Assembly: GCA_036402955.1 (NCBI GenBank)
Contig: DASWRX010000316.1
Span: forward strand, 4,996 to 68,995
Source of the DNA: Thermoanaerobaculia bacterium
Lineage (GTDB): Bacteria; Acidobacteriota; Thermoanaerobaculia; Multivoradales; UBA5704
Length of the DNA stretch: 64,000 nucleotides
Reading direction: 5' to 3'
Each line of letters opens with the position of its first letter. Positions within the stretch are counted from its first letter, which is position 1. The notes under the pieces were generated by a model. The model did not search any database. It was not told the DNA's origin and saw nothing but the letters and a program-made list of their open reading frames with translations. This document shows, in pieces, positions 1 to 64,000 of this stretch. Made by a program: the position numbers and the translations under genes.

Positions 1-317
1 AGGTGATGGGCGCACATGGAGTAGAAGGGGATCTGCTTCTCCATCACCATGTGGCTGTACCCCTCCTCGTTGGGGAAGGTGGTCACCTTCGGCTCGGCCC
101 CCTCGGCGAGGCCGCCGAACATCTCCAGATACATCTTGGCGACCCGCAGGTCGGTCTCGGCGAGGTTGGGGTCCTGCAGATCCAGCCCGAGCGCCGTCAG
201 GATCCCCCGCACGTGGTGGGAGATCGTGGCGAGCTTGCCCTGTTGATCGTCGTCCAGCTCGGTCATCGCGATCGGCGGCACGTGCCCCGGGACGATGACT
301 TCGGGCTCATGGCTCAT
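1..317 (-). CDS. folE: GTP cyclohydrolase I (N-terminal part; 3' end runs off the window)
   Basis: My reverse-strand translation from ATG at 317 reads MSHEPEVIVPGHVPPIAMTELDDDQQGKLATISHHVRGILTALGLDLQDPNLAETDLRVAKMYLEMFGG...IPFYSMCAHH. This matches the FolE RVAKMY...F.S.CEHH region. It is absent from the ORF track because it has no stop in the window. Confidence 0.72.
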   Translation of the reverse strand, partial: MSHEPEVIVPGHVPPIAMTELDDDQQGKLATISHHVRGILTALGLDLQDPNLAETDLRVAKMYLEMFGGLAEGAEPKVTTFPNEEGYSHMVMEKQIPFYSMCAHH

Positions 318-451
318 GGTGATCGGCTCCTTCCGCTCCATTGCGGAAACGGCCCCCTATCCTACACCAGGGGAGACGGTAGCGATTTTGCAGTCCGCTT
401 CCGGGCAGCCGGCGCCTCGCGCCGGCACACCCCACCGCAAAGGAGGAAGAG

Positions 452-880
452 ATGCCTTACAGTGTGATGATCTGGCTGGTGGACCGCGAGCACCACGGCC
501 CGAGCGGTCCGGAGACCCGGGAGGACCGCCATGGCTCTCAGGGCTCGGCACAGAATCCGGCCCAGAGCCCCCTCTCCGAGTCTCAGCACGATCGCCTTCA
601 CGATCCCCATCTCACCCCCGGCGCGGCCGCGGGCGTGACGGCGGGCCCCGCCTTCGACCACCTGAACTACGGCTTCTACGAGACCGAGTCGGAGGCCAGG
701 TCGGCCCTGAAGGACCTCGCCAGGGACCTGGAGAAGAACGCGCCGGTGAAGGTGACGAACGGCAGCCGCACCTTCCTGATCCCGGCGAGCCGGATCCACT
801 ACGCCGTCTGCGAGGAGGTCACCCGTCCCAAGGACGAGCCGAAGGGAACGCAGGCGAAGGCCAGGCGCGTCCGCGGCTGA
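452..880 (+). CDS. hypothetical protein (142 aa)
   Basis: ORF preceded by a strong SD (AAAGGAGGAAGAG-ATG). It lies divergent from folE. I recognise no family. Confidence 0.55.
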   Translation: MPYSVMIWLVDREHHGPSGPETREDRHGSQGSAQNPAQSPLSESQHDRLHDPHLTPGAAAGVTAGPAFDHLNYGFYETESEARSALKDLARDLEKNAPVKVTNGSRTFLIPASRIHYAVCEEVTRPKDEPKGTQAKARRVRG

Positions 881-1081
881 AACTTCCTGGGACACCCGGG
901 TATGCCCCCATACCCGGCGGGGAGACCCCTCCCCCTTCTCGGGGAGACCCCTGTACCCGAAAGGGGGAGGCCCGTACCTTCGTTTTGGAACGCCATCCCC
1001 GCGAGGGGAACGGTTCCCCCTGCCGGAACCGCTGGTCCCCGGGGACCGCTATCGTTATGATGCGAGGGGCAAGGAGGCGCC

Positions 1082-1705
1082 ATGCTCTATGACCTCTCGC
1101 CCACCATCCGCCCGGAGACCCCGGTCTGGCCGGGCGACACCCTGTTCCAGTCCCGGCTGACCTGGTCGATCGCCGACGGCGCCAGCGTCAATCTCTCCGC
1201 GATCACCACGACCCCCCATCTGGGCTCGCACGCCGACGCCCCGTTCCACACCGAACCGCGCGGCGAGGGGATCGCCGAGATGCCGCTCGACCGCTATCTC
1301 GGCCTCTGCCGGGTCGTGCGGGTGCCGCCGCAGCCGCTGATCGAGCCGCGCCACGTGGAGGGGGTCGACCTCGCGAACCCGGGGCGGATCCTGTTCAGGA
1401 GCGAGAGCGTGCGCGACCGCCGGAGCTTCCCCGAGCGGTTCACGGCCCTGTCGCCGGAGCTCGCGGCGCTGCTGGGGGAGAAAGGGGCCCTCCTGGTGGG
1501 GATGGACACCCCCTCGGTCGATCCCTTCGACAGCAAGACGCTCGACGCCCACCACGCCCTGTTCCGTGGCGGCATCGCCATCCTCGAAGGGCTGGTGCTC
1601 GACGGCGTGCCGGAGGGGATCTACGAGCTGATCGCGCTGCCGCTCCGGCTCGCGGGGCTCGACGCCTCGCCGGTGCGCGCGGTGCTGCGGACCGTCGAGT
1701 CCTGA
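1082..1705 (+). CDS. kynB: cyclase-family protein / kynurenine formamidase-like
   Basis: HLGSHADAPFH matches the HxGTHxDAPxH metal motif of the arylformamidase/cyclase family. SD is AAGGAGG before the ATG. Confidence 0.72.
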   Translation: MLYDLSPTIRPETPVWPGDTLFQSRLTWSIADGASVNLSAITTTPHLGSHADAPFHTEPRGEGIAEMPLDRYLGLCRVVRVPPQPLIEPRHVEGVDLANPGRILFRSESVRDRRSFPERFTALSPELAALLGEKGALLVGMDTPSVDPFDSKTLDAHHALFRGGIAILEGLVLDGVPEGIYELIALPLRLAGLDASPVRAVLRTVES

Positions 1706-1766
1706 CCGGATGGCCGGACCGAACGGATAGAATATGGTTTCGTGGAGATTGGAGGGAGGGTTTCCC

Positions 1767-2426
1767 ATGGACAGCAAGGAATTCGTCGCGCAACTGGTCG
1801 AGGAGATGGACCGGATCTTCGCGCGGCTTGGCGAGACCGAGACGCTGGAGGCGGAGTCGGAGGGGAACGTGGACGTGGTCACCCTGCTCCGCCTCGCCCT
1901 GAAGAGCGAGATCGAGGCGAGCGAGCTCGCCGGCTTCTGGCTGCCGACCACCCCCGAGGTGGACGCCAAGATGACCCTCGCCCTGCAGTGCGGGGACGAG
2001 ATGAAGCACTACGGCCTGATCAGCCAGCGCCTGGCCGAGCTGGGCGCGGACCTGACCGACTTCGACCCGCTCGCCGAGGGGCACAGCCCGCTCTACCAGT
2101 ACCTGCGCGGCCTGCGCACCACAGTCGAGCGCATCGCCGCCGGACCCTTCGCCAGCGAGGCCATCGCCAAGGTGCGCAACACCCAGTTCGTGAACTTCTG
2201 CCGCTCGGTGGGGGACCACGCGACGGCGCGGCTCTACGATGAGACGATCCAGCCCGAGGAGTTCCACCATCATCACCTCGGCCGGGAGTTCCTGGAGAAG
2301 CACGCCACCACCCCGGAGCTCCAGGAGCTCGCCGCCTCCGCCGTGCGCAACACCCTGGCGATCGCCGACGAGTTGCGCAGCCTGGCCGCCAAGACGACCG
2401 GCATCCACAACATTCCCGTTTCCTGA
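1767..2426 (+). CDS. ferritin-like diiron-carboxylate protein
   Basis: Two ExxH motifs (DEMKH, EEFHHHH) plus upstream Glu residues (EIEASE, SEAIA), spaced as in four-helix-bundle diiron proteins. Start chosen at the ATG after GGAGGGAGGG rather than the ORF-track 1734. Confidence 0.6.
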   Translation: MDSKEFVAQLVEEMDRIFARLGETETLEAESEGNVDVVTLLRLALKSEIEASELAGFWLPTTPEVDAKMTLALQCGDEMKHYGLISQRLAELGADLTDFDPLAEGHSPLYQYLRGLRTTVERIAAGPFASEAIAKVRNTQFVNFCRSVGDHATARLYDETIQPEEFHHHHLGREFLEKHATTPELQELAASAVRNTLAIADELRSLAAKTTGIHNIPVS

Positions 2427-2444
2427 CCGCCTGCGAGAAATTTC

Positions 2445-3323
2445 ATGGAATCCCAGATCTCGACGATCGCCGTGCTGGGCGCCGGCACGATGGGGCGCGG
2501 CATCGCCCACGTCTCCGCCCTGGCCGGCTATGAAACCCACCTCTACGACACCAGCGCCGAGGCGCTGAAGAAGGCCGCCGCCTCGATCCACAGGAACCTC
2601 GACAAGGGGGTCGAGCTCAAGAAGGTCGACGCCGGCGCGGCGGAGCGGGCCAAGCAGGGGCTCCACCTGGACGACGACCTCGCCGGGGCGGTCGCGCAGG
2701 CCGACCTGGTCATCGAGTCGGTGCCGGAGATCATGGCGCTGAAGATCGAGGCCTTCCGCGCCTGCGCCCTCCACGCGCCCGCTCACGCCCTCTTCGCCAG
2801 CAACACCTCGGCGCTCTCGGTCACCGAGATGGCCGCCGCCTCGGGTCGGCCCGAGCGCTTCGCGGGCATGCACTTCTTCAACCCCGTCCACGTCATGAAG
2901 CTGATCGAGCTGATCCGCGGGCTGGAGACCACGCAGGCGACGATCGACGCCCTGCGCGCGGCCGGCGTCCGCATGGGCAAGGAGATCGTGGTGGTCAACG
3001 AGGCCCCCGGCTTCGTGACCAGCCGGATCAACGCCCTGATCGGCAACGAGGCGTTCCGCATGCTCCAGGAGGGGGTGGCGAGCGCCGAGGACATCGACAA
3101 GGCGCTGAAGCTGGGGCTGAACCATCCGATGGGACCGTTCGAGATGGTCGACCTCGTGGGGCTCGACGTCCGCCTGTCGATCCTCGAGTTCCTCCACCGC
3201 ACCCTGGGCGAGGCCTACCGGCCCAACCAGATCCTCGTCCAGCACGTCCGCGCCGGCCGGCTCGGCCGCAAAGTGGGCCGCGGCGTCTACGCCTACGACG
3301 AGAACGGCGAGCGGGTGCGATGA
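2445..3323 (+). CDS. hbd: 3-hydroxyacyl/3-hydroxybutyryl-CoA dehydrogenase
   Basis: N-terminal Rossmann motif VLGAGTMGRGIA. Full-length resemblance to the HADH family (FFNPVHVMKLIEL, GFVTSRI, LNHPMGPFE). Confidence 0.82.
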   Translation: MESQISTIAVLGAGTMGRGIAHVSALAGYETHLYDTSAEALKKAAASIHRNLDKGVELKKVDAGAAERAKQGLHLDDDLAGAVAQADLVIESVPEIMALKIEAFRACALHAPAHALFASNTSALSVTEMAAASGRPERFAGMHFFNPVHVMKLIELIRGLETTQATIDALRAAGVRMGKEIVVVNEAPGFVTSRINALIGNEAFRMLQEGVASAEDIDKALKLGLNHPMGPFEMVDLVGLDVRLSILEFLHRTLGEAYRPNQILVQHVRAGRLGRKVGRGVYAYDENGERVR

Positions 3324-3327
3324 CGGT

Positions 3328-4497
3328 CTAGCCGGCCAGCTCCGCGATCCCCTTCGCGAGCCGGCGCGCCAGCCCGGGAAGGGCCGCCGCGTCCACCGAG
3401 CAGTGGGCGATGCGGAGAAAGCGGGGCGCCATCGCCACCAGACCGGTGTCGTGGCGGGCCAGCAGGTGGCGGCGGACGGTCTCGGAGTCGATCTCCAGCG
3501 CCGCCGGGATCTCCACCAGGGCGAAGCAGCCGGAGTTGAACGGGAGGACGGTCAGGAGGGCGGGATCCGCCTCGGCGAGCGCCCGCTTGAGAGCCCGGTA
3601 GCGGCCTTCGAGCAGCAGCCGCACCGCCTCGATCTCGCGCTCCACCCCCTCCCTGCGCAGAGCCTGGAGCAGCACGATCTGGCTCGCCGCGACGGGTGAG
3701 CCCACCCCCGAGCGCACCAGCATCCCGACCTTGCTCTCCAGCGAGCGCGCCGCCTCCGACTCAGGCTCGACGCCGAAGGTGAGGAAACCCACCCGGCCGC
3801 CGAAGAAGGAGAACTCCTTGGTGGCGCCATCGACCTTCACCGCCAGGAGGTTCGGATACGCCCCGGTGGCCGCGGCCGTGGAAAAGTCCCAGAACAGCGA
3901 TTCCCGGGAGATCTCCGGCTCGAAGACGAGGCCGGCATAGGCGTCGTCGCACACCACGACCAGCGGCCGGCGTTCGGCCTCGGCCAGCAGCGACGCGACC
4001 GTGATGCGGCGCTCCTCCCGGTCAGGGGTGTAGCCGCCGGGGTTGGAGGGGATGTTGAGCAGCGCCACGGCGGGCTCCCCCGCCGGCAGGCCGGCCAGGG
4101 CGTCGGCGAGGGCGCGGGGGTCGTGCCGCCCGTCGATGTAGGCAGGCGCGGTCAGCACCCTGGCCCCCGTGCGCATGGCGAAGGCCTGGCGATAGTTGCC
4201 CCAGAAGGGATGGGGGATCGCGACCGCCTTGCCCTCGCCGCCGAAGAGGTCCGCCAGCAGGGAGAGGCCGTGGCTCAGGCCCGCCGTCACCAGCGGCAGG
4301 CTGGACGGCGCTCCGGGGGGAGCCGACCGGCGCTGCCACCGCCGCCAGAGCCGCCGCACCTCGGGCAGCCCCTCGACCGGCGAGTCGAGGAGCGCCGCCT
4401 CGAGGTCCCCCTTCGGGAGGTCGCCGAAGGCCGAGAGCAGTTCCGGAGCGCGCATGATGGCAGAGTATACGTGTCCCGTCTTGGCGTTCCAGAGCAT
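3328..4497 (-). CDS. PLP-dependent aminotransferase, class I/II fold
   Basis: NIPSNPGGYTP (SNPxNPTG-like) and ATKEFSFFGGRVGF (PLP-lysine region). The start is uncertain (alternative ATG at 4455). Confidence 0.7.
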   Translation of the reverse strand: MLWNAKTGHVYSAIMRAPELLSAFGDLPKGDLEAALLDSPVEGLPEVRRLWRRWQRRSAPPGAPSSLPLVTAGLSHGLSLLADLFGGEGKAVAIPHPFWGNYRQAFAMRTGARVLTAPAYIDGRHDPRALADALAGLPAGEPAVALLNIPSNPGGYTPDREERRITVASLLAEAERRPLVVVCDDAYAGLVFEPEISRESLFWDFSTAAATGAYPNLLAVKVDGATKEFSFFGGRVGFLTFGVEPESEAARSLESKVGMLVRSGVGSPVAASQIVLLQALRREGVEREIEAVRLLLEGRYRALKRALAEADPALLTVLPFNSGCFALVEIPAALEIDSETVRRHLLARHDTGLVAMAPRFLRIAHCSVDAAALPGLARRLAKGIAELAG

Positions 4498-4533
4498 CTC
4501 TTGTAAGTTGACGGCCGTTCAACGGGGACGACC

Positions 4534-6420
4534 ATGATGCCGAAAGCGACAACCCTCCTAGTCCTCGCGCTGGCGCTCTCCAGCGCCGGCCTGCACGGAG
4601 CCCGCATGCCCGAACCGATCTCCTACACGTTGCGCTTCCCCGCCCCACAGACCCATTACGTCGAGGTCGAGGCGCGAATCCCCACCGGCGGCCGAGCCGG
4701 GATCGAGCTGATGATGCCCGTCTGGACCCCCGGCTCCTACCTCGTCCGGGAGTACGCCCGTAACGTCGAGGGAATCTCGGCGGCCACCGCCAAGGGGGAG
4801 CCGCTGCCGATCGGGAAGACGGTCAAGAACCGCTGGCGGGTCGAGACCCGGCAGGCCCGCCAAGTGGTCGTCCGTTACCGGGTCTACTGCCGGGAGATGT
4901 CGGTGCGCACCAACTTCGTCGATTCTGGCTTCGCCCTGATCAACGGCGCCCCCACCTTCCTCACCCCGGCCGGAGAGGAGCGGCGCTCCTACGAGATCCA
5001 TCTCGAGTTGCCGCCCCAGTGGAAGGTCTCGGCCAGCCCGCTCGCCAGGCTTCCGGGGAGCCATCATGGCTACCTCGCGGACGATTACGACACCCTGGTC
5101 GACTCCCCTCTCTACGCCGGCAACGCGCGGACCTATCCGTTCGAGATCGCGGGCAGGCCTCACCTCCTGGTCAACGAGGGAGAGGACGCGGTCTGGGATG
5201 GCCCGCGCTCGGCGGCCGACGCCGAGACGATCGCCCGCGAGCAGGTCGCGTTCTGGGGCTTCGCGCCCTACCCGCGCTACGTCTTCTTCAACCTCCTCAC
5301 CGAGAGCGGCGGCGGGCTGGAGCACAAGAACGCCTGCACCCTGATGAGCAGCCGCTGGAAGACCCGCACCCGCGAGGGGTACCTCGACTGGCTGGGGCTG
5401 GTCAGCCACGAGCTCTTCCATGCCTGGAACGGCAAGCGGCTGCGGCCGGTCGAGCTCGGCCCCTTCGACTACGAGCGGGAGATCTACACCCGCAGTCTCT
5501 GGGTGGTGGAAGGGATCACCTCCTACTACGGCGACCTGCTCGTGCGGCGGGCGGGATTCTCCACCCGCAAGGAATACCTGAAGAGCCTGAGCAAGGCCAT
5601 CGAGTCCGTGCAGACCGGCCCCGGCCGCCAGGTACAGTCCCTCGATGAATCCTCCTTCGACGCCTGGATCAAGTTCTACCGGCGGGACGAGAACACCGCC
5701 AATAGCGGCGTCAGCTACTACACCAAGGGCGAGCTGGTCGCCTTCCTGCTCGACGCCAGGATCCGCCGCGCCACGGCCGGCCGGCGGAGCCTCGACGACG
5801 CCCTGCGCCTGGCCTATCAGCGCTACTCGGGCGAGCGGGGCTATCGTCCGGAGGAGCTCCGGAAGGTCCTGGAGGAGGTGGCGGGAATCGACCTCAACGG
5901 CTGGCTCGAGCGGGCCATGGGCACCACCGAGGAGCTCGACTACTCGGAGGCCCTGGATTGGTACGGGCTGCGCTTCGCCGAAGATCCGGAGAAGAAGGAG
6001 GGCGGGGAGCCCCAGGAGCTGCCGGCCGGCTGGCTGGGCATGGACACGGAGGTGCAGGGGGGCCGGCTGATGGTGATCGTGGTGAAGCGGGGGACTCCCG
6101 CCTATGAGGGCGGCGTGAACGTGGGGGACGAGATCCTGGCCATCGACGACTACCGGGTGCCGCCCGAAGGCCTGGAGGGACGGCTCAAGCTCTACCGGCC
6201 GGGCGAGAAGGTCTCGCTGCTGGTCGCCCGGCGGGACCGGCTGACGCGCCTGCCCGTCACGATCGGTCAGAAGCCCCGTCCGCGTTGGACCCTGGAGATC
6301 CTCCCCAACGCCAGCCCGGAGCAGAAGGCCCATCTCGCGGCGTGGCTGGACGGTAAGAGCGCTCCCGTGGAGACGAAGGACGCCCGGGAGAGGAAGACGC
6401 CGCCGCCGGCGGTGCGCTGA
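4534..6420 (+). CDS. secreted M61 glycyl-aminopeptidase-family metalloprotease with C-terminal PDZ domain
   Basis: Signal peptide; HELFHAWNGKRLRP (HExxH in M61 context); PDZ-like segment GTPAYEGGVNVGDEILAIDD. Confidence 0.8.
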   Translation: MMPKATTLLVLALALSSAGLHGARMPEPISYTLRFPAPQTHYVEVEARIPTGGRAGIELMMPVWTPGSYLVREYARNVEGISAATAKGEPLPIGKTVKNRWRVETRQARQVVVRYRVYCREMSVRTNFVDSGFALINGAPTFLTPAGEERRSYEIHLELPPQWKVSASPLARLPGSHHGYLADDYDTLVDSPLYAGNARTYPFEIAGRPHLLVNEGEDAVWDGPRSAADAETIAREQVAFWGFAPYPRYVFFNLLTESGGGLEHKNACTLMSSRWKTRTREGYLDWLGLVSHELFHAWNGKRLRPVELGPFDYEREIYTRSLWVVEGITSYYGDLLVRRAGFSTRKEYLKSLSKAIESVQTGPGRQVQSLDESSFDAWIKFYRRDENTANSGVSYYTKGELVAFLLDARIRRATAGRRSLDDALRLAYQRYSGERGYRPEELRKVLEEVAGIDLNGWLERAMGTTEELDYSEALDWYGLRFAEDPEKKEGGEPQELPAGWLGMDTEVQGGRLMVIVVKRGTPAYEGGVNVGDEILAIDDYRVPPEGLEGRLKLYRPGEKVSLLVARRDRLTRLPVTIGQKPRPRWTLEILPNASPEQKAHLAAWLDGKSAPVETKDARERKTPPPAVR

Positions 6421-6438
6421 GCCGCCGGCGGTCGGGCT

Positions 6439-7653
6439 TCAGACCAGCTTCAGCAGGTGGCCGAGCTTCTCGCGCTTGGTACGGAGGTAGGCCCGGCTGC
6501 TGTCGGTGGGAGGCACCTCCAGGGACAGGCGCTCGACGATCTCGAGCCCGTAGCCGTCGAGGGCGATGTACTTGCTGGGGTTGTTGGTCATCAGCCGCAT
6601 CTTGCGCACTCCCAGGTCGCGCAGGATCTGGGCGCCGATGCCGTAGTCGCGCTGGTCGGGGCGGAAGCCCAGCCGCTCGTTGGCCTCCACGGTGTCGTGC
6701 CCCTGCTCCTGGAGCTCGTAGGCGCGCAGCTTGTTCATCAGGCCGATGCCGCGCCCCTCCTGCAACAGGTAGAGGAGGACGCCCTTCCCTTCCGCGGCGA
6801 TGCGCTCCAGGGCCTGCTCGAGCTGCGGGCCGCAGTCGCAGCGGCAGGAGCCGAAGATGTCCCCGGTCAGGCACTGGCTGTGGACGCGCACCAGGGTCGG
6901 CTCCTCGGGATCGATCTCCCCCATCACCAGGGCCACGTTCTCGTCGCCGGTCACGTCCGAGCGGTAGGCGTGGATGCGGAAATTGCCGTAGATCGTCGGC
7001 AGATTGGGCGAGGCGACCTTGCGCACCAGGGTTTCGTGGCGCAGACGGTAGCTGATCAGATCGGCGACGGTGATCATCATCAGCCCGTGCTCGCGGGCCA
7101 CCTGGACGAGGTCCGGCACGCGGGCCATGGTGCCGTCGTCGTTCATGATCTCGCAGATCACCCCGGCGGGCTTCAGGCCGGCCAGGGCGGCGAGGTCGAC
7201 GGACGCCTCGGTCTGCCCGGCGCGCTTGAGGACGCCGCCCTTGCGGGCGCGCAACGGGAAGACGTGCCCGGGGCGCAGCAGATCCTCGGGCCGCGTCGCC
7301 GGATCGATGGCGGTGAGGATGGTGGCGGCGCGATCGGCGGCGGAGATGCCGGTCGTCACCTTGCCGCGGGCCTCGATGGAGATGGTGAAGGCGGTGCCGA
7401 AGGGGGAGGTGTTGTCCTCCACCATGAGCGGCAGGTCCAGCTCCCGGCAGCGCTCCTCGTTGAGGGCGAGGCAGACGAGGCCCCGCCCGTGCCTGGCCAT
7501 GAAGTTGATGGCGGCCGGAGTGACCTTCTCGGCCGCGATGGCGAGGTCCCCCTCGTTCTCGCGGTCCTCGTCATCGACGATGATGACGATCTCGCCCCGG
7601 CGGAAGCGTTCGATCGCCTCCTCGATGGAAGCGAAGGGAGTGTCGTTGGTCAT
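6439..7653 (-). CDS. ribBA: bifunctional 3,4-dihydroxy-2-butanone-4-phosphate synthase / GTP cyclohydrolase II
   Basis: Full-length RibB+RibA match ([13 protein letters not shown]...; CRCDCGPQL; EGRGIGL). Start trimmed to ATG at 7653 ([14 protein letters not shown]). Confidence 0.9.
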
Positions 7654-7787
7654 GGTGTCGGCAGGCTTTCTCGCCGGAGAGCGGCGGACCGCCCCCAGGC
7701 GTTGGAAGAAAGATGGCGCGTTGGCGACCATCGCGAGTGTACGCCGCGTCTCCAGGAGGGTCAACCGCGTGACCCGAGCGGTCAGGC

Positions 7788-10664
7788 CTAAAACGTGTTC
7801 CCGATATTGAAGAACAGCGCGTACCCCGATTCCCTCGGCTCCCGGTTGAGCTTCCAGCCGATGCCGGCGCGGATGGGACCGATCGGCGAGTTGTAGCGGC
7901 CTCCGAGGCCGACGCCGTTCTTGAGCTCGCCGAACCGGATCGAGCGCCAGTCCGGCCAGACGTTGCCGCTGTCGAGGAACAGCGTGCCGCCGAAGCCGTC
8001 GAAGATCGGGAAGCGGTACTCGAGGTTGATCAGCACCAGGCCGTCGCCCCCCACGGGCACATAACCGCCGCCGTTCGGATTGAGGATCAGGGTCTGGCCG
8101 CGGATGCCCAGCTCGTCGCGCCCGTAGGCGCGCTGCGAGGCGTCTCCCCCGGCGAAGAAACGCTCGGCGATCGGGATGTTGCGGCTGGGGTATGGCAGCA
8201 CCACGCCGCCGGACGAGGGGATCGCCTTGTAGGGCTCGATGGCGCCCAAGCGGATGCTCGCCGCCAGCACCCCCGGACGGCCGAGGTTGACGAACTGGGT
8301 CTGCTGCACGAACGCCCGCAGGAACTCGGTGTCGGTGCGGAACGCCGGGACCGGGAAGGCGTACTCGAGCTGCACCAGCGAGCTCCAGCCGCGGGTCGTC
8401 AGGATGGGATCGTCGCGGCGGTCCCAGAAGAAACTCGGGATGAAGCTGGTGACCTGGTAGGGCTGGTCGCGCCGCTCGATCTCGTTGGTGGCGAGGCCGG
8501 GATTGACGCTCGGCTCGACGATGCGGTAATCGAACCCGGCGCTGAAGCGGCGGTTGCCGTAGACGCGCACGGCCTCGGAGCGGGCCCCGTAGCGGGTCAC
8601 CTTGTAAGGGCGGTCGGTCGGCGCCTCCTGCTCATAGAAGACGGTCGAGGTCAGCGCGACCGGATGCTCGCCCAGATAGGGCTGGTTGAGGAGGATCCGG
8701 AAGCGCTTGTCGCGCTGGCTCCAGCGCAGGTCGGTCCGCAGGCTGTAAGCCTTCCCCCACACGTTGTTGTCCGAGAAGCCGAACGAGCCGCGGAAGCGGT
8801 TCTCGGAATCCCAGCCGACGCCGTAGAGCACGCTGCGCGGCTTGCCCTCCTCGACGCGGACCAGCACGTCGCGGTCGGTCTCCTCGAGGCCGGAGGGAAC
8901 GAAGGTGACGTCGACGCGGGAGAAGATCCCCAGCTGGTAGAGGCTGCGCTCGGTCTCGAGGAGCTTCGCTTGGCTGACCGGCTCGCCGTGGCGGAGGTTG
9001 AGCGCGCGTCGGATCACGTCCCCCTGCGTGCGCTGGTTGCCGCGCACCAGGATGCGGTCCACCACTTGGCGCGGGCCTTCGAGCACCTCGAGGGTGAGGT
9101 CCACCAGGGTATGGTCCGGGTTCCAGTCCTCCCGGGCGGAGACCTGGGCCTGGTTGTAACCCTTGCGGGCGTATTCGGAGCGGACGGCGTCCAGCGTGTA
9201 GTCGAGGAGGACGGGGTGGAACCCCTGTCCCTCCTGAAGCGGCAGGGTCTTGCGCAGCGGCCCGGAGTCGAGCCCCGTGACGCCCTGGAAATCGATCTTT
9301 ACGACGCGCTCGCGCGGGCCTTCGCGGATGGGGATGACCAGCCGGAGATCCTGCCCCTGGCGTTGGACCTGGGGGGCCGCCACCTCCGCCTGCGCGTAGC
9401 CGTGGAGCGCGTAGTAGCGCCGGAGGTTCTCGAGGTCGGCGTCGAGGACCGACTGCACCAGCCGGCCGCTCCCCCGGCGCAGCAGGTTCCGCTCAGAGGT
9501 GGTCATGGTCTTGCGCAGCTCCGAGTCCGGGACCTCCTCGTTGCCCTGGAAGACGATCTGGCCGAGCGTATAGATCGGGCCGGGCCGGATGCGGAGGGTG
9601 AGCACGAGCTGACCGTCGGTCCGCTGCTCGCCGGTATCGACCTGCACGTCGTAGTGACCCTGCTGCTGGTAGTAGGTCTTCAGCCGGCTCTGGGCCTGGA
9701 GCACCAGGGCCTCGTCGTACCCGGAGTCGCCGAGGAAAGGCAGGAGCCCCGCGCGGCGCAGCTTCTTCTCGTCGTCACCCACGACAACCACCGAGATCTT
9801 GGGCCCGATGGTGATCGGAAAGGTGAGCTTGACGGTGTTGGTCTTGGCGTCGTACTCCTCGCGCGGTGGGTCGACTCGCGCCTGCCCGTACTGCTGACCG
9901 AAGAGCCAGGACTGGAGGCGTTCGGCGTCCTCGCCCGCGACGCGGCGGCTGAACGGCTGACCGGGCTGCAGGCGGAGCTGGTGGACGAGATCGGCCGCCT
10001 GGAGGGGCGCCACGGGATGATCGAACGCGATGGTGCTCACCGTGGCGCGCGGACCGCTGTCGACGTGGTAGGTAACGGCGGCGCGGCGGCGCACGGCGTT
10101 GGTCTCGACGGCGACGCGGACCCGCGCGTGGAAGTAGCCGCTGCGCTCGTAGAGCTCTTTCAGTGCGAAGACGCCCTGCACCACCCGGTCCTCGGAGAGC
10201 GGCTGGGCCTCTCCCTGCGGCACCGCGCGCCGCAGGTCGTCCCGCGACAGCCCCAGCTTGCCGGTGACGCGGACCGCCTCCACCTGCACGACGGCGCGGA
10301 AGACGACCACCACGATCACCCCTCCCCCCGCCGGATCGTCCCGCGTGTAGACCTCGGTCTCCGCGGCCGTGCCGCTCGCCTGGAGGTTGCGCAGGGTGTG
10401 GCGGACGTCCTCGTCGGTCAGGGGCGTTCCCACGTCCGTCTCGATCAGGGTCTCGAAGTCGAGTGATGGATCGAGCGGCGCGTCGCTGCGGATCTCGATG
10501 GCGGTGACGATCGGTCCCGGGCCCGGCTCGGGAGGAGCCTCGGGGGAGGCCGGCGCCGCGGCGACCGGCGATGGAGACACCGGGCCTGGAGGCTGCGCGC
10601 CGAGCGGCCCGCCCGCCAGCAGGGCGAGAGCGAGCCAGGACGTCGCCGTTCTCCATCCACTCAA
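7788..10664 (-). CDS. bamA: outer membrane protein assembly factor BamA
   Basis: POTRA-type repeats followed by an Omp85 barrel ending ...FFNIGNTF. Start placed at TTG 10664 ([24 protein letters not shown] signal peptide), 8 nt after GAGGAG and just downstream of the tamB stop. The ORF-track extension to 10766 overlaps tamB. Confidence 0.85.
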
Positions 10665-10675
10665 CCGGGATCTCC

Positions 10676-13600
10676 TCAGAAACGCCGCTGCCACTGCGCG
10701 TCGACGGCGTAGGTGCCGTTGCCCACCTGGGTGAGCACCAGGGTGAGATTGTTGCGGACCCGCCATTCGACCTGGACGATGTACTGCTGAGTGGTCCCCG
10801 GCTCGCTCGCGTAGGTGACGAAGAGGTCCTTCGACAGCCGCTTGCCGACCGTGATGCCGACGCCACCGACGGGCTGGCCGCCCGCTTCGACCACGGGATC
10901 GATGCGGAAGCGGTCGAAGCGGAAGAGGGTGCCGACCCGCTTGGTGACAGCCGAGGCGGCCTGCCCGTAGAGGAACTCCCGCGCGAGCTGGGACGGAGCG
11001 GCCTGCTGCTCCGCCTGGGTCGGCGGCAGGGGGCTCTCGGTGGGCCGCTGGCTGCCCGCGATGAGAGAGAAGATCTCGAGGTCGGCCAAGTTGGCGTCCG
11101 ATGCCAGATGGATGTCCGGCCGCTCGAGCGTGCCGCCCAGGTTCAGCGTGATGTTGAAGCCCTGGACCTCGGTGGTGGCCACGAGGTCGATCACCGGATC
11201 GACCCGGTTGGGATTGCTGAAGGTGAGTTGCCCCCGCTGCACCTCGTACTGGTTGTCGTTGTAGACCAGAGTGCCGCCGGTGTCGAACTTGACGTTGCCG
11301 AAGAGGACCGGCCGCGCCAGGGTGCCGCGGACGGTCAAGTCCACGTCACCCTGGAGGTTGGCGACGTTGTTGCGGACGCGCAGAGCGTTGGGCCCCTGGA
11401 TCGCGATGTTGAGCTGGGTCGACGCCTGGAGGGTGTCGGTCTCGGCGAGCTGCAGGCGCTGACGCTGGAAGAGGCCCTGGACGAGTTGGAGCAGGTCGAC
11501 GTTGATGTCCTCCACGTACAGCGAGCGCTCGAGCCTCACCGTCCCGGCGATCAGGCGGCCCGAATCGGCCGAGATCAGCGACAGGCTGGCGTTGCCGCGG
11601 TTGTTGAGGAACTCGGGGAAGCGCGCGCTGACGTTGTCCGCCTGGACGGCGAAGTTGTAGGCGAGCTTGTGGTCGGGCCTGGGCAGGGTCATGGTGCCGG
11701 AGACCCGGAGCGCTCCCGTGTTCCCCAGCCGGGCGTGCGGCACCTCGACCGAGATCTGGTCGCGACTCAGGTAGAGGAAACCGTTGATGTCGTCGATCGA
11801 CTGGGCGAAGGAGGGCACGATCAGCCGTCCTCCCCGCACCTCCCCCTCGCCGCTCAGCGCGGGGTTGCTCAGGGTCCCGCGTACGGCGCCGAGAAGATCG
11901 ACGGCGCCTTCGACCCGGTAGTCGGCCGGCAGGACCAGCCCGGCCCAGGTGGCCGCGAGCGTGCTCTGGAACCGCAGGTCGAGCGGCGCGTTCCCTTGGA
12001 AGCCCACCGTGCCGCTGGCGACCAGCTCGTTCTCGGTCCCGGGCTCGGCCATATAGAAAGACTGGATGGTGGCGCGCTCCGGCGCCAGGGCCATCACGAC
12101 GGGCTCGCGGCTGGCGATCGTCCGCCCCTGGTATTGGAGCCGCAGGTCGGGGAGCCGGACGAGGGCATGCCAGGAACCAGCGCCGAAGTCCGCGGCGACG
12201 GTGGCGGTGCCCGCCAGGGAGCCGGTGAAGTCCGGCAGCGGCTGTGGCGAGAGGGCGCGCGCCAGGGTCCCCAATTGGTCGCTCCGCACGTCGACCGTCA
12301 GATCGGCGCCCTGGCGGTCGAGCCGGCCGTTCCCCTGGAAGGTGGCGAGCCCGAGGAGCGAACCGCGCACGTCCACCCGCCGGCCGTCCCAGGTGGCGAC
12401 GGCGCTGGTGTCGCTACCCTGCGGCCCTCCCAGCGGCCGGCCGCGCAACGCCAAGTCCCGGCCCTGCACCGAGAGGGTCCCCTGTGGCTGCTTCAGGGTT
12501 CCCGCGAGCGTGGCCTCGACGCTCATCCGGCCGGTGAGCTCACCGCTCAGATAGCGCAGGAACGGCTCGGCGCCGAGGGAGAGGGAAGCCCCTCGCGCGG
12601 TGAGGCTCAGGGCCTCGCTGGCCGGGTCGAAGCTGCCGTGCGCCAGGACGGTTCCGGCGGCGGTGTCCACCTGGGCCTGCTCGACGGTGATCCGGCCGCC
12701 GTCGAAGAAGATCGCCGCCCGCCCCTTGCCTAGCGGCACGCCGTAGGCCACCAGGCCCGAGACCGAGGCGTCGACGCGGCCGCTCAACCGGTTGGCGAAG
12801 CCCGCGAGGTCGACCCGGCCCGAGAGCTCGCCCTGGAACTGTTTCAGGAGGTCCGGCGACACCAGGTACGCCAGCCCCGCGGCCGGCCACTGCGCGGCGT
12901 CGATGGCGAGCGAGAGCGGCTGCGAGGCGACCTTGCGGCCGGTCTCCGCCAGCGGGATGCGGCCGGTGACCATCAGGGCGCCGTTGCCACGGGTCATCTC
13001 GAGCCGCAGGCCGTCGACCACCCGCGGGTTGAGGTTGAGCGAGCCGTGGACGGTGTCAGCCGCCGTCACCGGTGCCACGACGCCTTGGAGGTCGAGCTTC
13101 AGGGCCAGCGCATAGTCCTTGCGGGCGAACTCGATCGATCCCACGGCCGTGCCGTGCCCGGCCGTGGGGAGCCAGAAGGCGGGAGGTTCGCCCGGCTTCG
13201 GCGGCCCGAGGAGGATGGGGCCCAGGGGGCCCACGTCGCGGCTGGCGAGTTGGAAGTCGACTCGGCCGGAGCTGCGCTGGAGGTCGTAGGTGAAGCCGGG
13301 CGAGGTGACGTCCTGGCCAGGCATCGTCAGGTGGAGGTCGCGGCCGGAGATCACCCCACGGGTGAGGATTATGGGAAGATCCCCGGCGACCGCGATCCCG
13401 GTCTCGCTCGTCCCCCGGACGTGGAGGTTGGCCCGGCCGCTGCCGGCGAGTACGCGCTCGGTGTTGAACCGGTACTCGAAGGTGCCGCCCGCGCGGCCGG
13501 AGAGGCCGCTGGCGATGGGCAGCACCTCGCCGGGGAACTGGTCGGCGAGGAGGTCGTGGATCGAGAGATCGGCGAGGTCGAGGTCGAGAGAGACCGGCGT

Positions 13601-14785
13601 GCCTGGCCCCTTTTGCGTCGTGTCGACCGCGATCAGCCCCTTGAACGAGCCTTGCGCATAGCGGGCGCGCTCGACGTCGACGTCGACGCCGTCCGGCCCG
13701 CCGGTGAAGGAGCCCTTGACGTCCTGGATCACCCGGCCGGTGGCGGCGAAGCGGGGCGAGTTGGCGGTCCCCGCATAGCTCCAGCCCGTCGGCGTCCACA
13801 CGAAGTGGGCGCGGCCCGCCACCGGCCCGGCCAGCGGCAGGTCGGCGTAGCCCACCCGGTTGACCCACTGAACCGCGCCGTCGGCCTGGAGGTTCAGCTC
13901 GACCCGCCGGCTCGCCGGCCGGTAGTCGACGAAGCCGTTCACCCGCGCTGAGAGGTCCGGGCCGGCGAGGCGAACGTTGGCGATGCGGACCGTGCCGGAG
14001 TCCGGCAGCACGCTCGCCTTGACCGAGGCGGTGACCGCGTAGGGCTTGGCGCGCGGCAGGGTGGTGACCACGTCCTGCGCGGTCGCCAGCACGTCGATGC
14101 GGTTCCCCCCCTCGTCGTTGCGGTCGGCGCGGCCGATCGCGCGCGCCCATACCGCCCGGGCGTCGAGATGGAGCGGCGTCTGGCGCTCGTTGAGCCGCAG
14201 GACGCCGTCCTGGACCAGGATGCGCCCGATCCGGACGTCGAACCGCTTCGGGCCGCCGCTGGAGCCGAAGTGGAAGTTGGGCAGGTTGCTGGTGCCGTCG
14301 GGATTGAACTGAAGGTAGACCTCGGGACGCTCGACGTCGATCTGGTCGAGATCGAAGACCCTCCCCTCCAGATCGTGGACGGTCAGCCGGAGCCCCACGA
14401 ACGGAGCGCGGAGGACCGGCGGATCGGCCGGCCGGGGGCCGGGGATCACCACGTCGCGCAGCTCCACGGCGAGGGGGAAGAGGGTGTAGTCGATCGAGCC
14501 GATCCGGAGCGGTCGCCCCAGCACCTGGGAGAACTGGGCCACGGCCCGGCCCAGGATCTTCTCGCGCACGAGGCGGCTCTGGAGCAGGAACCACGAGCCC
14601 GCGACGAGGGCCACCACCAGCAGCAGGCCCCAGAAAAAGGGACGCACGACCCATCGCCGCACCCGGCCATGGCGCCGCCGGCGCGGCGCGGGGGGAGCCG
14701 GCTCCTGGGCCGCGGGCTCCACGGGAAGATCGGGCTCTCGCGGCTCGCTCACTCCCCGCCACCTCCGTCGCCGCCATCTCCCCAT
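10676..14785 (-). CDS. tamB: translocation and assembly module protein TamB (DUF490 C-terminus)
   Basis: N-terminal membrane anchor (FFWGLLLVVALVAGSWFLL), long beta-rich body, and a C-terminal TamB/DUF490 signature (...GGTLERPDIHLASD...). Trimmed from the 1636-aa ORF to ATG 14785; the upstream part is an Arg/Pro-rich frame overlapping nadK. Confidence 0.8.
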   Translation of the reverse strand: MGRWRRRRWRGVSEPREPDLPVEPAAQEPAPPAPRRRRHGRVRRWVVRPFFWGLLLVVALVAGSWFLLQSRLVREKILGRAVAQFSQVLGRPLRIGSIDYTLFPLAVELRDVVIPGPRPADPPVLRAPFVGLRLTVHDLEGRVFDLDQIDVERPEVYLQFNPDGTSNLPNFHFGSSGGPKRFDVRIGRILVQDGVLRLNERQTPLHLDARAVWARAIGRADRNDEGGNRIDVLATAQDVVTTLPRAKPYAVTASVKASVLPDSGTVRIANVRLAGPDLSARVNGFVDYRPASRRVELNLQADGAVQWVNRVGYADLPLAGPVAGRAHFVWTPTGWSYAGTANSPRFAATGRVIQDVKGSFTGGPDGVDVDVERARYAQGSFKGLIAVDTTQKGPGTPVSLDLDLADLSIHDLLADQFPGEVLPIASGLSGRAGGTFEYRFNTERVLAGSGRANLHVRGTSETGIAVAGDLPIILTRGVISGRDLHLTMPGQDVTSPGFTYDLQRSSGRVDFQLASRDVGPLGPILLGPPKPGEPPAFWLPTAGHGTAVGSIEFARKDYALALKLDLQGVVAPVTAADTVHGSLNLNPRVVDGLRLEMTRGNGALMVTGRIPLAETGRKVASQPLSLAIDAAQWPAAGLAYLVSPDLLKQFQGELSGRVDLAGFANRLSGRVDASVSGLVAYGVPLGKGRAAIFFDGGRITVEQAQVDTAAGTVLAHGSFDPASEALSLTARGASLSLGAEPFLRYLSGELTGRMSVEATLAGTLKQPQGTLSVQGRDLALRGRPLGGPQGSDTSAVATWDGRRVDVRGSLLGLATFQGNGRLDRQGADLTVDVRSDQLGTLARALSPQPLPDFTGSLAGTATVAADFGAGSWHALVRLPDLRLQYQGRTIASREPVVMALAPERATIQSFYMAEPGTENELVASGTVGFQGNAPLDLRFQSTLAATWAGLVLPADYRVEGAVDLLGAVRGTLSNPALSGEGEVRGGRLIVPSFAQSIDDINGFLYLSRDQISVEVPHARLGNTGALRVSGTMTLPRPDHKLAYNFAVQADNVSARFPEFLNNRGNASLSLISADSGRLIAGTVRLERSLYVEDINVDLLQLVQGLFQRQRLQLAETDTLQASTQLNIAIQGPNALRVRNNVANLQGDVDLTVRGTLARPVLFGNVKFDTGGTLVYNDNQYEVQRGQLTFSNPNRVDPVIDLVATTEVQGFNITLNLGGTLERPDIHLASDANLADLEIFSLIAGSQRPTESPLPPTQAEQQAAPSQLAREFLYGQAASAVTKRVGTLFRFDRFRIDPVVEAGGQPVGGVGITVGKRLSKDLFVTYASEPGTTQQYIVQVEWRVRNNLTLVLTQVGNGTYAVDAQWQRRF

Positions 14786-15675
14786 GGATCGCTCGCCGCG
14801 GAGGCGCCGGCGAGGCCGCCCCAGCGGAGCTTGCCACGCAGATTGTCGTAGAAGCTCCGCCCGCTGACCTTGGCGAGCCGCACCTTGGCGGCGGCGCGGG
14901 TGACGCGCACCGTATCGCGGAAGCCGAGCGAGGTCCCCTCCTGGCCGTCCAGCGTCAGGTAGACCTCCTCCGCCTGCGTCTCCAGCGTCACCTCGATCGG
15001 CCCGGCGTCGGGCACCACGATGGGGCGCAGCGACAGGGCGTGCGGGCAGATGGGCGTCAGCACCGCCACCGGCAGCAGCGGATCGAGGATCGGCCCGCCC
15101 GCCGAGAGGTTGTAGGCGGTCGAGCCGGTGGGGGTCGAAATGATCAGGCCGTCGGCGCGGAAGCGGGCGATCAGATGACCGTCCACCCGCAGCGTCAGCT
15201 CGACGATGCGGGCCAAGGCGCTCTTGGTGATCACCGCGTCGTTGAGCACCCGGAAGCGGGTGGGGGGGCCGCCGTCGCGCCGCAGCTCGACGTCGAAGAG
15301 CGAGCGCTCCTCGATCTCGAACCGTCCCTCCAGCACCTGGACGACGGCGGGGTACAGCTCGCCGCGGTTGATCTCGGTGAGGAAGCCGAGATTGCCCAGG
15401 TTGACCCCCAGGATCGGCACCCCGGGCCGCACCGTCCGCGCCACCGAGAGCAGCGTGCCGTCGCCGCCGAGCACCACCACTAGGTCGTAGGCGCCGCCGG
15501 GCTCGAAAGGAGGCTCGCCCCGCGCGCCGCGGGAGCGCAGGGTGGCCTCGTCGACCGCCGCTTCGAGGCCGCGGCGGCGCAACCACTCCGAGAGCTCGTA
15601 GGCGGTGTGCATGGCGTCGCGGCTCGCCGCCTTGGCCATGATGCCGACGCGCTGGAAGGCGGCCGGCGGGCTCAT
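14749..15675 (-). CDS. nadK: NAD(+) kinase
   Basis: GGDGTLL motif (VVVLGGDGTLLSVAR) and full-length PpnK similarity. The ATG overlaps the tlyA stop (ATGA). Confidence 0.85.
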   Translation of the reverse strand: MSPPAAFQRVGIMAKAASRDAMHTAYELSEWLRRRGLEAAVDEATLRSRGARGEPPFEPGGAYDLVVVLGGDGTLLSVARTVRPGVPILGVNLGNLGFLTEINRGELYPAVVQVLEGRFEIEERSLFDVELRRDGGPPTRFRVLNDAVITKSALARIVELTLRVDGHLIARFRADGLIISTPTGSTAYNLSAGGPILDPLLPVAVLTPICPHALSLRPIVVPDAGPIEVTLETQAEEVYLTLDGQEGTSLGFRDTVRVTRAAAKVRLAKVSGRSFYDNLRGKLRWGGLAGASAASDPWGDGGDGGGGE

Positions 15676-16448
15676 GCGTCGCTCCGCCGGAAGAGGGCGA
15701 AGGCCTCGCGGTTGCCGCCCGTGCCGGCCACCGGCGAATCGAAGACGCCGAGCGGCTCGAGCCCCAGCGTGGCGATCCCTCCGGCGCACTCGGCGATCAC
15801 CCGACGGCGGACCTCCTCGTCGCGCAGGATCCCCCCCTTGCCCACGGCGCCGCGGCCGGCCTCGAACTGCGGCTTGATCATCGGCAGCAGCAGCCCGCCG
15901 GCCGCGAGGTGCGGCAGCAGGGCGGGCACGACCTTGAGCAGCGAGATGAAGGAGACGTCGACGGTGATCAGGCCGCAGGGCTCCGGCAGCGCGTCCGGCG
16001 CGAGGTGGCGGGCGTTGAGCCGCTCCATCACCACCACCCGCGGGTCGTTGCGCAGCCGCAGGTCAAGCTGGCCGTAGCCCACGTCGACGGCGTAGACCCG
16101 CGTCGCGCCCCGCTGCAGCAGGCAGTCGGTGAAGCCCCCCGTAGAGGCGCCCACGTCGAGGCAGATCAGGCCCCTGGGATCGAGCCCGAAGTGGTCGAGC
16201 GCGTGGGCCAGCTTCCGCCCCGCCCGCGACACGAACGGCTCCTTCGGCGCCAGCACCTCGACGCGGGAGCCCCCGGAGACCGCGGTTCCCGGCTTGTCCA
16301 CCCGTCGCCCCTCCACCGCCACCGAGCCGGCCATGACGGCGCGCCGCGCCTGCTCGCGGCTGGGGAACAGCCCGCGATCCACCAGCAACTGATCCAGGCG
16401 CACGGCGGCCGGCTCCCGTCCTCGTTTGAGTTCGTCGCTCCGCGTCAA
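15672..16448 (-). CDS. tlyA: TlyA-family rRNA 2'-O-methyltransferase
   Basis: N-terminal S4 domain (RLDQLLVDRGL..SREQARRAV) plus an FtsJ-type methyltransferase (LDVGASTGGFTDCLL). The tlyA-nadK order is common. Confidence 0.85.
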   Translation of the reverse strand: MTRSDELKRGREPAAVRLDQLLVDRGLFPSREQARRAVMAGSVAVEGRRVDKPGTAVSGGSRVEVLAPKEPFVSRAGRKLAHALDHFGLDPRGLICLDVGASTGGFTDCLLQRGATRVYAVDVGYGQLDLRLRNDPRVVVMERLNARHLAPDALPEPCGLITVDVSFISLLKVVPALLPHLAAGGLLLPMIKPQFEAGRGAVGKGGILRDEEVRRRVIAECAGGIATLGLEPLGVFDSPVAGTGGNREAFALFRRSDA

Positions 16449-16524
16449 AACGGCTTCATTTCCAGGGCCGAGTCCCGTCCGGCGGGCGAACGTTGCAACG
16501 GGTGTGCCCGCGAGCCCCTATATA

Positions 16525-17577
16525 TCACTCACCCGCCGGGAGTTGCGCCGCCGGCTCATCGGCGTCGGCGACCCGCAGGCAGAAGGGGATCGCCAGCACC
16601 AGCAGGATCGGCTGCTGCACCTCGGTATCCCCCCAGTTGTTCTCGAACAGGCCCGCCAGGTTGAAGGCGAGGAGAGCCACCAGCACGCCGACGTAGAGGT
16701 CGGCCCGGGGGCCGCGGTGTCCCCCCTCGCGCACGAACCGCCGCCAGGCGAGGACGGCCGAGGCGAGGGTCAGCGCCAGGTAGGCGGCGAGCGACGGGAG
16801 CCCCCGCTCGGCCGCGATCTGCAGCCAACTGTTGTGCAGGTGGGGCACCTCGAACCGCGGCGCCGACAGCGGGCGGTAGATCCCGTAGCGCTCCCGCACC
16901 ATCTCGGGGCCGAGCCCGAACAGAGGGCGCTCCCCCACCATCCGCAGCCCGGCCTTCAGCATGCACAGGCGGTCGTAGTTCGAGGCGTCGCGCAGGTCGG
17001 CGATCGAGCCCACCCGGTGCAACACCGGCACCGGCGCCAGCACCACGAACAGCGCCGCCGCCGGCACGTAGGCGGGCAGCAGCCGCGGCGCGCGGATCAG
17101 CACCAGCACGGTCAGCGACAGGGCGAGGGCCACCCAGGCGTTGCGGGTGTAGGTGCCGAGGAGGGCGGCGTTGATCGCCGCCAGCGCCGCCCACCTCCAG
17201 GGGCTCCGCCACCGGCCGGCGTAGGTCATCGCGGCCAGCAGCAGCAGGTCGCTGATCAGCAGGAAGCCCGAGAAGGTCATGTAGTGCGAGAACGGGCCGC
17301 GGATGCGGCGGTTGATGTCGTTGTCCCCGAGGAGATACTGGGAGAGCCCCTCGCAGGCGAGCAGGGCCGCGAGCACGATCAGCACGCCCACCAGCACCCG
17401 CACCTGCCGCTCGCGGCGCACCAGCAGGGGGGCCATGAAGAGCGTCGACAGCGCGAAGAGATCCGACAGGCCGCGCAGGCTGGTCGCCGGGTCGTAGGAG
17501 GCGACGACCGAGCCCAGCAGCATCAGCACGTAGGCCCCCAGGGGAATCAGCATCGGCGCCAGCTCGCGCCAGGGCAC
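16525..17577 (-). CDS. O-antigen ligase (Wzy_C) family membrane protein; 5' end probably further upstream
   Basis: Polytopic membrane protein with a YTRNAWVAL-type Wzy_C segment. The frame stays open and hydrophobic upstream of the GTG at 17577 (see finding). Confidence 0.62.
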   Translation of the reverse strand: MPWRELAPMLIPLGAYVLMLLGSVVASYDPATSLRGLSDLFALSTLFMAPLLVRRERQVRVLVGVLIVLAALLACEGLSQYLLGDNDINRRIRGPFSHYMTFSGFLLISDLLLLAAMTYAGRWRSPWRWAALAAINAALLGTYTRNAWVALALSLTVLVLIRAPRLLPAYVPAAALFVVLAPVPVLHRVGSIADLRDASNYDRLCMLKAGLRMVGERPLFGLGPEMVRERYGIYRPLSAPRFEVPHLHNSWLQIAAERGLPSLAAYLALTLASAVLAWRRFVREGGHRGPRADLYVGVLVALLAFNLAGLFENNWGDTEVQQPILLVLAIPFCLRVADADEPAAQLPAGE

Positions 17578-17734
17578 GGGGCGGCGGCGCGCTAAAGGTA
17601 GGACGAGGAGCGTCAGGCCGAGCAGGATCTCGGAGGCGGCGATGCCGAACAGCGCCGCGAAGTGGGCCAGGTAGAGCCAGTAGCCGGCCCGCGCGGCGCG
17701 CGAATCGGATGCCTCGAAGAGCCCGGCGCGGTCT

Positions 17735-17986
17735 TCAGCGCCCGACGGCGGAGGCAGGGAGGGCCTCCTCGATGAGCATGATGGGGATGTCGGAGACGAT
17801 CGGATAGACCAGGCCGGAAGCGGCGCAGTAGAGCCCCTGCTCCACCACCGGCTCCTCGTCCCGGAAGTGCTCGCGGTACTTCTCCACCAGCGGCCCCCGC
17901 GCCTCGCGGGGGAGCTCGATCAGCTCCAGCTCGCCCTTCGACTTCGGGCAGACCAGAATCTCCAGAAGCTCCGGATCGACCGCCAT
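17735..17986 (-). CDS. Trm112-family small protein
   Basis: MAVDPELLEILVCPKSKGEL...YPIVSDIPIML is the Trm112/UPF0434 pattern. Trimmed from the 203-aa ORF. Confidence 0.75.
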   Translation of the reverse strand: MAVDPELLEILVCPKSKGELELIELPREARGPLVEKYREHFRDEEPVVEQGLYCAASGLVYPIVSDIPIMLIEEALPASAVGR

Positions 17987-18009
17987 GACGCGGGAGGATA
18001 GCACAGGCC

Positions 18010-18534
18010 TCACGGCCGGAAACCATAGGTGATGACCAGCGATTCGCTGCCGGGGTTGTGCACGTAGATGTGGGCGTTCGAGAGGTGGAACAGCAGCAGC
18101 CCGATCCGGCCGCGGTCGGCGAGCCGGCGCGACACCTCGATCCCGGAGCGGAACTCGACTGGGCCGCCGAGCTTGAACCCACGGCTGCCGTGGCTGTACA
18201 CGCCGGGCGCGAACTGGATGCTCAGCTCCCAGGCCGAGCTCAGAGGCATGTCGGCCCGCAGGCCGCCGTAGACGTAGAATGCCCCTTGAGAATTGACCAT
18301 CGCGCCGGTCACCGGCGACAGCTCCGGGATGAAGCGCGGGAGCCATGTGAACCGGTGGCGGCTGAAACGCACCTCCCCGCCCACCTCGGGGCGCGTGGCC
18401 GAGCGGAGATTGAAGGCGCCGGCGCTGACCGTGACGGCGGCGGGCTCCACGGCGCGGGCGGGCGGGGCCGCGAGCAACCCGGCCAGGGCGAGGAACGGAA
18501 CGAGCAGGAGGAGCGGAGTCGGCGAGGATCTCAT
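18010..18534 (-). CDS. PagL-like lipid A deacylase / acyloxyacyl hydrolase (outer membrane)
   Basis: Signal peptide, small beta-barrel-like sequence, and C-terminal FHLSNAH...NPGSES (HxSN catalytic-type motif). Trimmed to ATG 18534. Confidence 0.6.
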   Translation of the reverse strand: MRSSPTPLLLLVPFLALAGLLAAPPARAVEPAAVTVSAGAFNLRSATRPEVGGEVRFSRHRFTWLPRFIPELSPVTGAMVNSQGAFYVYGGLRADMPLSSAWELSIQFAPGVYSHGSRGFKLGGPVEFRSGIEVSRRLADRGRIGLLLFHLSNAHIYVHNPGSESLVITYGFRP

Positions 18535-18639
18535 GCGCTCGGGATATAGCACTGGAGGAGCCCCCGGCTCAACCCGTCCGTCGATTAAGATACCCCGCAT
18601 GCGACCGCCCTCGCCCAGGGATCCGGACGCCCCCGCGCC

Positions 18640-19488
18640 GTGACCGCACCCGAGATCTCCATCGTCATCCCGGTCTACAACGAGGAAGAGAGCCTGCCGC
18701 TCCTGGCCGCCGAGATTCAGGGAGCGATGCGGCCGCTGGGGCTCTCCTATGAGGTGATCTGCGTCGACGACGGCAGCACCGACGGCAGCGCCGGGGTGCT
18801 GCGGCGGCTGGCCCGCGAGGATCCGACCGTCCGCGTCCTCCACCAGCGGCGCAACGCGGGGCAGTCGGCGGCGCTCGACGCCGGCTTCCGCTTCGCCCGC
18901 GGCGGCATCGTGGTCACCCTCGACGCCGACCTCCAGAATGACCCGGCCGACATCCCGCGGCTCCTCGCGCTGATGGACGACTGGGACGTGGTGAGCGGCG
19001 TGCGCACCCACCGGCAGGACTCCTGGCTGCGCCGGGCCTCCTCCCAGGTCGCCAACCGGGTGCGCAACCGCCTCACCCACGACGCGGTCACCGACGTCGG
19101 CTGCAGCCTGCGCGCCTGCCGCGCCGAGGTCCTGCGGCGCGTGCCGATGTTCGCCGGCATGCACCGCTTCCTCCCTACCCTGCTCAAGATGCAGGGCGCG
19201 CGCGCCACCGAGATCCCCGTCCACCACCGGCTACGGCTCCACGGCCAACCCAAGTACAACATCAGCAACCGGCTCTGGCGGGCCCTGGCGGACCTATTCG
19301 CGGTGCGCTGGATGCAGAAACGCTGGATCGACCCCCGCCTGACCGAGGAGATCGACGTTTGGGAGACCACATCTGGATCGCCATCGGCTTCGTCGGCCAA
19401 GCCTTCTTCTTCGGCCGCTTCTTCGTCCAGTGGATCGCCTCCGAACGGCGCCGGCAGAGCGTCGTCCCGCGGTCCTTCTGGTACCTGA
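18640..19488 (+). CDS. family 2 glycosyltransferase, polyprenol-phosphate (ArnC/DPM1-like) type
   Basis: SIVIPVYNEE, VCVDDGSTDGS, LDADLQNDP. The last ~43 codons are a Ser/Ala-rich tail overlapping the next gene, so the true stop region is uncertain. Confidence 0.78.
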   Translation: MTAPEISIVIPVYNEEESLPLLAAEIQGAMRPLGLSYEVICVDDGSTDGSAGVLRRLAREDPTVRVLHQRRNAGQSAALDAGFRFARGGIVVTLDADLQNDPADIPRLLALMDDWDVVSGVRTHRQDSWLRRASSQVANRVRNRLTHDAVTDVGCSLRACRAEVLRRVPMFAGMHRFLPTLLKMQGARATEIPVHHRLRLHGQPKYNISNRLWRALADLFAVRWMQKRWIDPRLTEEIDVWETTSGSPSASSAKPSSSAASSSSGSPPNGAGRASSRGPSGT

Positions 19489-19634
19489 GCCTCGGCGGCG
19501 GCGCCGTGCTGCTCGCCTACGCCATCCACAAGCGGGACCCGGTGTTCATCGCCGGCCAGGCCACCGGCTTCCTGATCTACACCCGCAACCTCTGGCTCAT
19601 TCACCGCCCGGGAGCCGCCGCGCCTAGCGACTGA
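19359..19634 (+). CDS. lipid-A-disaccharide synthase N-terminal-domain small membrane protein
   Basis: IAIGFVGQAFFFGRFFVQWIASE is the LAB_N family signature. TTG start lies 7 nt after GAGGAG. Confidence 0.7.
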   Translation: MGDHIWIAIGFVGQAFFFGRFFVQWIASERRRQSVVPRSFWYLSLGGGAVLLAYAIHKRDPVFIAGQATGFLIYTRNLWLIHRPGAAAPSD

Positions 19635-19711
19635 CTGTGTTGCTGATCTAGTACACCAGTGATACACTCCTCTTCGACAAGGAACACCCTCTCGAAAGGA
19701 GCGCAGCGCAC

Positions 19712-20230
19712 ATGAACGTTCGATATTGTTTCCTGCTGATGGCGGGTCTGGTGCTGGCCTCGGTGAGCCTGCTGGCGGCGGCCCCCTCGATCCCCGGGAG
19801 CCCCGACCAGGAGGCCACGAAGAAGACGGTCATGGACACCCGGGCCGTGGGCACGGCGATGTGGCACTGGTACAAGAGCGAGGTGGCGCCCAAGCGGAGC
19901 GAGGAGGCCCACAAGAAGGCGCAGGAACAGAACCCGACCAAGGCCGACTTCACGGCCGTGCCGGTGATCTCGCGCGAGGACCTGGCGAAGATCCTGGTCC
20001 CCAGGTACATCGCCGCGATCCCGGAGGCGGACGGCTGGGGCCATCCCTATGAGTTCCGGCTCAACACCCAGGATCCCAACGCCATCCAGGTGATGGCCGT
20101 CCGCAGCCCCGGCAAGGACGGCAAGTTCGCGGGGGACGCGTACGAGGTCGGCGAGTTCGCGAGCACCGACTTCGACCAGGACATCACCTGGCTCGACGGC
20201 TACTTCGTCCGCTGGCCCCAGCCCAAATAG
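19712..20230 (+). CDS. secreted protein with GspG-C-terminal-like (pseudopilin globular) region
   Basis: Sec-type signal peptide. DGWGHPYEF...SPGKDGKF resembles the DPWGxPY...PGxxG...DG core of T2SS major pseudopilins. There is no prepilin methylation motif. Confidence 0.5.
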   Translation: MNVRYCFLLMAGLVLASVSLLAAAPSIPGSPDQEATKKTVMDTRAVGTAMWHWYKSEVAPKRSEEAHKKAQEQNPTKADFTAVPVISREDLAKILVPRYIAAIPEADGWGHPYEFRLNTQDPNAIQVMAVRSPGKDGKFAGDAYEVGEFASTDFDQDITWLDGYFVRWPQPK

Positions 20231-20232
20231 CG

Positions 20233-21021
20233 CTACACCTGCGGGTCGGGGACCAGCAGCCGCTCGATCCCCCGCGCCTTGCCGGTCGCCTCGTCGATGT
20301 CGATGACGGCGCCGGCGAGGCGCACATCGCGCTTGGCGACCTCGAAGGACGAGGGGGTCTGGAGCAGGAAGCGCTTGAGGACCTTGTCCACCCGCATGCC
20401 GATCACCGACTCGTAGGGTCCGGTCATGCCGACGTCGGTCTGCAGCGCGGTCCCCTGCGGCAGCACCCGCTCGTCGGCGGTGGGGACGTGGGTGTGGGTG
20501 CCGAGCACGGCGCTCACCCGGCCGTCGAGGTGGAAGCCCATCGCCTGCTTCTCGCTGGTGGCCTCGGCGTGGAAGTCGACCAGGATCACCTTGTACTTCG
20601 GATCGAGTCCCCGGAGCAGCCGGTCCGCCTTGTGGAAGGGCGAGTCGAGGTTGCTCATGAAGACCATCCCCTCGAGGTTGATCACCGCCACGGGGATGCC
20701 GGCCGGCGTCTCCCCCAGGTGCAACCCCCGGCCGGGGTTCCCGTCGGGGTAGTTGGCCGGGCGCAGGAGCTTGGGATGGCGGTCGAGGAGATCGAGCGCC
20801 TCCTTCTTGTCCCAGACGTGGTTGCCGGTCGTGTAGACGTCGACGGCCAGGTCCTCGATCTCCCGGAGCACGTCCGGGGTGACGCCGAAGCCGCCGGCGG
20901 AGTTCTCGACGTTGACCACCACGTAGTCGGCCCGGTGGTGGTCCACCAGCCGGGGGAGCAGGCTGCGGAGCGCCCGCCGCCCCGGCTTGCCGATCACGTC
21001 GCCGACGAAGAGGAGCTTCAC
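20233..21021 (-). CDS. ymdB: YmdB-family metallophosphoesterase (TIGR00282)
   Basis: GDVIGKPGR, NVENSAGGFG, TTGNHVWD. It sits downstream of rny, as in many bacteria. Confidence 0.85.
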   Translation of the reverse strand: MKLLFVGDVIGKPGRRALRSLLPRLVDHHRADYVVVNVENSAGGFGVTPDVLREIEDLAVDVYTTGNHVWDKKEALDLLDRHPKLLRPANYPDGNPGRGLHLGETPAGIPVAVINLEGMVFMSNLDSPFHKADRLLRGLDPKYKVILVDFHAEATSEKQAMGFHLDGRVSAVLGTHTHVPTADERVLPQGTALQTDVGMTGPYESVIGMRVDKVLKRFLLQTPSSFEVAKRDVRLAGAVIDIDEATGKARGIERLLVPDPQV

Positions 21022-21033
21022 CTCCGAGGCTCC

Positions 21034-22599
21034 CTACCGGGCATACTCGACCGACCGGGTCTCGCGGATCACCGTGACCTTGATCTGGCCCGGGTAGGTC
21101 AGCTCCTGCTCGATCTTGCGGGCGATGTCCTTGGACAGCCAGAGCGCCTGCTCGTCGCCGATCTTGCCGCTGTCGACGATGATGCGAATCTCGCGGCCGG
21201 CCTGGATGGCGAACGTCTTCTGCACCCCCTTGAAGGCCGAGGCGATCTCCTCCAGCTTCTCCAGCCGCTTGACGTAGGTCTCCAGGATCTCGCGCCGGGC
21301 GCCGGGCCGGGCGGCCGAGAGGGCGTCGGCGGCCGTCACCAGCACGGCCTCCACCGTCTGCGGGTCGTAGTCGCCGTGGTGGCAGGCCATCGAGTGGACG
21401 ACCTCCTCGGTCTCCCCGTACTTGCGCAGCAGGTCGATGCCGATCTGCAGGTGGGTGCCGTCCATCTCGCGGTCGATCGCCTTGCCGACGTCGTGCAGCA
21501 GGCCGCCACGGCGGGCCACGGCGACGTTCGCCTTGAGCTCGGCGGCCATGGTGCCGGCGAGGAAGGCGACCTCCTTGCTGTGGTGCAGCACGTTCTGGCC
21601 GTAGGAGGTGCGGTAGCGCAGCCGCCCGAGCAGCTTGATCAGCTCCGGGTGCATGCCGGGGATCCCCAGCTCCAGCAGCGCCGCCTCCCCCTCCTGCAGG
21701 ATCTTCTGCTCGAACTCGGCCTTCACCTTCTCGACGATCTCCTCGATGCGCGCCGGATGGATGCGGCCGTCGACGATCAGCCGCTCGAGCGCCACCCGGG
21801 CTACCTCGCGGCGGAACGGATCGAAGCCGGAGAGGATCACCGCCTCCGGCGTGTCGTCGACGATCAGGTCGACCCCGGTCGCCGTCTCCAGCGCCCGGAT
21901 GTTGCGGCCCTCGCGGCCGATGATGCGCCCCTTCATCTCGTCGTTGGGGAGCATGACCACCGAGACGGTGGTCTCCGAGACGTAGTCCGAGGCGGCGCGC
22001 TGGACGGCCATGCCGATGATGCGCTGGGCCTGGCGGCCGGCCTGCTCGCGGGCCTCGTCCTCCAGGCGCTTGACGATGTGGGCGGCCTCGATGCGGGCCT
22101 CGTCCTCCATCACCCGCACCAGCTCTTCCCGCGCCTGCTGGGCGGTGAGGCCGGCGATCTGCTCGAGCTTGACCCGCTCCTCCTCGATCAGGCTGTTGAA
22201 CTCCGCCTCGCGCTTCTCGACACTCTTCTCACGGGCGCCGAGCGAGCGATCGAGTTGGGAGAGCTCCTTGTCGCGGCGGGCGAGCTCGTCGGTCCGCTTG
22301 TCGAGGCTGTCTTCCTTCTGGGTGAGGCGGCGCTCCTGCGCCTCGAGCTCGGCCCGCCGCTTGCGCGACACCTTCTCGAACTCGCTGCGCGCCTGGAGAA
22401 GCTTCTCGCGCGCGGCCACCTCGGCCTCGCGCATCTGGGTCTCGCCCTGCCGCCGGGCGTCGTCGATGACCTGGGCGGCCTCGCGCTGCGCGGCTTCGAG
22501 CACGCGAGTCCTCTCCTGGCGGATGGCGCGCCATCCGAGGACGAGGACCAGGACCACGGTGAACAGGGTCACCGCGGCGATCACGATTTCGGTATTCAC
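21034..22599 (-). CDS. rny: ribonuclease Y
   Basis: N-terminal TM segment, coiled coil, KH domain ([15 protein letters not shown]) and HD domain (LLHDVGKA). GTG start. Confidence 0.92.
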
Positions 22600-22649
22600 C
22601 GGTTACCCCTTATCTACAAAGGGATCCGGCGAGATCTGAGGAGGCTCCC

Positions 22650-22878
22650 CAGATGAGGAGAAGGTAAAGGCATCCCCCACGCGGCCGTGTGGGCCGTGCG
22701 TTTAGAACCTGAAACGCGCCAGGTGGGTGTCCGCTTCGTGAGCCGTTAGCGTCCTCGTACGAGCGAGGCTGGCACAGGCCACACGAGTAAAAGACTCCCG
22801 TGGAATGAATGTTGGTTCTACAATCGTAGTACCCATCACGAACCACGCAGGGGATGCTGACCCTTGATTCATCATATC
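22650..22878 (-). ncRNA. ssrS: candidate 6S RNA
   Basis: Non-coding 290-nt gap directly downstream of zapA. The minus-strand RNA folds by eye into a long rod. 5' GAUGA..AAGG..GCAUCCCCUGCGUGG pairs with 3' CCGCGUGGGGGAUGC..CCUU..UCAUC. An internal helix pairs CGUGUGGCCUGUGC with GCACGGCCCACACG around unpaired central regions. Ends are approximate. Confidence 0.6.
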
Positions 22879-22905
22879 TTGAGCTGCGGCGCCGCCGCCC
22901 CGGTT

Positions 22906-23193
22906 TCAACCTTCCAGGGCATGCGTTAATTCCTCGGTCAGCGCCGCCACCTTCTCCCTGATCTCGACCCGTTCCCCTTCTTGCCGATTCTGAATCTGGA
23001 ACAGCTCGTCCGCGAGATTGAGCGCCGCCAGGATGGCGATCCGGGCCGTATCGCCCTTCACGTGCTCGGCCACCTCCCGCATCCTGCGGTCCACGAGGGC
23101 GGCCAGTTCCTGGAGATGCACGTTCTCATCGGTCCCACGGACGCTATACACCTCGCCGAAGATATCAACCTGCGTTGTGGTTGAAGAGGGCAT
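22906..23193 (-). CDS. zapA: cell division protein ZapA
   Basis: 95 aa: VDIFGEVYSVRG...HLQELAALVDRRM...IAILAALNLADEL matches the ZapA pattern. Trimmed to ATG 23193. Confidence 0.8.
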   Translation of the reverse strand: MPSSTTTQVDIFGEVYSVRGTDENVHLQELAALVDRRMREVAEHVKGDTARIAILAALNLADELFQIQNRQEGERVEIREKVAALTEELTHALEG

Positions 23194-23371
23194 GGTCGGT
23201 CGTCCGTCGGTCGTGCCTGCCCCGGCCAGCAAGTTCCGTAGTGCCAGCGGTTTGGCAGGGGACAATATACCACAGGTGTCAAAACCGCGCGGAAGGGACC
23301 CAACCGGGTGCCGGAATGGCGGGGACCATCCTGTCGTGGAGACCACGACCGGTCGTTCTACAATCCCGGCC

Positions 23372-24430
23372 GTGCCGCTCTACCCCACCCTCCGCCGCCT
23401 GCTCTTCCGGCTCGATCCCGAGGCCAGCCACGGCCTTGGCCTCGGCGCCCTGCGCGCCGCCCGGGCGGTCCCCGGGCTCCCGGATCTCCTCGCCCGGCGG
23501 AACCTGGTGGACGCCGCGCCACTGCGGCAGACCCTCTTCGGCCGCGAGATCGTCAACCCGGTCGGCCTCGCCGCCGGCTTCGACAAGGACGCCGCCGCCG
23601 TGCCTGTCCTGTCCGCCCTCGGCTTCGGCTTCATCGAGGTGGGCACCGTCACCCCGCTCCCCCAAGAGGGCAATCCGCGGCCGCGCCTCTTCCGCCACGC
23701 CGCCGAGCGCAGCCTGCAGAACGCCCTCGGCTTCAACAACGGCGGCATGGCCGCGATGCGCCACCGTCTCGAGAAGGTCTACCCCGCGGCCCTGCCGCTC
23801 GGCGTCAACGTCGGCAAGAACAAGGCGACCCCGCCGGGCAAGGCCCTCGACGACTACGAGATCCTGATCCGCGGCCTCCACGGGTTCTGCGATTACCTGG
23901 TGGTCAATCTCTCCTCGCCCAATACGCCGGGGCTGCGCGACCTCCAGAACGAGACCTTCCTCCGCGCCCTCTTCGGGCTGGCCCGGGAGATCACCGCCCG
24001 GCCGATCCTGGTGAAGATCGCCCCGGACCTGGAGCCCTCGCGGGCGGTCTCCCTGAGCCAGGCCGCCGTCGACGCCGGCGCCGCCGGGGTGATCGCCACC
24101 AACACCACGGTCGACTACTCGCTGCTGCCGGGAGCCCGCGATTCCGGCGGCCTCTCCGGCCGGGTGCTGCGCGAGAAGAGCTTCGGGATCTTCGAGGCGG
24201 TGGCGAGGGCCCTCTTCGGCAGGGCGGTCCTGATCAGCGCCGGCGGCATCGATTCCGGGGTGGAGGCCTACCGGCGGCTCAAGGCCGGCGCGTCGCTGGT
24301 GCAGGTCTACACCGCCCTGGTCTACGAGGGACCGGGCCTGCCGCGGCGGATCAACCGGGAGCTGCTGGCCCTGATGGAGCGGGACGGGGTGAAGGGGATC
24401 GCGGAGGTGATCGGGGCGGACCGGCGGTAG
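23372..24430 (+). CDS. pyrD: dihydroorotate dehydrogenase (quinone)
   Basis: PLYPTLRRLLFRLDPEASH aligns with the PyrD N-terminus. NPVGLAAGFDKD, GFIEVGTVTP, NLSSPNTPGLR. GTG start at 23372; the upstream part of the 470-aa ORF overlaps zapA antisense. Confidence 0.85.
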   Translation: MPLYPTLRRLLFRLDPEASHGLGLGALRAARAVPGLPDLLARRNLVDAAPLRQTLFGREIVNPVGLAAGFDKDAAAVPVLSALGFGFIEVGTVTPLPQEGNPRPRLFRHAAERSLQNALGFNNGGMAAMRHRLEKVYPAALPLGVNVGKNKATPPGKALDDYEILIRGLHGFCDYLVVNLSSPNTPGLRDLQNETFLRALFGLAREITARPILVKIAPDLEPSRAVSLSQAAVDAGAAGVIATNTTVDYSLLPGARDSGGLSGRVLREKSFGIFEAVARALFGRAVLISAGGIDSGVEAYRRLKAGASLVQVYTALVYEGPGLPRRINRELLALMERDGVKGIAEVIGADRR

Positions 24431-24433
24431 GTC

Positions 24434-24784
24434 CTACCCTCCCGCCAACCCCGCCAGCCGTTCCGTCAGCGCCTCCACCCGCCGCCGCACCTCCTCGCGC
24501 TCGACCTCCCAGCTCTTCGCCGCGGCGGCGGCCTCGGCGCGCTCGGTCTCGGCGGCGGCGAGGCTCCGCTCCAACTCGCGGACGCGGGCATGGAGGGCGT
24601 CGAGCTCCGCGTCCGGCTCCCGCTCCGCCTCCGGCCGGGCGGGCGGCGTGACCACTACGGCGAGCCGGGTTTCCAGCTCCTCGACGCGCTCGCGGAGGGT
24701 CCGGTTCTCCTCCCTCATCTCCCCCAGGCGCGCGACGGCGTCGCGGACCCGGGACTCCAGGCTGTCCAGCCACTCGATCTCCAC
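24434..24784 (-). CDS. ZapB-like coiled-coil protein
   Basis: The N-terminus LDSLESRVRDAVARLGEMREENRTLRERVEELE resembles ZapB. The rest is a predicted coiled coil. It lies immediately downstream of pheT. Confidence 0.5.
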   Translation of the reverse strand: MEIEWLDSLESRVRDAVARLGEMREENRTLRERVEELETRLAVVVTPPARPEAEREPDAELDALHARVRELERSLAAAETERAEAAAAAKSWEVEREEVRRRVEALTERLAGLAGG

Positions 24785-24792
24785 GGCTTTGC

Positions 24793-26928
24793 CTACCCCT
24801 TCCAGCCGAAGCGGCGCTCGAGCTCCTGGTTGAGGCCGAGCTGGCGGGCGTTGACCTCTTCCTGGGTGAGCGAGCGCTCGCGCGCGTTGTAGTGGAACGA
24901 GACCGTCGTGTTGGCCGCCCCCTCGGGCACCCCCGGCCCACGGTAGCGCACCTTGAGCTCCCAGGCGACGAGGTCCGGCGGCGCCAGCTCCCGGATCGTC
25001 CGGTCGATCTCCGCCCAGGGGGTCTCGAGCGCATGGGTGAGCGTGAAGTCGGCCGAGATCCCGGGGTAGCGCGACGGGATGGTGATCGCCAGGCTCGGAT
25101 CCCCTCCCGCCAGCGCGTCCATGGCCAGCTCGGCCACGTAGAGCGGATACCCTTCTTCCTCCTCCACCCGGCCGAAATAGCCCACCACGCGGCTGCCCCG
25201 CACCAGCTCCGCCGAGTTGCCGGCGAGCAGGCCCGGCAACGCCGCCGGGCGCACCTCCAGCTCGACGCCGAAGTCGGCGGCCAGCGACTCGATCGTCCCC
25301 TTGAGATCGAACAGGTCGAGCTCCACCTCCCGCTGCCAGGGATTGCCCACCCGGCCGCCGCAGATCAGCCCGATGTGCTCCGGCTGGTCGGGGATCTCCG
25401 GTGTCTTCCCGTGACCGCGCGCGTAGAAGACGGTGGCGATCTCGAACATGCGCACGGCGGCGAGCCCCCGGCGCTGGTTGAAGCGGGCGGTCTCCACCAG
25501 GTTCGGCGCCAGCGAGCGCCGCAGCACCGAGTACGGCTCGGAGAGCGGATTGGCCAGCCGGATCGGCTTCGCCTCCGGCCGCAGGCTGGGGAACGCCGCG
25601 TCCCGCGCCGGATCGAGGAAGGCGAAGTGGATCGTCTCCACGTACCCGGAGGCCGCGAGCTGCCGGCGCGCCCGCTCGCGGCGGATCTGGTACTCCGGCT
25701 TCGGCGCGTCCGCGCCCGGGATGGCCGGCAGGGCCGCCGGAATGCGGTCGAAGCCATACATCCGGATGATCTCTTCATAGAGATCCTGCGGGTAGACCTC
25801 GTGCGGCGGCTCGGGGCGCGGCTGGAAGTCGTAGTAGCGCCAGGAGGGCACCGTGATCGCCCAGGACGCGCCGCCGGAGCGGTCGACGCCGAAGCCGAGA
25901 CCGGCGAGCCACCGCTCGGCGTCGCGGGGATCGATCCCGGCGCCGGCGAAGGCGTCGAGCTTCGCCGGATTGAGATGGCCGTGGCGGTGCCAGGAGCGCC
26001 CCGCGGCCCGCGCGTCCATGGCGCCGGCGAGCACGGTCCCCCCGGCCACCTCGGCGATCAGGGCGGCGGCCCGGCCCACCGCCTCGGCACAGATCTCCGG
26101 GTCGGCGCCGCGCTCGAAGCGGTGGCTGGCGTCGGTGTGGAGCCCGAACCGCCGGGCCGCCACGCGCACCCGCCGGCGGTCGAAATGGGCGCCCTCGATC
26201 AGGACGTCACGGGTGGCGTCCGTGACCTCGCTGTCCAGGCCGCCCATCACCCCCGCCAGGCCGACCGGACGCCCGGTTTCGGCGGCACCGTCGGCGATCA
26301 CCAGGATCTCGGGGTCTAGCCCGCGCTCGACGCCGTCGAGGGTGGTCAGCCGCTCCCCCGCACGCGCCCGCCGCACCACGATGGCCGGCCCCGCGAGCTT
26401 GGCGAGATCGTAGGCGTGGAGCGGCTGCCCCAGCTCCCAGAGAATGAAGTTGGTGACGTCCACCACGTTGTTGATCGACCGCAGGCCGATCGCCGCGAGG
26501 CGGCCGCGCAGCCACTCCGGGCTGGGACCCACCCGGACGCCGCGGACCACCCGGGCGGCGAAGCGCGGGCACCCTTCGGCGTCCTCGACCTCCACCCGGG
26601 CGGCGCCGGTGACACGTTCGTTCCCTTGCCCCGGGTCAGACGTAGGGGAGGGGCTTGTCCCCTCCCGGGCGGGGGCAAGCCCCGCCCCTACTTCGGTCCC
26701 CGGACGCCGGAGCGGCACACCGTAGATCGTCGCGATCTCCCGCGCCAACCCGAGGTGATTCATGCAGTCGGGACGGTTGGTGGTGACGTCGACGTCCAGC
26801 ACCGTATCCGTGCCGTGGGCGGACATCCCCTCGACGGCGAAGCCGGCGGCGGTCAGCCGTCGGGCGAGGTCGGCGGAATCGGCCGGGAGGTCGACGTAGT
26901 CGGCGAGCCAGGCGAGGGAGAACTCCAC
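24793..26928 (-). CDS. pheT: phenylalanine--tRNA ligase beta subunit
   Basis: Full-length PheT similarity (MEFSLAWLADYVDL..., B3/4, B5 and FDX-ACB regions). Confidence 0.9.
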   Translation of the reverse strand: MEFSLAWLADYVDLPADSADLARRLTAAGFAVEGMSAHGTDTVLDVDVTTNRPDCMNHLGLAREIATIYGVPLRRPGTEVGAGLAPAREGTSPSPTSDPGQGNERVTGAARVEVEDAEGCPRFAARVVRGVRVGPSPEWLRGRLAAIGLRSINNVVDVTNFILWELGQPLHAYDLAKLAGPAIVVRRARAGERLTTLDGVERGLDPEILVIADGAAETGRPVGLAGVMGGLDSEVTDATRDVLIEGAHFDRRRVRVAARRFGLHTDASHRFERGADPEICAEAVGRAAALIAEVAGGTVLAGAMDARAAGRSWHRHGHLNPAKLDAFAGAGIDPRDAERWLAGLGFGVDRSGGASWAITVPSWRYYDFQPRPEPPHEVYPQDLYEEIIRMYGFDRIPAALPAIPGADAPKPEYQIRRERARRQLAASGYVETIHFAFLDPARDAAFPSLRPEAKPIRLANPLSEPYSVLRRSLAPNLVETARFNQRRGLAAVRMFEIATVFYARGHGKTPEIPDQPEHIGLICGGRVGNPWQREVELDLFDLKGTIESLAADFGVELEVRPAALPGLLAGNSAELVRGSRVVGYFGRVEEEEGYPLYVAELAMDALAGGDPSLAITIPSRYPGISADFTLTHALETPWAEIDRTIRELAPPDLVAWELKVRYRGPGVPEGAANTTVSFHYNARERSLTQEEVNARQLGLNQELERRFGWKG

Positions 26929-26932
26929 GGGG

Positions 26933-27985
26933 CTATCCCCTCACCTGGCGCAGCAGCCGCTCGTCGTTCTCGAACAGCAGGCGGATGTTGGGGATGCCGC
27001 CGTAGCGGTTCATCGCCACCCGGTCGACGCCCATGCCGAAGGCGAAGCCGGAGTAGACGTCGGGATCGATGCCGCAGCCGGCTAGGACGCGCGGATCGAC
27101 CATGCCGCAGCCGAGGATCTCCATCCAGCCGGTGCCGGAGCAGACCTCGCAGCCGGTCCCCTTGCAGGTCTGGCAGGTGACGTCCACCTCGGCCGACGGC
27201 TCGGTGAACGGGAAGAAGCTCGGCCGCAGGCGGATCTCGACGTCGGGAGCGAACAGCCGCCGCAGGAAGGCGAGCAGCGTCCCCTTGAGATGGCCGACGG
27301 TGATCCCCTCGGCGATCGCCAGCCCCTCCACCTGGTGGAACATGGGCGAGTGGCGCAGGTCGTTGTCGTTGCGGAACACCCGGCCCGGGCAGATTACCCG
27401 GATCGGCGGCCGGCGCGACAGCATGGTGCGGATCTGCACCGGCGAGGTGTGGGTGCGCAGCAGCAACCCGTCCTCGAGAAAGAAGGTGTCCTGCGTGTCG
27501 CGCGCCGGGTGGTCCGGCGGGAAGTTCAGGGCCTCGAAGTTGTGGTAGTCGTCCTCCACCTCGGGCCCCTCGGCAACGCTGTAGCCCAGCTCGGCAAAGA
27601 TCTCCTCCATCTCCCGGATGACCAGGGTCACCGGGTGGAGGCTCCCCAGCCCCGGGCGCCGGCCGGGCAGGGTGACGTCTACCGCCGCCGCCCGGCGCGC
27701 CGCCTCCCGCTCGCGGGCGAGCAGCGAGGCGTCGAGCTCGGCCAGCTTCTGCTCCACCGCCTCCTTGAGCCGGTTGACCGCCTCGCCATAGGCGCGGCGG
27801 CTGGCCGGCTCGACCGCCTTGATGCCGTCGAGCAGCGCGCGGACGGTCCCCTGCTTGCGGCCGACCCACTGCACGCGCAGGGCCTCCCAGCCCGCGCGGT
27901 CGCGGACCTCGCCAAGAGCGCGCTCGAACTCCTGGCCCGCAGCCTCCACGGCGGCGATCCCCGCCGGGGTCTCGCCGGCGCTCAC
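26933..27985 (-). CDS. pheS: phenylalanine--tRNA ligase alpha subunit
   Basis: Class II aaRS motifs (FPPDHPARD, GRVFRND, GFAFGMGVDR). GTG start. Confidence 0.92.
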   Translation of the reverse strand: MSAGETPAGIAAVEAAGQEFERALGEVRDRAGWEALRVQWVGRKQGTVRALLDGIKAVEPASRRAYGEAVNRLKEAVEQKLAELDASLLAREREAARRAAAVDVTLPGRRPGLGSLHPVTLVIREMEEIFAELGYSVAEGPEVEDDYHNFEALNFPPDHPARDTQDTFFLEDGLLLRTHTSPVQIRTMLSRRPPIRVICPGRVFRNDNDLRHSPMFHQVEGLAIAEGITVGHLKGTLLAFLRRLFAPDVEIRLRPSFFPFTEPSAEVDVTCQTCKGTGCEVCSGTGWMEILGCGMVDPRVLAGCGIDPDVYSGFAFGMGVDRVAMNRYGGIPNIRLLFENDERLLRQVRG

Positions 27986-27986
27986 C

Positions 27987-28382
27987 TCAGGCCTCCGCGG
28001 AAACGGCGTGCGCGGGGGTGCCCTGGCCCTCGAGCGCCGTCTTCGCCAGCTCCGCCAGGCCCGCGAAACCCGCGGGGTCGGTGACGGCCAGATCGGCCAG
28101 CACCTTGCGGTCGAGCAGCGAGCCGGCGGCGTTGAGGCCGGCGATCAGGCGGCTGTAGTTGAGCCCGTGGAGCCGGGCGGCGGCGTTGATGCGGACGATC
28201 CAGAGGCTGCGGAGCTGCCGCTTCTTCTGCCGCCGGTCGCGGTAGGCGTAGACGCCGGCCTTGTCCACGGCCTGCTTGGCCATGCGGTAGGCGTTCGACT
28301 TGGTGCCCCAGAAGCCACTGGAGAGCTTGAGGATCTTCTTGCGTTTCAGCAGGCGCTTATTACCGCGCTTGACACGAGCCAT
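27987..28382 (-). CDS. rplT: 50S ribosomal protein L20
   Basis: [20 protein letters not shown]...YRDRRQKKR. Confidence 0.95.
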
Positions 28383-28536
28383 CTCTCGAACCTCGTTTCT
28401 GCTCCACGCCCGTGACAGGGGGAGCGGTAAGACCCGCGCTCAGCATCTCGACGCCGAGGGGGCCGCGGCTCCGGGGGGCAGGTCCTTCCCTCCGGATACC
28501 GGATTGTGATGTCGGGCCGACCCCGCGGGCCGACTC

Positions 28537-28731
28537 CTACTGGTGCAGCATGTTCTTGATCGTGCTGGCGAAAGCGGGCGAGACCTCCACGGACTTGCGC
28601 AGCTTGCGCTTCCGCTTGGTGGTCTTCTTGGTCAGGATGTGGCTGTGCATCGACTGGTGACGCGTCACCTTGCCCGTCCCCGTGACCTTGAAACGCTTCG
28701 CGGCACCCTTGTGCGTCTTCTGCTTCGGCAC
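28537..28731 (-). CDS. rpmI: 50S ribosomal protein L35
   Basis: [21 protein letters not shown]. Confidence 0.95.
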
Positions 28732-28804
28732 GGGTGTCTCCTTTCCCCGAGGGGGAGCCGACTCCCCCTCTACGAAATTTCCGCCGGCGAGGCGAGCCCG
28801 CCGG

Positions 28805-29362
28805 CTATCCAGTTCTCTGATCGCCCGAGTCGGAGGCCTTCTTTGGCCCGGTGTGACGCGGCGGACCGAAGATGACGTGCATCCGGTTGCCCGCCATTTC
28901 GGGCGACGATTCTAGCACTCCATGCTCCCCCAGGTCAGCCTCGAAGCGCTTGAGCAGCTTGTGGCCGAGATCCTGGCGCGCCATCTCGCGGCCCCGGAAC
29001 TGGACGGTGGCCTTCACCTTGTCCCCTTCGCCGAGGAACCGGATGGCGTTCTTGAGCTTGAAGTCGTAGTCGTGCTCGTCGATGTTGGGCCGGAACTTGA
29101 CCTCTTTGACGTGGATGATCTTCTGCTTCTTCTTCGACTCATGCGCCTTCTTCTTCTGCTGGTACAGGAACTTGCCGAAATCCATGATCCGGCAGACCGG
29201 CGGCTTGGCCGTGGGGGCCACCTCCACCAGGTCGAGAGTCTTCTCCTGCGCCCGCCGCAGCGCCTCTTCGATCGGCACGATGCCGCCCGGTCCGCCTTCC
29301 TCATCCACCAGGCGCACTTCGCGAACCCGGATGCGCTCGTTGATCCGCGTCGTCTTGTCGAT
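28805..29362 (-). CDS. infC: translation initiation factor IF-3 (non-canonical ATC start)
   Basis: The ORF-track GTG start (29317) cuts off the conserved [16 protein letters not shown]. An in-frame TGA lies 2 codons upstream of an ATC at 29362, which follows GGGGG by 9 nt. Confidence 0.82.
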
Positions 29363-29450
29363 GTCAGCTCACCCCCTGAGAGCGTCGGGCCGTGGCCCGT
29401 AGGATCGTGTTCAGATGGTTCTCCTTTGGTTGGTTCACAACAACAGGTGC

Positions 29451-31388
29451 TCAGAGCTCGCGGCTGCGCGACGCCGACAGGTCGCGGACCCGTGCCAGAA
29501 ATGTCTCGACCGCCATGGCGCCCAGGTCCTCCCCCGAGCGCCGTCGCACCGAGACCGTCCCCTCGTCGGCCTCGCGCGCGCCCACCACCAGCATGTAGGG
29601 GACCTTCTGCACCTGGGCCTCGCGGATGCGGTAGCCCAGCTTCTCGTTGCGCGCGTCGAGCTCCGCCCGCACCCCCACGGCCGCCAGCGCTTGGCGGACC
29701 GTCTCGCCATAGTCGGCGAACTTCTCCGAGATGGGGAGCACGGCCGCCTGCACCGGCGCCAGCCATACCGGGAACGCGCCCGCCGTCTGCTCGATCAGGA
29801 TCGCCATGAAGCGCTCGATGGAGCCTAGCATGGCGCGGTGGATCATGACCGGCACGTGCTCGCCGCCGTCCGCCCCCACGTAGGAGAGCTCGAACCGCCG
29901 CGGCATCTGGTAGTCGAGTTGCACCGTGCCGAGTTGCCAGCTGCGGCCGATCGCGTCGCGCACGTGGAAGTCGACCTTCGGCCCGTAGAAGGCGCCGTCC
30001 CCCGGATTGACCTGGTAGGCCAGCCCGCGGTGGTCGAGCGCCCGCGCCAGCGCTCCCTCCGCCCGGTCCCACAGCTCGTCCGAGCCGACCCGCTTCGCCG
30101 GCCGGGTCGACAGCTCGATCCGCACGTCCTCGAAGCCGAAGGTGCGGTAGACCTCCAGGATCATCTCGGCGACCGCCACCACCTCGGCCTCGATCTGCTC
30201 CTCGGTGCAGAAGATGTGGGCGTCGTCCTGCGCGAACGAGCGCACCCGGAACAGGCCGTTGGTCACGCCGCTACGCTCGTAGCGGTGCAGCCGCCCGAAG
30301 TCCGCGTAGCGGATCGGCAGGTCGCGGTACGACCGCAGCCTGGTCGCGAAGATCAGGCAGTGCGTCGGGCAGTTCATCGGCTTCACCGCCATCCGCCGCT
30401 CGTCGGCCTCGGTGAAGAACATGTTCTCGACGTAGTTGTCGTAGTGTCCCGAGGTCTTCCACAGCTCGACGTCGAGGATCTGCGGCGTGATCACCTCGCC
30501 GTAGCCGAAGCGGGCGTAGAGATCGCGCACGTAGTCGGTCAGCGCGACATAGATCGAGCCCCCCTTGGGGTGGAGGAACGGCATCGCCGGGGCCAGCGGA
30601 TTGAAGCTGAACAGGTCGAGCTCCTGGCCGATGCGGCGGTGGTCGCGCGCCCGCGCCAGCTCGATCAGCGCCAGGTGCTCGTCCATCTCCTTCTGGGTGG
30701 CGAAGGCGGTGCCGTAGATGCGCTGCAGCCGCTCATTCCTCTCGTCCCCCTTCCAGTAGACGGCGGACGCCTCCAGCAGCTTGACCGCGCCGACCTGCGC
30801 CAGCGCCCGCACGTGTGGGCCCCGGCAGAGGTCGACGAACCGGCCGTCGCGGTAGAGGGTGATCGTCTCCCCCTCGGGGATGTCCTTGAGACGCTCGATC
30901 TTCAGGGTCTCGCCCATCTCGCGGAAGGTCCGCTCGGCCTCCTCGCGGGAGACCTCGATGCGCTCGAACTCGCTGCCCTCGGCCAGGATCTCGCGCATCT
31001 TCGCCTCGATCCTCTCGAGGTCCTCGAGGGTGAAGGCGCGCGGGAAACGGAAGTCGTACTGGAACTTCTCCGTATGGTCCTGGCGCCCGGCGTCGATCTC
31101 CGCCCCCGGCCACAGGCGCTTGACCGCGTCGGCCAGCACGTGCTCGGCGCTGTGGCGCACGAACTCGCCGGCCTCGGGGCTCTTGACGGTGAACAGCCGG
31201 AAGACCCCGCCGCGCTGCAACGGCAGGCGCAGATCGACCTTCTTGCCGTCGAGCTCGGCGCCGACCGCGTCCTTGGCCAGACGGGGACCGATCGCGGCGG
31301 CCACCGCGAGCGGGGTGGTCCCGGCCGGCACCGTGCGCACGGAGCCGTCGGGCAGGGTCAGGTCGATAGCTTCAGTCATCGTCTCCAT
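29451..31388 (-). CDS. thrS: threonine--tRNA ligase
   Basis: Full-length ThrS (TGS, editing domain, class II core, anticodon-binding domain). Confidence 0.95.
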   Translation of the reverse strand: METMTEAIDLTLPDGSVRTVPAGTTPLAVAAAIGPRLAKDAVGAELDGKKVDLRLPLQRGGVFRLFTVKSPEAGEFVRHSAEHVLADAVKRLWPGAEIDAGRQDHTEKFQYDFRFPRAFTLEDLERIEAKMREILAEGSEFERIEVSREEAERTFREMGETLKIERLKDIPEGETITLYRDGRFVDLCRGPHVRALAQVGAVKLLEASAVYWKGDERNERLQRIYGTAFATQKEMDEHLALIELARARDHRRIGQELDLFSFNPLAPAMPFLHPKGGSIYVALTDYVRDLYARFGYGEVITPQILDVELWKTSGHYDNYVENMFFTEADERRMAVKPMNCPTHCLIFATRLRSYRDLPIRYADFGRLHRYERSGVTNGLFRVRSFAQDDAHIFCTEEQIEAEVVAVAEMILEVYRTFGFEDVRIELSTRPAKRVGSDELWDRAEGALARALDHRGLAYQVNPGDGAFYGPKVDFHVRDAIGRSWQLGTVQLDYQMPRRFELSYVGADGGEHVPVMIHRAMLGSIERFMAILIEQTAGAFPVWLAPVQAAVLPISEKFADYGETVRQALAAVGVRAELDARNEKLGYRIREAQVQKVPYMLVVGAREADEGTVSVRRRSGEDLGAMAVETFLARVRDLSASRSREL

Positions 31389-31465
31389 GGGACGCCGGGA
31401 AGTTCGGAGGTGCGGAGTCTCTCGGGGCCGCGGCCCAGGCCGGCGGCGATCACGAGAAGGGAGGA

Positions 31466-31542
31466 TGGTAGGCGCTAGCGGACTCGAACCGCTGACCTCT
31501 ACCGTGTGAAGGTAGCGCTCTAACCAGCTGAGCTAAGCGCCT
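31466..31542 (-). tRNA. tRNA-Val (anticodon CAC), CCA encoded
   Basis: Hand-folded cloverleaf. Acceptor AGGCGCT/AGCGCCT, D arm GCTC..GAGC, anticodon stem CTACC/GGTAG with loop TTCACAC, T arm AGCGG-TTCGAGT-CCGCT, then ACCA. Confidence 0.9.
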
Positions 31543-31634
31543 GGGCATAAGGCTGAATATCGGTTCACCAGTTGGGATGCTGTCTCCGGTCTGCGCTGTC
31601 GATCTGGTGCCGAATTCACTCCTGAAAAAGGCTT

Positions 31635-31711
31635 TGGTAGGCCCAAGCGGACTTGAACCGCTGACCTCTACGATGTCAACGTAGCGCTCTAACCAACTGA
31701 GCTATGGGCCT
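31635..31711 (-). tRNA. tRNA-Val (anticodon GAC), CCA encoded
   Basis: Hand-folded cloverleaf. Acceptor AGGCCCA/TGGGCCT, anticodon stem CTACG/CGTAG with loop TTGACAT, T arm AGCGG-TTCAAGT-CCGCT, then ACCA. Confidence 0.9.
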
Positions 31712-31785
31712 GTTCCCTTCGATCTCGGCGTTCGCCAAGGAAGGGGAAGGGTAGCAAAGGCTCGGGGAGGTGTCAAACCCGTTGC

Positions 31786-32124
31786 CGGAGGCCGGCGCCT
31801 CTGGGAACGGCCGCCTCTGGAGGCGGACCCTCCGCCTCGCCGGACGAGCCACCCGCCTCCCGAGGCGGGCCCTCCGCCTCCTGAGGCGGACCTCCCGCAT
31901 CTCGAGGCGGGCCTCCCGCCTCCTGAGGCGAACGCTCGGCCTCCTGAGGCGGGCCTGCCACCCCGCGAGGCGGGCCTGCCGCCTCCTGAGGCGGCCCTCC
32001 GCCCCGGAAGGCGGGCCTGTCGCCTCACGGGGCGGGCCTCCCGTCCCGGAAGGCGGGCCTGTCGCCTCACGGGGCGGGCCTCCCGTCCCGGAAGGTGGAG
32101 CCGCCGCCTCGCGGGGCGGGCCAC
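31786..32124. repeat. tandem array (~16 copies) of a self-complementary 21-nt unit, consensus about GAGGCGGGCCTCCCGCCTCCT
   Basis: Read directly from the sequence. It includes a perfect 42-nt tandem duplication (32004-32045 = 32046-32087). It fills the gap between the rlmI-like stop and tRNA-Val(GAC). Confidence 0.85.
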
Positions 32125-32128
32125 CGGC

Positions 32129-33322
32129 TCAGAGCACCGGCCCGCGCACCCGCGCCAGCCAGCCCTTCAGATACTCCCCCTGCGGATGGGTGATCGCCAC
32201 CGGGTGGTCCGGCGCGGCGGCGAGGGGCTCGAGGAGGTCGACCCGCACCCCCGCCTCGACGGCGGCGGCGAAGAAGATCTGGCGGAAGAGCTTGGCGTCC
32301 ACCGCGCCGCTGCAACTGAAGGTCATCAGGAACCCGCCCGGCTCGATCCGCGCCAGGGCCAGCCGGTTGAGGTCCTTGTAGGCGCGCGCGGCGGCGGCGA
32401 GGTCCGGCCGCTTGCGCACCAGGGGCGGCGGATCGCAGATCACCAGGCCGTACCGCTCCTCGCGCCGGCGGAGGTCCTCGAAGACGTTCGCCTTCACCCA
32501 TTCGATGCGCTCGGCGGGGAAACCGTTGAGGGTGACATGCCCGCGGCCGAGCTCGATCAGGCGGCTCGAGGATTCGATGCAGACCACCCGCCCGGCCCCG
32601 CCCCGCAGGGCGTAGAGCGCGAAGGCACCGGTGTGGGAGAACAGGTCCAGCACCGTGCGGCCGGCGGCGAACCGCTCGGCCCGCCGGCGGTTCTCGCGCT
32701 GGTCGCAGTAGAAGCCGGTCTTCTGGCCGCCGACGATCTCGGCCATGAAGAGTAGCCCCGACTCGGCGAACCGCGCCTCCGCGGGGGGATCGCCGGCGAG
32801 GATCTCGTCCGCCTCGCCCACCTCGTTCGCAACGACGGGGAGCCCCTCGGCCCGCCGCGCCGGCACGTCGTTCGACTGCACGATGGCGGCCCCCGGCAGG
32901 GCCGCGGCGAGAGCGGCATAGGCCTCGCCGCGCACGGCCTCCAGCCCCGCCGCCGTGACCTGGCTCACCAGGACATCGCCGAAGCGATCGACCGTCCAGC
33001 CGGGCACGCCGTCCCCCTCGGCGTTGAGCAACCGGTAGCCGGTGGTCTCCGGCGGCAGGACGGCCTCGCGCAGGGCGACCGCCTCGGCGATGCGGTCGCC
33101 GAAGAAGCGGCGGTCGGCCGCCAGCACGCCGGCGCCGAGCATGCGCACGCGGATCTGCGAGCGGGGGCTGTGGAAGCCGAGGCCGAGGAGGGTGCCGCGG
33201 GCGTCGAAGACCCGGGCGAGGGGAGCGCCGGCCGGGCCGCCGAGCCGGTCGACGGCGCCCGAAAAGACCCAGGGGTGGCCCTCCCGGACCGCCTTGTCGC
33301 GGCCCGGCTTGAGGTAGATCAG
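32129..33322 (-). CDS. RlmI-like SAM-dependent rRNA (cytosine-C5) methyltransferase with N-terminal PUA region; probable CTG start
   Basis: SAM motif VLDLFSHTGAFAL. The in-frame upstream sequence LIYLKPGRDKAVREGHPWVFSGAVD is the conserved RlmI N-terminus but has no ATG/GTG/TTG. Start set at CTG 33322 (alternative CTG at 33355 after GGAAGGAAG). Confidence 0.68.
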   Translation of the reverse strand: MIYLKPGRDKAVREGHPWVFSGAVDRLGGPAGAPLARVFDARGTLLGLGFHSPRSQIRVRMLGAGVLAADRRFFGDRIAEAVALREAVLPPETTGYRLLNAEGDGVPGWTVDRFGDVLVSQVTAAGLEAVRGEAYAALAAALPGAAIVQSNDVPARRAEGLPVVANEVGEADEILAGDPPAEARFAESGLLFMAEIVGGQKTGFYCDQRENRRRAERFAAGRTVLDLFSHTGAFALYALRGGAGRVVCIESSSRLIELGRGHVTLNGFPAERIEWVKANVFEDLRRREERYGLVICDPPPLVRKRPDLAAAARAYKDLNRLALARIEPGGFLMTFSCSGAVDAKLFRQIFFAAAVEAGVRVDLLEPLAAAPDHPVAITHPQGEYLKGWLARVRGPVL

Positions 33323-33390
33323 TGCTTCTCGGCTCGGCTCGGAGGGGCGATCCAGAAAGCAGCTTCCTTCCAGCAGAGGCGCGGCAGGGC

Positions 33391-35553
33391 TCAGCCCCTC
33401 GCGCGCGCCCCGGGGACGACGAAGCGCAGCGCGCTCGCCGCTCCGGAGACCGAGACGCGGAGCGTGTACTCGCCCGGCTTGAGGTCGGCCGGCAGACGGA
33501 AGGTGGCGACGGCGCGGTCCGCTCCCCCATCGGCGCCGGCGCGCCGGTCGGCGATCTCCAGACCGCCGGCCGGGGTCTCGCGCCCGTCGGCGGCGATCAC
33601 GGTGGCCTCCCCTTTCCAGGGAGCGGCGCCGAGGTTGTAGCCGGCGACGACCAGCCGCACCTCGCGGCCGGGCGGCAGCTCCGGCCGGGCGGCCGGGACG
33701 AACGGCTGGTTGCGGAGGAGGAAGGGGTAGGCGGGCGCCGGCCCCTCCCCCCGCTGCTGCTCGCGCACCATCAGCCAGCGGTTCGGGGGCTCGGGGACGA
33801 ACGGCGGCAGCAGCACCGGCTCGGCGGGGCCGAAGGCCGGCACGTGGAGCGCGGCCACCTTGAGGCCGGAGACGCCGCTGGCGGCGTTGCGCACCAGCAC
33901 CCGCAGCGAGTAGTCGCCGGGCTGGAGGTCGAGGTGGCCGAAGAACTTGAGGCCCCCCTGCCGCAGCAGGGCGCCGGCCTTGGTGAGGTCGAGGCCGACG
34001 GTCTGGGTGAAGAAGTCGTGCACCGCGCCGCCCTCGTCGAGGGCGTAGGCATAGATCTCCACCGGCAGCGAGGCGGGCTGGCGGCCGGCGAGCAGGGTCG
34101 GGCCGCCGACCTCGATCACCACCGGCACGTAGGCCTTCTCGCCCGACGCCCGGAACGGCGCCGCCAGCACCGAGGCGGCGATGGCGTCGCTCTCCTCGCC
34201 GCTCATCACCTGGTTGGCGGCGGCGAGGAGCTTCTCGATCGGGTCCTGCTCGGCGTAGGGCTTCGGCGGGTAGTAGCCCGGCCGGTGGACCAGCCGCGCG
34301 CCGTGGACGGGCTTCTCGAGGTCCACCCGCAGCCGGTGGAAGTCCCCCTCGGCGCCCGAACGCTCGGGCTGGATGGCCAGCACGTAGGTGACGCTGGTGC
34401 GCTTGAGCATCTGACCCATCGCCGCGCCGAGGTCGTTGTAGCTCTCGTAGAGCTCGCCGCCGGTGCCGCGGGCCATCAGCAGCAGGCTCTCGCGGCCGCC
34501 CAGCCGCGGCGCTCCCTGGTCGGCGCCGGCGCGCAGGCCGCCGATATCGACCGCCTGGAGGGTGCAGTCGGCGCGGCGGAACTCCTCGAGCATCCGCTCG
34601 ACGGCGTTGCTCACCTCGGTCAGGCCGTAGCGCTCCTCGGGGCTGGTGCGCCAGCTCTCGCCGTTGAGGGACTGCTCGTGGATCGTCTGCTCCTTCTCCG
34701 CGTCGACCGTCCCCTGCAGCAGCGAGACATCGAACCCCTCGGAGAGGAAGACCAGGTACTTGCGCCCCTCGACCACCGACATCTGCCGCGCCAGGTCGGC
34801 GAGCGACTTGGAGAAGGTCACGACGCGGGTCTTCAGGGCCGTGCGGTCGGCCAGCTCCACCTGCCGGGTGATCGCTTCGATCCGCGTCAGATCCCCGGAA
34901 TCGGTCGCCTCCGAGAGCGGATCGCGGGTCACCCGCGGCGCCGCGCCGCTGGCGACGTTGTCCACCCCCAGCACCTCCTGTAGCACCAGCCGCAACGGGT
35001 CGGCCGAGCTCGCCGTGAGGTCGAACAGGCCGAGACCGCCGAGGGCGCTCTGGAGCTGCCGCCGGTCGGAGGTGAAACCGAGCACGAGCTGCGGGCCACG
35101 CGAGGCGCTGTAGGTGGCCACGGCCACCAGGTCGGTGGGATGGAGATCGGCGAGCAGGCCGGCCGCCGCCCGCCGCGCCCGCACAATCGCCTTGGGCTCG
35201 GAGAAGGCGAGGTCGAACAGCATCAGGAAGTGGCGTCGCGCCGCCGACGGCACCGGGGAGGCCCGCCCCGCCCCTGTCGCCGCCAGGTCGAGCACCTCGA
35301 AGCCGGTGACCGGCAGCCGGCGGTGCCCCTCCCAGACCGCGAAGTCGCCGGCCTGGAGGCCGCGCACGGGCTCGCCGTCGCGCACCACCTGCACCGGCAC
35401 GTCGACGGACAGCACCTGGGCGGAGCCCGTGAAGGAGGAGGGCGCGGGGTGGGCCTGGGGCGCGGACGGGGTCTGCCCCCGCCCGGCGACCGCCGTCCCC
35501 AGGCTCAGCAGCGCGACGGCGGCGCCGCGCCGGATGCCGCGTCTCAGCCGCAT
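33391..35553 (-). CDS. secreted VWA-domain protein, acidobacterial VWFA-related type with long C-terminal beta-rich extension (paralog 1)
   Basis: Signal peptide; N-terminal VDVPVQVVRDGEPVRGLQAGDF module; VWA core (FLMLFDLAFSEP...LVAVATYS...YLVFLSEGFD); ~350-aa C-terminal extension. Alignable by eye over its full length to the next three genes. Confidence 0.8.
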   Translation of the reverse strand: MRLRRGIRRGAAVALLSLGTAVAGRGQTPSAPQAHPAPSSFTGSAQVLSVDVPVQVVRDGEPVRGLQAGDFAVWEGHRRLPVTGFEVLDLAATGAGRASPVPSAARRHFLMLFDLAFSEPKAIVRARRAAAGLLADLHPTDLVAVATYSASRGPQLVLGFTSDRRQLQSALGGLGLFDLTASSADPLRLVLQEVLGVDNVASGAAPRVTRDPLSEATDSGDLTRIEAITRQVELADRTALKTRVVTFSKSLADLARQMSVVEGRKYLVFLSEGFDVSLLQGTVDAEKEQTIHEQSLNGESWRTSPEERYGLTEVSNAVERMLEEFRRADCTLQAVDIGGLRAGADQGAPRLGGRESLLLMARGTGGELYESYNDLGAAMGQMLKRTSVTYVLAIQPERSGAEGDFHRLRVDLEKPVHGARLVHRPGYYPPKPYAEQDPIEKLLAAANQVMSGEESDAIAASVLAAPFRASGEKAYVPVVIEVGGPTLLAGRQPASLPVEIYAYALDEGGAVHDFFTQTVGLDLTKAGALLRQGGLKFFGHLDLQPGDYSLRVLVRNAASGVSGLKVAALHVPAFGPAEPVLLPPFVPEPPNRWLMVREQQRGEGPAPAYPFLLRNQPFVPAARPELPPGREVRLVVAGYNLGAAPWKGEATVIAADGRETPAGGLEIADRRAGADGGADRAVATFRLPADLKPGEYTLRVSVSGAASALRFVVPGARARG

Positions 35554-35557
35554 GACG

Positions 35558-37786
35558 TCAGCGGCCTCCGCGCGCTCCCGCCGCCCCCGCCACCGCGAAC
35601 CGCGCCGTGCTGGTCTCCGACTTGCCGGAGCCGTCGGTCAGGGTGACGCGTAGCGTGTAGTCGCCCGGCGGCAGGCTGGGCGGCCGGAAGTTGGCCACCA
35701 TCCGCGTCGGGTTGCCCCCCTTGGCCGCCTCGCGGTCCACCACCTGGAGAGCGCCGCCCGGCAGCTCCCGGCCGTCGGCCCCCAGGACCTTGACCTCCGC
35801 CTTCCACTCCCCCGCGCCCAGGTTGTAGCCCTGGAGCACCAGGCGGGCGTCCTGGCCCGCGCTGAGGGCCGGCCGCGAGGTCGGCACGTAGGGCTGGTCC
35901 TTGAGCATGAAGAGGTAGGGCAGGTCCGGCTGGCCCGCCTTCTTCGCCTGCCGCAGGTTCACCCAGCGGCCAGGAGCCGGATCGACGAAGATGCCCGGCA
36001 TCAGCGCCGGCGCCCCCTGGCCCAGCGACGGCACCATGAGCTCGGTGATCCGCAGGCTGGAATTCCCCGTCGTGCCGTTGCGCACCAGAGTGCGGATCGA
36101 GTACGCGCCCGGCGGCAGCTCGAGGTTGCCGAAGAACTTCAGTCCCCCCTGGCGCAGCGCCGTCTCGGCCTTGGTCAGGTCGAGCCCCACCGTCTGGGTC
36201 ATGAAGTCCTGCACGCTGCCGTTCTGGTCCAGCGCGTAGACGTAGATCTCCACCGGCAGTTGCGGCACCTGCTTGCCGGCCAGCAGCGTCGGACCGTCCA
36301 CCTCGATCACCACCGGCACGTTCGCCCGGTCCTTGCCGGCGAACGGCGCCGCGAGCACCGCGGTGCCGATGGTGCCGCCGTCCTGGCCCATCACGTCGCT
36401 GCTGGCCTCCAGCAGCCGCTGGAAGGGCGATTGGTCCTTGTAGGGGCGCGGTGAGTAGTAGCCCTGCCGGTAGACCACCCGCGTGCCGCGCGGGGCGTTC
36501 TTCAGCTCCACCCGCAGGTTGTGGTAGGAGCCGTCCTCCTTGAGGCCTTCGGGCTGGAACGCCAGCACGTAGGTGACACTGGTGCGGCGCATCATCTGCC
36601 CCATCGCGGCCGAGAGGTCGTTGTAGTTCTCGAACAGCTCGCCGCCCGTGCTCTTCGCCATGTTGAACAGCGCCTCGCGGCCGTTGCCCCGGTGGGCGGC
36701 CAGATCGGCACCGGCGCGCAGGCCGCCGATGTCCACCGCCTCGATCATGCAGTCGGCCCGGCGGAACGACTCGAGCATCTTCTCGACCGCGTTCTGCGAG
36801 CGGGTGTCGCCGAACTTGTCGTCCGAGCCGGACGCGCCGGTGGGGGCCTGGATCCGGCTCTCGTCGCCGATGTCCTGCCGGGCCTCCTGGTCCTCCGGCG
36901 AGCCGGCGCCGAGCGACGCGGCGGAGGAGGTCGCCTTGCCCGAGACCAGCGAGCTGTCGTACCCCTCGGAGAGGTAGACCACGTACTTGCGCCCCTCGAC
37001 TTCGCCCATCAGCCGGGCGAGATCCCCAAAGCGCTGGGTGAGCTTGCGCACCTCCTGCTGCTGGATGTTGCGGTCGGCGCGCTCGGACTGGGTGGCGAAC
37101 GTGGTCAGCGTGTCGATCAGGGCGTCGTCCTTGGCCCCCTGGAGCTCGTCCCCCTGGCGCCGCGCCGACGACTGGGAGGGGGTGGAGGGCCGGGTGTCGA
37201 TCTGTCGCTGGGACTGGGTGAGCACCAGGCGCAGGGGATCGGGAGCGCGGTCGATCAGCTTCGGCAGCCCCAGGGTGTCCAGCGCGGCGGCGATCTGCCG
37301 GCGGTCCGGCGTGAAGCCGAGCACGAGCTGGGTGCCCTGCAGCGAGCTGTAGGTGCCCACCGCCACCAGGTCGGTCGGATGCAGCCCGTCGACCACCCGC
37401 TGGGCCGCCTGGCGGGCCTTGGCGATCGACTTCGGCTCGGAGAAGGAGAGGTCGAACAGCATCAGGAAGTGGCGCCGGGCCGAGACCGGAACCTGCGCCG
37501 CGGCGGCCGCCGGCGTGCCCGCGGGAACGGCGGCGGCGAGGTCGAGCATCTCGAAGCCGGTGATGTTCATCTTCTTGCGGCCTTCGTAGACCTCGAAGTC
37601 GCTCGCCTTCAGCCCGCGGACCGGCTCGCCGTCCTTGACCACCTGGACGGGAACCTCGACCGCGACGACGCTCGTCGACTCCGCGAAGGTCTGCTTCTGC
37701 TGGGCGGCTCCCGGCCAGGGCGCGAGCCCCAGCGCCGCGGCGGCGAGCAGAATGGCGATGGATTGCGCTCGGCGACTGTGTTTCAT
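35558..37786 (-). CDS. secreted VWA-domain protein (paralog 2)
   Basis: Same architecture as paralog 1. Start trimmed to ATG 37786 (MKHSRRAQSIAILLAAAALG signal peptide, SD AAGGA). Confidence 0.8.
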   Translation of the reverse strand: MKHSRRAQSIAILLAAAALGLAPWPGAAQQKQTFAESTSVVAVEVPVQVVKDGEPVRGLKASDFEVYEGRKKMNITGFEMLDLAAAVPAGTPAAAAAQVPVSARRHFLMLFDLSFSEPKSIAKARQAAQRVVDGLHPTDLVAVGTYSSLQGTQLVLGFTPDRRQIAAALDTLGLPKLIDRAPDPLRLVLTQSQRQIDTRPSTPSQSSARRQGDELQGAKDDALIDTLTTFATQSERADRNIQQQEVRKLTQRFGDLARLMGEVEGRKYVVYLSEGYDSSLVSGKATSSAASLGAGSPEDQEARQDIGDESRIQAPTGASGSDDKFGDTRSQNAVEKMLESFRRADCMIEAVDIGGLRAGADLAAHRGNGREALFNMAKSTGGELFENYNDLSAAMGQMMRRTSVTYVLAFQPEGLKEDGSYHNLRVELKNAPRGTRVVYRQGYYSPRPYKDQSPFQRLLEASSDVMGQDGGTIGTAVLAAPFAGKDRANVPVVIEVDGPTLLAGKQVPQLPVEIYVYALDQNGSVQDFMTQTVGLDLTKAETALRQGGLKFFGNLELPPGAYSIRTLVRNGTTGNSSLRITELMVPSLGQGAPALMPGIFVDPAPGRWVNLRQAKKAGQPDLPYLFMLKDQPYVPTSRPALSAGQDARLVLQGYNLGAGEWKAEVKVLGADGRELPGGALQVVDREAAKGGNPTRMVANFRPPSLPPGDYTLRVTLTDGSGKSETSTARFAVAGAAGARGGR

Positions 37787-37869
37787 GCCTCGTCCTTTCA
37801 GCCCTCGGTACGTTCCGGTTCCTCCAGCCTCTCCGGCAAGGGATACGAATAGATGCGATAAAAATAGCA

Positions 37870-40047
37870 TCAATGGCCTCCCGCCACCACGAACGGCGCG
37901 CTGCTGGCGGCGACCGCGCCGCCCGCGCCGGTGACCGTGACGCGCAGGAGGTAGCCCCCCGGCGGCAGGTGGGGCGGCCGGAAGGCCGCCACCAGGCGGT
38001 CCGGCCCGCCGGCGCTCGCCGCCTCCCGCTGGATGATCCGCACCGCGCCGTTGCCGACCTCCTTGCCGTCGGGGGTGAGCACCTGCGCCGACGCCCGGAG
38101 GTCGCCGGCGCCGAGGTCGTAGCCCACCAGCGCCATCGGCGCCTCGCGCCCCTCGGCGAGCGCCGGCCGCGACGCCGGCACGTAGGGCTGCTGGCGGGCC
38201 ATGAACGGGTAGTCCACCTGCGGCCCGCGGGCAGCCTCGCGCACGATCATCCAGCGGCCGGCCGCCGGGTCGGGGAACAGCGCGGGCAGCAGCGCCGGCC
38301 CCTTGCCGAAGGCCGGCACCGTCACCGTGGCGACGCGCAGGCTGAAGCCGCCGGTGACACCATTGCGCACCAGCGTGCGCACCGAGTAGTCGCCCGGCGG
38401 CAGGTCGAGGTGGCCGAAGAACTTGAGCCCCCCCTGCCGCAGCGCCGGCGCGGCCTTGGCGAGGTCGAGCCCGAGCGACTGGTAGAGGAAGTCCTGGATG
38501 GCGCCGCCGACGTCGAGGGCGTAGGCGTAGACCTCGACCGGCAGGGTCCCTCCGGCGTCCCTGCCGGCGAGCAGCGCCGGACCGTCCGCCTCGATCAGCA
38601 CCGGCACGTAGGCTCGCTCACCGGCGGCGCGGAAAGGGGCGGCGAGCACGGCGCCGGGGATCCCTCCCGCCTCCTCGCCGCCCATCAGCCGCGAGGAGGC
38701 CTCGAACAACTTCTCCAGCGGGTTGAGCTGCGCGTAAGCCTTGGGCGAGTAGTAGCCGGCGCGGTAGGCGACCCGGGTGCCCCGCGGCGCGTTCTTCAGC
38801 TCCACCTTGAGCTTATGGTATACGCCGGGCTTGCCCGGCTCCGGCTGGACCGCCAAGACGTAGGTCAGGCTGGTCCGCGCCAGCAGGCCGCTCATCGCCC
38901 CGGCGAGATCGTTGGAATTCTCGAACAGCTCGCCGCCGGTCCCCCGCGCCATGGCGAGGAGGGTGTCCTTGCCACCGGTCCGCGCCCCCGCCGCCTGGTC
39001 GCCGGCGGCCCGCAGGCCCCCGACGTCCACCGCCTCGATGACGCAGTCGGCGCGGCGGAACTCCTCGAGCATGCGCTCGAGCCCGTTGAGCGACTCGGAG
39101 CTGCCGAAATTCTCCTGCGAGTCGGAGAGGTAGGCCTGCTGGTTGGCCCGGTCCTGGTCGAGCGCCGACTGGGTCTGGACGTCGGCGTCGGTGCCGATGC
39201 CGAGCGAGCCGGGAGCCGCGGCGGTCCGGCCGCCGCCGGTGAGGAACGAGCTGTCGAACCCTTCGGAAAAGTAGATCACCTGCTTGCGTCCCGGCAGGCT
39301 CCCCAGCATCTGGGCGAGCTGGGCATAGGCGCGGGTCAGCGCCGTGACGGCCGCCTTCTGGACGCTGCGGCTGGACTCCTTGCCCAGGTTCGCGAGCTGT
39401 CCGCCCTGCGCGTCCAGCAGCTCGTTGGTGCGCGCCAGGTCGGCCTCCTGCGAGCGTTCGGCGAGCTGGGGCTGCCCGCCCCCCGCGCCGGCCCGCGCCA
39501 TCACCAGCCGCAGGGGGTCGGAGGCGCGGTCGTCGCGCACCGCTCCGAGCGAGTCGAGGGCCGCGTCCACCTGCCGCCGGTCGGAGGTGAAGCCGAGCAC
39601 GATCTGCGGGCCGCGCGCCGCGCTGTAGGTCGCCACCCCCACCAGGTCCCCCGGCCGGATCCCCTTGAGCACCAGGCCGCGGGCCGCCTCGCGCGCTGCG
39701 GCCACCGAGCGGGCGCCGGAGAAGGCGAGGTCGAAGAGCAGCAGGAACTGCCGGCGGCCGGAGAGGGGCAGGGCCGCCCGGCCGGCGCCCGCTGGGACGG
39801 CGAGGTCGACGGCGTGGAAGCCGGCGACCGGCAGCTTCCGGCGCCCCTCGGAGACCTCGAAGTCGTTCGCGGTCAGGCCGCGGACCGGCTGGCCGTCCCG
39901 GACTACCTGGACGGGGATCTCGACCTCCACGACGTCCGTCGAGCCGGCGAACGTGCCGGACGTCTGGGCGGCGGCGGGCGGTAAGGCGGTGAAAGACAGC
40001 GCAGCCAGGGTGGCGCAGAGCCACGCGAGCGGCTTCGGGTGCGGCAT
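37870..40047 (-). CDS. secreted VWA-domain protein (paralog 3)
   Basis: Same architecture. Signal peptide MPHPKPLAWLCATLAALSFTALPPAAAQ. SD GGAGGGG. Confidence 0.8.
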   Translation of the reverse strand: MPHPKPLAWLCATLAALSFTALPPAAAQTSGTFAGSTDVVEVEIPVQVVRDGQPVRGLTANDFEVSEGRRKLPVAGFHAVDLAVPAGAGRAALPLSGRRQFLLLFDLAFSGARSVAAAREAARGLVLKGIRPGDLVGVATYSAARGPQIVLGFTSDRRQVDAALDSLGAVRDDRASDPLRLVMARAGAGGGQPQLAERSQEADLARTNELLDAQGGQLANLGKESSRSVQKAAVTALTRAYAQLAQMLGSLPGRKQVIYFSEGFDSSFLTGGGRTAAAPGSLGIGTDADVQTQSALDQDRANQQAYLSDSQENFGSSESLNGLERMLEEFRRADCVIEAVDVGGLRAAGDQAAGARTGGKDTLLAMARGTGGELFENSNDLAGAMSGLLARTSLTYVLAVQPEPGKPGVYHKLKVELKNAPRGTRVAYRAGYYSPKAYAQLNPLEKLFEASSRLMGGEEAGGIPGAVLAAPFRAAGERAYVPVLIEADGPALLAGRDAGGTLPVEVYAYALDVGGAIQDFLYQSLGLDLAKAAPALRQGGLKFFGHLDLPPGDYSVRTLVRNGVTGGFSLRVATVTVPAFGKGPALLPALFPDPAAGRWMIVREAARGPQVDYPFMARQQPYVPASRPALAEGREAPMALVGYDLGAGDLRASAQVLTPDGKEVGNGAVRIIQREAASAGGPDRLVAAFRPPHLPPGGYLLRVTVTGAGGAVAASSAPFVVAGGH

Positions 40048-40159
40048 GGGTCCCCTCCATCCGGGACGGCTCGCCGGCCCGGGAACGCCCTCGCTTCGGG
40101 GTCAGCTCAAACGGCAGATCAGAACCACAAGTCCCTCGACGATTTCCCTCAATAAGATA

Positions 40160-42373
40160 TCAGCGCTCGACCTGGAAGGGTAGGGAGTTCGTCTGCTGAT
40201 GTCCGGTCACCGGATCGGTGACCGCCACTTTGAGGACGTAATCCCCGGCATTGAGTCCCGCCGGATCGAAGGTGGCGACCAGCTTGTCCAGCCCCTGGAT
40301 GCCGGTCGCCGTCCGCTCGACGTTCTCCAGCTTGCCGGCCGGGGAGAGCTTGCCGTCGGCCGCAACCACCTTGCCATCGACGTGGACCGCCCCCTTGCCC
40401 AAGTTGTAGGCCACCAGGCAGAGGCGGGCGGGCTTGGGGCCGTGCAGCACCGGCCGGGCGGCGGGGACGTATGGCTCGCCCGACACGGTGAACGGATAGA
40501 TGACCGACCCCTGCAGCGTGTTGGCCCCCTGCTCGCGCACCATCAGCCACTTCTGGTGCTCCTCCATGAAGAACGGCGGGAGCAGGACCGGCTGGGCCTG
40601 GTCGTAGGTGGGCACGGTCACCCGCATCGTCTGGACGCCGGTGCGCCCGGTCTCGGCGTTGCGCACCAGCACGCGCACGTTGTAGGCGCCGGGCTGCAGG
40701 TCGAAGTGGCCGTAATACTTGATGCCGCCCTCCAGCAGGGCCTGGCGACTCTTGCCCTTGTCGAGGTCGAGCGCCACCCGCTGGGTGAAGAAATCGCGCA
40801 TCTGCCCCTGGAGGTCGCTGACGTAGGTGTAGAACTCGACGTCTATCTTCTTGCCCGTGTGGCCGTTGAGCAGGCTCTTGCCGCCGGCCTCGATGATCAC
40901 CGGCACGTAGGCCCGCTGCGGCGTGGCGCGGAACGCGGCGGAGAGGACGTCGAGATCGATCTCCCGCCTCGGCGTGGCGCTGGCGATGCCGTCCGAGGCG
41001 AGCAGGTTCTTCTCCAGCGCGTCGAGCTGCTTGAAGGGCCGCGGCGCGTAGTAGCCGGTGCGGTGGGCCAGGTGGGCCCCCGCCGGCAGCTTCAGCGCCT
41101 TGACCCGCAGCCGGTGGTAGCCGCCGTCGAGCTTGAGGTCCGACCGCTCGAAGGTCAGCAGGTAGGTGACGCTGGTGCGCTCGAGCACCCGGTCGAGCGG
41201 CTCGCGCAGGTTGTTGGCGTCCTTGAACAGCTCGCCGCCGGTCTCGTTGGCGATGTAGAACAGGGCCCCCTGGCCGTCCGGGCGGGCTCGCTCGTCGGCG
41301 CCGGCCCGCAGGCCGCCGATGTCGACCGCCTGGATGACGCAGTCGGCGCGGCGGAACTCGTCGAGCATCCGCTTGAGGTCTCCCTGCAGGCCGGTGTTGC
41401 CGAAGCGCTGGTCGTTGTCGACCTTCCAGATCTCGCCGAACTCGGCGCTGAGGTTATCGTCCACCGCGTCTTGATCGGTGGTGTTGCGGCCGAGCAGCAG
41501 CCGGCTGTCGAACCCCTCGGAAAAGAAGAGGACCTGCTTGCGCCCCTGCACGGAGTTGAGCGCGCGCGCCACCTGTGCGAGCGAGCGCGAGTAGCTGGAG
41601 ATACGGCCCACCTCGTACGAGCGGTCGCTGCGCGCGGCGGCGAAGGCGATCGTCTGCAGGTAGTCGTAGAGCACCTGCTCCTTCTGCTGCCGGATGTCGA
41701 CATTGCGCTGGCTGCCGCTCCCCGCCCCCTCGAGTTCGATGGCCGAGCCGAGCTGCTCGGTCGCCGGCGGCTCGATCATGAAACGGAGCGGATCGTTCTT
41801 GGCCTCGGCGTCGAGGGCGCGGTGATAGCCGAGGGTGTCGATCGCCCGCGCGAGCTGCGCCCGGTCGGGGGTGAAAGTGATGATCAGCTTGGGGCCGTTC
41901 TCCAGCGAGTAGGTGGCGACCGCCGCGAGGTCCTCCGGGTGGAGCGAGTGGAGGACGAAGTCGCGCGCCGCCAGGCGCGCCTTGAGGATCGCCGTCGGCG
42001 AGGAGAACGACAGGTCGAACAGGAACAGGAAGCGGCGGCGGGCCGCCGAGGGGATGTCCACCGGCGGGCGACTGGAGGCCGGGGCGGGGGTCGCCTCGCC
42101 GGCCTGCGCCTCGAGCGTCTTGAGATCCACCACCTCGAAGGAGGTGATCTTCTGCCGCTCGTTGCCGTCGTAGACCTCGAAGTCGTCGGCGGTGAGCCCG
42201 CGTACCGGCTCGCCGTCACGGCCGACGACGTTGACCGGGACCTCCACCGCGACCACCTGCGAGGTGCCCTCGAACGTCTGGGCCCGGGCCGGCGGCGGCG
42301 CCACCGCCGCGAAAGCGAGGAGCGGAAGGAGAAGGCTCGTCGGGAGAGGGCGGAAAGGTGACAACGCGCGCAT
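40160..42373 (-). CDS. secreted VWA-domain protein (paralog 4)
   Basis: Same architecture. Trimmed from the 1177-aa ORF to ATG 42373 (MRALSPFRPLPTSLLLPLLAFAAVA, SD AAGGAG). Confidence 0.8.
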   Translation of the reverse strand: MRALSPFRPLPTSLLLPLLAFAAVAPPPARAQTFEGTSQVVAVEVPVNVVGRDGEPVRGLTADDFEVYDGNERQKITSFEVVDLKTLEAQAGEATPAPASSRPPVDIPSAARRRFLFLFDLSFSSPTAILKARLAARDFVLHSLHPEDLAAVATYSLENGPKLIITFTPDRAQLARAIDTLGYHRALDAEAKNDPLRFMIEPPATEQLGSAIELEGAGSGSQRNVDIRQQKEQVLYDYLQTIAFAAARSDRSYEVGRISSYSRSLAQVARALNSVQGRKQVLFFSEGFDSRLLLGRNTTDQDAVDDNLSAEFGEIWKVDNDQRFGNTGLQGDLKRMLDEFRRADCVIQAVDIGGLRAGADERARPDGQGALFYIANETGGELFKDANNLREPLDRVLERTSVTYLLTFERSDLKLDGGYHRLRVKALKLPAGAHLAHRTGYYAPRPFKQLDALEKNLLASDGIASATPRREIDLDVLSAAFRATPQRAYVPVIIEAGGKSLLNGHTGKKIDVEFYTYVSDLQGQMRDFFTQRVALDLDKGKSRQALLEGGIKYYGHFDLQPGAYNVRVLVRNAETGRTGVQTMRVTVPTYDQAQPVLLPPFFMEEHQKWLMVREQGANTLQGSVIYPFTVSGEPYVPAARPVLHGPKPARLCLVAYNLGKGAVHVDGKVVAADGKLSPAGKLENVERTATGIQGLDKLVATFDPAGLNAGDYVLKVAVTDPVTGHQQTNSLPFQVER

Positions 42374-42420
42374 CGCGAACTCCTTGATCCGGCCGCTTCG
42401 AACGGCCCTGTGCTTCTGTC

Positions 42421-43530
42421 TCACCGGCCCAGCATGCGGGCGTAGTGGAGGGCGTCCTGGTTGGTGGCGTCCAGCTTCAGGGCCCGCGACAGGTAGTGCC
42501 GCGCCTTCTCCATGTCGCCCAGCGCGAGATAGACCTTGACGAAACCGAGGTGGACCTCGGGCAGCTCGCTGTCGAGGCGGAGGGCGCGCACCATGTAGTC
42601 GAGGGCCTTGTCGCCGTCTCCCCGAGCGAGCGCCACCTCTCCCTCGTAGACGAAGAAGAACGGGTTGGTGGTGTTCTCCGCCTCCACCTTCGCCAGCAAC
42701 CGGTTCGCCTCGTCGGCGCGGCCGAGCTCCTGGAGGGCGCGCGCCATGTTGACCAGCAGGGTCGAGTTGTCCGGGCTGATCTGGAGCCCCCGCTGGTAGG
42801 TCTCGATCGCCTTCTGCGGCTCGCCGCCGCGCGCCTGGACCACCCCGAGATTGTTGATCGCCTTGTCGAACCGTGGCGCGATCCGGGTGGCGGTGGTCAG
42901 CAGCTCGCGGGCGCGGGCGAGGTCGCCGCCGAGCAGCGCCTCGGCGCCGAGGTTGTTGTAGTAGTGCGCCGCGGCCGTCAGGTCGTCGATCGGGTTGAAC
43001 TCCTTGTAGGTCTTCTGCCGGTAGGGGATGAAGTCGAAGGGGCGCAGCACGCCGTCGATGTACATGCCGGCGACGATGTGCCCCTGGCTGACCACCATCC
43101 CCTCGCGGTGGTTCCACTTCTGGAGGTCGGTCACCTCCACATAGTAGGGACTGAGGCCCAGCTCCCGCGCCACCCCCACGAACAGGTTGACGAAGGAGAG
43201 GCAGTTGCCGGAGCGGGTGCGGTAGGTGGCGACCGCGTCCTTGGTGGGCGTCAGCGAGTACTGGAGCTGCAGGCCGTCGAAGATGAAGTCGTTGACCTGG
43301 TTGACCCGGCGCAGCTCGCTCGAGAGCTTCGGCAGCTTCTGCAGCGAGCCGCGGATGGTGTCGTCGAGCTCGAAGGGGACCTCGACCCGGGCCGCCTCCT
43401 GGGCACCGATCTCGCGGGCGTACTGCTGGCGCAGGTAGCCCACCGAATCGAACGGTTTGTACTCGGTGCAGCCCGCCGCGAGCAGGGCCGCGGCGAGGAG
43501 GGTCGCGCGGGCGGTACCTCGGTTCATCAC
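42421..43530 (-). CDS. lipoprotein with transglutaminase-like cysteine-protease core and C-terminal TPR repeats
   Basis: Lipobox LLAAGC. Cys-His-Asp arrangement (SGNCLSFVNLF ... GHIVAGMY ... PFDF) as in the transglutaminase core. At least 4 TPR-like repeats follow. Confidence 0.72.
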   Translation of the reverse strand: MMNRGTARATLLAAALLAAGCTEYKPFDSVGYLRQQYAREIGAQEAARVEVPFELDDTIRGSLQKLPKLSSELRRVNQVNDFIFDGLQLQYSLTPTKDAVATYRTRSGNCLSFVNLFVGVARELGLSPYYVEVTDLQKWNHREGMVVSQGHIVAGMYIDGVLRPFDFIPYRQKTYKEFNPIDDLTAAAHYYNNLGAEALLGGDLARARELLTTATRIAPRFDKAINNLGVVQARGGEPQKAIETYQRGLQISPDNSTLLVNMARALQELGRADEANRLLAKVEAENTTNPFFFVYEGEVALARGDGDKALDYMVRALRLDSELPEVHLGFVKVYLALGDMEKARHYLSRALKLDATNQDALHYARMLGR

Positions 43531-43540
43531 GAGTCAATAT

Positions 43541-43556
43541 AGCAGGGAATGTGCCA
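43541..43556 (-). promoter_or_regulatory. candidate sigma-54 (-24/-12) promoter facing the lipoprotein/VWA operon
   Basis: Minus strand reads TGGCAC-ATTCC-CTGCT, with GG and GC at canonical spacing. No SD lies between it and the GTGATG start. Confidence 0.42.
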
Positions 43557-43655
43557 TGGGCGCGCTGGCCGCCCTGAGCCCCGCCTCCATAGGGAGAGCG
43601 CCGCGCCGGACGGCCCGCCCCGCTCGCGGTCCTCCAAAACCTTGGATCGATCTCG

Positions 43656-43672
43656 TTCAACGAATTGAATTC
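43656..43672. promoter_or_regulatory. AT-rich overlapping palindromes (TTCAA-CGAA-TTGAA / GAATTGAATTC) midway between the two sigma-54 matches
   Basis: Read from the sequence. It lies about 100 nt from each candidate promoter, which suits an activator or IHF site. Confidence 0.3.
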
Positions 43673-43764
43673 CGCCTTGCCCCGCTCCGCCACCCGGCGC
43701 GGTCCCTTGCCATAAGGTATGATCCTTCAGCCACTTACGCCGGCCCGCGAATCCCTCCGCCGAG

Positions 43765-43780
43765 TGGCACTCCACTTGCT
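43765..43780 (+). promoter_or_regulatory. candidate sigma-54 (-24/-12) promoter facing the TonB-dependent receptor operon
   Basis: TGGCAC-TCCAC-TTGCT is an exact match to TGGCAC-N5-TTGCW. It lies about 180 nt upstream of the receptor ATG. Confidence 0.6.
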
Positions 43781-43881
43781 TGACCCAGGGTCGATCCGTT
43801 GGCTAGAGTTCTCAGGCCAACTCATACCGGGTCTCGGAACGGAAAGGGGGTGTTGCTGGACACTGCATCACAGTCACTGCG

Positions 43882-43926
43882 CTTTCATGATTTTTCCCAT
43901 GAAGCCACCGCGGCCTCTCGCGGTGG
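43882..43926 (+). promoter_or_regulatory. two adjacent stem-loops in the receptor 5' leader
   Basis: CTTTCATG..CCATGAAG (imperfect) followed by a perfect 8-bp stem CCACCGCG-gcctct-CGCGGTGG. Confidence 0.3.
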
Positions 43927-43959
43927 GCTTACCAACCACCAAACGGGAGGTTTATCAAG

Positions 43960-46900
43960 ATGAAGAACATCCATTCCTGGGGACGGATCGTGGCCGTTGC
44001 CGCGTTGCTGTTGCTGGCCGTCGGCGGAGCCGCCTTCGCCCAGTTGCAGACCGGCAGCCTCTACGGCACCGTCACCGACGACAAGGGAGCGGCGCTCCCC
44101 GGCGTCACCGTGACCTTAGGGGGCCAGGCGGCTCCGCAGGTGCAGGTCACGAACGCCCAGGGGCAGTTCCGTTTCCTGAGCCTCAGCCCGGGCAACTACA
44201 GCCTGAAGGCTGAGCTCGAGGGATTCTCGACCATCGATTACCCGAACATCGTGATCAACATCGGCCGCAACACCCAGATCGAGGTGAAGCTGTCGGCGGC
44301 CGTCGAGGACGTCATCACCGTCACGGCGGAGAGCCCGCTGCTGGACGAGCGCCGCGTTTCGACCGGCGCCACGGTCAGCCAGACCGAGCTCGAGAAGATC
44401 CCGACCTCGCGTGATCCCTGGGCGATCCTGCAGACGACCCCGGGCGTGCTCACGGACCGTATCAACGTGGGCGGCAACGAGAGCGGCCAGCAGGCGAACT
44501 ACGTGGGCCCCGGCGCGGGCGGCGATCAGGCCGTCTGGGCCGTGGACGGCGTGGTGATCACCGACATGGCGGCCCTCGGCTCGTCTCCGGCCTACTACGA
44601 CTTCGACGCGTTCGAAGAGATGCAGGTCACGACGGGCGGCTCGGACACCACGACGGCCACCCCCGGCGTCGTGCTCAACATGGTGACGAAGCGCGGCACC
44701 AACGAGTGGCGCGGCTCCGGCCGTTACTACGACACCGACAAGGCCTGGCAGGCGAAGACCAACATCGACAACAGCGAGCTCGATCACGGTGGCTCGTACA
44801 ATGGCAACCATCCCCAGACGGTGATCAAGCAGGGCAACCGCATCGTCAAGGTCCAGGACTACGGCGCCGAGCTCGGTGGCCCGATCGTCAAGGACCGCCT
44901 GTGGATCTGGGGCTCCTACGGCCGCCAGAAGGTCGACCTGCTGACCATCGCCAACGTCGGCGACCACACCGACCTCAAGACCATCAACGGCAAGCTGAAC
45001 GCGCAGATCGCCGCCAGCAACTCGGCGACGGCCTTCGTGCTCAACAGCGACAAGGTCAAGATCGGCCGCAACGCCGGCCCGACCCGGCCCCAGGAGACCA
45101 CCTGGAACCAGGGCCACTTCGGCTCCAAGCCGACCGCCGCGAAGATCGAGGACACCCACATCTTCAGCTCCAGCCTGTACGTGACGGGGCTCGCCTCGCT
45201 CGTCAACGGCGGCTTTGAGCTCGTCCCCCAGGGCGGTCTCGCGGTCACTCCGTTCCTCGATTCCGGGGGCGTGTGGCACAACACGTTCCTCATCAACACC
45301 ACCACGCGGCCGCAGAAGCAGTACAAGGTCGACGCCTCCGACTTCTTCAACACGGGGAGCCTCTCCCACGAGCTGAAGTTCGGCGCCGGCTACCGTCAGG
45401 CCGACGTGACCTCGTTCACCCGTTGGGGTGGCGCGGGCATCGAGCTCGACAAGGCGTTCTGGTTCACCGGCTTCAACCTCCTCGAGCTGGCGCGCGACGC
45501 CGGCCCGAAGGTGCAGAACACCTACAAGAACGGCTACCTGCAGGACACCATGACCGTGGGCAACCTCACGGCCAACGTGGGCGTACGGTATGACGTGCAG
45601 GGCGGCACCAACCTAGCTCGCACGGTTGCGGCCAGCTCCCTGCTGCCGACCGTCCTGCCCTCGGTCTCCGTGCCGCAGTCGGACATCGGCTTCGAGTGGA
45701 AGAGCCTGACGCCGCGTATCGGCCTCACCTACGCTCTCGGCGCCGAGCGCAAGACCCTGCTGCGGGCGAGCTACTCGCGCTTCGCGGACCAGTTGGGCTC
45801 GGGCACCTCGTCCTGGCTCAACCCGCTGGGCACGATCAGCTACGCCTACTTCGACACCACCAACCCCGGCAACGGGAACATCACCCCCGGCCAGATCGGG
45901 AACTTCTACGGGTACAGCGGCAACGTCAACCCGAACAACGGCCTCCTGCTGCAGTCCAACGCGCTCAGCTCCCACCTGTCGGCCCCCAAGACAGACGAGG
46001 TGCTGCTCGGCGTCGAGCACGCTCTGCTGCCGGAGTTCGTGGTGGGTCTCGACCTGACCTACCGCCACTACTTCGACATCCTGGATGCCCAGCGTCTGGT
46101 GTTCGACGGCAACCCGTACTCGACGGCGAACCTGAACTCCACCGGCCGCATCAACCAGGCGTCGGACTACGTGCCCTGCACCGATCCGTCGGTCCAGGCC
46201 AACCTGCAGTCCCCCTGCCCGGTCGGCACGCTGCCGGGCGGCCAGGCCTACAACGCTCCCTACTACGTCCTGCGCAATGGTGTCGCCACCCGCAACGGTG
46301 CGTACCTCTACAACGGCGGTAAGGAGCAGCAGTACAAGGGCGCTTCGATCGTCTTCAACAAGCGTCTCGCCAACCGCTGGATGCTGCGTGGCAACGTGAC
46401 CTACTCCGACTGGACGTGGAGCAAGGTTCCGGCCTCCTCGCGGATCGATCCCACCCCGCTCCTCGGCGGCGGCAATCGCGAAGGCGACGCCGTTCTCCAG
46501 GGCTCGGGCACGGCTTCGGGCGCCAAGGCCGGCGTCTACATCAGCGGCAAGTGGGCCTACAGCGTCAACGGCCTGTATCAGATCGCTCCCGACCGTCCGT
46601 GGGGCTTCAACTTCGCCATCAACGCCAACGGTCGCCAGGGCTATCCGGTCCCGTACTACAAGCGCGTCATTCTGCCGGCCAACATGCAGAGCGTCTACGA
46701 GTACGTGCAGGCCACCAACCGTCCCGACTCCTTCCGTCTGGACAACATCAACATCCTCGACGCCCGCCTGGAGAAGGAATTCAACTTCAGCGACGTCGGC
46801 CTGACCCTTGGCGTGGACTGCTTCAACGTCTTCAACAAGGGCTTCGTCCAGCAGCGCCAGCACCGCCTCGGCCTGACGACCGGCTCCGCCGCGTCGAACT

Positions 46901-46962
46901 ACGTGACCGAGGTCACCAGCCCGCGGATCTTCCGCATCGGCGCCCGTCTCAGCTTCCGTTGA
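43960..46962 (+). CDS. TonB-dependent receptor-like outer membrane protein with N-terminal carboxypeptidase-regulatory-like domain
   Basis: Signal peptide; GSLYGTVTDDKGAALPGVTVTL (CarboxypepD_reg); plug-like TVSQTELEKIPTSRDPWAILQTTPGV; long beta-barrel ending RIGARLSFR. SD GGGAGG. Confidence 0.82.
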   Translation: MKNIHSWGRIVAVAALLLLAVGGAAFAQLQTGSLYGTVTDDKGAALPGVTVTLGGQAAPQVQVTNAQGQFRFLSLSPGNYSLKAELEGFSTIDYPNIVINIGRNTQIEVKLSAAVEDVITVTAESPLLDERRVSTGATVSQTELEKIPTSRDPWAILQTTPGVLTDRINVGGNESGQQANYVGPGAGGDQAVWAVDGVVITDMAALGSSPAYYDFDAFEEMQVTTGGSDTTTATPGVVLNMVTKRGTNEWRGSGRYYDTDKAWQAKTNIDNSELDHGGSYNGNHPQTVIKQGNRIVKVQDYGAELGGPIVKDRLWIWGSYGRQKVDLLTIANVGDHTDLKTINGKLNAQIAASNSATAFVLNSDKVKIGRNAGPTRPQETTWNQGHFGSKPTAAKIEDTHIFSSSLYVTGLASLVNGGFELVPQGGLAVTPFLDSGGVWHNTFLINTTTRPQKQYKVDASDFFNTGSLSHELKFGAGYRQADVTSFTRWGGAGIELDKAFWFTGFNLLELARDAGPKVQNTYKNGYLQDTMTVGNLTANVGVRYDVQGGTNLARTVAASSLLPTVLPSVSVPQSDIGFEWKSLTPRIGLTYALGAERKTLLRASYSRFADQLGSGTSSWLNPLGTISYAYFDTTNPGNGNITPGQIGNFYGYSGNVNPNNGLLLQSNALSSHLSAPKTDEVLLGVEHALLPEFVVGLDLTYRHYFDILDAQRLVFDGNPYSTANLNSTGRINQASDYVPCTDPSVQANLQSPCPVGTLPGGQAYNAPYYVLRNGVATRNGAYLYNGGKEQQYKGASIVFNKRLANRWMLRGNVTYSDWTWSKVPASSRIDPTPLLGGGNREGDAVLQGSGTASGAKAGVYISGKWAYSVNGLYQIAPDRPWGFNFAINANGRQGYPVPYYKRVILPANMQSVYEYVQATNRPDSFRLDNINILDARLEKEFNFSDVGLTLGVDCFNVFNKGFVQQRQHRLGLTTGSAASNYVTEVTSPRIFRIGARLSFR

Positions 46963-46993
46963 TCCGGTAGCTTCGGATCGACCGCATCGATTT

Positions 46994-47025
46994 CCGCCGG
47001 GGGGCGACTCCCGGCGGTTTTTTTT
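46994..47025 (+). terminator. rho-independent terminator
   Basis: CCGCCGGG-gggcgact-CCCGGCGG followed by TTTTTTTT, 30 nt after the receptor stop. Confidence 0.78.
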
Positions 47026-47094
47026 GCCTGCCGTTCGGAATACACTTCCCCGCGCACGCGGTTTGCCTCCCACGAACCCAAAGGAGACACGATC

Positions 47095-48096
47095 ATGCTT
47101 CCGCGCAGTGCCAAACCGGTTGTCTTTCTGATGTTCCTGCTGGTGGCCGCCGGCGTCCCCGTCCGGGGCCAGTCCTGGGCGGGCAAGGGGCGGCTCCAGG
47201 GGTCGGTCAAGGACGAGAGCGGCAAGCCCGTCGAGGGCGCCACCATCACCCTGCGCCCCGGCACCGGCCAGGTCGATCCAAAGGCGGAGGGCCCCAAGCC
47301 GGTGATGACCGACAGGAACGGCAAGTGGTCCATCCTCGGCCTCACCGGCGGCGCCTGGGGGGTCCTCATCCAGAAGCCGGGCTTCATGGATTCAGAGGGT
47401 CAGATCAAGGTCAACGAGTACGCCATCGCCCAGCCGTTCTCCGTCACCCTCAAGGTGCCGCCCAAGGAGGTGGCCCAGCAGGCGTCGCAGCAAGTCCAGA
47501 AGCAGAACACGCAGGCCGCCGAGGCCAAGGCGGCGCTCGAGCGGGGGAACACCCTGCTGCAGTCGGGCCAGTACGCTCAGGCCCGCGCCGCCTACGAGGA
47601 GGGAATGAGCAAGCTGGAGGAGAAGGACCGGGTCGCCCTGGAGCCGGCCATCTATCTCGCCATCGCCGATTCCTATGGCAAGGAGGGCAAGACCAACGAC
47701 GCGATCAACGCCCTCAAGAAGTCGCTCGAGGTGGACCCCAACAACGTCGACACCCTGAAGCTGCTCGTCAGCCTGCTGGTCTCCGCCAACCGCGAGGCCG
47801 AGGCGAAGCCCTACATGGCGAAGCTACCCCAGGGCACCACGATGGACCCCGCCATCCGGCTCAACCTGGGGATCAAGGCCTACAACGAGAAGAAGACGGA
47901 CGAGGCGCTGACGCAATTCAACCAGGTCATCGCCGAGAACCCGAACCTCGCCGACGTCTACTACTACCGCGCCATGGTCTACATCAGCCAGAACAAGAAC
48001 GCCCAGGCCAAGGCGGACCTCCAGAAGCTCCTCCAGCTCGAGCCCAACAACAAGTTCGCGGGCGACGCCAAGGAGTTCCTGAAGGAGCTCAAGTAG
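47095..48096 (+). CDS. secreted CarboxypepD_reg-like domain + TPR repeat protein
   Basis: Signal peptide; GRLQGSVKDESGKPVEGATITL...NGKWSILGLTGGAW (Ig-like regulatory domain); C-terminal TPR repeats. SD AAAGGAG. Confidence 0.72.
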   Translation: MLPRSAKPVVFLMFLLVAAGVPVRGQSWAGKGRLQGSVKDESGKPVEGATITLRPGTGQVDPKAEGPKPVMTDRNGKWSILGLTGGAWGVLIQKPGFMDSEGQIKVNEYAIAQPFSVTLKVPPKEVAQQASQQVQKQNTQAAEAKAALERGNTLLQSGQYAQARAAYEEGMSKLEEKDRVALEPAIYLAIADSYGKEGKTNDAINALKKSLEVDPNNVDTLKLLVSLLVSANREAEAKPYMAKLPQGTTMDPAIRLNLGIKAYNEKKTDEALTQFNQVIAENPNLADVYYYRAMVYISQNKNAQAKADLQKLLQLEPNNKFAGDAKEFLKELK

Positions 48097-48109
48097 CGCC
48101 GGCCCCCCC

Positions 48110-50212
48110 ATGCGGCGTTCCCTGCTCCCGGCGCTCGCGGTCGCCCTGGCTCTGAGCGCCGGCTGCCGCTCCGGCCCGGGCGCCGGCGACGCCGCGTCCG
48201 CCCCCTCGCGCGAGGGGGCGGACGTCGTGCTGATCACCATCGACACGCTGCGGGCCGACGCCGTCGGCTTCGCCGGCAACCGCCGGGTCGAGACGCCGGT
48301 CCTCGACCGCCTGGCGGTCGCCGGCCGGGTGTTCGACGACGCCCACGCCCACAACGTCGTCACCCTTCCCTCCCACACCAACATCCTCACCGGCCTCTAT
48401 CCCTACCAGCACGGGGTGCGCGACAACAGCGGCTTCGCCCTGTCGCCGAAGGTGCCGACGCTGGCCACCCGGCTCAAGGCCGCCGGCTACGCGACCGGCG
48501 CCTTCGTGGGCGCCTACCCGCTAGACTCGAAGTTCGGCCTGGGCCGGGGCTTCGACGTCTACGACGATCACTACCCGCGCGGCTCGAATCCGGACGACTT
48601 CGTGGTCGCCGAGCGGCGCGGGGACCAAGTGGTCGCCGCGGCCCGCGCCTGGTGGGCCGCCCAGCGTGGAAAGCGCCGCTTCCTCTGGGTCCACCTCTAC
48701 GATCCGCACGCCGCTTACGATCCGCCGGAGCCGTTCGCCAGCCGCTACCGCGACAGTCTCTACCTGGGCGAGGTGGCGGCCACCGACTCCTTCCTGGCGC
48801 CGCTGCTCGATCCCTTCTTGGACGGCAGGGAGCCGCCGGCCCTGGTGATCGTCACCGCCGACCACGGCGAGTCGCTCGGCGAGCACGGCGAGCTGACGCA
48901 CGGCCTGTTCGCCTACGAGGCCACGCTCAAGGTGCCGCTGGTCGTCTGGGGGCCGGGGGTCGCCCCGCGCCGGGACGGCCGCGCGGCGCGCCACGTCGAC
49001 ATCGTGCCGACGGTGCTCGCCTTCCTGCGGCTCGGCTCCCCCGCGGAGTTGCCCGGCCGCTCCCTGCTCGCGGCGTTCGCAGGGGCCGCGGGCACCGCGG
49101 ACGACAGCTACTTCGAGTCGCTCAGCACCTGCCTCAACCGCGGCTGGGCGCCGCTGCGCGGCCTGTTGCGCGACGGCAGGAAGCTGGTCGACCTGCCGCT
49201 CCCCGAGCTCTACGATCTGCCCCGCGATCCCAGGGAGGAGCGCAACCTCTTCGCCGCGGACCGCCGGACCGCGCACGCCCTGCGCGAGGCGCTGCCGCGC
49301 GAGTCTTCCTGGCCGCCGACGCGCGGTGCCGTCTCCGCCGAGGAGGAGGCGAGGCTGCGCAGCCTCGGCTACAGCGCCGGGGGCTCGGGCCCAGCGAAGA
49401 AAGCCTATACGGCCGCGGACGACCCCAAGAGCCTGGTCGGGGTCGACGCCAAGATCCACGCGGTGATCGGCGCCTACTCCCGCCATCGCTACGAGGAGGC
49501 CGCCGCCCTGGCGCGCCAGGTGATCGCGGTGCGGCCGGACCTGCCCGAAGCCTATGAGGATCTGGCCCTGGCGCTGCAGCAGCTCGAGCGCCGCGACGAG
49601 GCGATCGCGGCGTTGCAGGACGCCCTCCGGCGGGGGGTCGACCGCGAGTCGATCCGCCGCCAGCTCGGGCTCGCCCTCGCCGAGGCGGGGCGCGCCGCCG
49701 AAGCCGTCGCCGTGTTGCAACCGCTCGCCGCCTCGCCGTCGGCGGACGCCGCCACCCTCGACGCCCTCGGCGTCGCCCTCTCCGACGCGGGCCGACACGG
49801 CGACGCGGTGGCCGTGCTGCAACGGGCGACCGGGCGCTATCCCGGCGATCCCAAAGGGTTCGAGAACCTCGGCATCGTCGCCCTGCGCATGGACCAGCCG
49901 GAGGCCGCGCGCACCCAGCTCCAGCGGGCGCTGGCGCTCAACCCCGACCTACCGATCTCCTGGAACACCCTGGGCGTCGCCCTCTACCGGCTGGAGGGAC
50001 CCGCCGCGGCCCTCGACGCCTGGGAACGGTCGGTGGCGCTCGACGGCCGGCAATACGACGCGCTGTTCAACATCGGCCTGGTGGCCGCGCAGGCGGGCCG
50101 CGCCGCCGAGGCGCGGCAGGCCCTCACCCGCTTCGTCACCACGGCGCCGCCGGCCCGCTTCGGCCCCGACATCGAGAAGGCCCGGCGGCTGCTCGCCCAA
50201 CTGCCATCATGA
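48110..50212 (+). CDS. lipoprotein: sulfatase-fold (alkaline-phosphatase superfamily) domain + C-terminal TPR repeats (paralog A)
   Basis: Lipobox LSAGC; ITIDTLRAD; active-site position reads T-L-P-S-H (48362-48376) instead of C/S-x-P-x-R; TADHGESLGEHG; about 270 aa of TPR. Confidence 0.78.
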   Translation: MRRSLLPALAVALALSAGCRSGPGAGDAASAPSREGADVVLITIDTLRADAVGFAGNRRVETPVLDRLAVAGRVFDDAHAHNVVTLPSHTNILTGLYPYQHGVRDNSGFALSPKVPTLATRLKAAGYATGAFVGAYPLDSKFGLGRGFDVYDDHYPRGSNPDDFVVAERRGDQVVAAARAWWAAQRGKRRFLWVHLYDPHAAYDPPEPFASRYRDSLYLGEVAATDSFLAPLLDPFLDGREPPALVIVTADHGESLGEHGELTHGLFAYEATLKVPLVVWGPGVAPRRDGRAARHVDIVPTVLAFLRLGSPAELPGRSLLAAFAGAAGTADDSYFESLSTCLNRGWAPLRGLLRDGRKLVDLPLPELYDLPRDPREERNLFAADRRTAHALREALPRESSWPPTRGAVSAEEEARLRSLGYSAGGSGPAKKAYTAADDPKSLVGVDAKIHAVIGAYSRHRYEEAAALARQVIAVRPDLPEAYEDLALALQQLERRDEAIAALQDALRRGVDRESIRRQLGLALAEAGRAAEAVAVLQPLAASPSADAATLDALGVALSDAGRHGDAVAVLQRATGRYPGDPKGFENLGIVALRMDQPEAARTQLQRALALNPDLPISWNTLGVALYRLEGPAAALDAWERSVALDGRQYDALFNIGLVAAQAGRAAEARQALTRFVTTAPPARFGPDIEKARRLLAQLPS

Positions 50213-52407
50213 AAAAAAGCCGATCGAAGATCCTCCTCCTGCCGCTGCCCGTCCTCCTCGTCCTCGCCGCCTGCCACCATGGCGGGACCGACGCCGGGAG
50301 CGTGGGGCCCTTTCCCAAGGCGCCGGTGGTGCTGATCTCGATCGACACCCTGCGCTCGGACCACCTGCCGGCCTACGGTTATCGCCAGGTTGAGACGCCG
50401 GCGATCGACACCCTGCGCCGGGACGGGCTGCTCTTCGAGCGGGCCTACAGCCACACGCCGCTGACGCTCCCCTCGCACGTCTCGATGCTCACCGGCCGCC
50501 TGCCCACCGAGCACGGGGTGCGCGACAACGTCGGCTACGCCTATGACGGCGACCGCTTCCCCAACCTGGCGGCGGTGCTCCACGGAGCGGGTTATGCCAC
50601 CGGCGCCGCCGTCTCCGCCTACGTGCTGCGCCCCGAGACTGGGATGAGCCACGGGTTCGACCTCTACGACGCCGGCATCCCCGTGCACTTCAACGACTCG
50701 CTCGGCCTCTCGCAGCGCCCGGGCGGCCAGACGGCCGACGCGGCGCTCGCCTGGGCGCGGACGGTGAAGGACAGGCCGTTCTTCCTCTTCCTCCATCTCT
50801 ACGAGCCCCATTCCCCCTACGCGCCGCCCGAGCCCTTCGCCAGCCGCTACGCCGGCCGGCCGTACGACGGCGAGATCGCCACCGCCGACGCGATCGTCGG
50901 CCGCGTGCTCGCCGAGCTCAAGCGCCTGGGGGTCTACGACCGCGCCGTGATCCTCCTGCTCTCCGACCATGGCGAGGGCCTGGGGGACCACGGCGAGCAG
51001 GAGCACGGGATCTTCCTCTACCGTGAGGCGCTCCAGGTGCCGATGGTGCTGAAACTGCCGGACGGGCGGCTGGGGGGTGCCAGCGTGGCCCGGCCGGCGC
51101 AGATCGTCGACGTCTTCCCGACGCTCCTCTCGCTGGTGGGGGTGGACCTGCCGCGGGAGGCGGCAGGCCCGTTCCCCGGCCGCTCGCTGCTCGACCTGCG
51201 CGCGCCCGCCGCGGCGCCGCGCGACCTCTACGCCGAGACCTTCTACCCGCGGCTCCACTTCGGCTGGAGCGAGCTGACCTCGCTGATCCGCGACCGCCTC
51301 CACTTCATCCATGCCCCGGGTCCCGAGCTGTACGACCTGGCGGCCGATCCGGGCGAGCGGCGCGACGTGCTCTCCGGCGAGCGCCGCGCCTACGCCGCGA
51401 TGCGCGCGTCACTCCAAGGAATGGAGCGCGCGCTGCAGGCGCCCTCGGCGGTCGACGCCGAGTCGGCCCGCAAGCTGGCCGCCCTCGGCTACGCCGCCGG
51501 CGGCGTCCATACGGCCCCTGGGGAGGCGCTGCCGGACCCCAAGACCCGCATCGGCACGCTGCGGGACTTCGGGAGCGCCATGGGCCTCTTCACTCAAGGC
51601 AGGTACGCCGACGCCGTGCCGGCCTTCCACCGGCTGCTGGCCGCCACCCCGAAGATGGCCGACGGCTGGGAGGACCTCGCCCAGTCGCTCGAGAAGCTCG
51701 GCCGGCTCGACGAGGCCCTGGACGCCTACGAGCACGCCATGGACGCCTCGGGCGGCGCCTCGTTCGTGGCGGTCGCCACCGGCTCGCTGCTGCTGCGCAT
51801 GGGCCGGCTCGACGAGGCGCAGGGGCACGCCGAGCTGGGGCTCAAGGGGAGCCCGGCGATGGCCAACAGCCTGCTGGCGCAGATCGCCCTTGCCCGCGAT
51901 CGTCCGGCGGAGGCCGAGAGGGCGGCGCGGGTTGCCCTCGCCTCGCCCGGCTCGCGGATCGCGCCGCTGATGACGCTCGCCCAGGTGCTCCAGAAGCAGG
52001 GCCGGCTCGACGCGGCGCTCGGCACCGCCAACCAGGCCGCGGACGAGCTGGCCCGCACCGGCGCGGCGGGCCAGGGGTTCGCCGGCCTGCACTGGGTGCG
52101 CGGCGACATCCTCGCCCGGCTCGGCCGCAACGCCGAGGCGGAGCGGGAGTTCCTCCAGGAGATCCACGACTTCCCGGTCGACACCCGGGCCTACGCGAGC
52201 CTCTCGGTGCTCTACGCTTCCGAGGGCCGGGGCCAGGAGGCGGTCGGCGCCCTGCAACGGATGGTGGAGGCCAGCGGCTCGCCGGCCGCTTACGCCGAGG
52301 CGGTGAAGACCCTGCGCGTCCTCGGCGACCCGCAGGGCGCCGCGGAGCTGCTGCGGCACGCCCTCGGCGTTCACCCTGGCAGCAGGGAGCTGCGCGCGTT
52401 GTCCTGA
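50209..52407 (+). CDS. lipoprotein: sulfatase-fold domain + C-terminal TPR repeats (paralog B)
   Basis: Lipobox VLAAC; ISIDTLRSD; T-L-P-S-H at 50464-50478; SDHGEGLGDHG; TPR tail. The start overlaps the paralog A stop (ATGA). Confidence 0.78.
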   Translation: MKKSRSKILLLPLPVLLVLAACHHGGTDAGSVGPFPKAPVVLISIDTLRSDHLPAYGYRQVETPAIDTLRRDGLLFERAYSHTPLTLPSHVSMLTGRLPTEHGVRDNVGYAYDGDRFPNLAAVLHGAGYATGAAVSAYVLRPETGMSHGFDLYDAGIPVHFNDSLGLSQRPGGQTADAALAWARTVKDRPFFLFLHLYEPHSPYAPPEPFASRYAGRPYDGEIATADAIVGRVLAELKRLGVYDRAVILLLSDHGEGLGDHGEQEHGIFLYREALQVPMVLKLPDGRLGGASVARPAQIVDVFPTLLSLVGVDLPREAAGPFPGRSLLDLRAPAAAPRDLYAETFYPRLHFGWSELTSLIRDRLHFIHAPGPELYDLAADPGERRDVLSGERRAYAAMRASLQGMERALQAPSAVDAESARKLAALGYAAGGVHTAPGEALPDPKTRIGTLRDFGSAMGLFTQGRYADAVPAFHRLLAATPKMADGWEDLAQSLEKLGRLDEALDAYEHAMDASGGASFVAVATGSLLLRMGRLDEAQGHAELGLKGSPAMANSLLAQIALARDRPAEAERAARVALASPGSRIAPLMTLAQVLQKQGRLDAALGTANQAADELARTGAAGQGFAGLHWVRGDILARLGRNAEAEREFLQEIHDFPVDTRAYASLSVLYASEGRGQEAVGALQRMVEASGSPAAYAEAVKTLRVLGDPQGAAELLRHALGVHPGSRELRALS

Positions 52408-52497
52408 TGAAAAACCGGATGAGGGAACACCTCGTCCACGCCGCGTGTTGCAGGGGTCAGAGAACCCTTTTGAGCCTCGGCTCGGAGCCCAAGATCG

Positions 52498-54210
52498 ATG
52501 AAAACCATCCTTGCCCTGTTGTCTCTCTCCCTTCTCGCGGCTCCCCTCGCCGCGCAGGCGCCACCTCCCCCGGCCGCTGCGAGACCGGCGGCGCCTGCTG
52601 CCGCGGCTCCGGCCTCACCCCTGAACGCGGCGGTCGAGCAGGCGATCAACCTGGTGCAGGCCGGCAACAAGACCGCGGCGTTCGCCAGGCTCAAGGAGAT
52701 CGCGAGCGATCCCGCCGCCACGCAGCCCGAGCTCTCCACGGTCGGCGCCCTGTTCGTGGAGATCGGCAAGCCGCAGGAGGCCCTGAAGGTGCTGAAGCCG
52801 CTGGCCGATACCGAGGACGCCGAGCCCGCGGTGCTCTACAACGCCGGGCGGGCGGCGCTGCTCGCCGGCCAGACGGATGCGGGGCGGATCTATCTCACCC
52901 GCTCGGTGCTCAAGGAGCCGGCGTCGCCCGCGGCGCGCGAGCTCGGATTGCTGACGGCGCGGGAGGGGCGCGTGGTGGAGGCCTATTCGATGCTCCGCCC
53001 CTGGGTCCTCCACAACCCCACGGACGCCCAGGCACGGCTGATGGCAGCCAGCCTCGCCGTGCAGCTCGAGCGCCCCGACGATGCGGCGCAGTTTCTCGAG
53101 GGCATGCCGGACGACGCCACGATCCAGCTCCTCAACGCCAAGGTCAGGATTCTCCGGAAGGACGGCCCCGGCGCGGTGGCCCTCCTTAAGCCGCTGCTCG
53201 CCAAACATCCGCAGGGCATGGAGCTCGAGGTGCGGCGCTCGCTCGCCGAGGCGGATCTCCTGGCCGGCCAGCCGGCCGAGGCCGCCAAGCTGATCGAGGG
53301 CCGCGCCGCCGGCCATCCCGCGCTCGTGCTGCTGCTCGCCCGGGCGCAGCGCCAGGCCGGCAACGCCGCCGCCGCCGCCGCCACCCTGAAGCCGCTGGCG
53401 GACAAGCTCCCCGAGAGCGCCTCCGGGCTGGGCGATCCGCGGCCGGCCGCGGGCATCGCCGCCGAGTACGGCGCGCTGCTGGTGGACGCCGGGCGCGCCG
53501 CCGAAGCGGTGCCGTTCTACGAGAAGGCCACCCGCTACTACCCGCGCAACGCGGACGCCTGGAAGGGGCTCGCCCGCGCCTACGAGGCCAGCGGCCGTAA
53601 GGCGGACGCCCAGCGGGCGCTCGCCCAGGCGACGGAGGTGGCGAAGCTCCCCGCGCGACCGGCTGGGTCGGCGGCGGAGCCGTCCGCCGCGGCGGTGTCC
53701 GCCGGGTCCGGATCCGCTCCCGGGATGTCCGGCGAGCCCGAGCAGCCGCTGAGCCCGGGCCTCCAGAACGCCCTTGAGCTGATGACCAAGGGCCAGCTCG
53801 AGCCGGCGCTCACCGCCGTCCGCCAGGAGATCGCGGTGTCGAAGGACCCCCGCGCCCGGATGATCGAGCTGCGCATCCTGCTCGCGCTCAAGCGGCCGCA
53901 GGAGGGTATCCAGTCGGCCGAGGCCGCGCTCGCGGCCGACCCCAACAACCCCGACTACCTCTACATGCGGGGGGTGTCCGAGATGGCCGTGCAACGCTTC
54001 AGCTCGGCCGAGCAGGACTTCCGCAAGGCCCTGCAGATCCAGCCGCGGCACCTGCCGGCGATGAACGATCTCGCGGTGCTGCTGATCCAGGTCCACAAGG
54101 ACAAGGAGGCCCGCAAGCTCCTGGAGCAGGTTCTCCAGATCAATCCCCAGGACCAGATGGCCGCCGCGAACCTCCAGCAGTTGAAGGCCACGATGGAGGG
54201 GCAGCAGTAG
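52498..54210 (+). CDS. secreted TPR repeat protein
   Basis: Signal peptide MKTILALLSLSLLAAPLAAQA. TPR-type repeats run throughout. Confidence 0.7.
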   Translation: MKTILALLSLSLLAAPLAAQAPPPPAAARPAAPAAAAPASPLNAAVEQAINLVQAGNKTAAFARLKEIASDPAATQPELSTVGALFVEIGKPQEALKVLKPLADTEDAEPAVLYNAGRAALLAGQTDAGRIYLTRSVLKEPASPAARELGLLTAREGRVVEAYSMLRPWVLHNPTDAQARLMAASLAVQLERPDDAAQFLEGMPDDATIQLLNAKVRILRKDGPGAVALLKPLLAKHPQGMELEVRRSLAEADLLAGQPAEAAKLIEGRAAGHPALVLLLARAQRQAGNAAAAAATLKPLADKLPESASGLGDPRPAAGIAAEYGALLVDAGRAAEAVPFYEKATRYYPRNADAWKGLARAYEASGRKADAQRALAQATEVAKLPARPAGSAAEPSAAAVSAGSGSAPGMSGEPEQPLSPGLQNALELMTKGQLEPALTAVRQEIAVSKDPRARMIELRILLALKRPQEGIQSAEAALAADPNNPDYLYMRGVSEMAVQRFSSAEQDFRKALQIQPRHLPAMNDLAVLLIQVHKDKEARKLLEQVLQINPQDQMAAANLQQLKATMEGQQ

Positions 54211-54212
54211 GC

Positions 54213-55943
54213 GTGTCCAAAGAGCGAGATCCGCGGATCGGCCGGATCTTTGTTCCGCTCCTCCTCGCCGGCCTCCTGGCCGGCGCCGCCGGTCCCCAGG
54301 ATCCCGCGCGCTCCCTGATGGCCGCCGATCCGGCGCTGGCGAAGCAGGCCGGCGACGATCTGGTGGCGGCCGCCCGCGAGCGCGGCCGCGCCCTCGCCCG
54401 CCGCGGAGCCTCCGGGACGTGGAGCCGCGAGGAGGTGCAGGCCCTGGTCGCCTTCCAGCTCGTCGACCCGGAGCGGTTCGCCGGCGAGGAGGGCTTCCGC
54501 CGCCGCGTCCTCGCCCTGCTCCCCCGCGAGCTCGATCCCCAGGCTCCCGCCGGCCTGCGCCGGGCCCTGCTGCTGGAGCTCAACCAGATCCGCGGCTTCG
54601 ACTTCGCGGCCTCGGAGGAGGTCGAGCGCGCCTGGGGAGCGATCCCCCGCCGGGCCGCCGAGCGCCGGGTCCCCTTCGCTCCGGACGCCCAGTACTTCGA
54701 CGCCGACGTGGAGGGACGCCTCGCCGCCTCGGTCTACTCGCTGCCGTCGTTCTTCTTCGACCTGCCGGCGGCGGACGCCTTCCTCTCCGCGGTCCGCGCC
54801 GCGTCCCCGGAGCGTGCCCTGGTCGTGCTCACGGACTCGCCCCTGCGGGAGGGCCTGGAAGCCCGCGCCAAGGCGCTCCGCCTGCGCCTGCTCGACACCT
54901 TCGGCCGGCCCTACTCCCCCTGGCCGCGCGATCCGTTCACCCTCGTCCATACCGGGAAGGGTGCGGTGCGGGTGCTGGTGCGCCCCAATCTCCAGCCCGG
55001 CCGCGAGGAGGACGCCCACCTCGGCCCCGAGCTGGTGCGGGACCTGCCGGAGGACCTCGATCGCGCTTGGGGTAGACCTGCCTGGACCGAGGCCCCGGTG
55101 CCGTTCCACAACGGCCAGGTGCTCCTGACCCACGACGCCGCCTGGGTGACCCTGCACGCGCTGGAGCCCCGCATCCTGGCGCTGCTCGGTCTGTCCGAAG
55201 TCCCCGTCGCCAGCTTCGCCGGTGCCGAAGGGATCGACCGCTACCTCGCCGCGGCGGACCGCGCCGCCGGGGAGATGGGGGCTCTGTACGGCCGGCCGGT
55301 CCGCTTCGTCCATCCCCTGCCTCGGAAAGGCTCGGGAGACCTGGCGGGACGCGCGGACCAGATGCGCCGGATCGGCGGCGGCGCCGGCTACGACCTCGAC
55401 TCGATCGTCACCTTCGTCCCTCACGGCCCGAACGGCCGCCTCGCCGCCCTGGTGGCGGACGTCCAAGCGGGCCGCGGCCTGCTCGCCGGGGCCTCGGCCG
55501 CGGACCTCGACGCCCTGCGGCGCGGCTACGGCCTGGAGCCGGCCGGAAACGCGCTCGCCGCCGCCCTCGCCGAAGCCCAGCGCACCCCGGCGATGAATGC
55601 GCTCGGCGGGTTCCTCGACCTGACGGCCCGGCACCTCGCGGCGCAGGGCCTGGAGGTCCGGCGGCTCCCGCTGCTCACTATCCCCGTCCCCCTGCTCCAC
55701 GACCACTCCGGTCTCTCCCACGGCGAATTCCTGATCACCTGGAACAACGTGGTGGTGGAGAACGACAGGGGCGCCGTCCGCGCCGAAGGCTTCTCCTATC
55801 TCTTCCCCGCCGGCGACCGCGCCGCCCGCGACGCCTTCGCCGCCCTGGGCGTCCACCTCGACCTCCTGCCGCCGCTCGTGCGCAGCATCGTCCTCAACGG
55901 CGGCTACCGCTGTGCCTCGAACCACGTGCGCACGGCCGGCTGA
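54213..55943 (+). CDS. membrane-anchored/secreted divergent agmatine-deiminase / Porphyromonas-type PAD superfamily protein
   Basis: N-terminal hydrophobic anchor; SPWPRDPF (WxRD-type motif); C-terminal NGGYRCASN with Cys codon at 55911-55913, in the position of GGGxHCxT in guanidino-modifying enzymes. GTG start 2 nt after the preceding stop. Confidence 0.55.
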   Translation: MSKERDPRIGRIFVPLLLAGLLAGAAGPQDPARSLMAADPALAKQAGDDLVAAARERGRALARRGASGTWSREEVQALVAFQLVDPERFAGEEGFRRRVLALLPRELDPQAPAGLRRALLLELNQIRGFDFAASEEVERAWGAIPRRAAERRVPFAPDAQYFDADVEGRLAASVYSLPSFFFDLPAADAFLSAVRAASPERALVVLTDSPLREGLEARAKALRLRLLDTFGRPYSPWPRDPFTLVHTGKGAVRVLVRPNLQPGREEDAHLGPELVRDLPEDLDRAWGRPAWTEAPVPFHNGQVLLTHDAAWVTLHALEPRILALLGLSEVPVASFAGAEGIDRYLAAADRAAGEMGALYGRPVRFVHPLPRKGSGDLAGRADQMRRIGGGAGYDLDSIVTFVPHGPNGRLAALVADVQAGRGLLAGASAADLDALRRGYGLEPAGNALAAALAEAQRTPAMNALGGFLDLTARHLAAQGLEVRRLPLLTIPVPLLHDHSGLSHGEFLITWNNVVVENDRGAVRAEGFSYLFPAGDRAARDAFAALGVHLDLLPPLVRSIVLNGGYRCASNHVRTAG

Positions 55944-55974
55944 ATCGATTCAAATTCCTGGATGCGGGAGAGGG

Positions 55975-57033
55975 TCAGGCGTCCGCGAGGAAATGCGGCG
56001 TCCGGCTCCGCACGCCGATGCGGACCATGGAGCCCGGCTCCGGCGCCGTGCCCGGCGGGAAGTGGGCGAGCACCTCGGCGCCGTTCTCGAGGGTGAGCAG
56101 GACACGGTCGTGCGGTCCCAGGCCGCGCGCGTCCGCCACGGTGGCGACGGCCCCCTGCGGGTCCTCGGTGACGTCCTCGGGCCGCACCAGGAGCCAGCCG
56201 CGGACGGGTCCCGCGGGGAGCGGTAGCCGCCCGAGCGGCGTGCGCGCGGGCCTGCCGTCGCCCCCCGCCTCCACCGCCACCTCCACCAGGTTCGCCTCGC
56301 CAAGGAAGGAGGCCACGAAGGGGGATGCCGGCCGGCGGTAGAGGTCGAGCGGCGGCCCGGCCTGCACGACGCTCCCCGCATTGAGCACCACGAGGTGATC
56401 GGCGAGGAGCATCGCCTCCTCTTGGTCGTGGGTGACGTAGAAGACGGTGGTGCCCAGCTTGCGCAGCAGCGAGGCGAGCTCGGTGCGGACGGTGCGGCGC
56501 AGGCGGGCGTCGAGGGCGGAGAGCGGCTCGTCGAGCAGGAGCAGCGCCGGCCGCGGCGCCACCGCCCGCGCCAGGGCCACCCGCTGCTGCTCGCCCCCCG
56601 AGAGCTGCGAGGGCTTGCGATCGAGCAGCCGCTCGAGGCCGAGCAGGGCCGCGGCGTCCCACACACGCGCCTCCAGCGTGTGGCGCGACGGGCGCCGCCG
56701 CGAGCTGCGCAGCGAGAAGCGCCGGCGCCCGGTCTTCAGGCCGAAGGCGATGTTGTCCCGCACCGTGAGGTGGGGGAAGAGGGCGTAGGACTGGAAGACC
56801 ACTCCCACGTCCCGCCGCTCGGTGGGCACGCCGGTCACGTCCTCGCCGTCGAAGAGGATCCTGCCGGAAGCGGGGTGGAGCAGGCCGGCGAGGAGCTGCA
56901 GCAGGGTCGACTTGCCCGAGCCCGAGGGACCGATCAAGACCGTGATCCCACCGTCCGGCAGCTCCAGGCAGACGCCGGCGAGCACCGGCTCCCGGCCGTA
57001 GGCGAAGGCGACCTGCTCGACGTGGACCTTCAT
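55975..57033 (-). CDS. ABC transporter ATP-binding protein (PotA/FbpC-like with C-terminal TOBE-like region)
   Basis: GPSGSGKST, LSGGEQQR, LLLLDEPLSALD. Confidence 0.85.
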   Translation of the reverse strand: MKVHVEQVAFAYGREPVLAGVCLELPDGGITVLIGPSGSGKSTLLQLLAGLLHPASGRILFDGEDVTGVPTERRDVGVVFQSYALFPHLTVRDNIAFGLKTGRRRFSLRSSRRRPSRHTLEARVWDAAALLGLERLLDRKPSQLSGGEQQRVALARAVAPRPALLLLDEPLSALDARLRRTVRTELASLLRKLGTTVFYVTHDQEEAMLLADHLVVLNAGSVVQAGPPLDLYRRPASPFVASFLGEANLVEVAVEAGGDGRPARTPLGRLPLPAGPVRGWLLVRPEDVTEDPQGAVATVADARGLGPHDRVLLTLENGAEVLAHFPPGTAPEPGSMVRIGVRSRTPHFLADA

Positions 57034-57049
57034 GGCCGGAGGGTGAGGG

Positions 57050-57850
57050 TCATGCCGGCAGCCCGCGGTGGAACTCGTCGCCGCCGAGCGCCTGGATGGC
57101 GATCAGCGCCGGCACGACCGGCGCCAGGAAGACGACCGTCGCCGCGGCCGCCACCGGGAAGGAGTTGGTGGTGTAGGCGAGGTAGAGCCCCGCCGGGAAG
57201 GTCTGGATCAGGGGGGTGGCGAGCAGGAAGCTGACGTTGAACTCCCCCCAGGAGACGGCGAAGACGAGGAGCGCGGAGAGGATCAGCGAGGGCAGGAGCA
57301 GCGGCAGCGTCACCCGCGACGCCGTCTCCCACCTGCCGGCGCCCAGGCTGCGGGCGGCCGGCTCCAGGCGCGGATCGAGGGTCTCGACGGAGTTGCCCAC
57401 CGTCTTCACCACCAGCGGCACGGTGTAGGCGAGATGGCCGCCGACCAGCAGCCAGAAGCGCGGGAAGCCGCCGGCCGTCTGGATCAGCGCGAAGGCGAGC
57501 GCCACCCCGGGCACGGCCAGCGGCACCAGGGCCGCCGACTCCAGCAGCCGCGAGCCTGGGAACGGCCGCCGCCGGAACGCCCAGGCCGCCGGCGCGCCGA
57601 TCAGCAGCGCCATCGGCGCCACCGCCACCACCACCTCGGCCGAGCGCAGCAGCGCCCCGCCCCAGGTCTCCGTCACGTAGGAGAACAGCGCCGGAGCATC
57701 CGCCACCCGCGCCCCCTCGGAGCGCTCGCCGTACCACTCCGCGCGCGAGAAGGCGCCCACCGCGGTGATGGCGATCGGCGCCACCAGCGCCACCGCCAGG
57801 AGTCCCACCGCCGCGATGCCCAGCCGCCGCATTATTTCCGGCCTCATCAT
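57050..57850 (-). CDS. ABC transporter permease
   Basis: Six-TM permease with EAA loop (EPAARSLGAGRWETASRVTLP). Trimmed to ATGATG at 57850, overlapping the upstream stop. Confidence 0.8.
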   Translation of the reverse strand: MMRPEIMRRLGIAAVGLLAVALVAPIAITAVGAFSRAEWYGERSEGARVADAPALFSYVTETWGGALLRSAEVVVAVAPMALLIGAPAAWAFRRRPFPGSRLLESAALVPLAVPGVALAFALIQTAGGFPRFWLLVGGHLAYTVPLVVKTVGNSVETLDPRLEPAARSLGAGRWETASRVTLPLLLPSLILSALLVFAVSWGEFNVSFLLATPLIQTFPAGLYLAYTTNSFPVAAAATVVFLAPVVPALIAIQALGGDEFHRGLPA

Positions 57851-58662
57851 CGCCGCCCCGCCGCCAGCAGCCGGCCCACCGCCAGCGTGGAGGCGGCCAG
57901 CGCCAGGCAGAGGGCCCCGGCCACGTCGTCGTTGAGGAATCCCGTCATCTCCGTGTAGATCTCGAGCGGCGCCACCGTGAACCGCCGCGCCAGGATCAGC
58001 GCCACGCCGAACGATCCCATCGACGCCGAGAAAGTCACCGCCAGGGTCGAGCGCAACGCCGGCGCGGCGATCGGCAGCGCCACCGTGAGCAGCCGCTCGA
58101 GCGGCCCGGCGCCGAGCGTGCGCGCCGCCGCGTCCAGCTCGCCCGGAAAGCGGCGGAACGCCGACTCGAGCGTCATCACAGCCCGAGGAACTTCGAAATA
58201 TAAGTATGCGATAAATAACCCGCCAACGGTATAGGCGGCGCCCGCGAACGCCTCCCGGCCGGTGAGGAAACCGAGCGCCTTGGGAATGGCGCCGATGCGG
58301 CCGAGGAGCACCACCATCAGGAATCCCACCAGGACGCCCGAGAAGGTGAGCGGCAGGGAGATGGCGGTCCGCAGTACGTCCCGGCCGCGGAACCGCTGGC
58401 GCGCCAGCACCCACGCCGGAGCGATGGCGAGCAGCAGGGAGACGACCGCCGCCGCCGCGGAGAGGGCCAGCGAGTTGACCAGCGCCGTGCGGTACCGCCC
58501 CGCCACCAGCACCTCCCGCACCGCGGCTCCGCCCGGCTCGGTGAGCGCCCGCGACGCCAGGTGGGCCAGCGGCCAGGCCACCCCGGCGACGAGGAACAGC
58601 AGCAGCGGCAGCGCCAGGAGGGCTCCGGTCCAGGAGGGGGCGATGGGCTGGGGGCGGGTCAT
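57847..58662 (-). CDS. ABC transporter permease
   Basis: EAA loop DAAARTLGAGPLERLLTVALP. Confidence 0.8.
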   Translation of the reverse strand: MTRPQPIAPSWTGALLALPLLLFLVAGVAWPLAHLASRALTEPGGAAVREVLVAGRYRTALVNSLALSAAAAVVSLLLAIAPAWVLARQRFRGRDVLRTAISLPLTFSGVLVGFLMVVLLGRIGAIPKALGFLTGREAFAGAAYTVGGLFIAYLYFEVPRAVMTLESAFRRFPGELDAAARTLGAGPLERLLTVALPIAAPALRSTLAVTFSASMGSFGVALILARRFTVAPLEIYTEMTGFLNDDVAGALCLALAASTLAVGRLLAAGRR

Positions 58663-58694
58663 GAGTACTAAGTGGCTGAGCTAGGTCGAAAAAC

Positions 58695-59717
58695 TCACCT
58701 CCCGCTCCCCCGGATCTCCTCCACCCAGGCCTTTTTCAGCGCATCGGCGGCGGCGGCCATCTTCGCCAGGTCGAGCGCGCGGGCCCGCCGGTACTCCTGC
58801 GGGGGGAGGAGGCGGGCGGCGATCTCCTTCGGCAGGGCGCCGGGGACGACCGGCAGGAAGTAGGCCTTGGCGAACTCTCCCTGCGCCGGCGGGGTCAGCA
58901 GCCAGTCGAGGTAGCGCTCCGCCTCGGCCTTGTGCGGCGCGCCCTTGACCAGGGCCATCACCAGCGGCATGGTGAACGTCCCCTCGGCGGGGATCACCAC
59001 CTCGACCGGGGCGCCGTCCACGTACTTCATCTTGTAGCCGTTGCCGTCGGCGTTGATCCAGATCGGCACCTCGCCGCGCAGCACCGAGTTGTAGATCGAC
59101 TCGCGCGGATAGGAGGAGGCGTTGGCGTCGAGCTTCTTCAAATATCCGAGCCCCGGCCGGAAGTCTTTCTCGCTCCCCTTCATCAGGTCGTTGAGACCAT
59201 AGACGAGGGTGTAGGAGGTGCCGCCCCAGGTGGGATCGTCGTAGGCGATCTTCCCCTTGTAGATGGGCTTCAGCAGGTCCTGCCACGAGCGTGGGACCGG
59301 CGCCCCGCCCAGCGCCCTGGTGTTGACGATGAACGCGATGGCGCTGGTGTGGACGGTCCACCAGAGGCCGTTCGGGTCCTTCAGGCCGGCGGGGATCTTC
59401 TCCCATCCCTTCGGCTTGTAGGCCTCGTGCAAACCCTTCTGGGCGGCCTGGAAGCCGATCGCGCCCGAATAGTACACGGTGTCGGCCTGCGGGGCGTCCT
59501 TCTCCTTCTCGAGGGCGGCGAGAGCCACCGACGAGCCCTTGGGGTCCGGCGGCACGGTGACCCCGGCGACCTGCTTGTAGAGGGCGGTGACGCCGCCCCA
59601 GTTGGCATAGTTGGGGATGCAGTCGTACTGGATGACGACCTTCTCCTGCGTTGTCTGCGCGGCGGCGAAGGCGGCCACAGCCAGCGCGGCGAAGGTGAGA
59701 AAGAGCTTGCGGTTCAT
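58695..59717 (-). CDS. ABC transporter periplasmic substrate-binding protein (family 1, PotD/FbpA-like)
   Basis: Signal peptide MNRKLFLTFAALAVAAFAAAQ and family-1 SBP-like sequence. Trimmed from the 456-aa ORF. Confidence 0.75.
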   Translation of the reverse strand: MNRKLFLTFAALAVAAFAAAQTTQEKVVIQYDCIPNYANWGGVTALYKQVAGVTVPPDPKGSSVALAALEKEKDAPQADTVYYSGAIGFQAAQKGLHEAYKPKGWEKIPAGLKDPNGLWWTVHTSAIAFIVNTRALGGAPVPRSWQDLLKPIYKGKIAYDDPTWGGTSYTLVYGLNDLMKGSEKDFRPGLGYLKKLDANASSYPRESIYNSVLRGEVPIWINADGNGYKMKYVDGAPVEVVIPAEGTFTMPLVMALVKGAPHKAEAERYLDWLLTPPAQGEFAKAYFLPVVPGALPKEIAARLLPPQEYRRARALDLAKMAAAADALKKAWVEEIRGSGR

Positions 59718-59734
59718 GGAGGTCTCCTCGCCGG

Positions 59735-61000
59735 TCAGAACTTGATCTGGAGCTGATTGAGCACGGTGGGACGCCAGCCGGCGCCTTTCTTGAAGACGCC
59801 GTTGCCACGGCCGTCGAAGTGCTCGCCGATGACGTTGATCTGCCAGCGCGTCCAGCCGTTGAACCAGACGTTGGCGCCGGCGGTGACGGCGACGATCTTG
59901 CGGCCGTCGAGCGTCCGCACGGCGTCGCCCGAGAGCTGTGCCGCCTCGGCCCGCAGGAGGGGCTGGACGCCGCCGTCCGCCTCGCTCCCGCGCGCCCATA
60001 CGGCGCCCTGGACGTAGCCGCCGTCCAGCTTGGCGCCGCTGTCGCGGAAGTCGAAGCCGAGCCACTCGGAATCGAAGGAGAGCCGGCCATGCTTCCAGTG
60101 GATGTCGAGGTCATAGCCGCGGCGCTGCCCCTGGACGTTCAGGCCGATGAACTTGCCGCCGGAGTAAGAGGCGAGGGTCAGCGTCTGCTCCTCCTCGCGG
60201 TCGGTGTCGAAGGCGGCGCCGGTGGTCAGCGCGTCGGTCCACTTGACGTTGAGCCGTCCCTGGACCTCCTTGGCGCCGTTGTTGTCACGGGCGTTGCCGC
60301 GCTGGCCGCTGACCACCGCGGCGCCGGCCGAGGAGTTGCCGTTCCAGACGCCCAGGTAATAGGTCACCTTCTTGCCGGGATCGAGATACCCCCAGAGCAT
60401 CGGGCCGAACTGCACGTCGAGCGCCGGCAGGCTGAAGGCGGCGTTGAGCGCGAGGTAGCGCTCGACGGTGTCGAGAGCGCGCGAGGAGCGCAGGTTCTCG
60501 GTGCTGAACGGGGTGATGAACTTACCGAAGCGCAGGTAATGGCGGTCCTTGACGTAGGCCGCCTGGACGTACGCCTCGACCAGCGCCGTGCCGTCCGCGG
60601 GAGCGGCGTCGGCCTCGATGAACAGCTTGTAGCGCTCGTCGTAATCCGCCGCGAAGTCGAGCCGCGCGCGGCGGACGCGGAAATCGGTCTGCTCGAAGGC
60701 GAGGCCGTTGTCCTTGTCGGTATAGGTGAACGTCGGCTGGGCGTAGCCGTAGAGCCGGAACAGGGCCCTGCCGTCCGGCGACTTGACGAAGACGCCTCCC
60801 CCCTGCGGATTGATCCCCGCCGTCCACTGCCGCTTCTCCCGCTCCTTGAGCTGCCGCTCGACCTCGGCCTTGACCTTGGCGTCGATCCCGGCGTCGTCGC
60901 CCTCCGGCTGCTGGGCGAGGGCGGGCAGGCCCGCCGCGAACCCCGAAATGAAAAACAACATTACCAGCGGAGCCGCAAGGCTCCTGGAAAGCTGACCCAT
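59735..61000 (-). CDS. porin, phosphate-selective OprO/OprP family
   Basis: Signal peptide. FRVRRARLDF...YLRFGKFITPFS..E pattern typical of porin O/P. Ends with aromatic ...QLQIKF. Confidence 0.7.
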   Translation of the reverse strand: MGQLSRSLAAPLVMLFFISGFAAGLPALAQQPEGDDAGIDAKVKAEVERQLKEREKRQWTAGINPQGGGVFVKSPDGRALFRLYGYAQPTFTYTDKDNGLAFEQTDFRVRRARLDFAADYDERYKLFIEADAAPADGTALVEAYVQAAYVKDRHYLRFGKFITPFSTENLRSSRALDTVERYLALNAAFSLPALDVQFGPMLWGYLDPGKKVTYYLGVWNGNSSAGAAVVSGQRGNARDNNGAKEVQGRLNVKWTDALTTGAAFDTDREEEQTLTLASYSGGKFIGLNVQGQRRGYDLDIHWKHGRLSFDSEWLGFDFRDSGAKLDGGYVQGAVWARGSEADGGVQPLLRAEAAQLSGDAVRTLDGRKIVAVTAGANVWFNGWTRWQINVIGEHFDGRGNGVFKKGAGWRPTVLNQLQIKF

Positions 61001-61028
61001 GATTCCCTCCTCGATCGGTTGAAAGACG

Positions 61029-61724
61029 TTAGTGCAGCCGGGGCGCGGAGAGGAGGGGGACGGGAGGAGGGCGGTTCGCGAGGGGATGGCCGAGCGGAGC
61101 GGACGCCGCGCGGCGGACCTCCTCCGGCCCGCGGGGACGAGCGGCCACGAGCAGGGCGGTCAGCTCGCGGTCCCCCCAGGCAGTAAGGGCGAGCAGGTCG
61201 GCGCGGCGGTCGACGTCCTCCAGGGGATCGAGCGTCGCTGGAGCGTCGGCGTTCGCGGCATTCGCGGCCAAGTCGGCGAAGGTGTGGGAGGTCCGCCAGC
61301 GGACTCCGGCGAAGAGAGGGGTGGGATCGATGCGGCAGCCGATCAGATAGGCGCCGCCGTCGGGCGACGGTCCGAGGACGACCGCGGCCTCCTGGAGCCG
61401 CCGGAACGCCTCGGCGAGCTGCCGGGCTCCCAGCCGCGGCACGTCGGTGGGGACGGCGACGATCTGCTCGTAGCCGCGGTCCCGGGCCGCCGCGAAGGCG
61501 TTGGCGAGCCGCTCGGCGAAGCCGTTCCCCCGTTGCGGCAGCATCCCGCCGGAGCCCACGACCAGCAGGTCGACCCCCGGCAGCGTCGCCGCCGCGGCGG
61601 CGACGCGCCGCCGCCCCAGGGCGAAGATCCCCCGGGCGCGGGCGAGCCGCTTGGCGGATGCCTCCTCGCCCGGCGCCCGGGCGAACAGGAGGATGCAGCG
61701 GGTGTTCTTGCGGAATGCTTCCAC
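61029..61724 (-). CDS. DUF2064 (TIGR04282-type) nucleotidyl/glycosyl-transferase-like protein
   Basis: ILLFARAP..., VAVPTDVPRL, GPSPDGGAYLIG. Confidence 0.65.
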   Translation of the reverse strand: MEAFRKNTRCILLFARAPGEEASAKRLARARGIFALGRRRVAAAAATLPGVDLLVVGSGGMLPQRGNGFAERLANAFAAARDRGYEQIVAVPTDVPRLGARQLAEAFRRLQEAAVVLGPSPDGGAYLIGCRIDPTPLFAGVRWRTSHTFADLAANAANADAPATLDPLEDVDRRADLLALTAWGDRELTALLVAARPRGPEEVRRAASAPLGHPLANRPPPVPLLSAPRLH

Positions 61725-61923
61725 GTTGGGTCCCGAGAGCTTATACGAGGATTGGGGCGGGACGGATGGCCCCCGGACCGAATATCTGCGACAATATCGA
61801 AAGTTTTCTAATTAACTTCCCGGTTGGGGAGGCGGTCCGTCCGGCTCCCTCTCGGGGCGACGGTGTCCGCGAGGCCACCCGGCATCGGTCCGGGGGAATC
61901 CGCGCGGAGCCAGGAGGGGCTCC

Positions 61924-62733
61924 ATGGAGTTGTTGAAATCCGTCCGCCTGATCTCGAACGTCCTCTTCTACCGGTTCAAATGGGGCAAGCCCGGCGAGGT
62001 CGACCGCCATTGGGAGAACTACTGGAAGTCGATCGAGAAGACCGGCCGCGGCGGCGACGTGCTCTGGGACAACGAGCCCGAGCGCGCGTCCGCGGAGGAC
62101 CTGAAGCGGTTCAAGCCGCTGATCCTGGACCCCAGCCTCCCCCTGCTCGACTTCGGGTGCGGCAACGGCCGCCAGACCCGCTATCTCGTCCAGCACTTCG
62201 ACCGCGTGCTGGGGACGGACGTCTCCCCCTCGGCGGTCGCCAAGGCCCGGGCGGAGACCCCCGCGGACCTGAAGATCGAGTACCGGGTGCTCAACGGGCT
62301 GCAGCCCGCCGAGGCCGAGGCGTTCCACGACGAATTCGGGGACGTCAACATCTACATGCGCACGGTCATGCACGTCTTCCAGGACGAGGACAAGCCGACG
62401 CTCGCGGAGACCCTGGCGAACCTGCTCGGCGAGCGGGGAACGCTCTACCAGATCGAGCTCTCGCTCTGCGCCCTCGACTACTTCCGCACCCTGCCGGGCG
62501 ACAGCCCCTCGGGCCTGCCGCGGCACGTCCACAACGTCATCCGCACGGGCGCCACCTCGGTCGGGTTCGAGCCCACGCAGCGGCCCCGGGTCTATCCGGA
62601 CGCCAAGTGGCAGGTCATCGCCCAAGGGGACGACGTCACCATCAACACCGTGCCGCTGTCGCACGGCGAGGAGGGGCACGTGCCGGCCAACTACCTGGTG
62701 CTGCGCACGCGGCGCAACGGCGCGCACGCCTGA
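61924..62733 (+). CDS. class I SAM-dependent methyltransferase
   Basis: Motif I LLDFGCGNGRQT followed by VLGTDVS. Confidence 0.75.
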   Translation: MELLKSVRLISNVLFYRFKWGKPGEVDRHWENYWKSIEKTGRGGDVLWDNEPERASAEDLKRFKPLILDPSLPLLDFGCGNGRQTRYLVQHFDRVLGTDVSPSAVAKARAETPADLKIEYRVLNGLQPAEAEAFHDEFGDVNIYMRTVMHVFQDEDKPTLAETLANLLGERGTLYQIELSLCALDYFRTLPGDSPSGLPRHVHNVIRTGATSVGFEPTQRPRVYPDAKWQVIAQGDDVTINTVPLSHGEEGHVPANYLVLRTRRNGAHA

Positions 62734-62761
62734 GGGAGCCCCGCCCTGTCATAATCCCCGC

Positions 62762-63733
62762 ATGGGGCCCGAGCTCTCCGTCGTCATTCCAACCCACAAC
62801 CGCCTGGAGGTCCTCGCCGAGGTCCTCCAGGCGCTGGAATTCCAGCAGGCCCCGCCACCGTTTGAGATCGTAGTGGTGGACGACGGCTCGGTGGACGGCA
62901 CCGGCGACTGGCTGCGCGGCCGGACGTTCCGGGTGCCGTTGCGGGTCATCGTCCAGGAGAACCACGGGCCGGCGGCGGCGCGGAACACCGGCGTGGCCGC
63001 CGCCTCCGGGCGCTGGGTGGCCTTTCTGGGGGACGACACCGTCCCTTCGCCAGGATGGCTGGCGACCCATCGCGAGGCCCACCGGAAGCGCGGCGACGAC
63101 CCCCACCTGGCGGTCATCGGCCACACCGGCTGGCACCGGCGCATGAAGCTCAATCCCTTCCTGCGCTACATCAACGAGCACGGTCTGCAATTCGGTTATG
63201 CGCTGATCGACGACAAAGAAGACGTACTGTTCAATTTTCTATACACCTCGAACCTGTCCATGCCCCGCGACCTGCTGCTCGCCGAACCCTTCGACCTCCG
63301 CTTTCCCCATGCGGCATGGGAGGATATCGAGCTGGGGTACCGGCTCAAGCGACGGGGGATGCGGCTGGTCTACGAGCCCGCGGCCACCGTGGCGCACGAT
63401 CATCCGACCGATCTGGCGCGTTTCGCGGCGCGCCAGGAGAAGGCCGGCTACTGCGCCGTGGTCTTCTACCGCCTGCACCCGGAGCTCGGTCCCTTCCTGG
63501 GGATCGGTCCGGACGGGCCGCCGCCGCTGCCGCCCACGGAGCCGCAGCGGCGCCGGGAACGCCTGGTCCGCGCCTTGCAAAATTGGCCCCTCAGTATCCC
63601 ACGGATGTGGGAGGACGTGCTGCGCTATCACTACATCAAAGGTCTTCACCGCGCCTGGTCTGAATTGGGCGCGGCGTTGGAAAAGGAGAGTACACATGAT
63701 GACCCACAGACCCGCCGGACGGCTCCCGCTTAG
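62762..63733 (+). CDS. family 2 glycosyltransferase
   Basis: LSVVIPTHNR, IVVVDDGSVDGT, FLGDDTV. Confidence 0.78.
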   Translation: MGPELSVVIPTHNRLEVLAEVLQALEFQQAPPPFEIVVVDDGSVDGTGDWLRGRTFRVPLRVIVQENHGPAAARNTGVAAASGRWVAFLGDDTVPSPGWLATHREAHRKRGDDPHLAVIGHTGWHRRMKLNPFLRYINEHGLQFGYALIDDKEDVLFNFLYTSNLSMPRDLLLAEPFDLRFPHAAWEDIELGYRLKRRGMRLVYEPAATVAHDHPTDLARFAARQEKAGYCAVVFYRLHPELGPFLGIGPDGPPPLPPTEPQRRRERLVRALQNWPLSIPRMWEDVLRYHYIKGLHRAWSELGAALEKESTHDDPQTRRTAPA

Positions 63734-64000
63734 GGCCGCTGCGTGGGGGTTCGCCGCACTGCTGGTCGCGGCGCTTCCCGTCGCGGCCCAGGGCCGCTCC
63801 TCACACGGGGGGGGCGGCGGCGGCGGACGATCGGCCCATTCGACCGGTTCTTCCCATTCGGGCGCGCCGGGCGCGCCCCACTCCGGCGGCGGCCGCTCCG
63901 CCCATCAGGTTCCGGGCGGCGGCTCTCATGGCGGCCATGATGGCGACCACGGCGGCCACGAGGGTTGGCACGGCGGCCACGGCGGCTGGCACGGCGGTGG
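63696..64000 (+). CDS. secreted Gly/His-rich low-complexity protein (5' part; runs off the window)
   Basis: My translation from ATGATG after AAAAGGAGAG reads MMTHRPAGRLPLRAAAWGFAALLVAALPVAAQ (signal peptide). It continues GRSSHGGGGGGGRSAHSTGSSHSG...HGGHDGDHGGHEGWHGGHGGWHGG. It is not in the ORF track because it has no stop in the window. Confidence 0.55.
   Translation, partial: MMTHRPAGRLPLRAAAWGFAALLVAALPVAAQGRSSHGGGGGGGRSAHSTGSSHSGAPGAPHSGGGRSAHQVPGGGSHGGHDGDHGGHEGWHGGHGGWHGG

Follow-up and report, generated by a model that had tools for sequence, protein, structure and literature searches.

A conserved Thermoanaerobaculia locus predicted to pair a transglutaminase-like/TPR lipoprotein with a variable array of secreted VWA proteins

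The window analysed here, a stretch of 64,000 nucleotides from a Thermoanaerobaculia MAG, carries on its minus strand, at 33391-43530, a gene for a lipoprotein with a transglutaminase-like core and TPRs (TG/TPR), followed by four paralogous genes for VWA proteins (V1 to V4). These genes and the features around them are as follows.

32129-33343, minus strand: RlmI-like PUA + SAM methyltransferase, syntenic, on the 3' side of the V array
33391-35553, minus strand: V4, 720 aa, class B, motif DLAFS, TIGR03436 125.9 bits
35558-37786, minus strand: V3, 742 aa, class B, motif DLSFS, TIGR03436 171.9 bits
37870-40047, minus strand: V2, 725 aa, class B, DxSxS motif DLAFS, TIGR03436 144.4 bits
40160-42373, minus strand: V1, 737 aa, class A, TIGR03436 176.6 bits
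40163-41041, minus strand: C-terminal extension of V1, residues 445-737, two beta-sandwiches (~474-590 and ~600-737)
42421-43530, minus strand: TG/TPR lipoprotein, 368-369 aa, GTG start
43536-43544, minus strand: TGCTATATT, resembling an extended -10 element, 5 nt before the GTG start codon of TG/TPR
43780-43809, plus strand: sigma-70-like promoter TTGACC-18-TAGAGT for the divergent transporter gene
43960-46962, plus strand: Oar-architecture TonB-dependent-transporter-like outer-membrane protein, 1000 aa, divergent from TG/TPR
47095-48096, plus strand: CarboxypepD_reg + TPR protein, 333 aa, conserved downstream of the transporter gene
48110-52407, plus strand: two alkaline-phosphatase-superfamily ('Sulfatase') + TPR lipoproteins, 700 and 732 aa

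The ORFs and their coordinates agree with the original prediction of five genes in the same direction, separated by gaps of 47, 112, 83 and 4 nt, the start of V4 lying 4 nt past the V3 stop. The minus-strand frames are read as coding because their GC3 is 0.84-0.96, and the long plus-strand ORFs were dismissed as shadow ORFs, the genome having 70% GC. A database twin of TG/TPR (P0271) starts at an ATG at 43527, which gives 368 aa. Each of V1-V4 is preceded by a ribosome-binding site of the GGAGG/AAGGAG type, no Shine-Dalgarno sequence was seen ahead of TG/TPR, and no convincing internal terminator was found between the array genes. To judge from this layout, TG/TPR and V1-V4 form a predicted operon that is kept across the whole class Thermoanaerobaculia. 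The element TGCTATATT is a candidate promoter for it, from which the mRNA would be nearly leaderless; of 65 related intergenic regions, 28 have a TGnTAnwwT element no farther than 45 nt from the approximate start of TG/TPR, and it is only in front of TG/TPR that a promoter-like element is conserved within the array. The -35 context of the transporter promoter, CTTGCTTGACC, is exact in 50/65 of the same regions. No riboswitch or recognisable regulator box was found in the shared intergenic region.

The TG/TPR protein bears a lipobox (LLAAGC, read by eye, with its Cys at C21 in GTG-start numbering), a transglutaminase-like core at about residues 70-180 containing C110, H151 and D166, and then about nine TPR-type helical hairpins (182-365). 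It matches Pfam Transglut_core (PF01841) over residues 70-159 at 32.4 bits, above the cutoff of 23, as well as TPR families; among the 25 matches listed of 32 (E<=0.1), all except PF01841 are of TPR/ARM type. There is also a weak, sub-threshold TPR_9 match and one weak generic match to the BatC TPR model (E 0.005). The orthologues are 54-88% identical, and across 70 of them C110 and H151 are conserved in 100%, D166 in at least 95% and C21 in 97%. In the AF2 model (pLDDT 85.4) the Cys sits at the N-terminal end of a helix, with the His and the Asp on neighbouring strands, a secondary-structure context that fits the transglutaminase-like superfamily; the Foldseek matches are TPR proteins only. 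As had been claimed from the DNA alone, TG/TPR is thus predicted to be a lipoprotein with an intact Cys-His-Asp site of protease or transglutaminase type, and it is plausible that this site cleaves or cross-links the V proteins.

All four V proteins match NCBIfam TIGR03436 at 125.9-176.6 bits (cutoff 81.25; model positions 4-323/324, residues ~37-445), which bears out their earlier likening to the acidobacterial VWFA-related family. Of the generic VWA models, PF13519 reaches 14.8-16.6 bits, below the Pfam cutoff of 27, and no PF00092 match was reported in the Pfam scan. Identity of the paralogs to V1 is 42-45%, and their consensus contains the motifs quoted in the original prediction, in keeping with the single architecture proposed for them. 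V1 consists of a signal peptide, an N-terminal beta module, a VWA core with a helical insert, post-VWA strands and two C-terminal beta-sandwiches. Its AF2 model (pLDDT 75, pTM 0.73) has four N-terminal strands, an alpha/beta core in which strands and helices alternate over residues 114-410 in a Rossmann-like fold, four post-VWA strands and the two sandwiches. The best Foldseek matches are RbmA (a biofilm scaffold), integrin alphaXbeta2, the Ig-like domains of PrgB, and ANTXR2, all generic Ig/FN3 tandems at low TM-scores (0.10-0.36) and 8-13% identity. The DxSxS motif reads DLSFS in V1 and V3 and DLAFS in V2 and V4, and T154, T168 (candidate MIDAS threonines) and D289 are invariant across the four paralogs. 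As judged from the signal peptide and from the lipobox read by eye, the V proteins and TG/TPR are probably extracytoplasmic. No membrane anchor besides the signal peptide was read from the V sequences, and the V C-termini (…PFQVER, …FVVAGGH and others) carry no LPXTG-type sorting signal; this, together with the diderm nature of the acidobacterial host, led us to reject sortase-assembled pilus tip adhesins as an identity for these proteins. We found no literature on the long V family.

The extension beyond TIGR03436 is present in all four V proteins and is beta-rich as predicted, AlphaFold modelling it as two Ig/FN3-like beta-sandwiches, but it measures ~290 aa rather than the ~350 aa first proposed. 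It belongs to no characterised family that could be recognised: there was no Pfam match above threshold, no match among PDB sequences, and no family identity by Foldseek, the best match being RbmA, a tandem FnIII protein (E 4e-8, low TM). The two domains have a homologous terminal hairpin in common (hhalign 93%), and the last sandwich weakly matches, below threshold, carbohydrate-binding-type beta-sandwich families, Wzt_C and MalQ_N among them. Elongated VWA proteins of this kind had been considered unusual; however, about 1,186 clusters (50% identity) carry the extension, nearly all full-length relatives have 700-750 aa and an identical layout, and the long architecture is the norm in Thermoanaerobaculia. 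Some long relatives have TPRs fused to the V architecture.

The locus was compared across 80 species-level genomes, the source and all named relatives being MAGs of Thermoanaerobaculia/Acidobacteriota. In 61/63 loci TG/TPR precedes V1 on the same strand, the two genes being adjacent or split only by DUF3179 and V1 being 51-79% identical; V1 stands without TG/TPR upstream in two. This linkage spans two orders, Ca. Multivoradales included, and the pairing stays where rearrangement is seen elsewhere in related loci; the module appears to be vertically conserved across the class. The V proteins fall into two classes: V1 (class A), a single slow-evolving orthogroup 51-82% identical across the 80 genomes, and the downstream paralogs (class B). 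The genes in first position group together in a single 81-member clade, where DxSxS is canonical for the most part and 59 sequences combine DLSFS with intact T154 and D289 columns; in class B the first Ser of the motif is often Ala or Thr. In closer relatives the V2 orthogroup occupies position 2; the V3 orthogroup occurs at positions 2-3 and that of V4 at positions 3-4. More distant species have lineage-specific class-B groups in their place. Related loci hold 1 to 5 V copies, four being the commonest count (16/39 bounded loci; 17/47 loci with enough flank), and the downstream paralogs vary in number from 0 to 6. V1 is alone in two loci (L047 and L072), where an HMM search disclosed no hidden divergent copies; solitary V genes occur, and one MAG has six class-B genes, without TG/TPR, on another contig than TG/TPR-V1. 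Of the gene order first proposed, the TG/TPR-V1 linkage is retained and the fixed number of four VWA genes is not.

The divergent transporter gene is present in 57/59 loci, and distance correlation does not single out TG/TPR-V1 (partial r 0.60, vs 0.69 for TG/TPR-transporter). Transporters of the Oar subclass have an N-terminal CarboxypepD_reg extension, a Plug domain and a barrel of 22 strands. The transporter-like protein matches CarboxypepD_reg (PF13620) at 60.7 bits and, at the borderline, Plug (24.0 vs a 23.9 cutoff); the protein of the window matched no barrel family in Pfam and no NCBIfam model of any kind, and its orthologue in L084 matches the barrel families PF00593 (weakly) and PF25183. 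The CarboxypepD_reg-TPR and 'Sulfatase'-TPR genes are kept in most related loci, and both 'sulfatases' have Thr at the Cys/Ser position of C/S-x-P-x-R. The neighbourhood is otherwise one of core housekeeping genes, with thrS-infC-pheST adjoining; the RlmI-like methyltransferase, which probably lies outside the system, remains beside a class-B array in L085.

Several known systems have parts in common with this locus. TIGR03436 is an uncharacterised paralogous family; the V proteins resemble it over the full 324-position model, in their occurrence in Acidobacteriota and in their expanded paralogs, and form within it a distinct subfamily with a ~290-aa two-sandwich module outside all Pfam and NCBIfam models and with a conserved TG/TPR partner. 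Bat (BatA-E) and MoxR-DUF58-TgpA operons are envelope-associated and encode VWA and TPR proteins, TgpA having a transglutaminase-like domain; the array differs from them in that Pfam scans of the principal predicted ORFs of the window found no MoxR ATPase or DUF58 and in having no transmembrane anchors, all its parts being predicted to be Sec- or lipoprotein-exported. In LapG-LapA, a periplasmic transglutaminase-fold Cys-His-Asp protease processes a VWA-containing adhesin, an analogous pairing of extracytoplasmic enzyme and VWA-bearing protein. However, TG/TPR matches PF01841, and PF06035 (LapG/BTLCP) is not among the 25 matches listed of 32; the locus has no LapD, T1SS or RTX repeats, and the V proteins have ~730 aa, whereas LapA-type adhesins are giant. 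SirB1/YchA-type proteins (COG2912) have the same order of transglutaminase-like core and TPRs, but are cytoplasmic and match PF13369, unlike the predicted lipoprotein described here with PF01841 and an intact triad. At the fold level, a VWA head with candidate MIDAS-type residues and Ig/FN3-like domains recalls the integrin I-domain, ANTXR2 and RbmA, a design analogy rather than membership in view of the TM-scores, the identities and another domain order. To our knowledge, the Oar type is the sole transporter class implicated in protein export so far. Oar-architecture transporters are mostly importers and dominate in Bacteroidetes, yet in Myxococcus xanthus an Oar-type transporter is experimentally needed for protein secretion, PopC export requiring one with CarboxypepD_reg, Plug and barrel (PMC6434023). 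The same architecture appears to be encoded divergently at the V locus, where a role in export may be envisaged by analogy. In the same diderm, CglB is a VWA outer-membrane adhesin that acts in the Glt system with TPR lipoproteins and outer-membrane barrels (PMC9946355); in this comparison, made by architecture, the V proteins differ in not being lipoproteins and the locus in having no Glt motor genes.

We tentatively propose an extracytoplasmic adhesion or scaffold module in which TG/TPR docks and then processes or cross-links the VWA proteins, a reading to which we give a little less than an even chance. An outer-membrane-type lipoprotein, in which a Cys-His-Asp domain of papain/transglutaminase fold is joined to a TPR platform for protein binding, would share a transcript with TIGR03436-type VWA proteins exported by Sec, each of which may resemble a small integrin or adhesin, with a MIDAS-type VWA head, beta-strands on both sides and two Ig/FN3-like 'leg' domains. 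V1, with its mostly canonical DxSxS, would be the obligate partner; the platform would dock V1 and the class-B paralogs, and the catalytic site would cleave them or cross-link them by isopeptide bonds into a periplasmic or cell-surface layer that adheres or scaffolds in a metal-ion-dependent way. V2-V4 would be an expandable, diversifying set tuning ligand range or assembly, and not fixed stoichiometric subunits, and the divergent transporter may carry V proteins across the outer membrane. We count in favour of the module the TIGR03436 membership, the conserved motif residues of the V1 clade, the AF2 model of V1 with its best Foldseek matches, the conservation of triad and lipobox, the synteny, the short gaps, the TPR fusions and the M. 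xanthus precedents of Oar-dependent secretion and CglB; the low TM-scores, the TPR-only Foldseek matches of TG/TPR, the unspecific distance correlation, the two loci without TG/TPR, the solitary V genes and the importer norm count against it. The bolder and previously undescribed version, an ATPase-independent pathway in which the transporter exports VWA-Ig proteins that TG/TPR cuts or cross-links into an integrin-like metal-dependent surface or matrix scaffold, seems to us improbable.

Nutrient capture, although unlikely, deserves more weight than the other alternatives. In such a polysaccharide-utilisation-like locus, the Oar/SusC-architecture transporter would import, the alkaline-phosphatase-superfamily TPR lipoproteins would hydrolyse the substrate, the V proteins, at the surface or in the periplasm, would bind an anionic polymer in a metal-dependent manner, and TG/TPR would be either an auxiliary peptidase or a binding lipoprotein of the SusD kind. 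The divergent units are linked as tightly as TG/TPR-V1, most transporters of this architecture import, tandem Ig-like domains resemble surface glycan-binding proteins in outline, and Wzt_C and MalQ_N are sub-threshold matches of the last sandwich. However, the searches found no glycoside hydrolase, no regulator and no SusD family, the 'sulfatases' do not have their motif, the intergenic region has no regulatory box, the V proteins are not lipoproteins and the surroundings are housekeeping genes. It may also be argued that the locus holds no system, its V genes being redundant, independent secreted adhesins born of tandem duplication and TG/TPR an unrelated syntenic neighbour: the whole neighbourhood, RlmI-like methyltransferase and thrS included, is syntenic, and therefore adjacency alone could reflect low rearrangement; distance correlation gives no TG/TPR-V1-specific signal, and class-B arrays can stand apart. 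We hold this to have a small chance only, given that the same-strand pair persists while other parts rearrange, that the conserved promoter-like element is confined to TG/TPR, and that TPR-V fusions exist in relatives.

The four-fold array was originally taken to imply a fixed hetero-oligomeric extracellular assembly with V1-V4 as distinct subunits. The conserved order of the V2, V3 and V4 orthogroups in closer relatives, the prevalence of four copies and the 4-nt V3-V4 gap, consistent with translational coupling, would agree with it; a fixed four-subunit assembly is nevertheless quite improbable, because copy number varies from 1 to 5, a six-gene class-B array exists apart from TG/TPR and only V1 is constant, to which the V1-only loci and the lineage-specific class-B groups of distant species may be added. 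A MoxR-less relative of Bat (aerotolerance) or MoxR-DUF58-TgpA, serving as an envelope-stress or oxidative-tolerance complex, has overlapping parts (VWA, TPR, transglutaminase-like) and the weak BatC match to commend it. It is very improbable: as the original prediction had stated, MoxR and DUF58 are absent, in Pfam scans, from the principal predicted ORFs of the window, and they are likewise absent from the called genes of three related loci (L001, L002 and L084), the V proteins have no anchor, and BatA/B-type Pfam VWA models fall below threshold on them.

Soils and sediments are rich in Thermoanaerobaculia and other Acidobacteriota, of whose envelope systems very few have been characterised, and the locus is among the most conserved unannotated secreted-protein blocks of the class. 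A new domain model is warranted for the two-sandwich module, which Pfam misses in >1,000 protein clusters. It can be hypothesised that TIGR03436-type VWA proteins have a dedicated Cys-His-Asp lipoprotein partner, that the V proteins are split into a constant V1 and expandable paralogs, and that their locus may be tied to an Oar-type transporter.

The operon that joins the TG/TPR gene, encoding a lipoprotein with a transglutaminase-like core and TPR repeats, to the four secreted VWA paralogs V1 to V4 is real, class-wide and uncharacterised; it does not bear out the idea that the locus is an anomaly. The five genes lie where the original prediction had placed them, with intergenic gaps of 47, 112, 83 and 4 nt from TG/TPR to V4.

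Features of the operon and its surroundings
7788-15586, minus strand: pair of a BamA/TamA-like protein (POTRA + Omp85, 992 aa) and a TamB-like protein (1636 aa)
22670-22856, minus strand: full-length 6S RNA (84 bits), adjoining RNase Y/YmdB genes
31469-31542 and 31638-31711, minus strand: two tRNA genes upstream of thrS
31810-32122, intergenic: tandem array of ~15 copies of a 21-nt unit, lying between the stop of the methyltransferase and the two tRNA genes
32129-~33343, minus strand: RlmI-like PUA + SAM methyltransferase
33391-35553, minus strand: V4, 720 aa
35558-37786, minus strand: V3, 742 aa
37870-40047, minus strand: V2, 725 aa
40160-42373, minus strand: V1, 737 aa
42421-43530, minus strand: TG/TPR ORF; the identical database protein P0271 begins at ATG 43527 (368 aa)
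43536-43544, minus strand: TGCTATATT, extended -10-like element 5 nt upstream of the TG/TPR start
43780-43809, plus strand: promoter-like element of the transporter (promoter scan)
43960-46962, plus strand: Oar-architecture TonB-dependent-transporter-like gene (CarboxypepD_reg + Plug)
48110-50212 and 50209-52407, plus strand: two 'Sulfatase'-family + TPR lipoproteins, start and stop overlapping by 4 nt

The V starts adopted here are preceded by AAGGAG/GGAGG-type ribosome-binding sites, and the resulting lengths agree with those of the orthologues. A 1177-aa ORF for V1 and a TTG start for V3 were rejected as 5' extensions of the kind usual in a genome with 70% GC. Both GC3 (0.84-0.96) and the frame plot identify the minus-strand frames as coding; the long ORFs opposite them on the plus strand are shadow ORFs. 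A promoter and terminator scan gave no convincing terminators in the array interior; the 5 found do not exceed the 3.9 expected from shuffles, and internal termination is therefore not indicated. The position of TGCTATATT next to the TG/TPR start, and the recurrence of a similar element in 28 of 65 relatives, suggest that it is the operon promoter and that the message, which has no Shine-Dalgarno ahead of TG/TPR, may be leaderless or near-leaderless. The -35-like CTTGCTTGACC, exact in 50 of the 65 shared intergenic regions, belongs to the transporter promoter, and neither the shared intergenic region nor the ~150-nt leader of the transporter gene matched a riboswitch or other RNA family in Rfam.

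The class-wide character of the operon is substantiated by a scan of GTDB species representatives, which returned 430 relatives; the comparison covers the best 80 loci (51-79% identity to V1), all ORFs of which were classified by BLAST and HMM. The hosts belong to Thermoanaerobaculia, Ca. Multivoradales among them, or are MAGs that carry the label Holophagales or Acidobacteriota; the window V1 is itself identical to a protein of a Thermoanaerobaculia MAG. On one strand the conserved block comprises the Oar-architecture transporter, a CarboxypepD_reg/TPR protein (CPD-TPR) and one or more AP-superfamily/TPR lipoproteins, and on the divergent strand TG/TPR, V1, more V genes, the RlmI-like methyltransferase, (tRNAs) and thrS. 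The predicted order of TG/TPR followed by four VWA genes held in its TG/TPR-V1 linkage, TG/TPR lying on the same strand upstream of V1 in 61 of the 63 loci with enough flank, but the number of V genes varies from 1 to 5. The divergent transporter was found in 57 of 59 loci. In 33 of the 80 loci, the deepest-branching ones included, TG/TPR and V1 have a DUF3179 gene between them or close by (between the two genes in L047, 8451-9923; after the V genes in L084); it is absent from the window and has been lost from this lineage. The literature on DUF3179 consists of selenoprotein surveys, in which it is an occasional selenoprotein family, and one genome paper. Two distant loci (L083 8575-10180; L084 15700-17496) encode FG-GAP/UnbV_ASPIC proteins, with integrin-alpha-like repeats, close to V genes, a proximity that may be coincidence.

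Downstream of the array, the methyltransferase, the 21-nt hairpin repeat array, two tRNAs and thrS-infC-pheST form a core-genome neighbourhood. Ahead of the methyltransferase PUA domain there is no ATG, GTG or TTG, and translation from the first canonical codon (33148) would cut the domain short; a non-canonical start or a sequence error may be the cause. Each 21-nt unit holds a short GC-rich inverted repeat (CCGCCTC...GGGCGG), and the array resembles REP-like hairpin repeats. As listed, the BamA/TamA-like and TamB-like ORFs (10676-15586 and 7788-10766) overlap by ~90 nt; O-antigen-ligase-like and PagL-like genes lie near, in a region rich in envelope-biogenesis genes. The two 'Sulfatase' lipoproteins are not true sulfatases, because Thr occupies the formylglycine-motif position (C/S-x-P-x-R replaced by T-L-R-A/S-D, as IDTLRAD and IDTLRSD); they are a different type of alkaline-phosphatase-superfamily enzyme.

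The V proteins belong to the acidobacterial VWFA-related family TIGR03436 on every criterion tested: all four match the whole 324-position NCBIfam model over residues ~37-445 with 126-177 bits (cutoff 81.25), the generic Pfam VWA_2 remaining below threshold (15-17 bits vs 27). V2 to V4 are 42-45% identical to V1, and the motifs quoted in the original prediction are common to all four. Within TIGR03436 they are a long subfamily of their own, with a two-sandwich module that no model covers. Residues 445-737 of V1 gave no Pfam or NCBIfam match above threshold and only weak beta-sandwich matches (Wzt_C, Y_Y_Y, MalQ_N), and the V profile retrieved no sequence relative from the PDB (best E 0.24); the match to a well-characterised family that would have told against the original prediction did not appear in these searches. 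In the AF2 model of V1 (pLDDT 75.4, pTM 0.73), four strands (41-83) precede an alpha/beta VWA core at 114-400, whose helical insert (185-272) is poorly modelled; another four strands (402-442) and two beta-sandwich domains (~474-590, ~600-737) follow, and the arrangement of the strands is consistent with a VWA inserted into a small split beta-sandwich. Foldseek against the PDB ranked tandem Ig/FN3 proteins first, with Vibrio cholerae RbmA on top (E 4e-8), followed by integrin alphaXbeta2, PrgB Ig-like domains and ANTXR2, and antibodies were also among the matches; since these matches are generic and their TM-scores low (0.10-0.36), they were used as fold-level evidence only. The terminal hairpins of the two sandwiches are homologous (hhalign 93% over 31 columns), a sign that the domains may have arisen by internal duplication.

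The elongated form had been considered unusual, but it proves to be the norm of a sizeable unannotated subfamily, since the extension alone retrieved 1,186 clusters at E<=1e-3 (802 at E<=1e-10) from 1.84 billion representatives and the layout recurs. Most of the best 150 matches listed measure 700-750 aa and align at ~420-720, the same architecture; shorter ones among them look like fragments, and a few extension-bearing proteins of 1073-1085 aa have added C-terminal TPRs. The relatives are named just 'VWA domain-containing protein' or 'VWFA-related protein', and their named sources are all Thermoanaerobaculia or Acidobacteriota MAGs. A literature search returned no paper on TIGR03436, VWFA-related Acidobacteria proteins or Thermoanaerobaculia von Willebrand proteins.

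Two classes of paralog can be distinguished. The first-position genes (class A) form one clade of 81 sequences with a mean identity of 63%, against 43% to any other paralog and never >50%; 59 of the 81 combine DLSFS with an intact Thr (T154) and Asp (D289) in the scored columns, variants including DFSFS, DVSFS, DLTFS and DLSFA. Class B splits into V2, V3 and V4 orthogroups whose order is kept in closer relatives, lineage-specific groups taking their place in more distant species; its first Ser of DxSxS is often Ala or Thr, and the window V2 and V4 read DLAFS. The variable paralog set is partly MIDAS-degenerate, and the Oar-architecture transporter is constantly linked. Copies, V1 included, number 1-5 in the 47 loci whose downstream flank reaches 9.5 kb or more; in a set of 39 loci delimited by TG/TPR and the methyltransferase, 8, 10, 16 and 5 loci hold 2, 3, 4 and 5. 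L047 and L072 have V1 alone, and hidden divergent copies in such loci were rejected, an HMM search giving one new ORF with a marginal partial match (E 7e-8). In MAG GCA_040349255.1, L042 (TG/TPR-DUF3179-V1) and L085, where six tandem class-B genes (5663-19192) adjoin the RlmI-like methyltransferase, lie on different contigs; toxin-antitoxin genes (PIN/MazE, HepT/MNT) flank the L085 array. One distant V gene stands alone on an 11.4-kb contig. Some paralogs in long-read MAGs are split into two or three ORFs (L002/L003 12276-14542, also L010, L029 and L039), either by frameshift assembly errors or as pseudogenes, so that copy numbers are slightly undercounted. From the varying copy number, the V1-only loci and the separate class-B array, it follows that TG/TPR and V1 are the constant core and class B an expandable, detachable set.

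For TG/TPR, the predicted lipoprotein, Cys-His-Asp core and TPR repeats are corroborated by a lipobox (LLAAGC) whose Cys is kept in 97% of 70 orthologues, a Pfam Transglut_core (PF01841) match at residues 70-159 (32.4 bits, cutoff 23), many TPR families over residues ~180-365, and a putative triad of C110 (GNCLSF, 100%), H151 (SQGHIV, 100%) and D166 (at least 95%). In the AF2 model (pLDDT 85.4, pTM 0.80) the Cys sits at a helix N-terminus and adjacent strands carry the His and the Asp, the arrangement of a papain/transglutaminase fold. By sequence, TG/TPR belongs to the transglutaminase-like superfamily, with its putative triad intact. A PDB profile search returned generic TPR proteins only, and Foldseek matches were swamped by TPR proteins and hence uninformative on the catalytic core. 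Identity as a LapG/BTLCP or SirB1-type protein was rejected on the Pfam matches listed, as was a defence role on PADLOC, which gave no defence-system match for the V proteins and only generic TPR matches for TG/TPR.

An exported Cys-His-Asp/TPR lipoprotein gene is thus constantly paired, and apparently co-transcribed, with that of a MIDAS-type VWA protein bearing Ig-like legs. We propose that the TPR platform of TG/TPR would bind the V proteins, that its catalytic site would cut or cross-link them, and that they would assemble in the periplasm or at the surface into a metal-dependent layer for adhesion or scaffolding, with export possibly through the transporter; taken jointly, these steps are put forward tentatively, at somewhat less than an even chance. 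The transporter shares its CarboxypepD_reg and Plug architecture with the Oar subclass needed for secretion of the protease PopC in Myxococcus xanthus (PMC6434023). The design of the locus is closest to bacterial VWA adhesin systems such as CglB (PMC9946355) and LapG-LapA, and also resembles integrin-like VWA and Ig architectures.

That this is instead a PUL-like nutrient-capture locus appears unlikely, and we give still less weight to independent adhesins in coincidental synteny. Distance ('mirror-tree') correlations among TG/TPR, V1, transporter, CPD-TPR and methyltransferase all lie at r 0.86-0.94, and partial correlations do not single out TG/TPR-V1. The fixed hetero-oligomer that the original prediction had drawn from the four paralogs is weakened by the copy-number variation and seems marginally less probable again. 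A MoxR-less Bat-like system is very improbable; no MoxR or DUF58 turned up, as had been noted, when about 45 predicted ORFs spanning most of the 64 kb were scanned with Pfam, and in membership tests the locus fell outside the MoxR/Bat systems. With the proposed docking and processing of the V proteins by TG/TPR, this operon of the Thermoanaerobaculia now yields testable hypotheses.

Follow-up and report, generated by a model that had tools for sequence, protein, structure and literature searches.

The SusC/SusD loci, or utilisomes, of Bacteroidota combine an N-terminally extended transporter with an all-helical TPR-type partner, exported enzymes and Ig-like binding proteins. In the Bat (Bacteroides aerotolerance) and MoxR-DUF58-VWA-TPR operons, several envelope VWA and TPR proteins are encoded together. 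In Myxococcus xanthus, secretion of PopC requires the TonB-dependent transporter Oar (PMC6434023), and the Myxococcus Glt gliding machinery includes the VWA adhesin CglB, a surface protein handled by beta-barrel proteins of the outer membrane and by TPR proteins (PMC9946355). Here we describe a gene cluster from Thermoanaerobaculia, a soil and sediment bacterial class, that is built around a TonB-dependent outer-membrane transporter and appears, as far as we have checked, undescribed; literature searches turned up no locus of this kind, in agreement with the first-pass annotation, which had not recognised it as a described system.

The cluster resembles SusC/SusD loci in the N-terminal extension of its transporter (G6), the TPR-type partner that comes next (G7), exported enzymes, Ig-like binding proteins, copy-number plasticity and signal-dependent expression (here predicted). 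However, G7 is a non-lipoprotein without a SusD family match, the cluster lacks glycoside hydrolases, a hybrid two-component or ECF/anti-sigma regulator and an inner-membrane transporter, and it encodes phosphoester-, guanidino- and transglutaminase-type enzymes. With Oar, G6 shares the order of signal peptide, CarboxypepD_reg extension, TonB-box/Plug and large barrel, a likeness based on domain order and the PF25183 annotation rather than on direct sequence comparison; oar is clustered with its own ExbB/ExbD/TonB genes and PopC is a subtilisin-like protease, whereas the G6 cluster holds neither such genes nor a PopC homologue. Several envelope VWA and TPR proteins are encoded together here as in the Bat/MoxR operons, and the MoxR-DUF58-TgpA operons likewise associate transglutaminase-like with VWA-like proteins, but domain searches of the cluster found no AAA+ MoxR or DUF58 gene, its proteins are secreted rather than membrane-anchored, and it adds a TonB-dependent transporter and putative sigma-54 control. 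The parallel with Glt extends to TonB/Tol-like proteins that supply energy from the inner membrane, yet CglB is a lipoprotein, the Glt barrels are not TonB-dependent transporters, and the motor and Glt homologues are absent from the cluster; Thermoanaerobaculum is described as non-motile.

Positions 33391-55943 of the window (the whole 64,000-nucleotide stretch analysed) contain exactly 11 genes, which form two divergent arms, G1-G5 on the minus and G6-G11 on the plus strand, with a 432-bp intergenic control region between G5 and G6 (Table 1). Real reading frames were picked by third-position GC > 0.9 (the DNA is ∼70% GC), and the gaps between the 11 gene models leave no room for further genes. 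Every product begins with a signal peptide or lipobox, with a hydrophobic stretch after a charged N-terminus, and transmembrane-like segments downstream of this signal are present in none of the 11. The identical export heuristic was passed by 8 of the 31 other window genes, and the chance of 11 consecutive export-signal genes is ∼4e-7, assuming gene independence. The gene models and N-terminal signals bear out the earlier claim that all 11 products are exported with nothing cytoplasmic interleaved; Pfam/NCBIfam domain searches found no polymerase, glycosyltransferase or dedicated secretion component among them. The label "island" does not hold: the locus is an envelope gene cluster on the chromosome, its two divergent operons served by a shared control region, and a horizontally acquired island is ruled out by flank-like GC, a core chromosome position among housekeeping neighbours (thrS, pheST, rlmI, a BamA-like gene and tamB) and class-wide conservation.

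Table 1. Genes and control-region features of the cluster (window coordinates).
Feature	Position	Strand	Basis
G1, secreted VWFA paralogue, 720 aa	33391..35553	-	TIGR03436 E 2.4e-36, signal peptide
G2, secreted VWFA paralogue, 742 aa, start MKHSRR	35558..37786	-	42% identity to G4, signal peptide
G3, secreted VWFA paralogue, 725 aa	37870..40047	-	TIGR03436 E 5.4e-42, signal peptide
G4, best-conserved VWFA protein, 737 aa	40160..42373	-	TIGR03436 E 8.7e-52
G5, transglutaminase-fold/TPR lipoprotein	42421..43527	-	Transglut_core E 1.2e-7, lipobox
G5-side promoter signals TGCTATATT, extended -10 type	43536..43556	-	conserved block in 77-locus alignment
Candidate enhancer (UAS), 14-bp palindromes TCCAAAACCTTGGA and TTCAACGAATTGAA	43633..43669	.	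starts 23 bp apart
Sigma-54-type -24/-12 element TGGCACTCCACTTGC facing G6	43765..43779	+	sole exact match in 64 kb
Sigma-70-like promoter TTGACC-N18-TAGAGT, abutting the sigma-54 element	43780..43809	+	hexamer match
Long G6 5' leader with conserved blocks	43810..43959	+	77-locus alignment
G6, Oar-subclass TonB-dependent outer-membrane transporter, 1000 aa	43960..46962	+	CarboxypepD_reg, Plug, PF25183
G7, periplasmic CarboxypepD_reg beta-sandwich and TPR	47095..48096	+	Pfam matches
G8, alkaline-phosphatase-superfamily (Pfam Sulfatase)/TPR protein	48110..50212	+	Sulfatase E 1.4e-39
G9, alkaline-phosphatase-superfamily/TPR lipoprotein	50209..52407	+	Sulfatase E 1.4e-44, Phosphodiest E 3.6e-16
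G10, secreted all-TPR protein	52498..54210	+	TPR sole Pfam match
G11, exported predicted enzyme, pentein (PAD/agmatine-deiminase) fold	54213..55943	+	AlphaFold and Foldseek

The earlier domain calls were largely right, although the VWA, sulfatase and PAD-like labels needed correcting. Four proteins had been called VWA, which stands insofar as G1, G3 and G4 match TIGR03436 "acidobact_VWFA", the VWFA-related acidobacterial domain, along the full model with scores exceeding the curated cut-off (E 1e-36 to 1e-52) and G2 is related to G4 (alignment A3), but none of the four has a Pfam VWA match and G2 has no Pfam match at all. The TIGR03436 model carries no assigned function, and no mention of the family was found in the searched literature. 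The proteins are long forms (∼730 aa), their ∼300 additional C-terminal residues being Ig/FnIII-like; in G4 the match covers residues ∼37–444. G1, 43% identical to G4, has a MIDAS-like DxAxS motif, G2 the MIDAS motif DxSxS, and G3 DxAxS. The layout of G4 is an N-terminal beta-sandwich, a VWA-like domain (D120-x-S-x-S, T154, D289) and C-terminal tandem Ig/FnIII-like domains, with the MIDAS residues D120, T154 and D289 invariant in the orthologue alignment. Its AlphaFold model (pLDDT 72) gave Foldseek matches to RbmA (E 1.3e-8) and also to integrin and ANTXR2; the RbmA match, to the C-terminal half, has a low TM-score (0.14/0.34) and reflects generic FnIII/Ig folds. For G5, the call of a transglutaminase/TPR lipoprotein was confirmed by Transglut_core (32.4 bits against a cut-off of 23), TPR and lipobox; none of the residues C20 (lipobox), C109, H150 and D165 varies among 23 orthologues, and the predicted triad Cys109-His150-Asp165 looks intact.

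On the plus arm, G6 proved to be the TonB-dependent receptor proposed, with CarboxypepD_reg (E 1.7e-16), a Plug domain (24.0 bits against a cut-off of 23.9) and a barrel assigned by precomputed annotation to PF25183, which we take to be the Oar-like barrel family. Across 82 copies, conservation is high in the TonB-box-like EDVITVTAESPLLD and over most of the plug, with the majority of columns at ≥ 90%. G7 matches both domains of its earlier CarboxypepD_reg/TPR call; its beta-sandwich shares 30% identity with the N-terminal extension of G6, and the protein is a copy of that domain fused to TPRs. G10, rightly called a TPR protein, precedes G11 in the window and in two related loci (L082, L083).

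G8 and G9 had been described as two sulfatase-fold/TPR lipoproteins. The Pfam Sulfatase and TPR matches agree, but the nucleophile site reads T-L-P-S-H in both, and G8 has a non-canonical lipobox (canonical in G9); in the one G8-type orthologue read, from L076, T-L-P-S-H is present too and the lipobox cysteine is not. The G9 site aligns with the sulfatase S/C-x-P-x-R motif, and the pattern DTLR..T-x-P-S-H..DHGE is retained in distant orthologues. A role as formylglycine sulfatases was rejected, as T-x-P-S-H replaces the formylglycine motif; the predicted nucleophile is Thr. G11 has no match in Pfam, NCBIfam or PDB, so the "PAD-like" call lacks sequence-family support, but the predicted fold (AlphaFold pLDDT 85.6) matches agmatine deiminases and PADs (Foldseek E 2.5e-9, probability 1.0, target-normalised TM ≤ 0.71). 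Its invariant Cys567, within GGYRCASN, lies in a C-terminal GG-x-x-C like the catalytic Cys of those enzymes. G11 differs from them in its low identity (9–15%), its export and an extra 150-residue N-terminal helical domain, and the candidate catalytic Cys alone is assigned, not His/Asp. With only 214 representatives among 1.84 billion proteins, it is, on the modelled fold, a member of a small new pentein family.

The cluster recurs throughout the class Thermoanaerobaculia (Acidobacteriota), being conserved in 80 species-level Thermoanaerobaculia-type genomes. The transporter gene is divergent from the transglutaminase-like gene in 63 of 64 informative loci, a pairing that persists down to 58% G5 identity; the arms are syntenic in relatives and share conserved control motifs, which supports the earlier proposal of a single functional unit. 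G7 follows G6 in 60 of 62 loci, a sulfatase-TPR gene is also present on the plus arm in 49 of 55, and a VWFA gene follows G5 in 73 of 75 (the G4 orthologue wherever coordinates were printed). Copy numbers differ between species: sulfatase-TPR genes 0–3, VWFA genes 1–5, transporters 1–2. G10-G11 were seen within reach solely in relatives sharing ≥ 75% G5 identity, and in at least five divergent loci (L065, L072, L076, L079, L081) unrelated genes take their place. Because sulfatase-TPR copies vary and G10-G11 are restricted, the conserved core is only part of the 11-gene set. A DUF3179 gene is inserted between G5 and G4 in 36 of 80 loci; in L065 the inserted genes encode a beta-lactamase-family protein and a membrane protein.

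Our tentative preference, held at somewhat short of even chances, is that the cluster works as a single co-regulated surface module, powered through TonB, which captures an extracellular macromolecule, trims it and imports it. Import is favoured because all three enzymes have hydrolase-type "trimming" folds, because the cluster is without a polymerase, glycosyltransferase or dedicated secretion component, because enzyme set and copy numbers vary among species, as in catabolic loci, and because the tandem Ig-like domains resemble surface binding proteins of polysaccharide-utilisation loci. Moreover, almost every TonB-dependent transporter characterised so far is an importer, and pairing sigma-54 with an enhancer-binding protein is typical for uptake operons that respond to a signal. 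Against import, the conserved core has no inner-membrane transporter, cytoplasmic catabolic enzyme or regulator; the neighbouring ABC operon is convergent with the cluster and replaced by other genes in L082 and L083; and neither a SusD-like partner nor a glycoside hydrolase was found in the cluster. Universal single-locus conservation and a near-invariant plug would be unusual for a substrate-specific scavenging locus, the route of the non-lipoprotein VWFA proteins to the cell surface is unexplained by the cluster, and the sole characterised Oar-subclass member works in export (PMC6434023).

The main alternative, which we consider rather unlikely, is, by analogy with Oar, an export and assembly module, in which G6 would be a TonB-powered exit route and the VWA/Ig paralogues its cargo, building an extracellular protein matrix or surface layer that the transglutaminase-fold lipoprotein, phosphoester hydrolases and deiminase would crosslink, process or charge-edit, with the TPR proteins as periplasmic chaperones or adaptors. 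The Oar architecture of G6 (CarboxypepD_reg N-terminal extension, Plug, PF25183 barrel) fits this, as do the RbmA resemblance of G4, RbmA being a biofilm scaffold, the absence of other secretion routes from the locus, the extracytoplasmic location of all products and the core, universal rather than accessory nature of the locus. However, export via a TonB-dependent transporter has one experimental precedent only, Oar-type architecture accounts for 28% of all TonB-dependent transporters and dominates in Bacteroidetes, where it is the SusC-type importer architecture, varying enzyme presence and copy number are unexpected in a fixed assembly machine, and the RbmA match has the low TM-score and generic folds noted above. 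Comparative genomics has tied sigma-54 to the "bacterial exterior" (PMC3162934), which also suits export.

The control region bears on whether the arms belong together. The sigma-54-type pattern TGGCAC-N5-TTGC, with 1 exact match in 64 kb against 0.07 expected, occurs upstream of the transporter in 76 of 77 loci (exact in 55, one mismatch in 21). Sigma-70-like hexamers accompany it in 61 loci and never occur alone, and the element is kept in 15 loci without them. The palindrome TYCAR-N4-YTGRA has 131 sites in the 77 intergenic regions against 0.3 expected from shuffles; the sites precede the -24 element at phased distances of ∼99, 110, 122 and 133 nt. The transporter arm is apparently switched on via a sigma-54 promoter, and this promoter type together with the phased palindromes suggests that expression probably depends on some enhancer-binding protein and a signal; against this, the assignment is by motif, and neither a GAFTGA motif nor an rpoN or enhancer-binding-protein gene was seen in the window. 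The G6 leader carries conserved blocks (GAAAGGrGGTGTTGC, a GC hairpin CCACCGCGG...CGCGGTGG, and CAACCACCAAACGGGAGG ahead of the ATG), with no Rfam match and no consensus fold from RNAalifold. On the G5 side the block TTCCCTGsTATATTG is conserved, and TGCTATATT lies a few nt ahead of the start codon, so near that the G5 mRNA may be leaderless. In the window's sub-clade it overlaps a sigma-54-like TGGCAC-N5-CTGC.

That the arms are two functionally separate operons (transporter uptake; VWFA/transglutaminase), adjacent by shared history or overlapping regulatory DNA, we regard as unlikely. The universally conserved sigma-54 element is on the G6 side only, the G5 side being mostly of sigma-70 extended -10 type with TGGCAC-N5-YTGC (≤ 1 mismatch) in only 26 of 77 loci, and in some loci unrelated genes separate G5 from G4; yet the divergent pairing is nearly constant, 76 of 77 loci have an intergenic length of 350–520 bp (L055, at 764 bp, is the exception), the palindromes sit between the two promoters at about 80–130 bp from each, and both arms are unusual alike, TPR-rich and encoding exported products only. 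Least probable of all is an envelope-homeostasis or stress module following the logic of the Bat and MoxR-VWA-TPR operons, in which VWA and TPR proteins would preserve the envelope under stress, since, although VWA and TPR envelope proteins in one operon recall BatA-E and TPRs weakly match Leptospira BatC (E 0.005, 0.001), those matches reach ∼16–18 bits against a cut-off of 175, MoxR and DUF58 genes are missing, and past the signal peptide the VWFA proteins lack a membrane anchor.

Under the import reading that we prefer, the VWA/Ig proteins would use their metal site to bind an extracellular macromolecule, e.g. protein-rich or phosphorylated organic matter, and three hydrolase-type enzymes (a cysteine protease/transglutaminase fold, a phosphoester-type hydrolase and a guanidino-group hydrolase), docked via their TPR domains, would cut or strip it; the predicted active sites of G5, G8/G9 and G11 and the MIDAS of G4 look intact. 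G6 would then take in the trimmed product, and Thermoanaerobaculia may thereby possess an import module loosely analogous to a Bacteroidota utilisome.

Third-position GC above 0.9 singled out the true frames from many spurious ORFs in the window (GC ∼70%), leaving exactly eleven genes between an rlmI-like methyltransferase gene and a convergent ABC-transporter operon. Five of these (G1–G5, the minus arm) and six (G6–G11, the plus arm) diverge from a gap of 432 bp. All eleven products begin with a basic N-terminus followed by a hydrophobic stretch, a lipobox cysteine is present in G5 and G9 with a less canonical one in G8, and no later transmembrane-like segment was found in any of the eleven. 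Because only 8 of the 31 other window genes passed the same crude export test, this run of exported products is a non-chance feature. The count of exactly 11 genes with export-type N-termini in the first-pass annotation was thus borne out by gene models and N-terminal inspection, and its domain list stands with corrections to the VWA, sulfatase and PAD-like calls.

Features of the locus, its surroundings and related loci (window positions unless a locus of a related genome, L-number, is named)
Feature	Position	Strand	Description
Omp85/TamB block	7788-15586	-	992-aa Omp85/POTRA protein (BamA/TamA-like) beside TamB-family protein (ORF ≤1636 aa)
6S RNA	22670-22856	-	84 bits; between thrS and rlmI-like gene
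Two tRNA-Val (anticodons CAC, GAC)	31466-31542; 31635-31711	-	Between thrS and rlmI-like gene
Tandem repeat array	31810-32122		∼15 copies of 21-bp unit CCGCCTCCTGAGGCGGGCCCT; between tRNA-Val(GAC) and rlmI-like gene
rlmI-like methyltransferase	32129-33148	-	Methyltrans_SAM, E 1.7e-19
G1	33391-35553	-	VWFA paralogue
G2	35558-37786	-	VWFA paralogue
G3	37870-40047	-	VWFA paralogue
G4	40160-42373	-	VWFA paralogue
G5	42421-43527	-	Transglut_core + TPR lipoprotein
Two 14-bp palindromes TYCAR-N4-YTGRA	43633-43646; 43656-43669		Upstream of TGGCACTCCACTTGC; starts 23 bp apart
Sigma-54-type -24/-12 element TGGCACTCCACTTGC	43765-43779	faces G6	Perfect consensus TGGCAC-N5-TTGC
G6 5' leader	43810-43959	+	∼150-165 nt; blocks conserved across the class
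G6	43960-46962	+	TonB-dependent transporter
G7	47095-48096	+	CarboxypepD_reg + TPR
G8	48110-50212	+	Pfam Sulfatase + TPR
G9	50209-52407	+	Pfam Sulfatase + TPR
G10	52498-54210	+	TPR only
G11	54213-55943	+	Pentein-type fold (predicted)
Single TYCAR-N4-YTGRA	55949-55962		In 31-bp gap between convergent G11 and ABC ATPase stops
ABC operon	55975-61000	-	ATPase with TOBE_2, two permeases, binding protein, then Porin_O_P phosphate-type porin
Genes past the porin	L001:16817-21731		Window ∼61029-64000 and beyond
DUF3179 proteins	L052:11080-12522; L065:11287-12678	+	Pfam E 5e-64 and 2e-74; HEAT-like N-terminus
G11 homologue, then secreted 5'-nucleotidase/metallophosphoesterase	L081:58-1227; L081:1250-2923	+	Most divergent locus

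Conservation was assessed by a G5 profile scan using one genome per species, in which the best 80 of 220 relatives were examined (58–87% identity) and the window proteins were placed on these 80 loci by tblastn, with counts given for loci with enough flank. Among these best 80 of 220, G6 is divergent from G5 in 63 of 64 loci, which upholds the expectation that the two arms are syntenic in relatives; G7 comes next after G6 (60/62), followed by at least one sulfatase-TPR gene (49/55), while a VWFA gene comes next after G5 (73/75) and the rlmI-like gene follows the VWFA genes in 27 of 55. Copy numbers per locus range from 1 to 5 for VWFA genes (mode 4), 0 to 3 for sulfatase-TPR genes and 1 to 2 for the transporter in the same set. 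The genus Thermoanaerobaculum, which has cultured members, also possesses the locus (L022). The metagenomic ENA contig ERZ27256986 carries a G11 identical residue for residue and G7–G10 at 100% identity, and the homologues of G5, G4 and G11 all stem from Thermoanaerobaculia/Acidobacteriota MAGs.

The plus arm ends with the pair G10–G11 in three contigs, those of the window, L082 and L083, and beyond it stand the ABC operon, a glycogen-debranching/amylase pair and an NRPS, respectively; this marks G11 as the actual boundary on the right. The ABC operon with its phosphate-type porin, which adjoins G11 also in L020, was rejected as part of the unit on the grounds that it is convergent and that L082 and L083 hold other genes there. 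The most divergent loci have unrelated genes after a single sulfatase-TPR gene. In 36 of the best 80 of 220 loci a secreted DUF3179 gene, absent from this position in the window, lies on the same strand between the G5 and G4 orthologues, and the cluster may thus have its product as an optional twelfth component.

Around the locus the window consists of core chromosome, with ribBA, BamA-like Omp85, TamB, RNase Y, 6S RNA, pheST, thrS and two tRNA-Val genes. The "island" of the first-pass annotation, in the sense of horizontally acquired DNA, had to be given up: GC is 0.65–0.75 as in the flanks, no integrase or transposase family was found among the Pfam/NCBIfam matches of the locus and the scanned flanking genes, the locus had no plasmid match, and it is conserved in 80 genomes next to rlmI. 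Elsewhere in the window, the Omp85/TamB pair is followed by a TlyA-like methyltransferase, a Wzy_C O-antigen-ligase-like protein and a GT2, forming a second envelope-biogenesis gene block. Each CCGCCTCCTGAGGCGGGCCCT unit of the tandem array is a small hairpin-forming palindrome, and the array yields spurious Arg/Pro-rich ORFs on both strands. Past the porin, genes for DUF2064, a methyltransferase, a GT2, a PEGA/CarboxypepD_reg protein and a DUF3857 protein may form another envelope-related cluster; DUF3857 is usually found alongside transglutaminase-like domains.

Of the 77 loci that could be aligned (best 80 of 220), 76 have a region of 350–520 bp between the arms and L055 has one of 764 bp; the region contains several conserved blocks. 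The sigma-54-type element carries GG at -24 and GC at -12; one exact match was observed in the 64 kb versus 0.07 expected, and among the 77 loci (best 80 of 220) it is exact in 55 and has one mismatch in 21, giving 76 of 77 with at most one. A sigma-70-like TTGACC-N18-TAGAGT abuts it, and 15 of the 77 loci have the sigma-54 element without these hexamers, the reverse occurring in none. The palindromic sites number 131 in the 77 regions (best 80 of 220) versus 0.3 in shuffles, and their distances to the -24 element (98–135 nt) cluster at ∼99, 110, 122 and 133 nt with helical phase kept, a spacing that reads as enhancer geometry for a predicted sigma-54 activator. Judged from these motifs, the strongly conserved control region looks sigma-54/enhancer-dependent; no gene for a GAFTGA-motif activator lies within the 64-kb window. 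For the single further site near the G11 stop, chance expectation in 64 kb is about one.

On the G5 side, an extended -10 type TGnTATATT is widely conserved and in the window lies a few nucleotides ahead of the start codon. Overlap with a sigma-54-like TGGCAC-N5-CTGC is confined to the sub-clade of the window (26 of 77 loci, best 80 of 220), which rules out a universal sigma-54 promoter on that side. The G6 leader, which may act in translational control, contains an internal Shine-Dalgarno-like GAAAGGrGGTGTTGC, CAACCACCAAACGGGAGG ahead of the ATG and a GC hairpin (CCACCGCGG...CGCGGTGG) whose stem sequence varies among loci. A riboswitch upstream of G6 was dismissed, since the window gave no Rfam match at the gathering threshold and 43400-44100 gave none even at E ≤ 1, and RNAalifold returned no consensus fold for 65 G6 leaders, their alignment being too gappy.

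After its signal peptide, G6 has a CarboxypepD_reg extension (PF13620, residues 34–111, E 1.7e-16), and its Plug match is narrowly above cut-off (24.0 versus 23.9 bits). Between the two lies EDVITVTAESPLLD, which is TonB-box-like by motif resemblance only; nearly every column of it, like most plug-region columns, is at least 90% conserved in 82 copies. The barrel model PF00593 had no match in G6 at E ≤ 0.01, the precomputed annotation of the identical contig places the barrel in PF25183 (OMP_b-brl_4), and a PDB sequence search gave weak matches (E ≥ 0.003) to the N-terminal beta-sandwich only and none to the barrel. Extension, Plug and annotated barrel together correspond to the "Oar subclass", an architecture that accounts for ∼28% of TonB-dependent transporters overall (PMC6434023). 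The beta-sandwich of G7 is 30% identical to the G6 extension and is fused to TPRs. Whereas SusC/SusD loci have a SusD-family lipoprotein beside the transporter, G7 is a TPR protein with neither lipobox nor SusD-family match, and the glycoside hydrolases or lyases and dedicated sensor/regulator of such loci are missing from the 11 products here.

The family TIGR03436 ("acidobact_VWFA") took in G1, G3 and G4 (125.9, 144.4 and 176.6 bits versus a curated cut-off of 81.25), and G2 was placed by its 42% identity to G4. In G4, D120-L-S-F-S opens a MIDAS-type metal site: D120-x-S-x-S, T154 and D289 are kept in orthologues, with D120, T154 and D289 invariant. By the same reading, G2 has DxSxS and G1 and G3 have DxAxS. 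The earlier call of four VWA proteins has support from TIGR03436 and the MIDAS motif and none from Pfam, whose VWA models matched none of G1–G4 at E ≤ 0.01. The AlphaFold model of G4 (pLDDT 72) has an N-terminal beta-sandwich, then a domain in which beta and alpha elements alternate, and finally Ig/FnIII-like sandwiches over the last ∼300 residues. Foldseek ranks RbmA, a biofilm scaffold of Vibrio, first (E 1.3e-8, low TM-score) and lists integrin and ANTXR2 lower; the top matches stem from the Ig-like domains, and G4 had no PDB sequence match.

The G5 lipoprotein matches PF01841 Transglut_core (32.4 bits versus a cut-off of 23) besides its TPRs, and a Cys-His-Asp triad (C109, H150, D165) is invariant in 23 orthologues; a PDB profile search with G5 found TPR proteins only. 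G8 and G9 match Pfam Sulfatase (E 1e-39 and 1e-44), G9 also Phosphodiest (E 3.6e-16), and the metal-ligand motifs IDTLR and SDHGE/ADHGE occur in both and in their orthologues. In an alignment with solved sulfatases, their T-L-P-S-H falls at S-T-P-A-R and S-S-P-S-R, replacing C/S-x-P-x-R and excluding formylglycine (type I) sulfatases. Nucleotide pyrophosphatases/phosphodiesterases (NPP) have the motif T-x-P-x-H. Because T-L-P-S-H stands at the formylglycine site and T-x-P-S-H is kept even in distant orthologues, G8 and G9 are alkaline-phosphatase-superfamily hydrolases with a predicted Thr nucleophile and a motif closer to that of NPP-type phosphodiesterases; of the sulfatase-fold/TPR pair first described, fold family and TPRs stand and the formylglycine nucleophile does not. 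TPRs are the sole domains of G10.

The sequence of G11 had no match in Pfam (including PAD_porph, Amidinotransf and related families), NCBIfam or PDB. Its model (pLDDT 85.6) matches agmatine deiminases and peptidyl-arginine deiminases in Foldseek (E 2.5e-9 to 1e-6, probability 1.0), and the predicted fold is a pentein five-fold alpha/beta propeller; the first-pass view of a PAD-like enzyme agrees with this fold and does not extend to sequence membership of that family. Cys567 in the C-terminal GGYRCASN is invariant, as are several His and Asp residues. Searching 1.84 billion proteins by profile yielded only 214 representatives, a small family. In L081 a G11 homologue 42% identical lies ∼2 kb from the sulfatase-TPR gene in opposite orientation and is followed by the secreted 5'-nucleotidase/metallophosphoesterase. 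This gives a hint that rearrangement leaves the link between G11 and the locus in place and that phosphoester hydrolysis recurs as a theme.

The locus is a co-inherited operon pair encoding only exported proteins, and by their conserved motifs the operons appear to keep their catalytic and metal-site residues intact, along with a transporter that bears a TonB box. We infer that the products of both arms act together. We tentatively favor a TonB-powered capture-trim-import module, in which exported hydrolase-type enzymes would trim captured material and G6 would import it, because all three enzymes have hydrolase-type folds, the locus has no polymerase or secretion component, the complement of enzymes and binding proteins varies as in catabolic loci and, to our knowledge, almost all characterised TonB-dependent transporters are importers. 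Counting against import, the conserved core has no inner-membrane transporter, catabolic enzyme or SusD-like partner, and its universal conservation also speaks against such a module. Since the sole characterised Oar-type transporter, moreover, exports protein (PMC6434023), the main rival, a good deal less probable than import, is that G6 exports the VWA/Ig paralogues, which would mature into a surface matrix; comparative genomics also ties sigma-54 to the "bacterial exterior" (PMC3162934). It is rather unlikely that this amounts to a TonB-dependent system of a new kind for protein export and a surface matrix, in which an Oar-type transporter would carry the paralogues across the outer membrane, their crosslinking and editing outside the cell would fall to the transglutaminase-fold enzyme, the phosphoester hydrolases and the PAD-like deiminase, and a dedicated sigma-54 enhancer-binding protein would switch the system on. 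That the two arms, for all their conserved divergence, are independent operons is likewise doubtful. A Bat-like stress module is improbable, as the Bat/MoxR-VWA aerotolerance operon has a MoxR AAA+ ATPase, DUF58 and membrane-anchored BatA/BatB, whereas the locus has none of these and its 11 products lack transmembrane segments beyond signal peptides.

Literature searches (TIGR03436, Oar/PopC, Thermoanaerobaculia TonB/VWA, sigma-54/TonB, the domain combination) returned no description of this locus, in line with the initial impression that the combination matches no described system. The parts of this transporter-centred envelope locus are of known kinds (Oar-type transporter, TIGR03436, transglutaminase-like, alkaline-phosphatase superfamily and pentein fold); the conserved combination, the sigma-54/enhancer architecture and the G11 family were not found described in the literature searched. 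TIGR03436, a large family without an assigned function, gains from this locus its first conserved genomic context, and G11 establishes a family, small and new, whose predicted fold is PAD-like. The tandem enhancer motif, 23 bp apart, makes the predicted regulator and regulon searchable, and the locus is a natural test case for the import-or-export question on Oar-type transporters. Eleven conserved genes for exported proteins only (twelve with DUF3179), apparently under signal control, point to a central part of cell-surface biology; if the export and matrix system were true, bacteria would have in it their counterpart to the maturation of extracellular matrix.

Follow-up and report, generated by a model that had tools for sequence, protein, structure and literature searches.

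Probable sigma-54 control of a TonB-dependent receptor operon in Thermoanaerobaculia, with a predicted leaderless lipoprotein transcript on the divergent arm

Genomic context and related loci

The window, by which we mean the whole stretch of 64,000 nucleotides that was analysed, carries a lipoprotein gene and a TonB-dependent receptor gene that diverge from a 430-bp gap. The lipoprotein gene (42421..43527, minus strand) encodes a product with an LAAGC lipobox, a transglutaminase-like core and TPR repeats; its open reading frame had been listed as 42421..43530 on the minus strand, opening at the G at 43530 of GTGATGAAC. The receptor gene (43960..46962, plus strand) encodes a protein of 1000 amino acids with CarboxypepD_reg, located at the N-terminus, and Plug domains. 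Genes for a CarboxypepD_reg-TPR protein, two sulfatase-TPR proteins and more TPR proteins lie 3' of the receptor gene.

Related loci were collected using the receptor protein as the query and one genome per species, which yielded 78 loci. All of these are from Acidobacteriota MAGs, mostly Thermoanaerobaculia with some labelled Holophagales, and the divergent lipoprotein-receptor layout is retained in approximately 43 of the 78. Since the loci share kinship, the counts reported here exceed the number of independent observations.

The sigma-54 promoter of the receptor operon

On the plus strand of the gap, the sequence TGGCAC-TCCAC-TTGCT (TGGCACTCCACTTGCT, 43765..43780) matches TGGCAC-N5-TTGCW in its -24 GG, its -12 GC and the spacing between them, and the start of transcription predicted from it lies at about 43790-43792. 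A first-pass annotation of the region, made from the letters alone, had described this site along with a second sigma-54-type motif on the minus strand, TGGCAC-ATTCC-CTGCT (43556-43541). Both are present as it described them. The exact form of the motif occurs once on the two strands of the 64 kb against an expected 0.02, and when one mismatch is allowed there are three matches in the window against 0.96 expected, two of the three being inside the gap. The other near-match, at 16494-16509 upstream of tlyA-like and TamB genes, scored 7.0 bits in the matrix scan described below and was treated as a chance occurrence.

The scoring by position weight matrix that had been suggested for the region was carried out with a matrix trained on 29 intergenic sigma-54 ChIP sites of Salmonella (PMC3844500, Table 3), which makes it independent of the window. 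Of the approximately 128,000 positions scanned on both strands, the minus-strand site ranked first (19.0 bits) and the plus-strand site second (16.1 bits), with the next match at 11.5 bits. As a background, 1245 random 190-nt coding segments from the related loci were scored, and their top score did not exceed 13.8 bits.

Comparison across the related loci points in the same direction. The motif YGGCAC-N5-TTGCY is found 5' of the receptor gene with all 11 of its 11 fixed positions intact in 32 loci and with at most one mismatch in approximately 70 of the 78, and the N5 spacer differs among loci (TCCAC, TTCGC, CCCCC, CCGGC and others) while both half-sites stay fixed. Matches with at most one mismatch number 70 in the 30.4 kb of receptor-upstream DNA and 31 in the remaining 2.02 Mb, i.e. 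2.3 per kb against 0.015 per kb, a 150-fold enrichment; several of the 31 precede other receptor paralogs or face the lipoprotein side. An unbiased MAFFT alignment also returned TGGCACnnnnCTTGCTTGACC as the most conserved block upstream of the receptor. We therefore hold it to be highly probable that the plus-strand site is a real, canonical enhancer-dependent sigma-54 promoter of the receptor operon.

The first-pass annotation had presented the divergent promoters as sigma-54-type throughout and had missed the sigma-70-type elements that both arms also carry. On the receptor side, these form a sigma-70-like promoter, TTGACC-N18-TAGAGT (43780..43809, plus strand), with a predicted start at about 43816. 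The sigma-54 -12 element and TTGACC share one T, the last of the former and the first of the latter; 18 nt further on comes TAGAGT. This pair of hexamers is present in 39 of the 43 syntenic orthologs and in only one of 28 paralog loci, a contrast from which we infer that the ortholog group probably gained a basal promoter whose -35 element would be hidden under bound sigma-54 polymerase. Since paralogs without the sigma-70 hexamers retain the sigma-54 motif, this motif cannot be explained as a side effect of the sigma-70 promoter. The conservation of TAGAGT could also be due in part to a hairpin at the 5' end of the RNA (GTTGGC...GCCAAC) rather than to a -10 element.

Activator dyads and the IHF-like element

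Between the two sigma-54-type sites lie two dyads of the consensus TYCAA-N4-YTGRA, a distal one (UAS1, TCCAAAACCTTGGA, 43633..43646) and a proximal one (UAS2, TTCAACGAATTGAA, 43656..43669), 23 bp apart. The proximal dyad corresponds to an AT-rich palindrome that had earlier been proposed as an enhancer or IHF site shared by the two promoters. The consensus occurs at three places in the window, with 0.2 expected, and among its 161 matches in all loci (approximately 1.07 Mb) 111 are found 150-450 bp upstream of a receptor start. The dyads are kept in pairs, 21-24 bp apart, in 38 loci. To our knowledge, TYCAA-N4-YTGRA does not match any known activator site.

TGGCAC is 77, 88-89, 98-101 or 108-113 bp away from the proximal dyad. 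No intermediate spacings occur, and successive classes differ by approximately 10.7 bp. Length differences between sister loci (9, 10, 10, 11, 13, 21, 22, 22 and 23 bp, from indel events compiled by hand) likewise cluster at multiples of approximately 10.7 bp when compared to random lengths, with P of about 1e-4 to 1e-5. Both dyads also have an orientation, given by a TC that is conserved on their 3' side when read on the strand facing the receptor. In the window, UAS2 is approximately 96 nt from the plus-strand motif and 100 nt from the minus-strand motif, and the two dyads together span 96-132 bp from the plus -24 element and 77-113 bp from the minus -24 element.

An A/T-richer, IHF-like element of conserved position is located between the dyads and the receptor promoter (43711..43737, plus strand; core TCAGCCACTTA at 43727-43737). 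The core consensus for IHF is WATCAANNNNTTR, which the core in the window fits. In 20 of 71 loci the pattern TCAR-N4-TTR lies at a constant -38, within -37 to -42 as counted from TGGCAC, and many other loci have a degenerate form of it there. In some loci this core reads as a near-dyad (ATCAA-N4-TTGAA), and the element may be a third activator site instead.

Based on the pairing, phasing and orientation of the dyads, the pair likely acts as an upstream enhancer for the receptor promoter. Hence the proposed enhancer role of the palindrome stands, in a changed form: there are two dyads, the IHF-like element is separate from them, and the phasing follows the receptor arm. Read in this way, two dyads, a putative bend site and a -24/-12 element make up the set of parts usual for a sigma-54 promoter that depends on an enhancer. 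The promoters glnAp2 with NtrC and nifH with NifA and IHF likewise have -24 GG and -12 GC at fixed spacing. Classical sigma-54 promoters also resemble it in having, approximately 100-130 bp upstream, two dyads on the same helical face, and a bend site in between to which the IHF-like element may correspond. The present case departs from the classical promoters in that the activator is not encoded nearby and in its target, the TonB-dependent receptor operons of Acidobacteriota.

As the first-pass annotation had noted, the window holds neither an enhancer-binding protein nor rpoN. A six-frame motif search and a tblastn search with a related activator (best E value: 0.63) agreed in finding no enhancer-binding protein in the window, and the six-frame search, which for rpoN was a search for the RpoN box and the sole test, found no such box. 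A locally encoded activator was thus rejected, there being no GAFTGA motif, RpoN box or activator homologue in the window. PexR of Myxococcus xanthus was also rejected as the activator, as its dyad, CACCG-n6-CGGTG, differs from TYCAA-N4-YTGRA. Among the related MAG loci, one (L029) has a gene whose product combines a GAFTGA motif with a Sigma54_activat domain; we take this predicted activator as the only direct sign of sigma-54 use in the clade, with the family-wide promoter motif as indirect support.

The lipoprotein promoter and its predicted leaderless start

The minus-strand sigma-54-type site (TGGCACATTCCCTGCT, 43541..43556) has a single mismatch, C in place of T at -15. The C of its -12 GC is at 43542, and counting 12 nt from it leads to the G at 43530, with which GTGATGAAC opens; the interval from the -12 element to the lipoprotein start is free of Shine-Dalgarno sequences of the GGAGG type. 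On these points the sequence agrees with the first-pass annotation, which had gone on to predict a leaderless or nearly leaderless transcript starting at the GTG codon. When the lipoprotein upstream regions of 41 orthologs were aligned on the protein start, nearly all were found to share TTCCCTGnTATATT (tTCCCTGnTATatT) followed by ATG 6-10 nt further on. In the window, the conserved block reads TTCCCTGCTATATTG (43535..43549, minus strand) and includes an extended -10 element, TGcTATATT (43544-43536), 8 nt before the ATG at 43527. The alignment has neither a conserved -35 element nor a Shine-Dalgarno sequence upstream of the lipoprotein ATG. The string TYCCTGNTAT is found only at the lipoprotein promoter in the window, and only there in 25 loci as well.

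Within the start region (43525..43530, minus strand), the ATG at 43527-43525 is conserved among the orthologs and the GTG at 43530-43528 is not, so that ATG 43527 appears to be the more likely start codon and the earlier assignment to GTG 43530 is replaced. As far as sequence alone can tell, the two rules for the start of transcription coincide, the sigma-54 rule giving 43530 and the -10 rule 43527-43530. The lipoprotein mRNA is therefore probably transcribed from an extended -10 promoter of the sigma-70 type and leaderless. Such a leaderless start needs no sigma-54, because the extended -10 is so placed that it alone predicts a start at the ATG or immediately 5' of it; the earlier prediction is retained as to the leaderless, or nearly leaderless, mRNA and given up as to its dependence on sigma-54.

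Conservation of the motifs among orthologs, also suggested earlier as a check, gave a divided result. It upheld the plus-strand motif and the dyad pairs, but the minus -24 half was found in only about 13 of the 41 orthologs (the window, L001, L006-L011, L026, L032, L044, L060 and L076); in L001, the sister locus of the window, it reads TGGCAT. On the lipoprotein tree the carriers fall into one large, deep clade in which the element was lost three times or more; it is absent from the outgroups. The TTCCC adjoining the extended -10 is conserved even in loci that lack the -24 GG, which counts against the explanation favoured below. The Klebsiella nifH promoter, TGGTATGTTCCCTGCA, has the -12 region GTTCCCTGC, the same as at the minus site. 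Proven sigma-54 sites with CTGC at -12 include glmY, TGGCACAATTACTGCATA (PMC3844500). On balance, we lean slightly towards the minus-strand sigma-54 site being functional.

Proposed regulation of the two arms

The explanation that we favour, with some reserve, combines a sigma-54-dependent plus arm with a leaderless sigma-70-type minus arm on which, in one clade, a sigma-54 site is overlaid; every step of it has been inferred from sequence and comparison. On the plus arm, sigma-54 polymerase would wait as a closed complex on TGGCAC-N5-TTGCT while activator dimers, encoded elsewhere, would bind the dyads at 43633-43646 and 43656-43669. A bend at the IHF-like element, at about 43711-43737, would carry the activator to the polymerase, the promoter would be opened by ATP hydrolysis, and transcription would begin near 43791, giving a receptor transcript with a leader of about 170 nt that contains a Shine-Dalgarno-like element. 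The pair TTGACC-N18-TAGAGT would probably supply basal expression and compete with sigma-54 binding. The lipoprotein operon would be transcribed from the extended -10 promoter, starting on or at most 3 nt from ATG 43527, as a leaderless mRNA. In the clade to which the window belongs, the sigma-54 -24/-12 element overlies the extended -10, and both forms of polymerase would start at one place. The comparison strongly supports the plus-arm promoter and its putative enhancer; a single switch for both arms is possible.

Of the alternatives, the one that fares best would confine sigma-54 to the plus arm and regard the minus TGGCAC as a non-functional or decaying remnant, the lipoprotein operon being expressed solely from a leaderless housekeeping promoter. 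The patchy distribution of the minus -24 with its losses and the universal extended -10 agree with this, as do the lack of any IHF-like element on the minus side and the weak phasing there, where the minus -24 lies 54-125 bp from the dyads across loci. It does not readily account for the retention of CCATGGCAC amid unconserved flanks in lineages as distant as approximately 70% protein identity. The five loci L006, L007, L008, L011 and L026, moreover, have a full -24/-12 unit, reading TGGCACGTTCCCTGCT in three of them, that precedes an additional copy of the -10 block and no longer overlaps a -10; because it stands apart from the -10 block in these loci, the minus sigma-54 unit is maintained independently. 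The minus sites of seven loci also score 17.7-19.7 bits, above every one of the 1245 background segments. We consider this alternative possible but tentative at best.

A stricter reading, close to that of the first-pass annotation, holds that back-to-back sigma-54 promoters, served by one shared enhancer, are the sole source of transcription on both arms, and that the whole island is RpoN-dependent. The two sites are the top two matrix matches of the window, the dyads lie within comparable reach of both, and divergent sigma-54 pairs are known from hycA/hypA and zraP/hydH (Salmonella ChIP), while the zraP-zraS spacer of E. coli is bound by RpoN polymerase. Against it, about two thirds of the orthologs lack the minus -24 and yet have a -10 block that is still close to the ATG, and sigma-70-type elements are conserved on both arms; the phasing of the dyads and their oriented TC flank track the plus arm, and the lipoprotein -10 block can be anywhere between 29 and 168 bp away from the dyads, depending on the locus. 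This reading is therefore unlikely, and of the single RpoN switch it contained, the plus arm is conserved whereas the minus arm has a -24 in one clade only and a sigma-70 -10 in nearly all orthologs.

Less likely still, the dyads would be operators of an ordinary repressor or activator of divergent sigma-70 promoters rather than a sigma-54 enhancer. Dyads between divergent genes are often shared operators, both arms carry sigma-70-type promoters, and an activator gene is absent nearby. However, over 120 bp separate the dyads from the plus -35 downstream of them, too much for direct contact. Their spacing from the lipoprotein -10 is free to vary, while that from the plus -24 shifts only by helical-turn steps. 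Paralog promoters that are without sigma-70 hexamers also still have a dyad at approximately -111 to -116. That the motifs are functionless chance matches in GC-rich DNA, as the near-match at 16494-16509 appears to be, is highly improbable in view of their rarity in the window, their matrix scores and their conservation across related loci.

The combined explanation, in which sigma-54 serves the plus arm and overlays a housekeeping promoter on the minus arm, can be extended to a wider and more speculative one. A single orphan activator acting on TYCAA-N4-YTGRA might run a class-wide regulon of Oar-like receptors and at this locus fire in both directions, giving a sigma-54-dependent leaderless mRNA; we regard this as rather doubtful. 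Such a regulon would span the receptor operons of Thermoanaerobaculia and Holophagales, and the housekeeping sigma factor would use the very same nucleotides of the minus promoter. A literature search returned nothing relevant on sigma-54 control of TonB-dependent receptors in Acidobacteria and no sigma-54-dependent leaderless transcript.

Members of the Acidobacteriota are abundant in soil and hard to grow, and gene regulation in this phylum is nearly uncharted. In the module described here, a defined promoter is combined with a predicted bend site and a new consensus for activator sites; throughout the class, each genome seems to have many TonB-dependent receptor operons under the control of this module. 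It offers a handle on the activator and its signal, and a means of predicting which nutrient-uptake operons would respond jointly. The locus also bears on whether sigma-54 and housekeeping promoters routinely overlap in the phylum, and provides a rare chance to learn whether a sigma-54 promoter can yield a leaderless mRNA.

Comparison with known systems

The minus arm resembles the promoters of glmY and glmZ, whose evolution has been patchy, from sigma-54 only through both to sigma-70 only (PMC3045617). The -12 CTGC of glmY runs into a -10 hexamer, as it does here (TGGCACATTCCCTGCTATATT), and the layout of CTGC followed by A/T in Salmonella glmY is the same as in TGGCACATTCCCTGCTAT of the window. 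The two forms of polymerase would share one start, as at E. coli glmY. The minus arm is similarly patchy, but here it is the sigma-70 element that is universal and not the sigma-54 element, and the predicted product is a leaderless protein-coding mRNA rather than a small RNA.

A second parallel is the pexR-ahpC region of Myxococcus xanthus, also a divergent pair with a short intergenic region, which has sigma-54 and sigma-A promoters together with dyads on one arm and a leaderless sigma-A mRNA on the other (PMC12754779). There, besides the different dyad, the leaderless gene encodes the activator, whereas here it encodes a lipoprotein and there is no activator gene. Divergent sigma-54 pairs with outward-facing sites and activator sites between them are represented by hycA/hypA and zraP/zraSR (PMC3844500, Table 3; PMC8743547); in contrast to these, one of the two sites in the present locus is not conserved among orthologs and overlaps a sigma-70-type promoter. 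New here are the organisms, the family of target genes, the consensus of the dyads and, possibly, a sigma-54 transcript without a leader.

The leader of the receptor transcript

The predicted leader was compared against Rfam, with no intergenic match in the window at gathering thresholds and none in 43400-44100 at E values up to 10, and a known riboswitch or leader family in the receptor 5' region was rejected on this ground. RNAalifold predicted no pairs from an alignment of 35 leader sequences, and the stability of the window leader was near that of shuffled sequences (z = -1.09); these two results do not support a strongly structured leader RNA. A local hairpin, CCACCGCG/CGCGGTGG (43905-43926, plus strand), also occurs in orthologs with different sequences. 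It is followed by the element CAACCACCA (43933-43941, plus strand) and by GGGAGG (43945-43950, plus strand), the Shine-Dalgarno sequence proper of the receptor gene.

The leader of approximately 170 nt has a further Shine-Dalgarno-like sequence, GAAAGGGGGTGTTGC (43842..43856, plus strand), found in 55 of 71 family leaders. Its motif, GAAAGGRGGTG, is 118 nt 5' of the receptor ATG in the window, and its distance from the predicted sigma-54 start is 8-21 nt in paralogs and 44-61 nt in orthologs. A start codon at the right spacing after it is absent in most family leaders, and a small upstream ORF was rejected for that reason. The motif resembles the STAB-SD of Bacillus thuringiensis cry3A, a 5' mRNA stabiliser with a perfect Shine-Dalgarno-like sequence, GAAAGGAGG, that does not serve initiation (PMC4113751), and a similar function is putative here. 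What the two have in common is a Shine-Dalgarno-like motif close to the 5' end, at a long distance from the start codon; they differ in that the phylum here is of the Gram-negative type and that the window reads GAAAGGGGG (43842-43850), roughly 50 nt from the start predicted for sigma-54.

Conserved elements at the lipoprotein promoter

The pentamer TTCCC (43545-43549 in the window, and the orthologous positions of related loci) is kept directly 5' of the extended -10 element of the lipoprotein gene and is also retained in lineages without the -24 GG; its conservation is explained by neither a sigma-54 nor a standard sigma-70 promoter. Both in the window and across 25 loci, the 10-mer TYCCTGNTAT was located solely at the lipoprotein promoter.

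The sister locus L001 has an insertion of an 18-nt unit (ATTGGARCCRAC...), repeated in tandem approximately three times (~5485-5560, minus strand), which separates the lipoprotein ATG from the conserved promoter block, so that the L001 mRNA would carry a ~65-nt leader rather than being leaderless.

Leader of the receptor mRNA

The leader of the TonB-dependent receptor gene carries a Shine-Dalgarno-like motif, GAAAGGRGGTG (43842-43856, plus strand), far 5' of the receptor start codon and close to the predicted 5' end of the mRNA. The motif is present in 55 of 71 related leaders, where a start codon after it is usually missing, and it resembles STAB-SD, the mRNA stabiliser of cry3A in Bacillus thuringiensis (PMC4113751). 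Further downstream lies a GC hairpin formed by CCACCGCG and CGCGGTGG and followed by CAACCACCA (43905-43950, plus strand); CAACCACCA could pair with the real GGGAGG or with the upstream Shine-Dalgarno-like motif. In orthologs, differing sequences form a hairpin at the same place in the leader. No consensus fold was found by RNAalifold in a 35-sequence leader alignment, and the stability of the window leader was not unusual when compared with shuffles.

Other features of the window and related loci

At the related locus L029, a sigma-54 activator gene (13187-14851, minus strand) encodes a Sigma54_activat domain with the GAFTGA motif. This gene is ~4 kb downstream of a receptor paralog; no sigma-54 motif was found in the ~520 nt searched upstream of the paralog.

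A third dyad of the TYCAA-N4-YTGRA type, TTCAAATTCCTGGA (55949-55962), is located in a convergent gap: the last gene of the plus arm ends just before it (stop at 55943), and an ABC ATPase gene ends beyond it, at 55975. The dyad is solitary, with no sigma-54 site in its vicinity. The near-consensus sigma-54 site GGGCACACCCGTTGCA (16494-16509, minus strand), with an O-antigen-ligase-like gene on one side and a tlyA-like methyltransferase/TamB pair on the other, scored only 7.0 bits with the Salmonella-derived matrix and is probably a chance match.

The minus strand also carries a full-length 6S RNA gene (22670-22856, 84 bits) and two tRNA genes (31469-31542 and 31638-31711). Downstream of the lipoprotein gene, the same strand holds four large ORFs of ~720-770 aa each (33391-42421), none with a significant Pfam match; one gave a sub-threshold match to Wzt_C.
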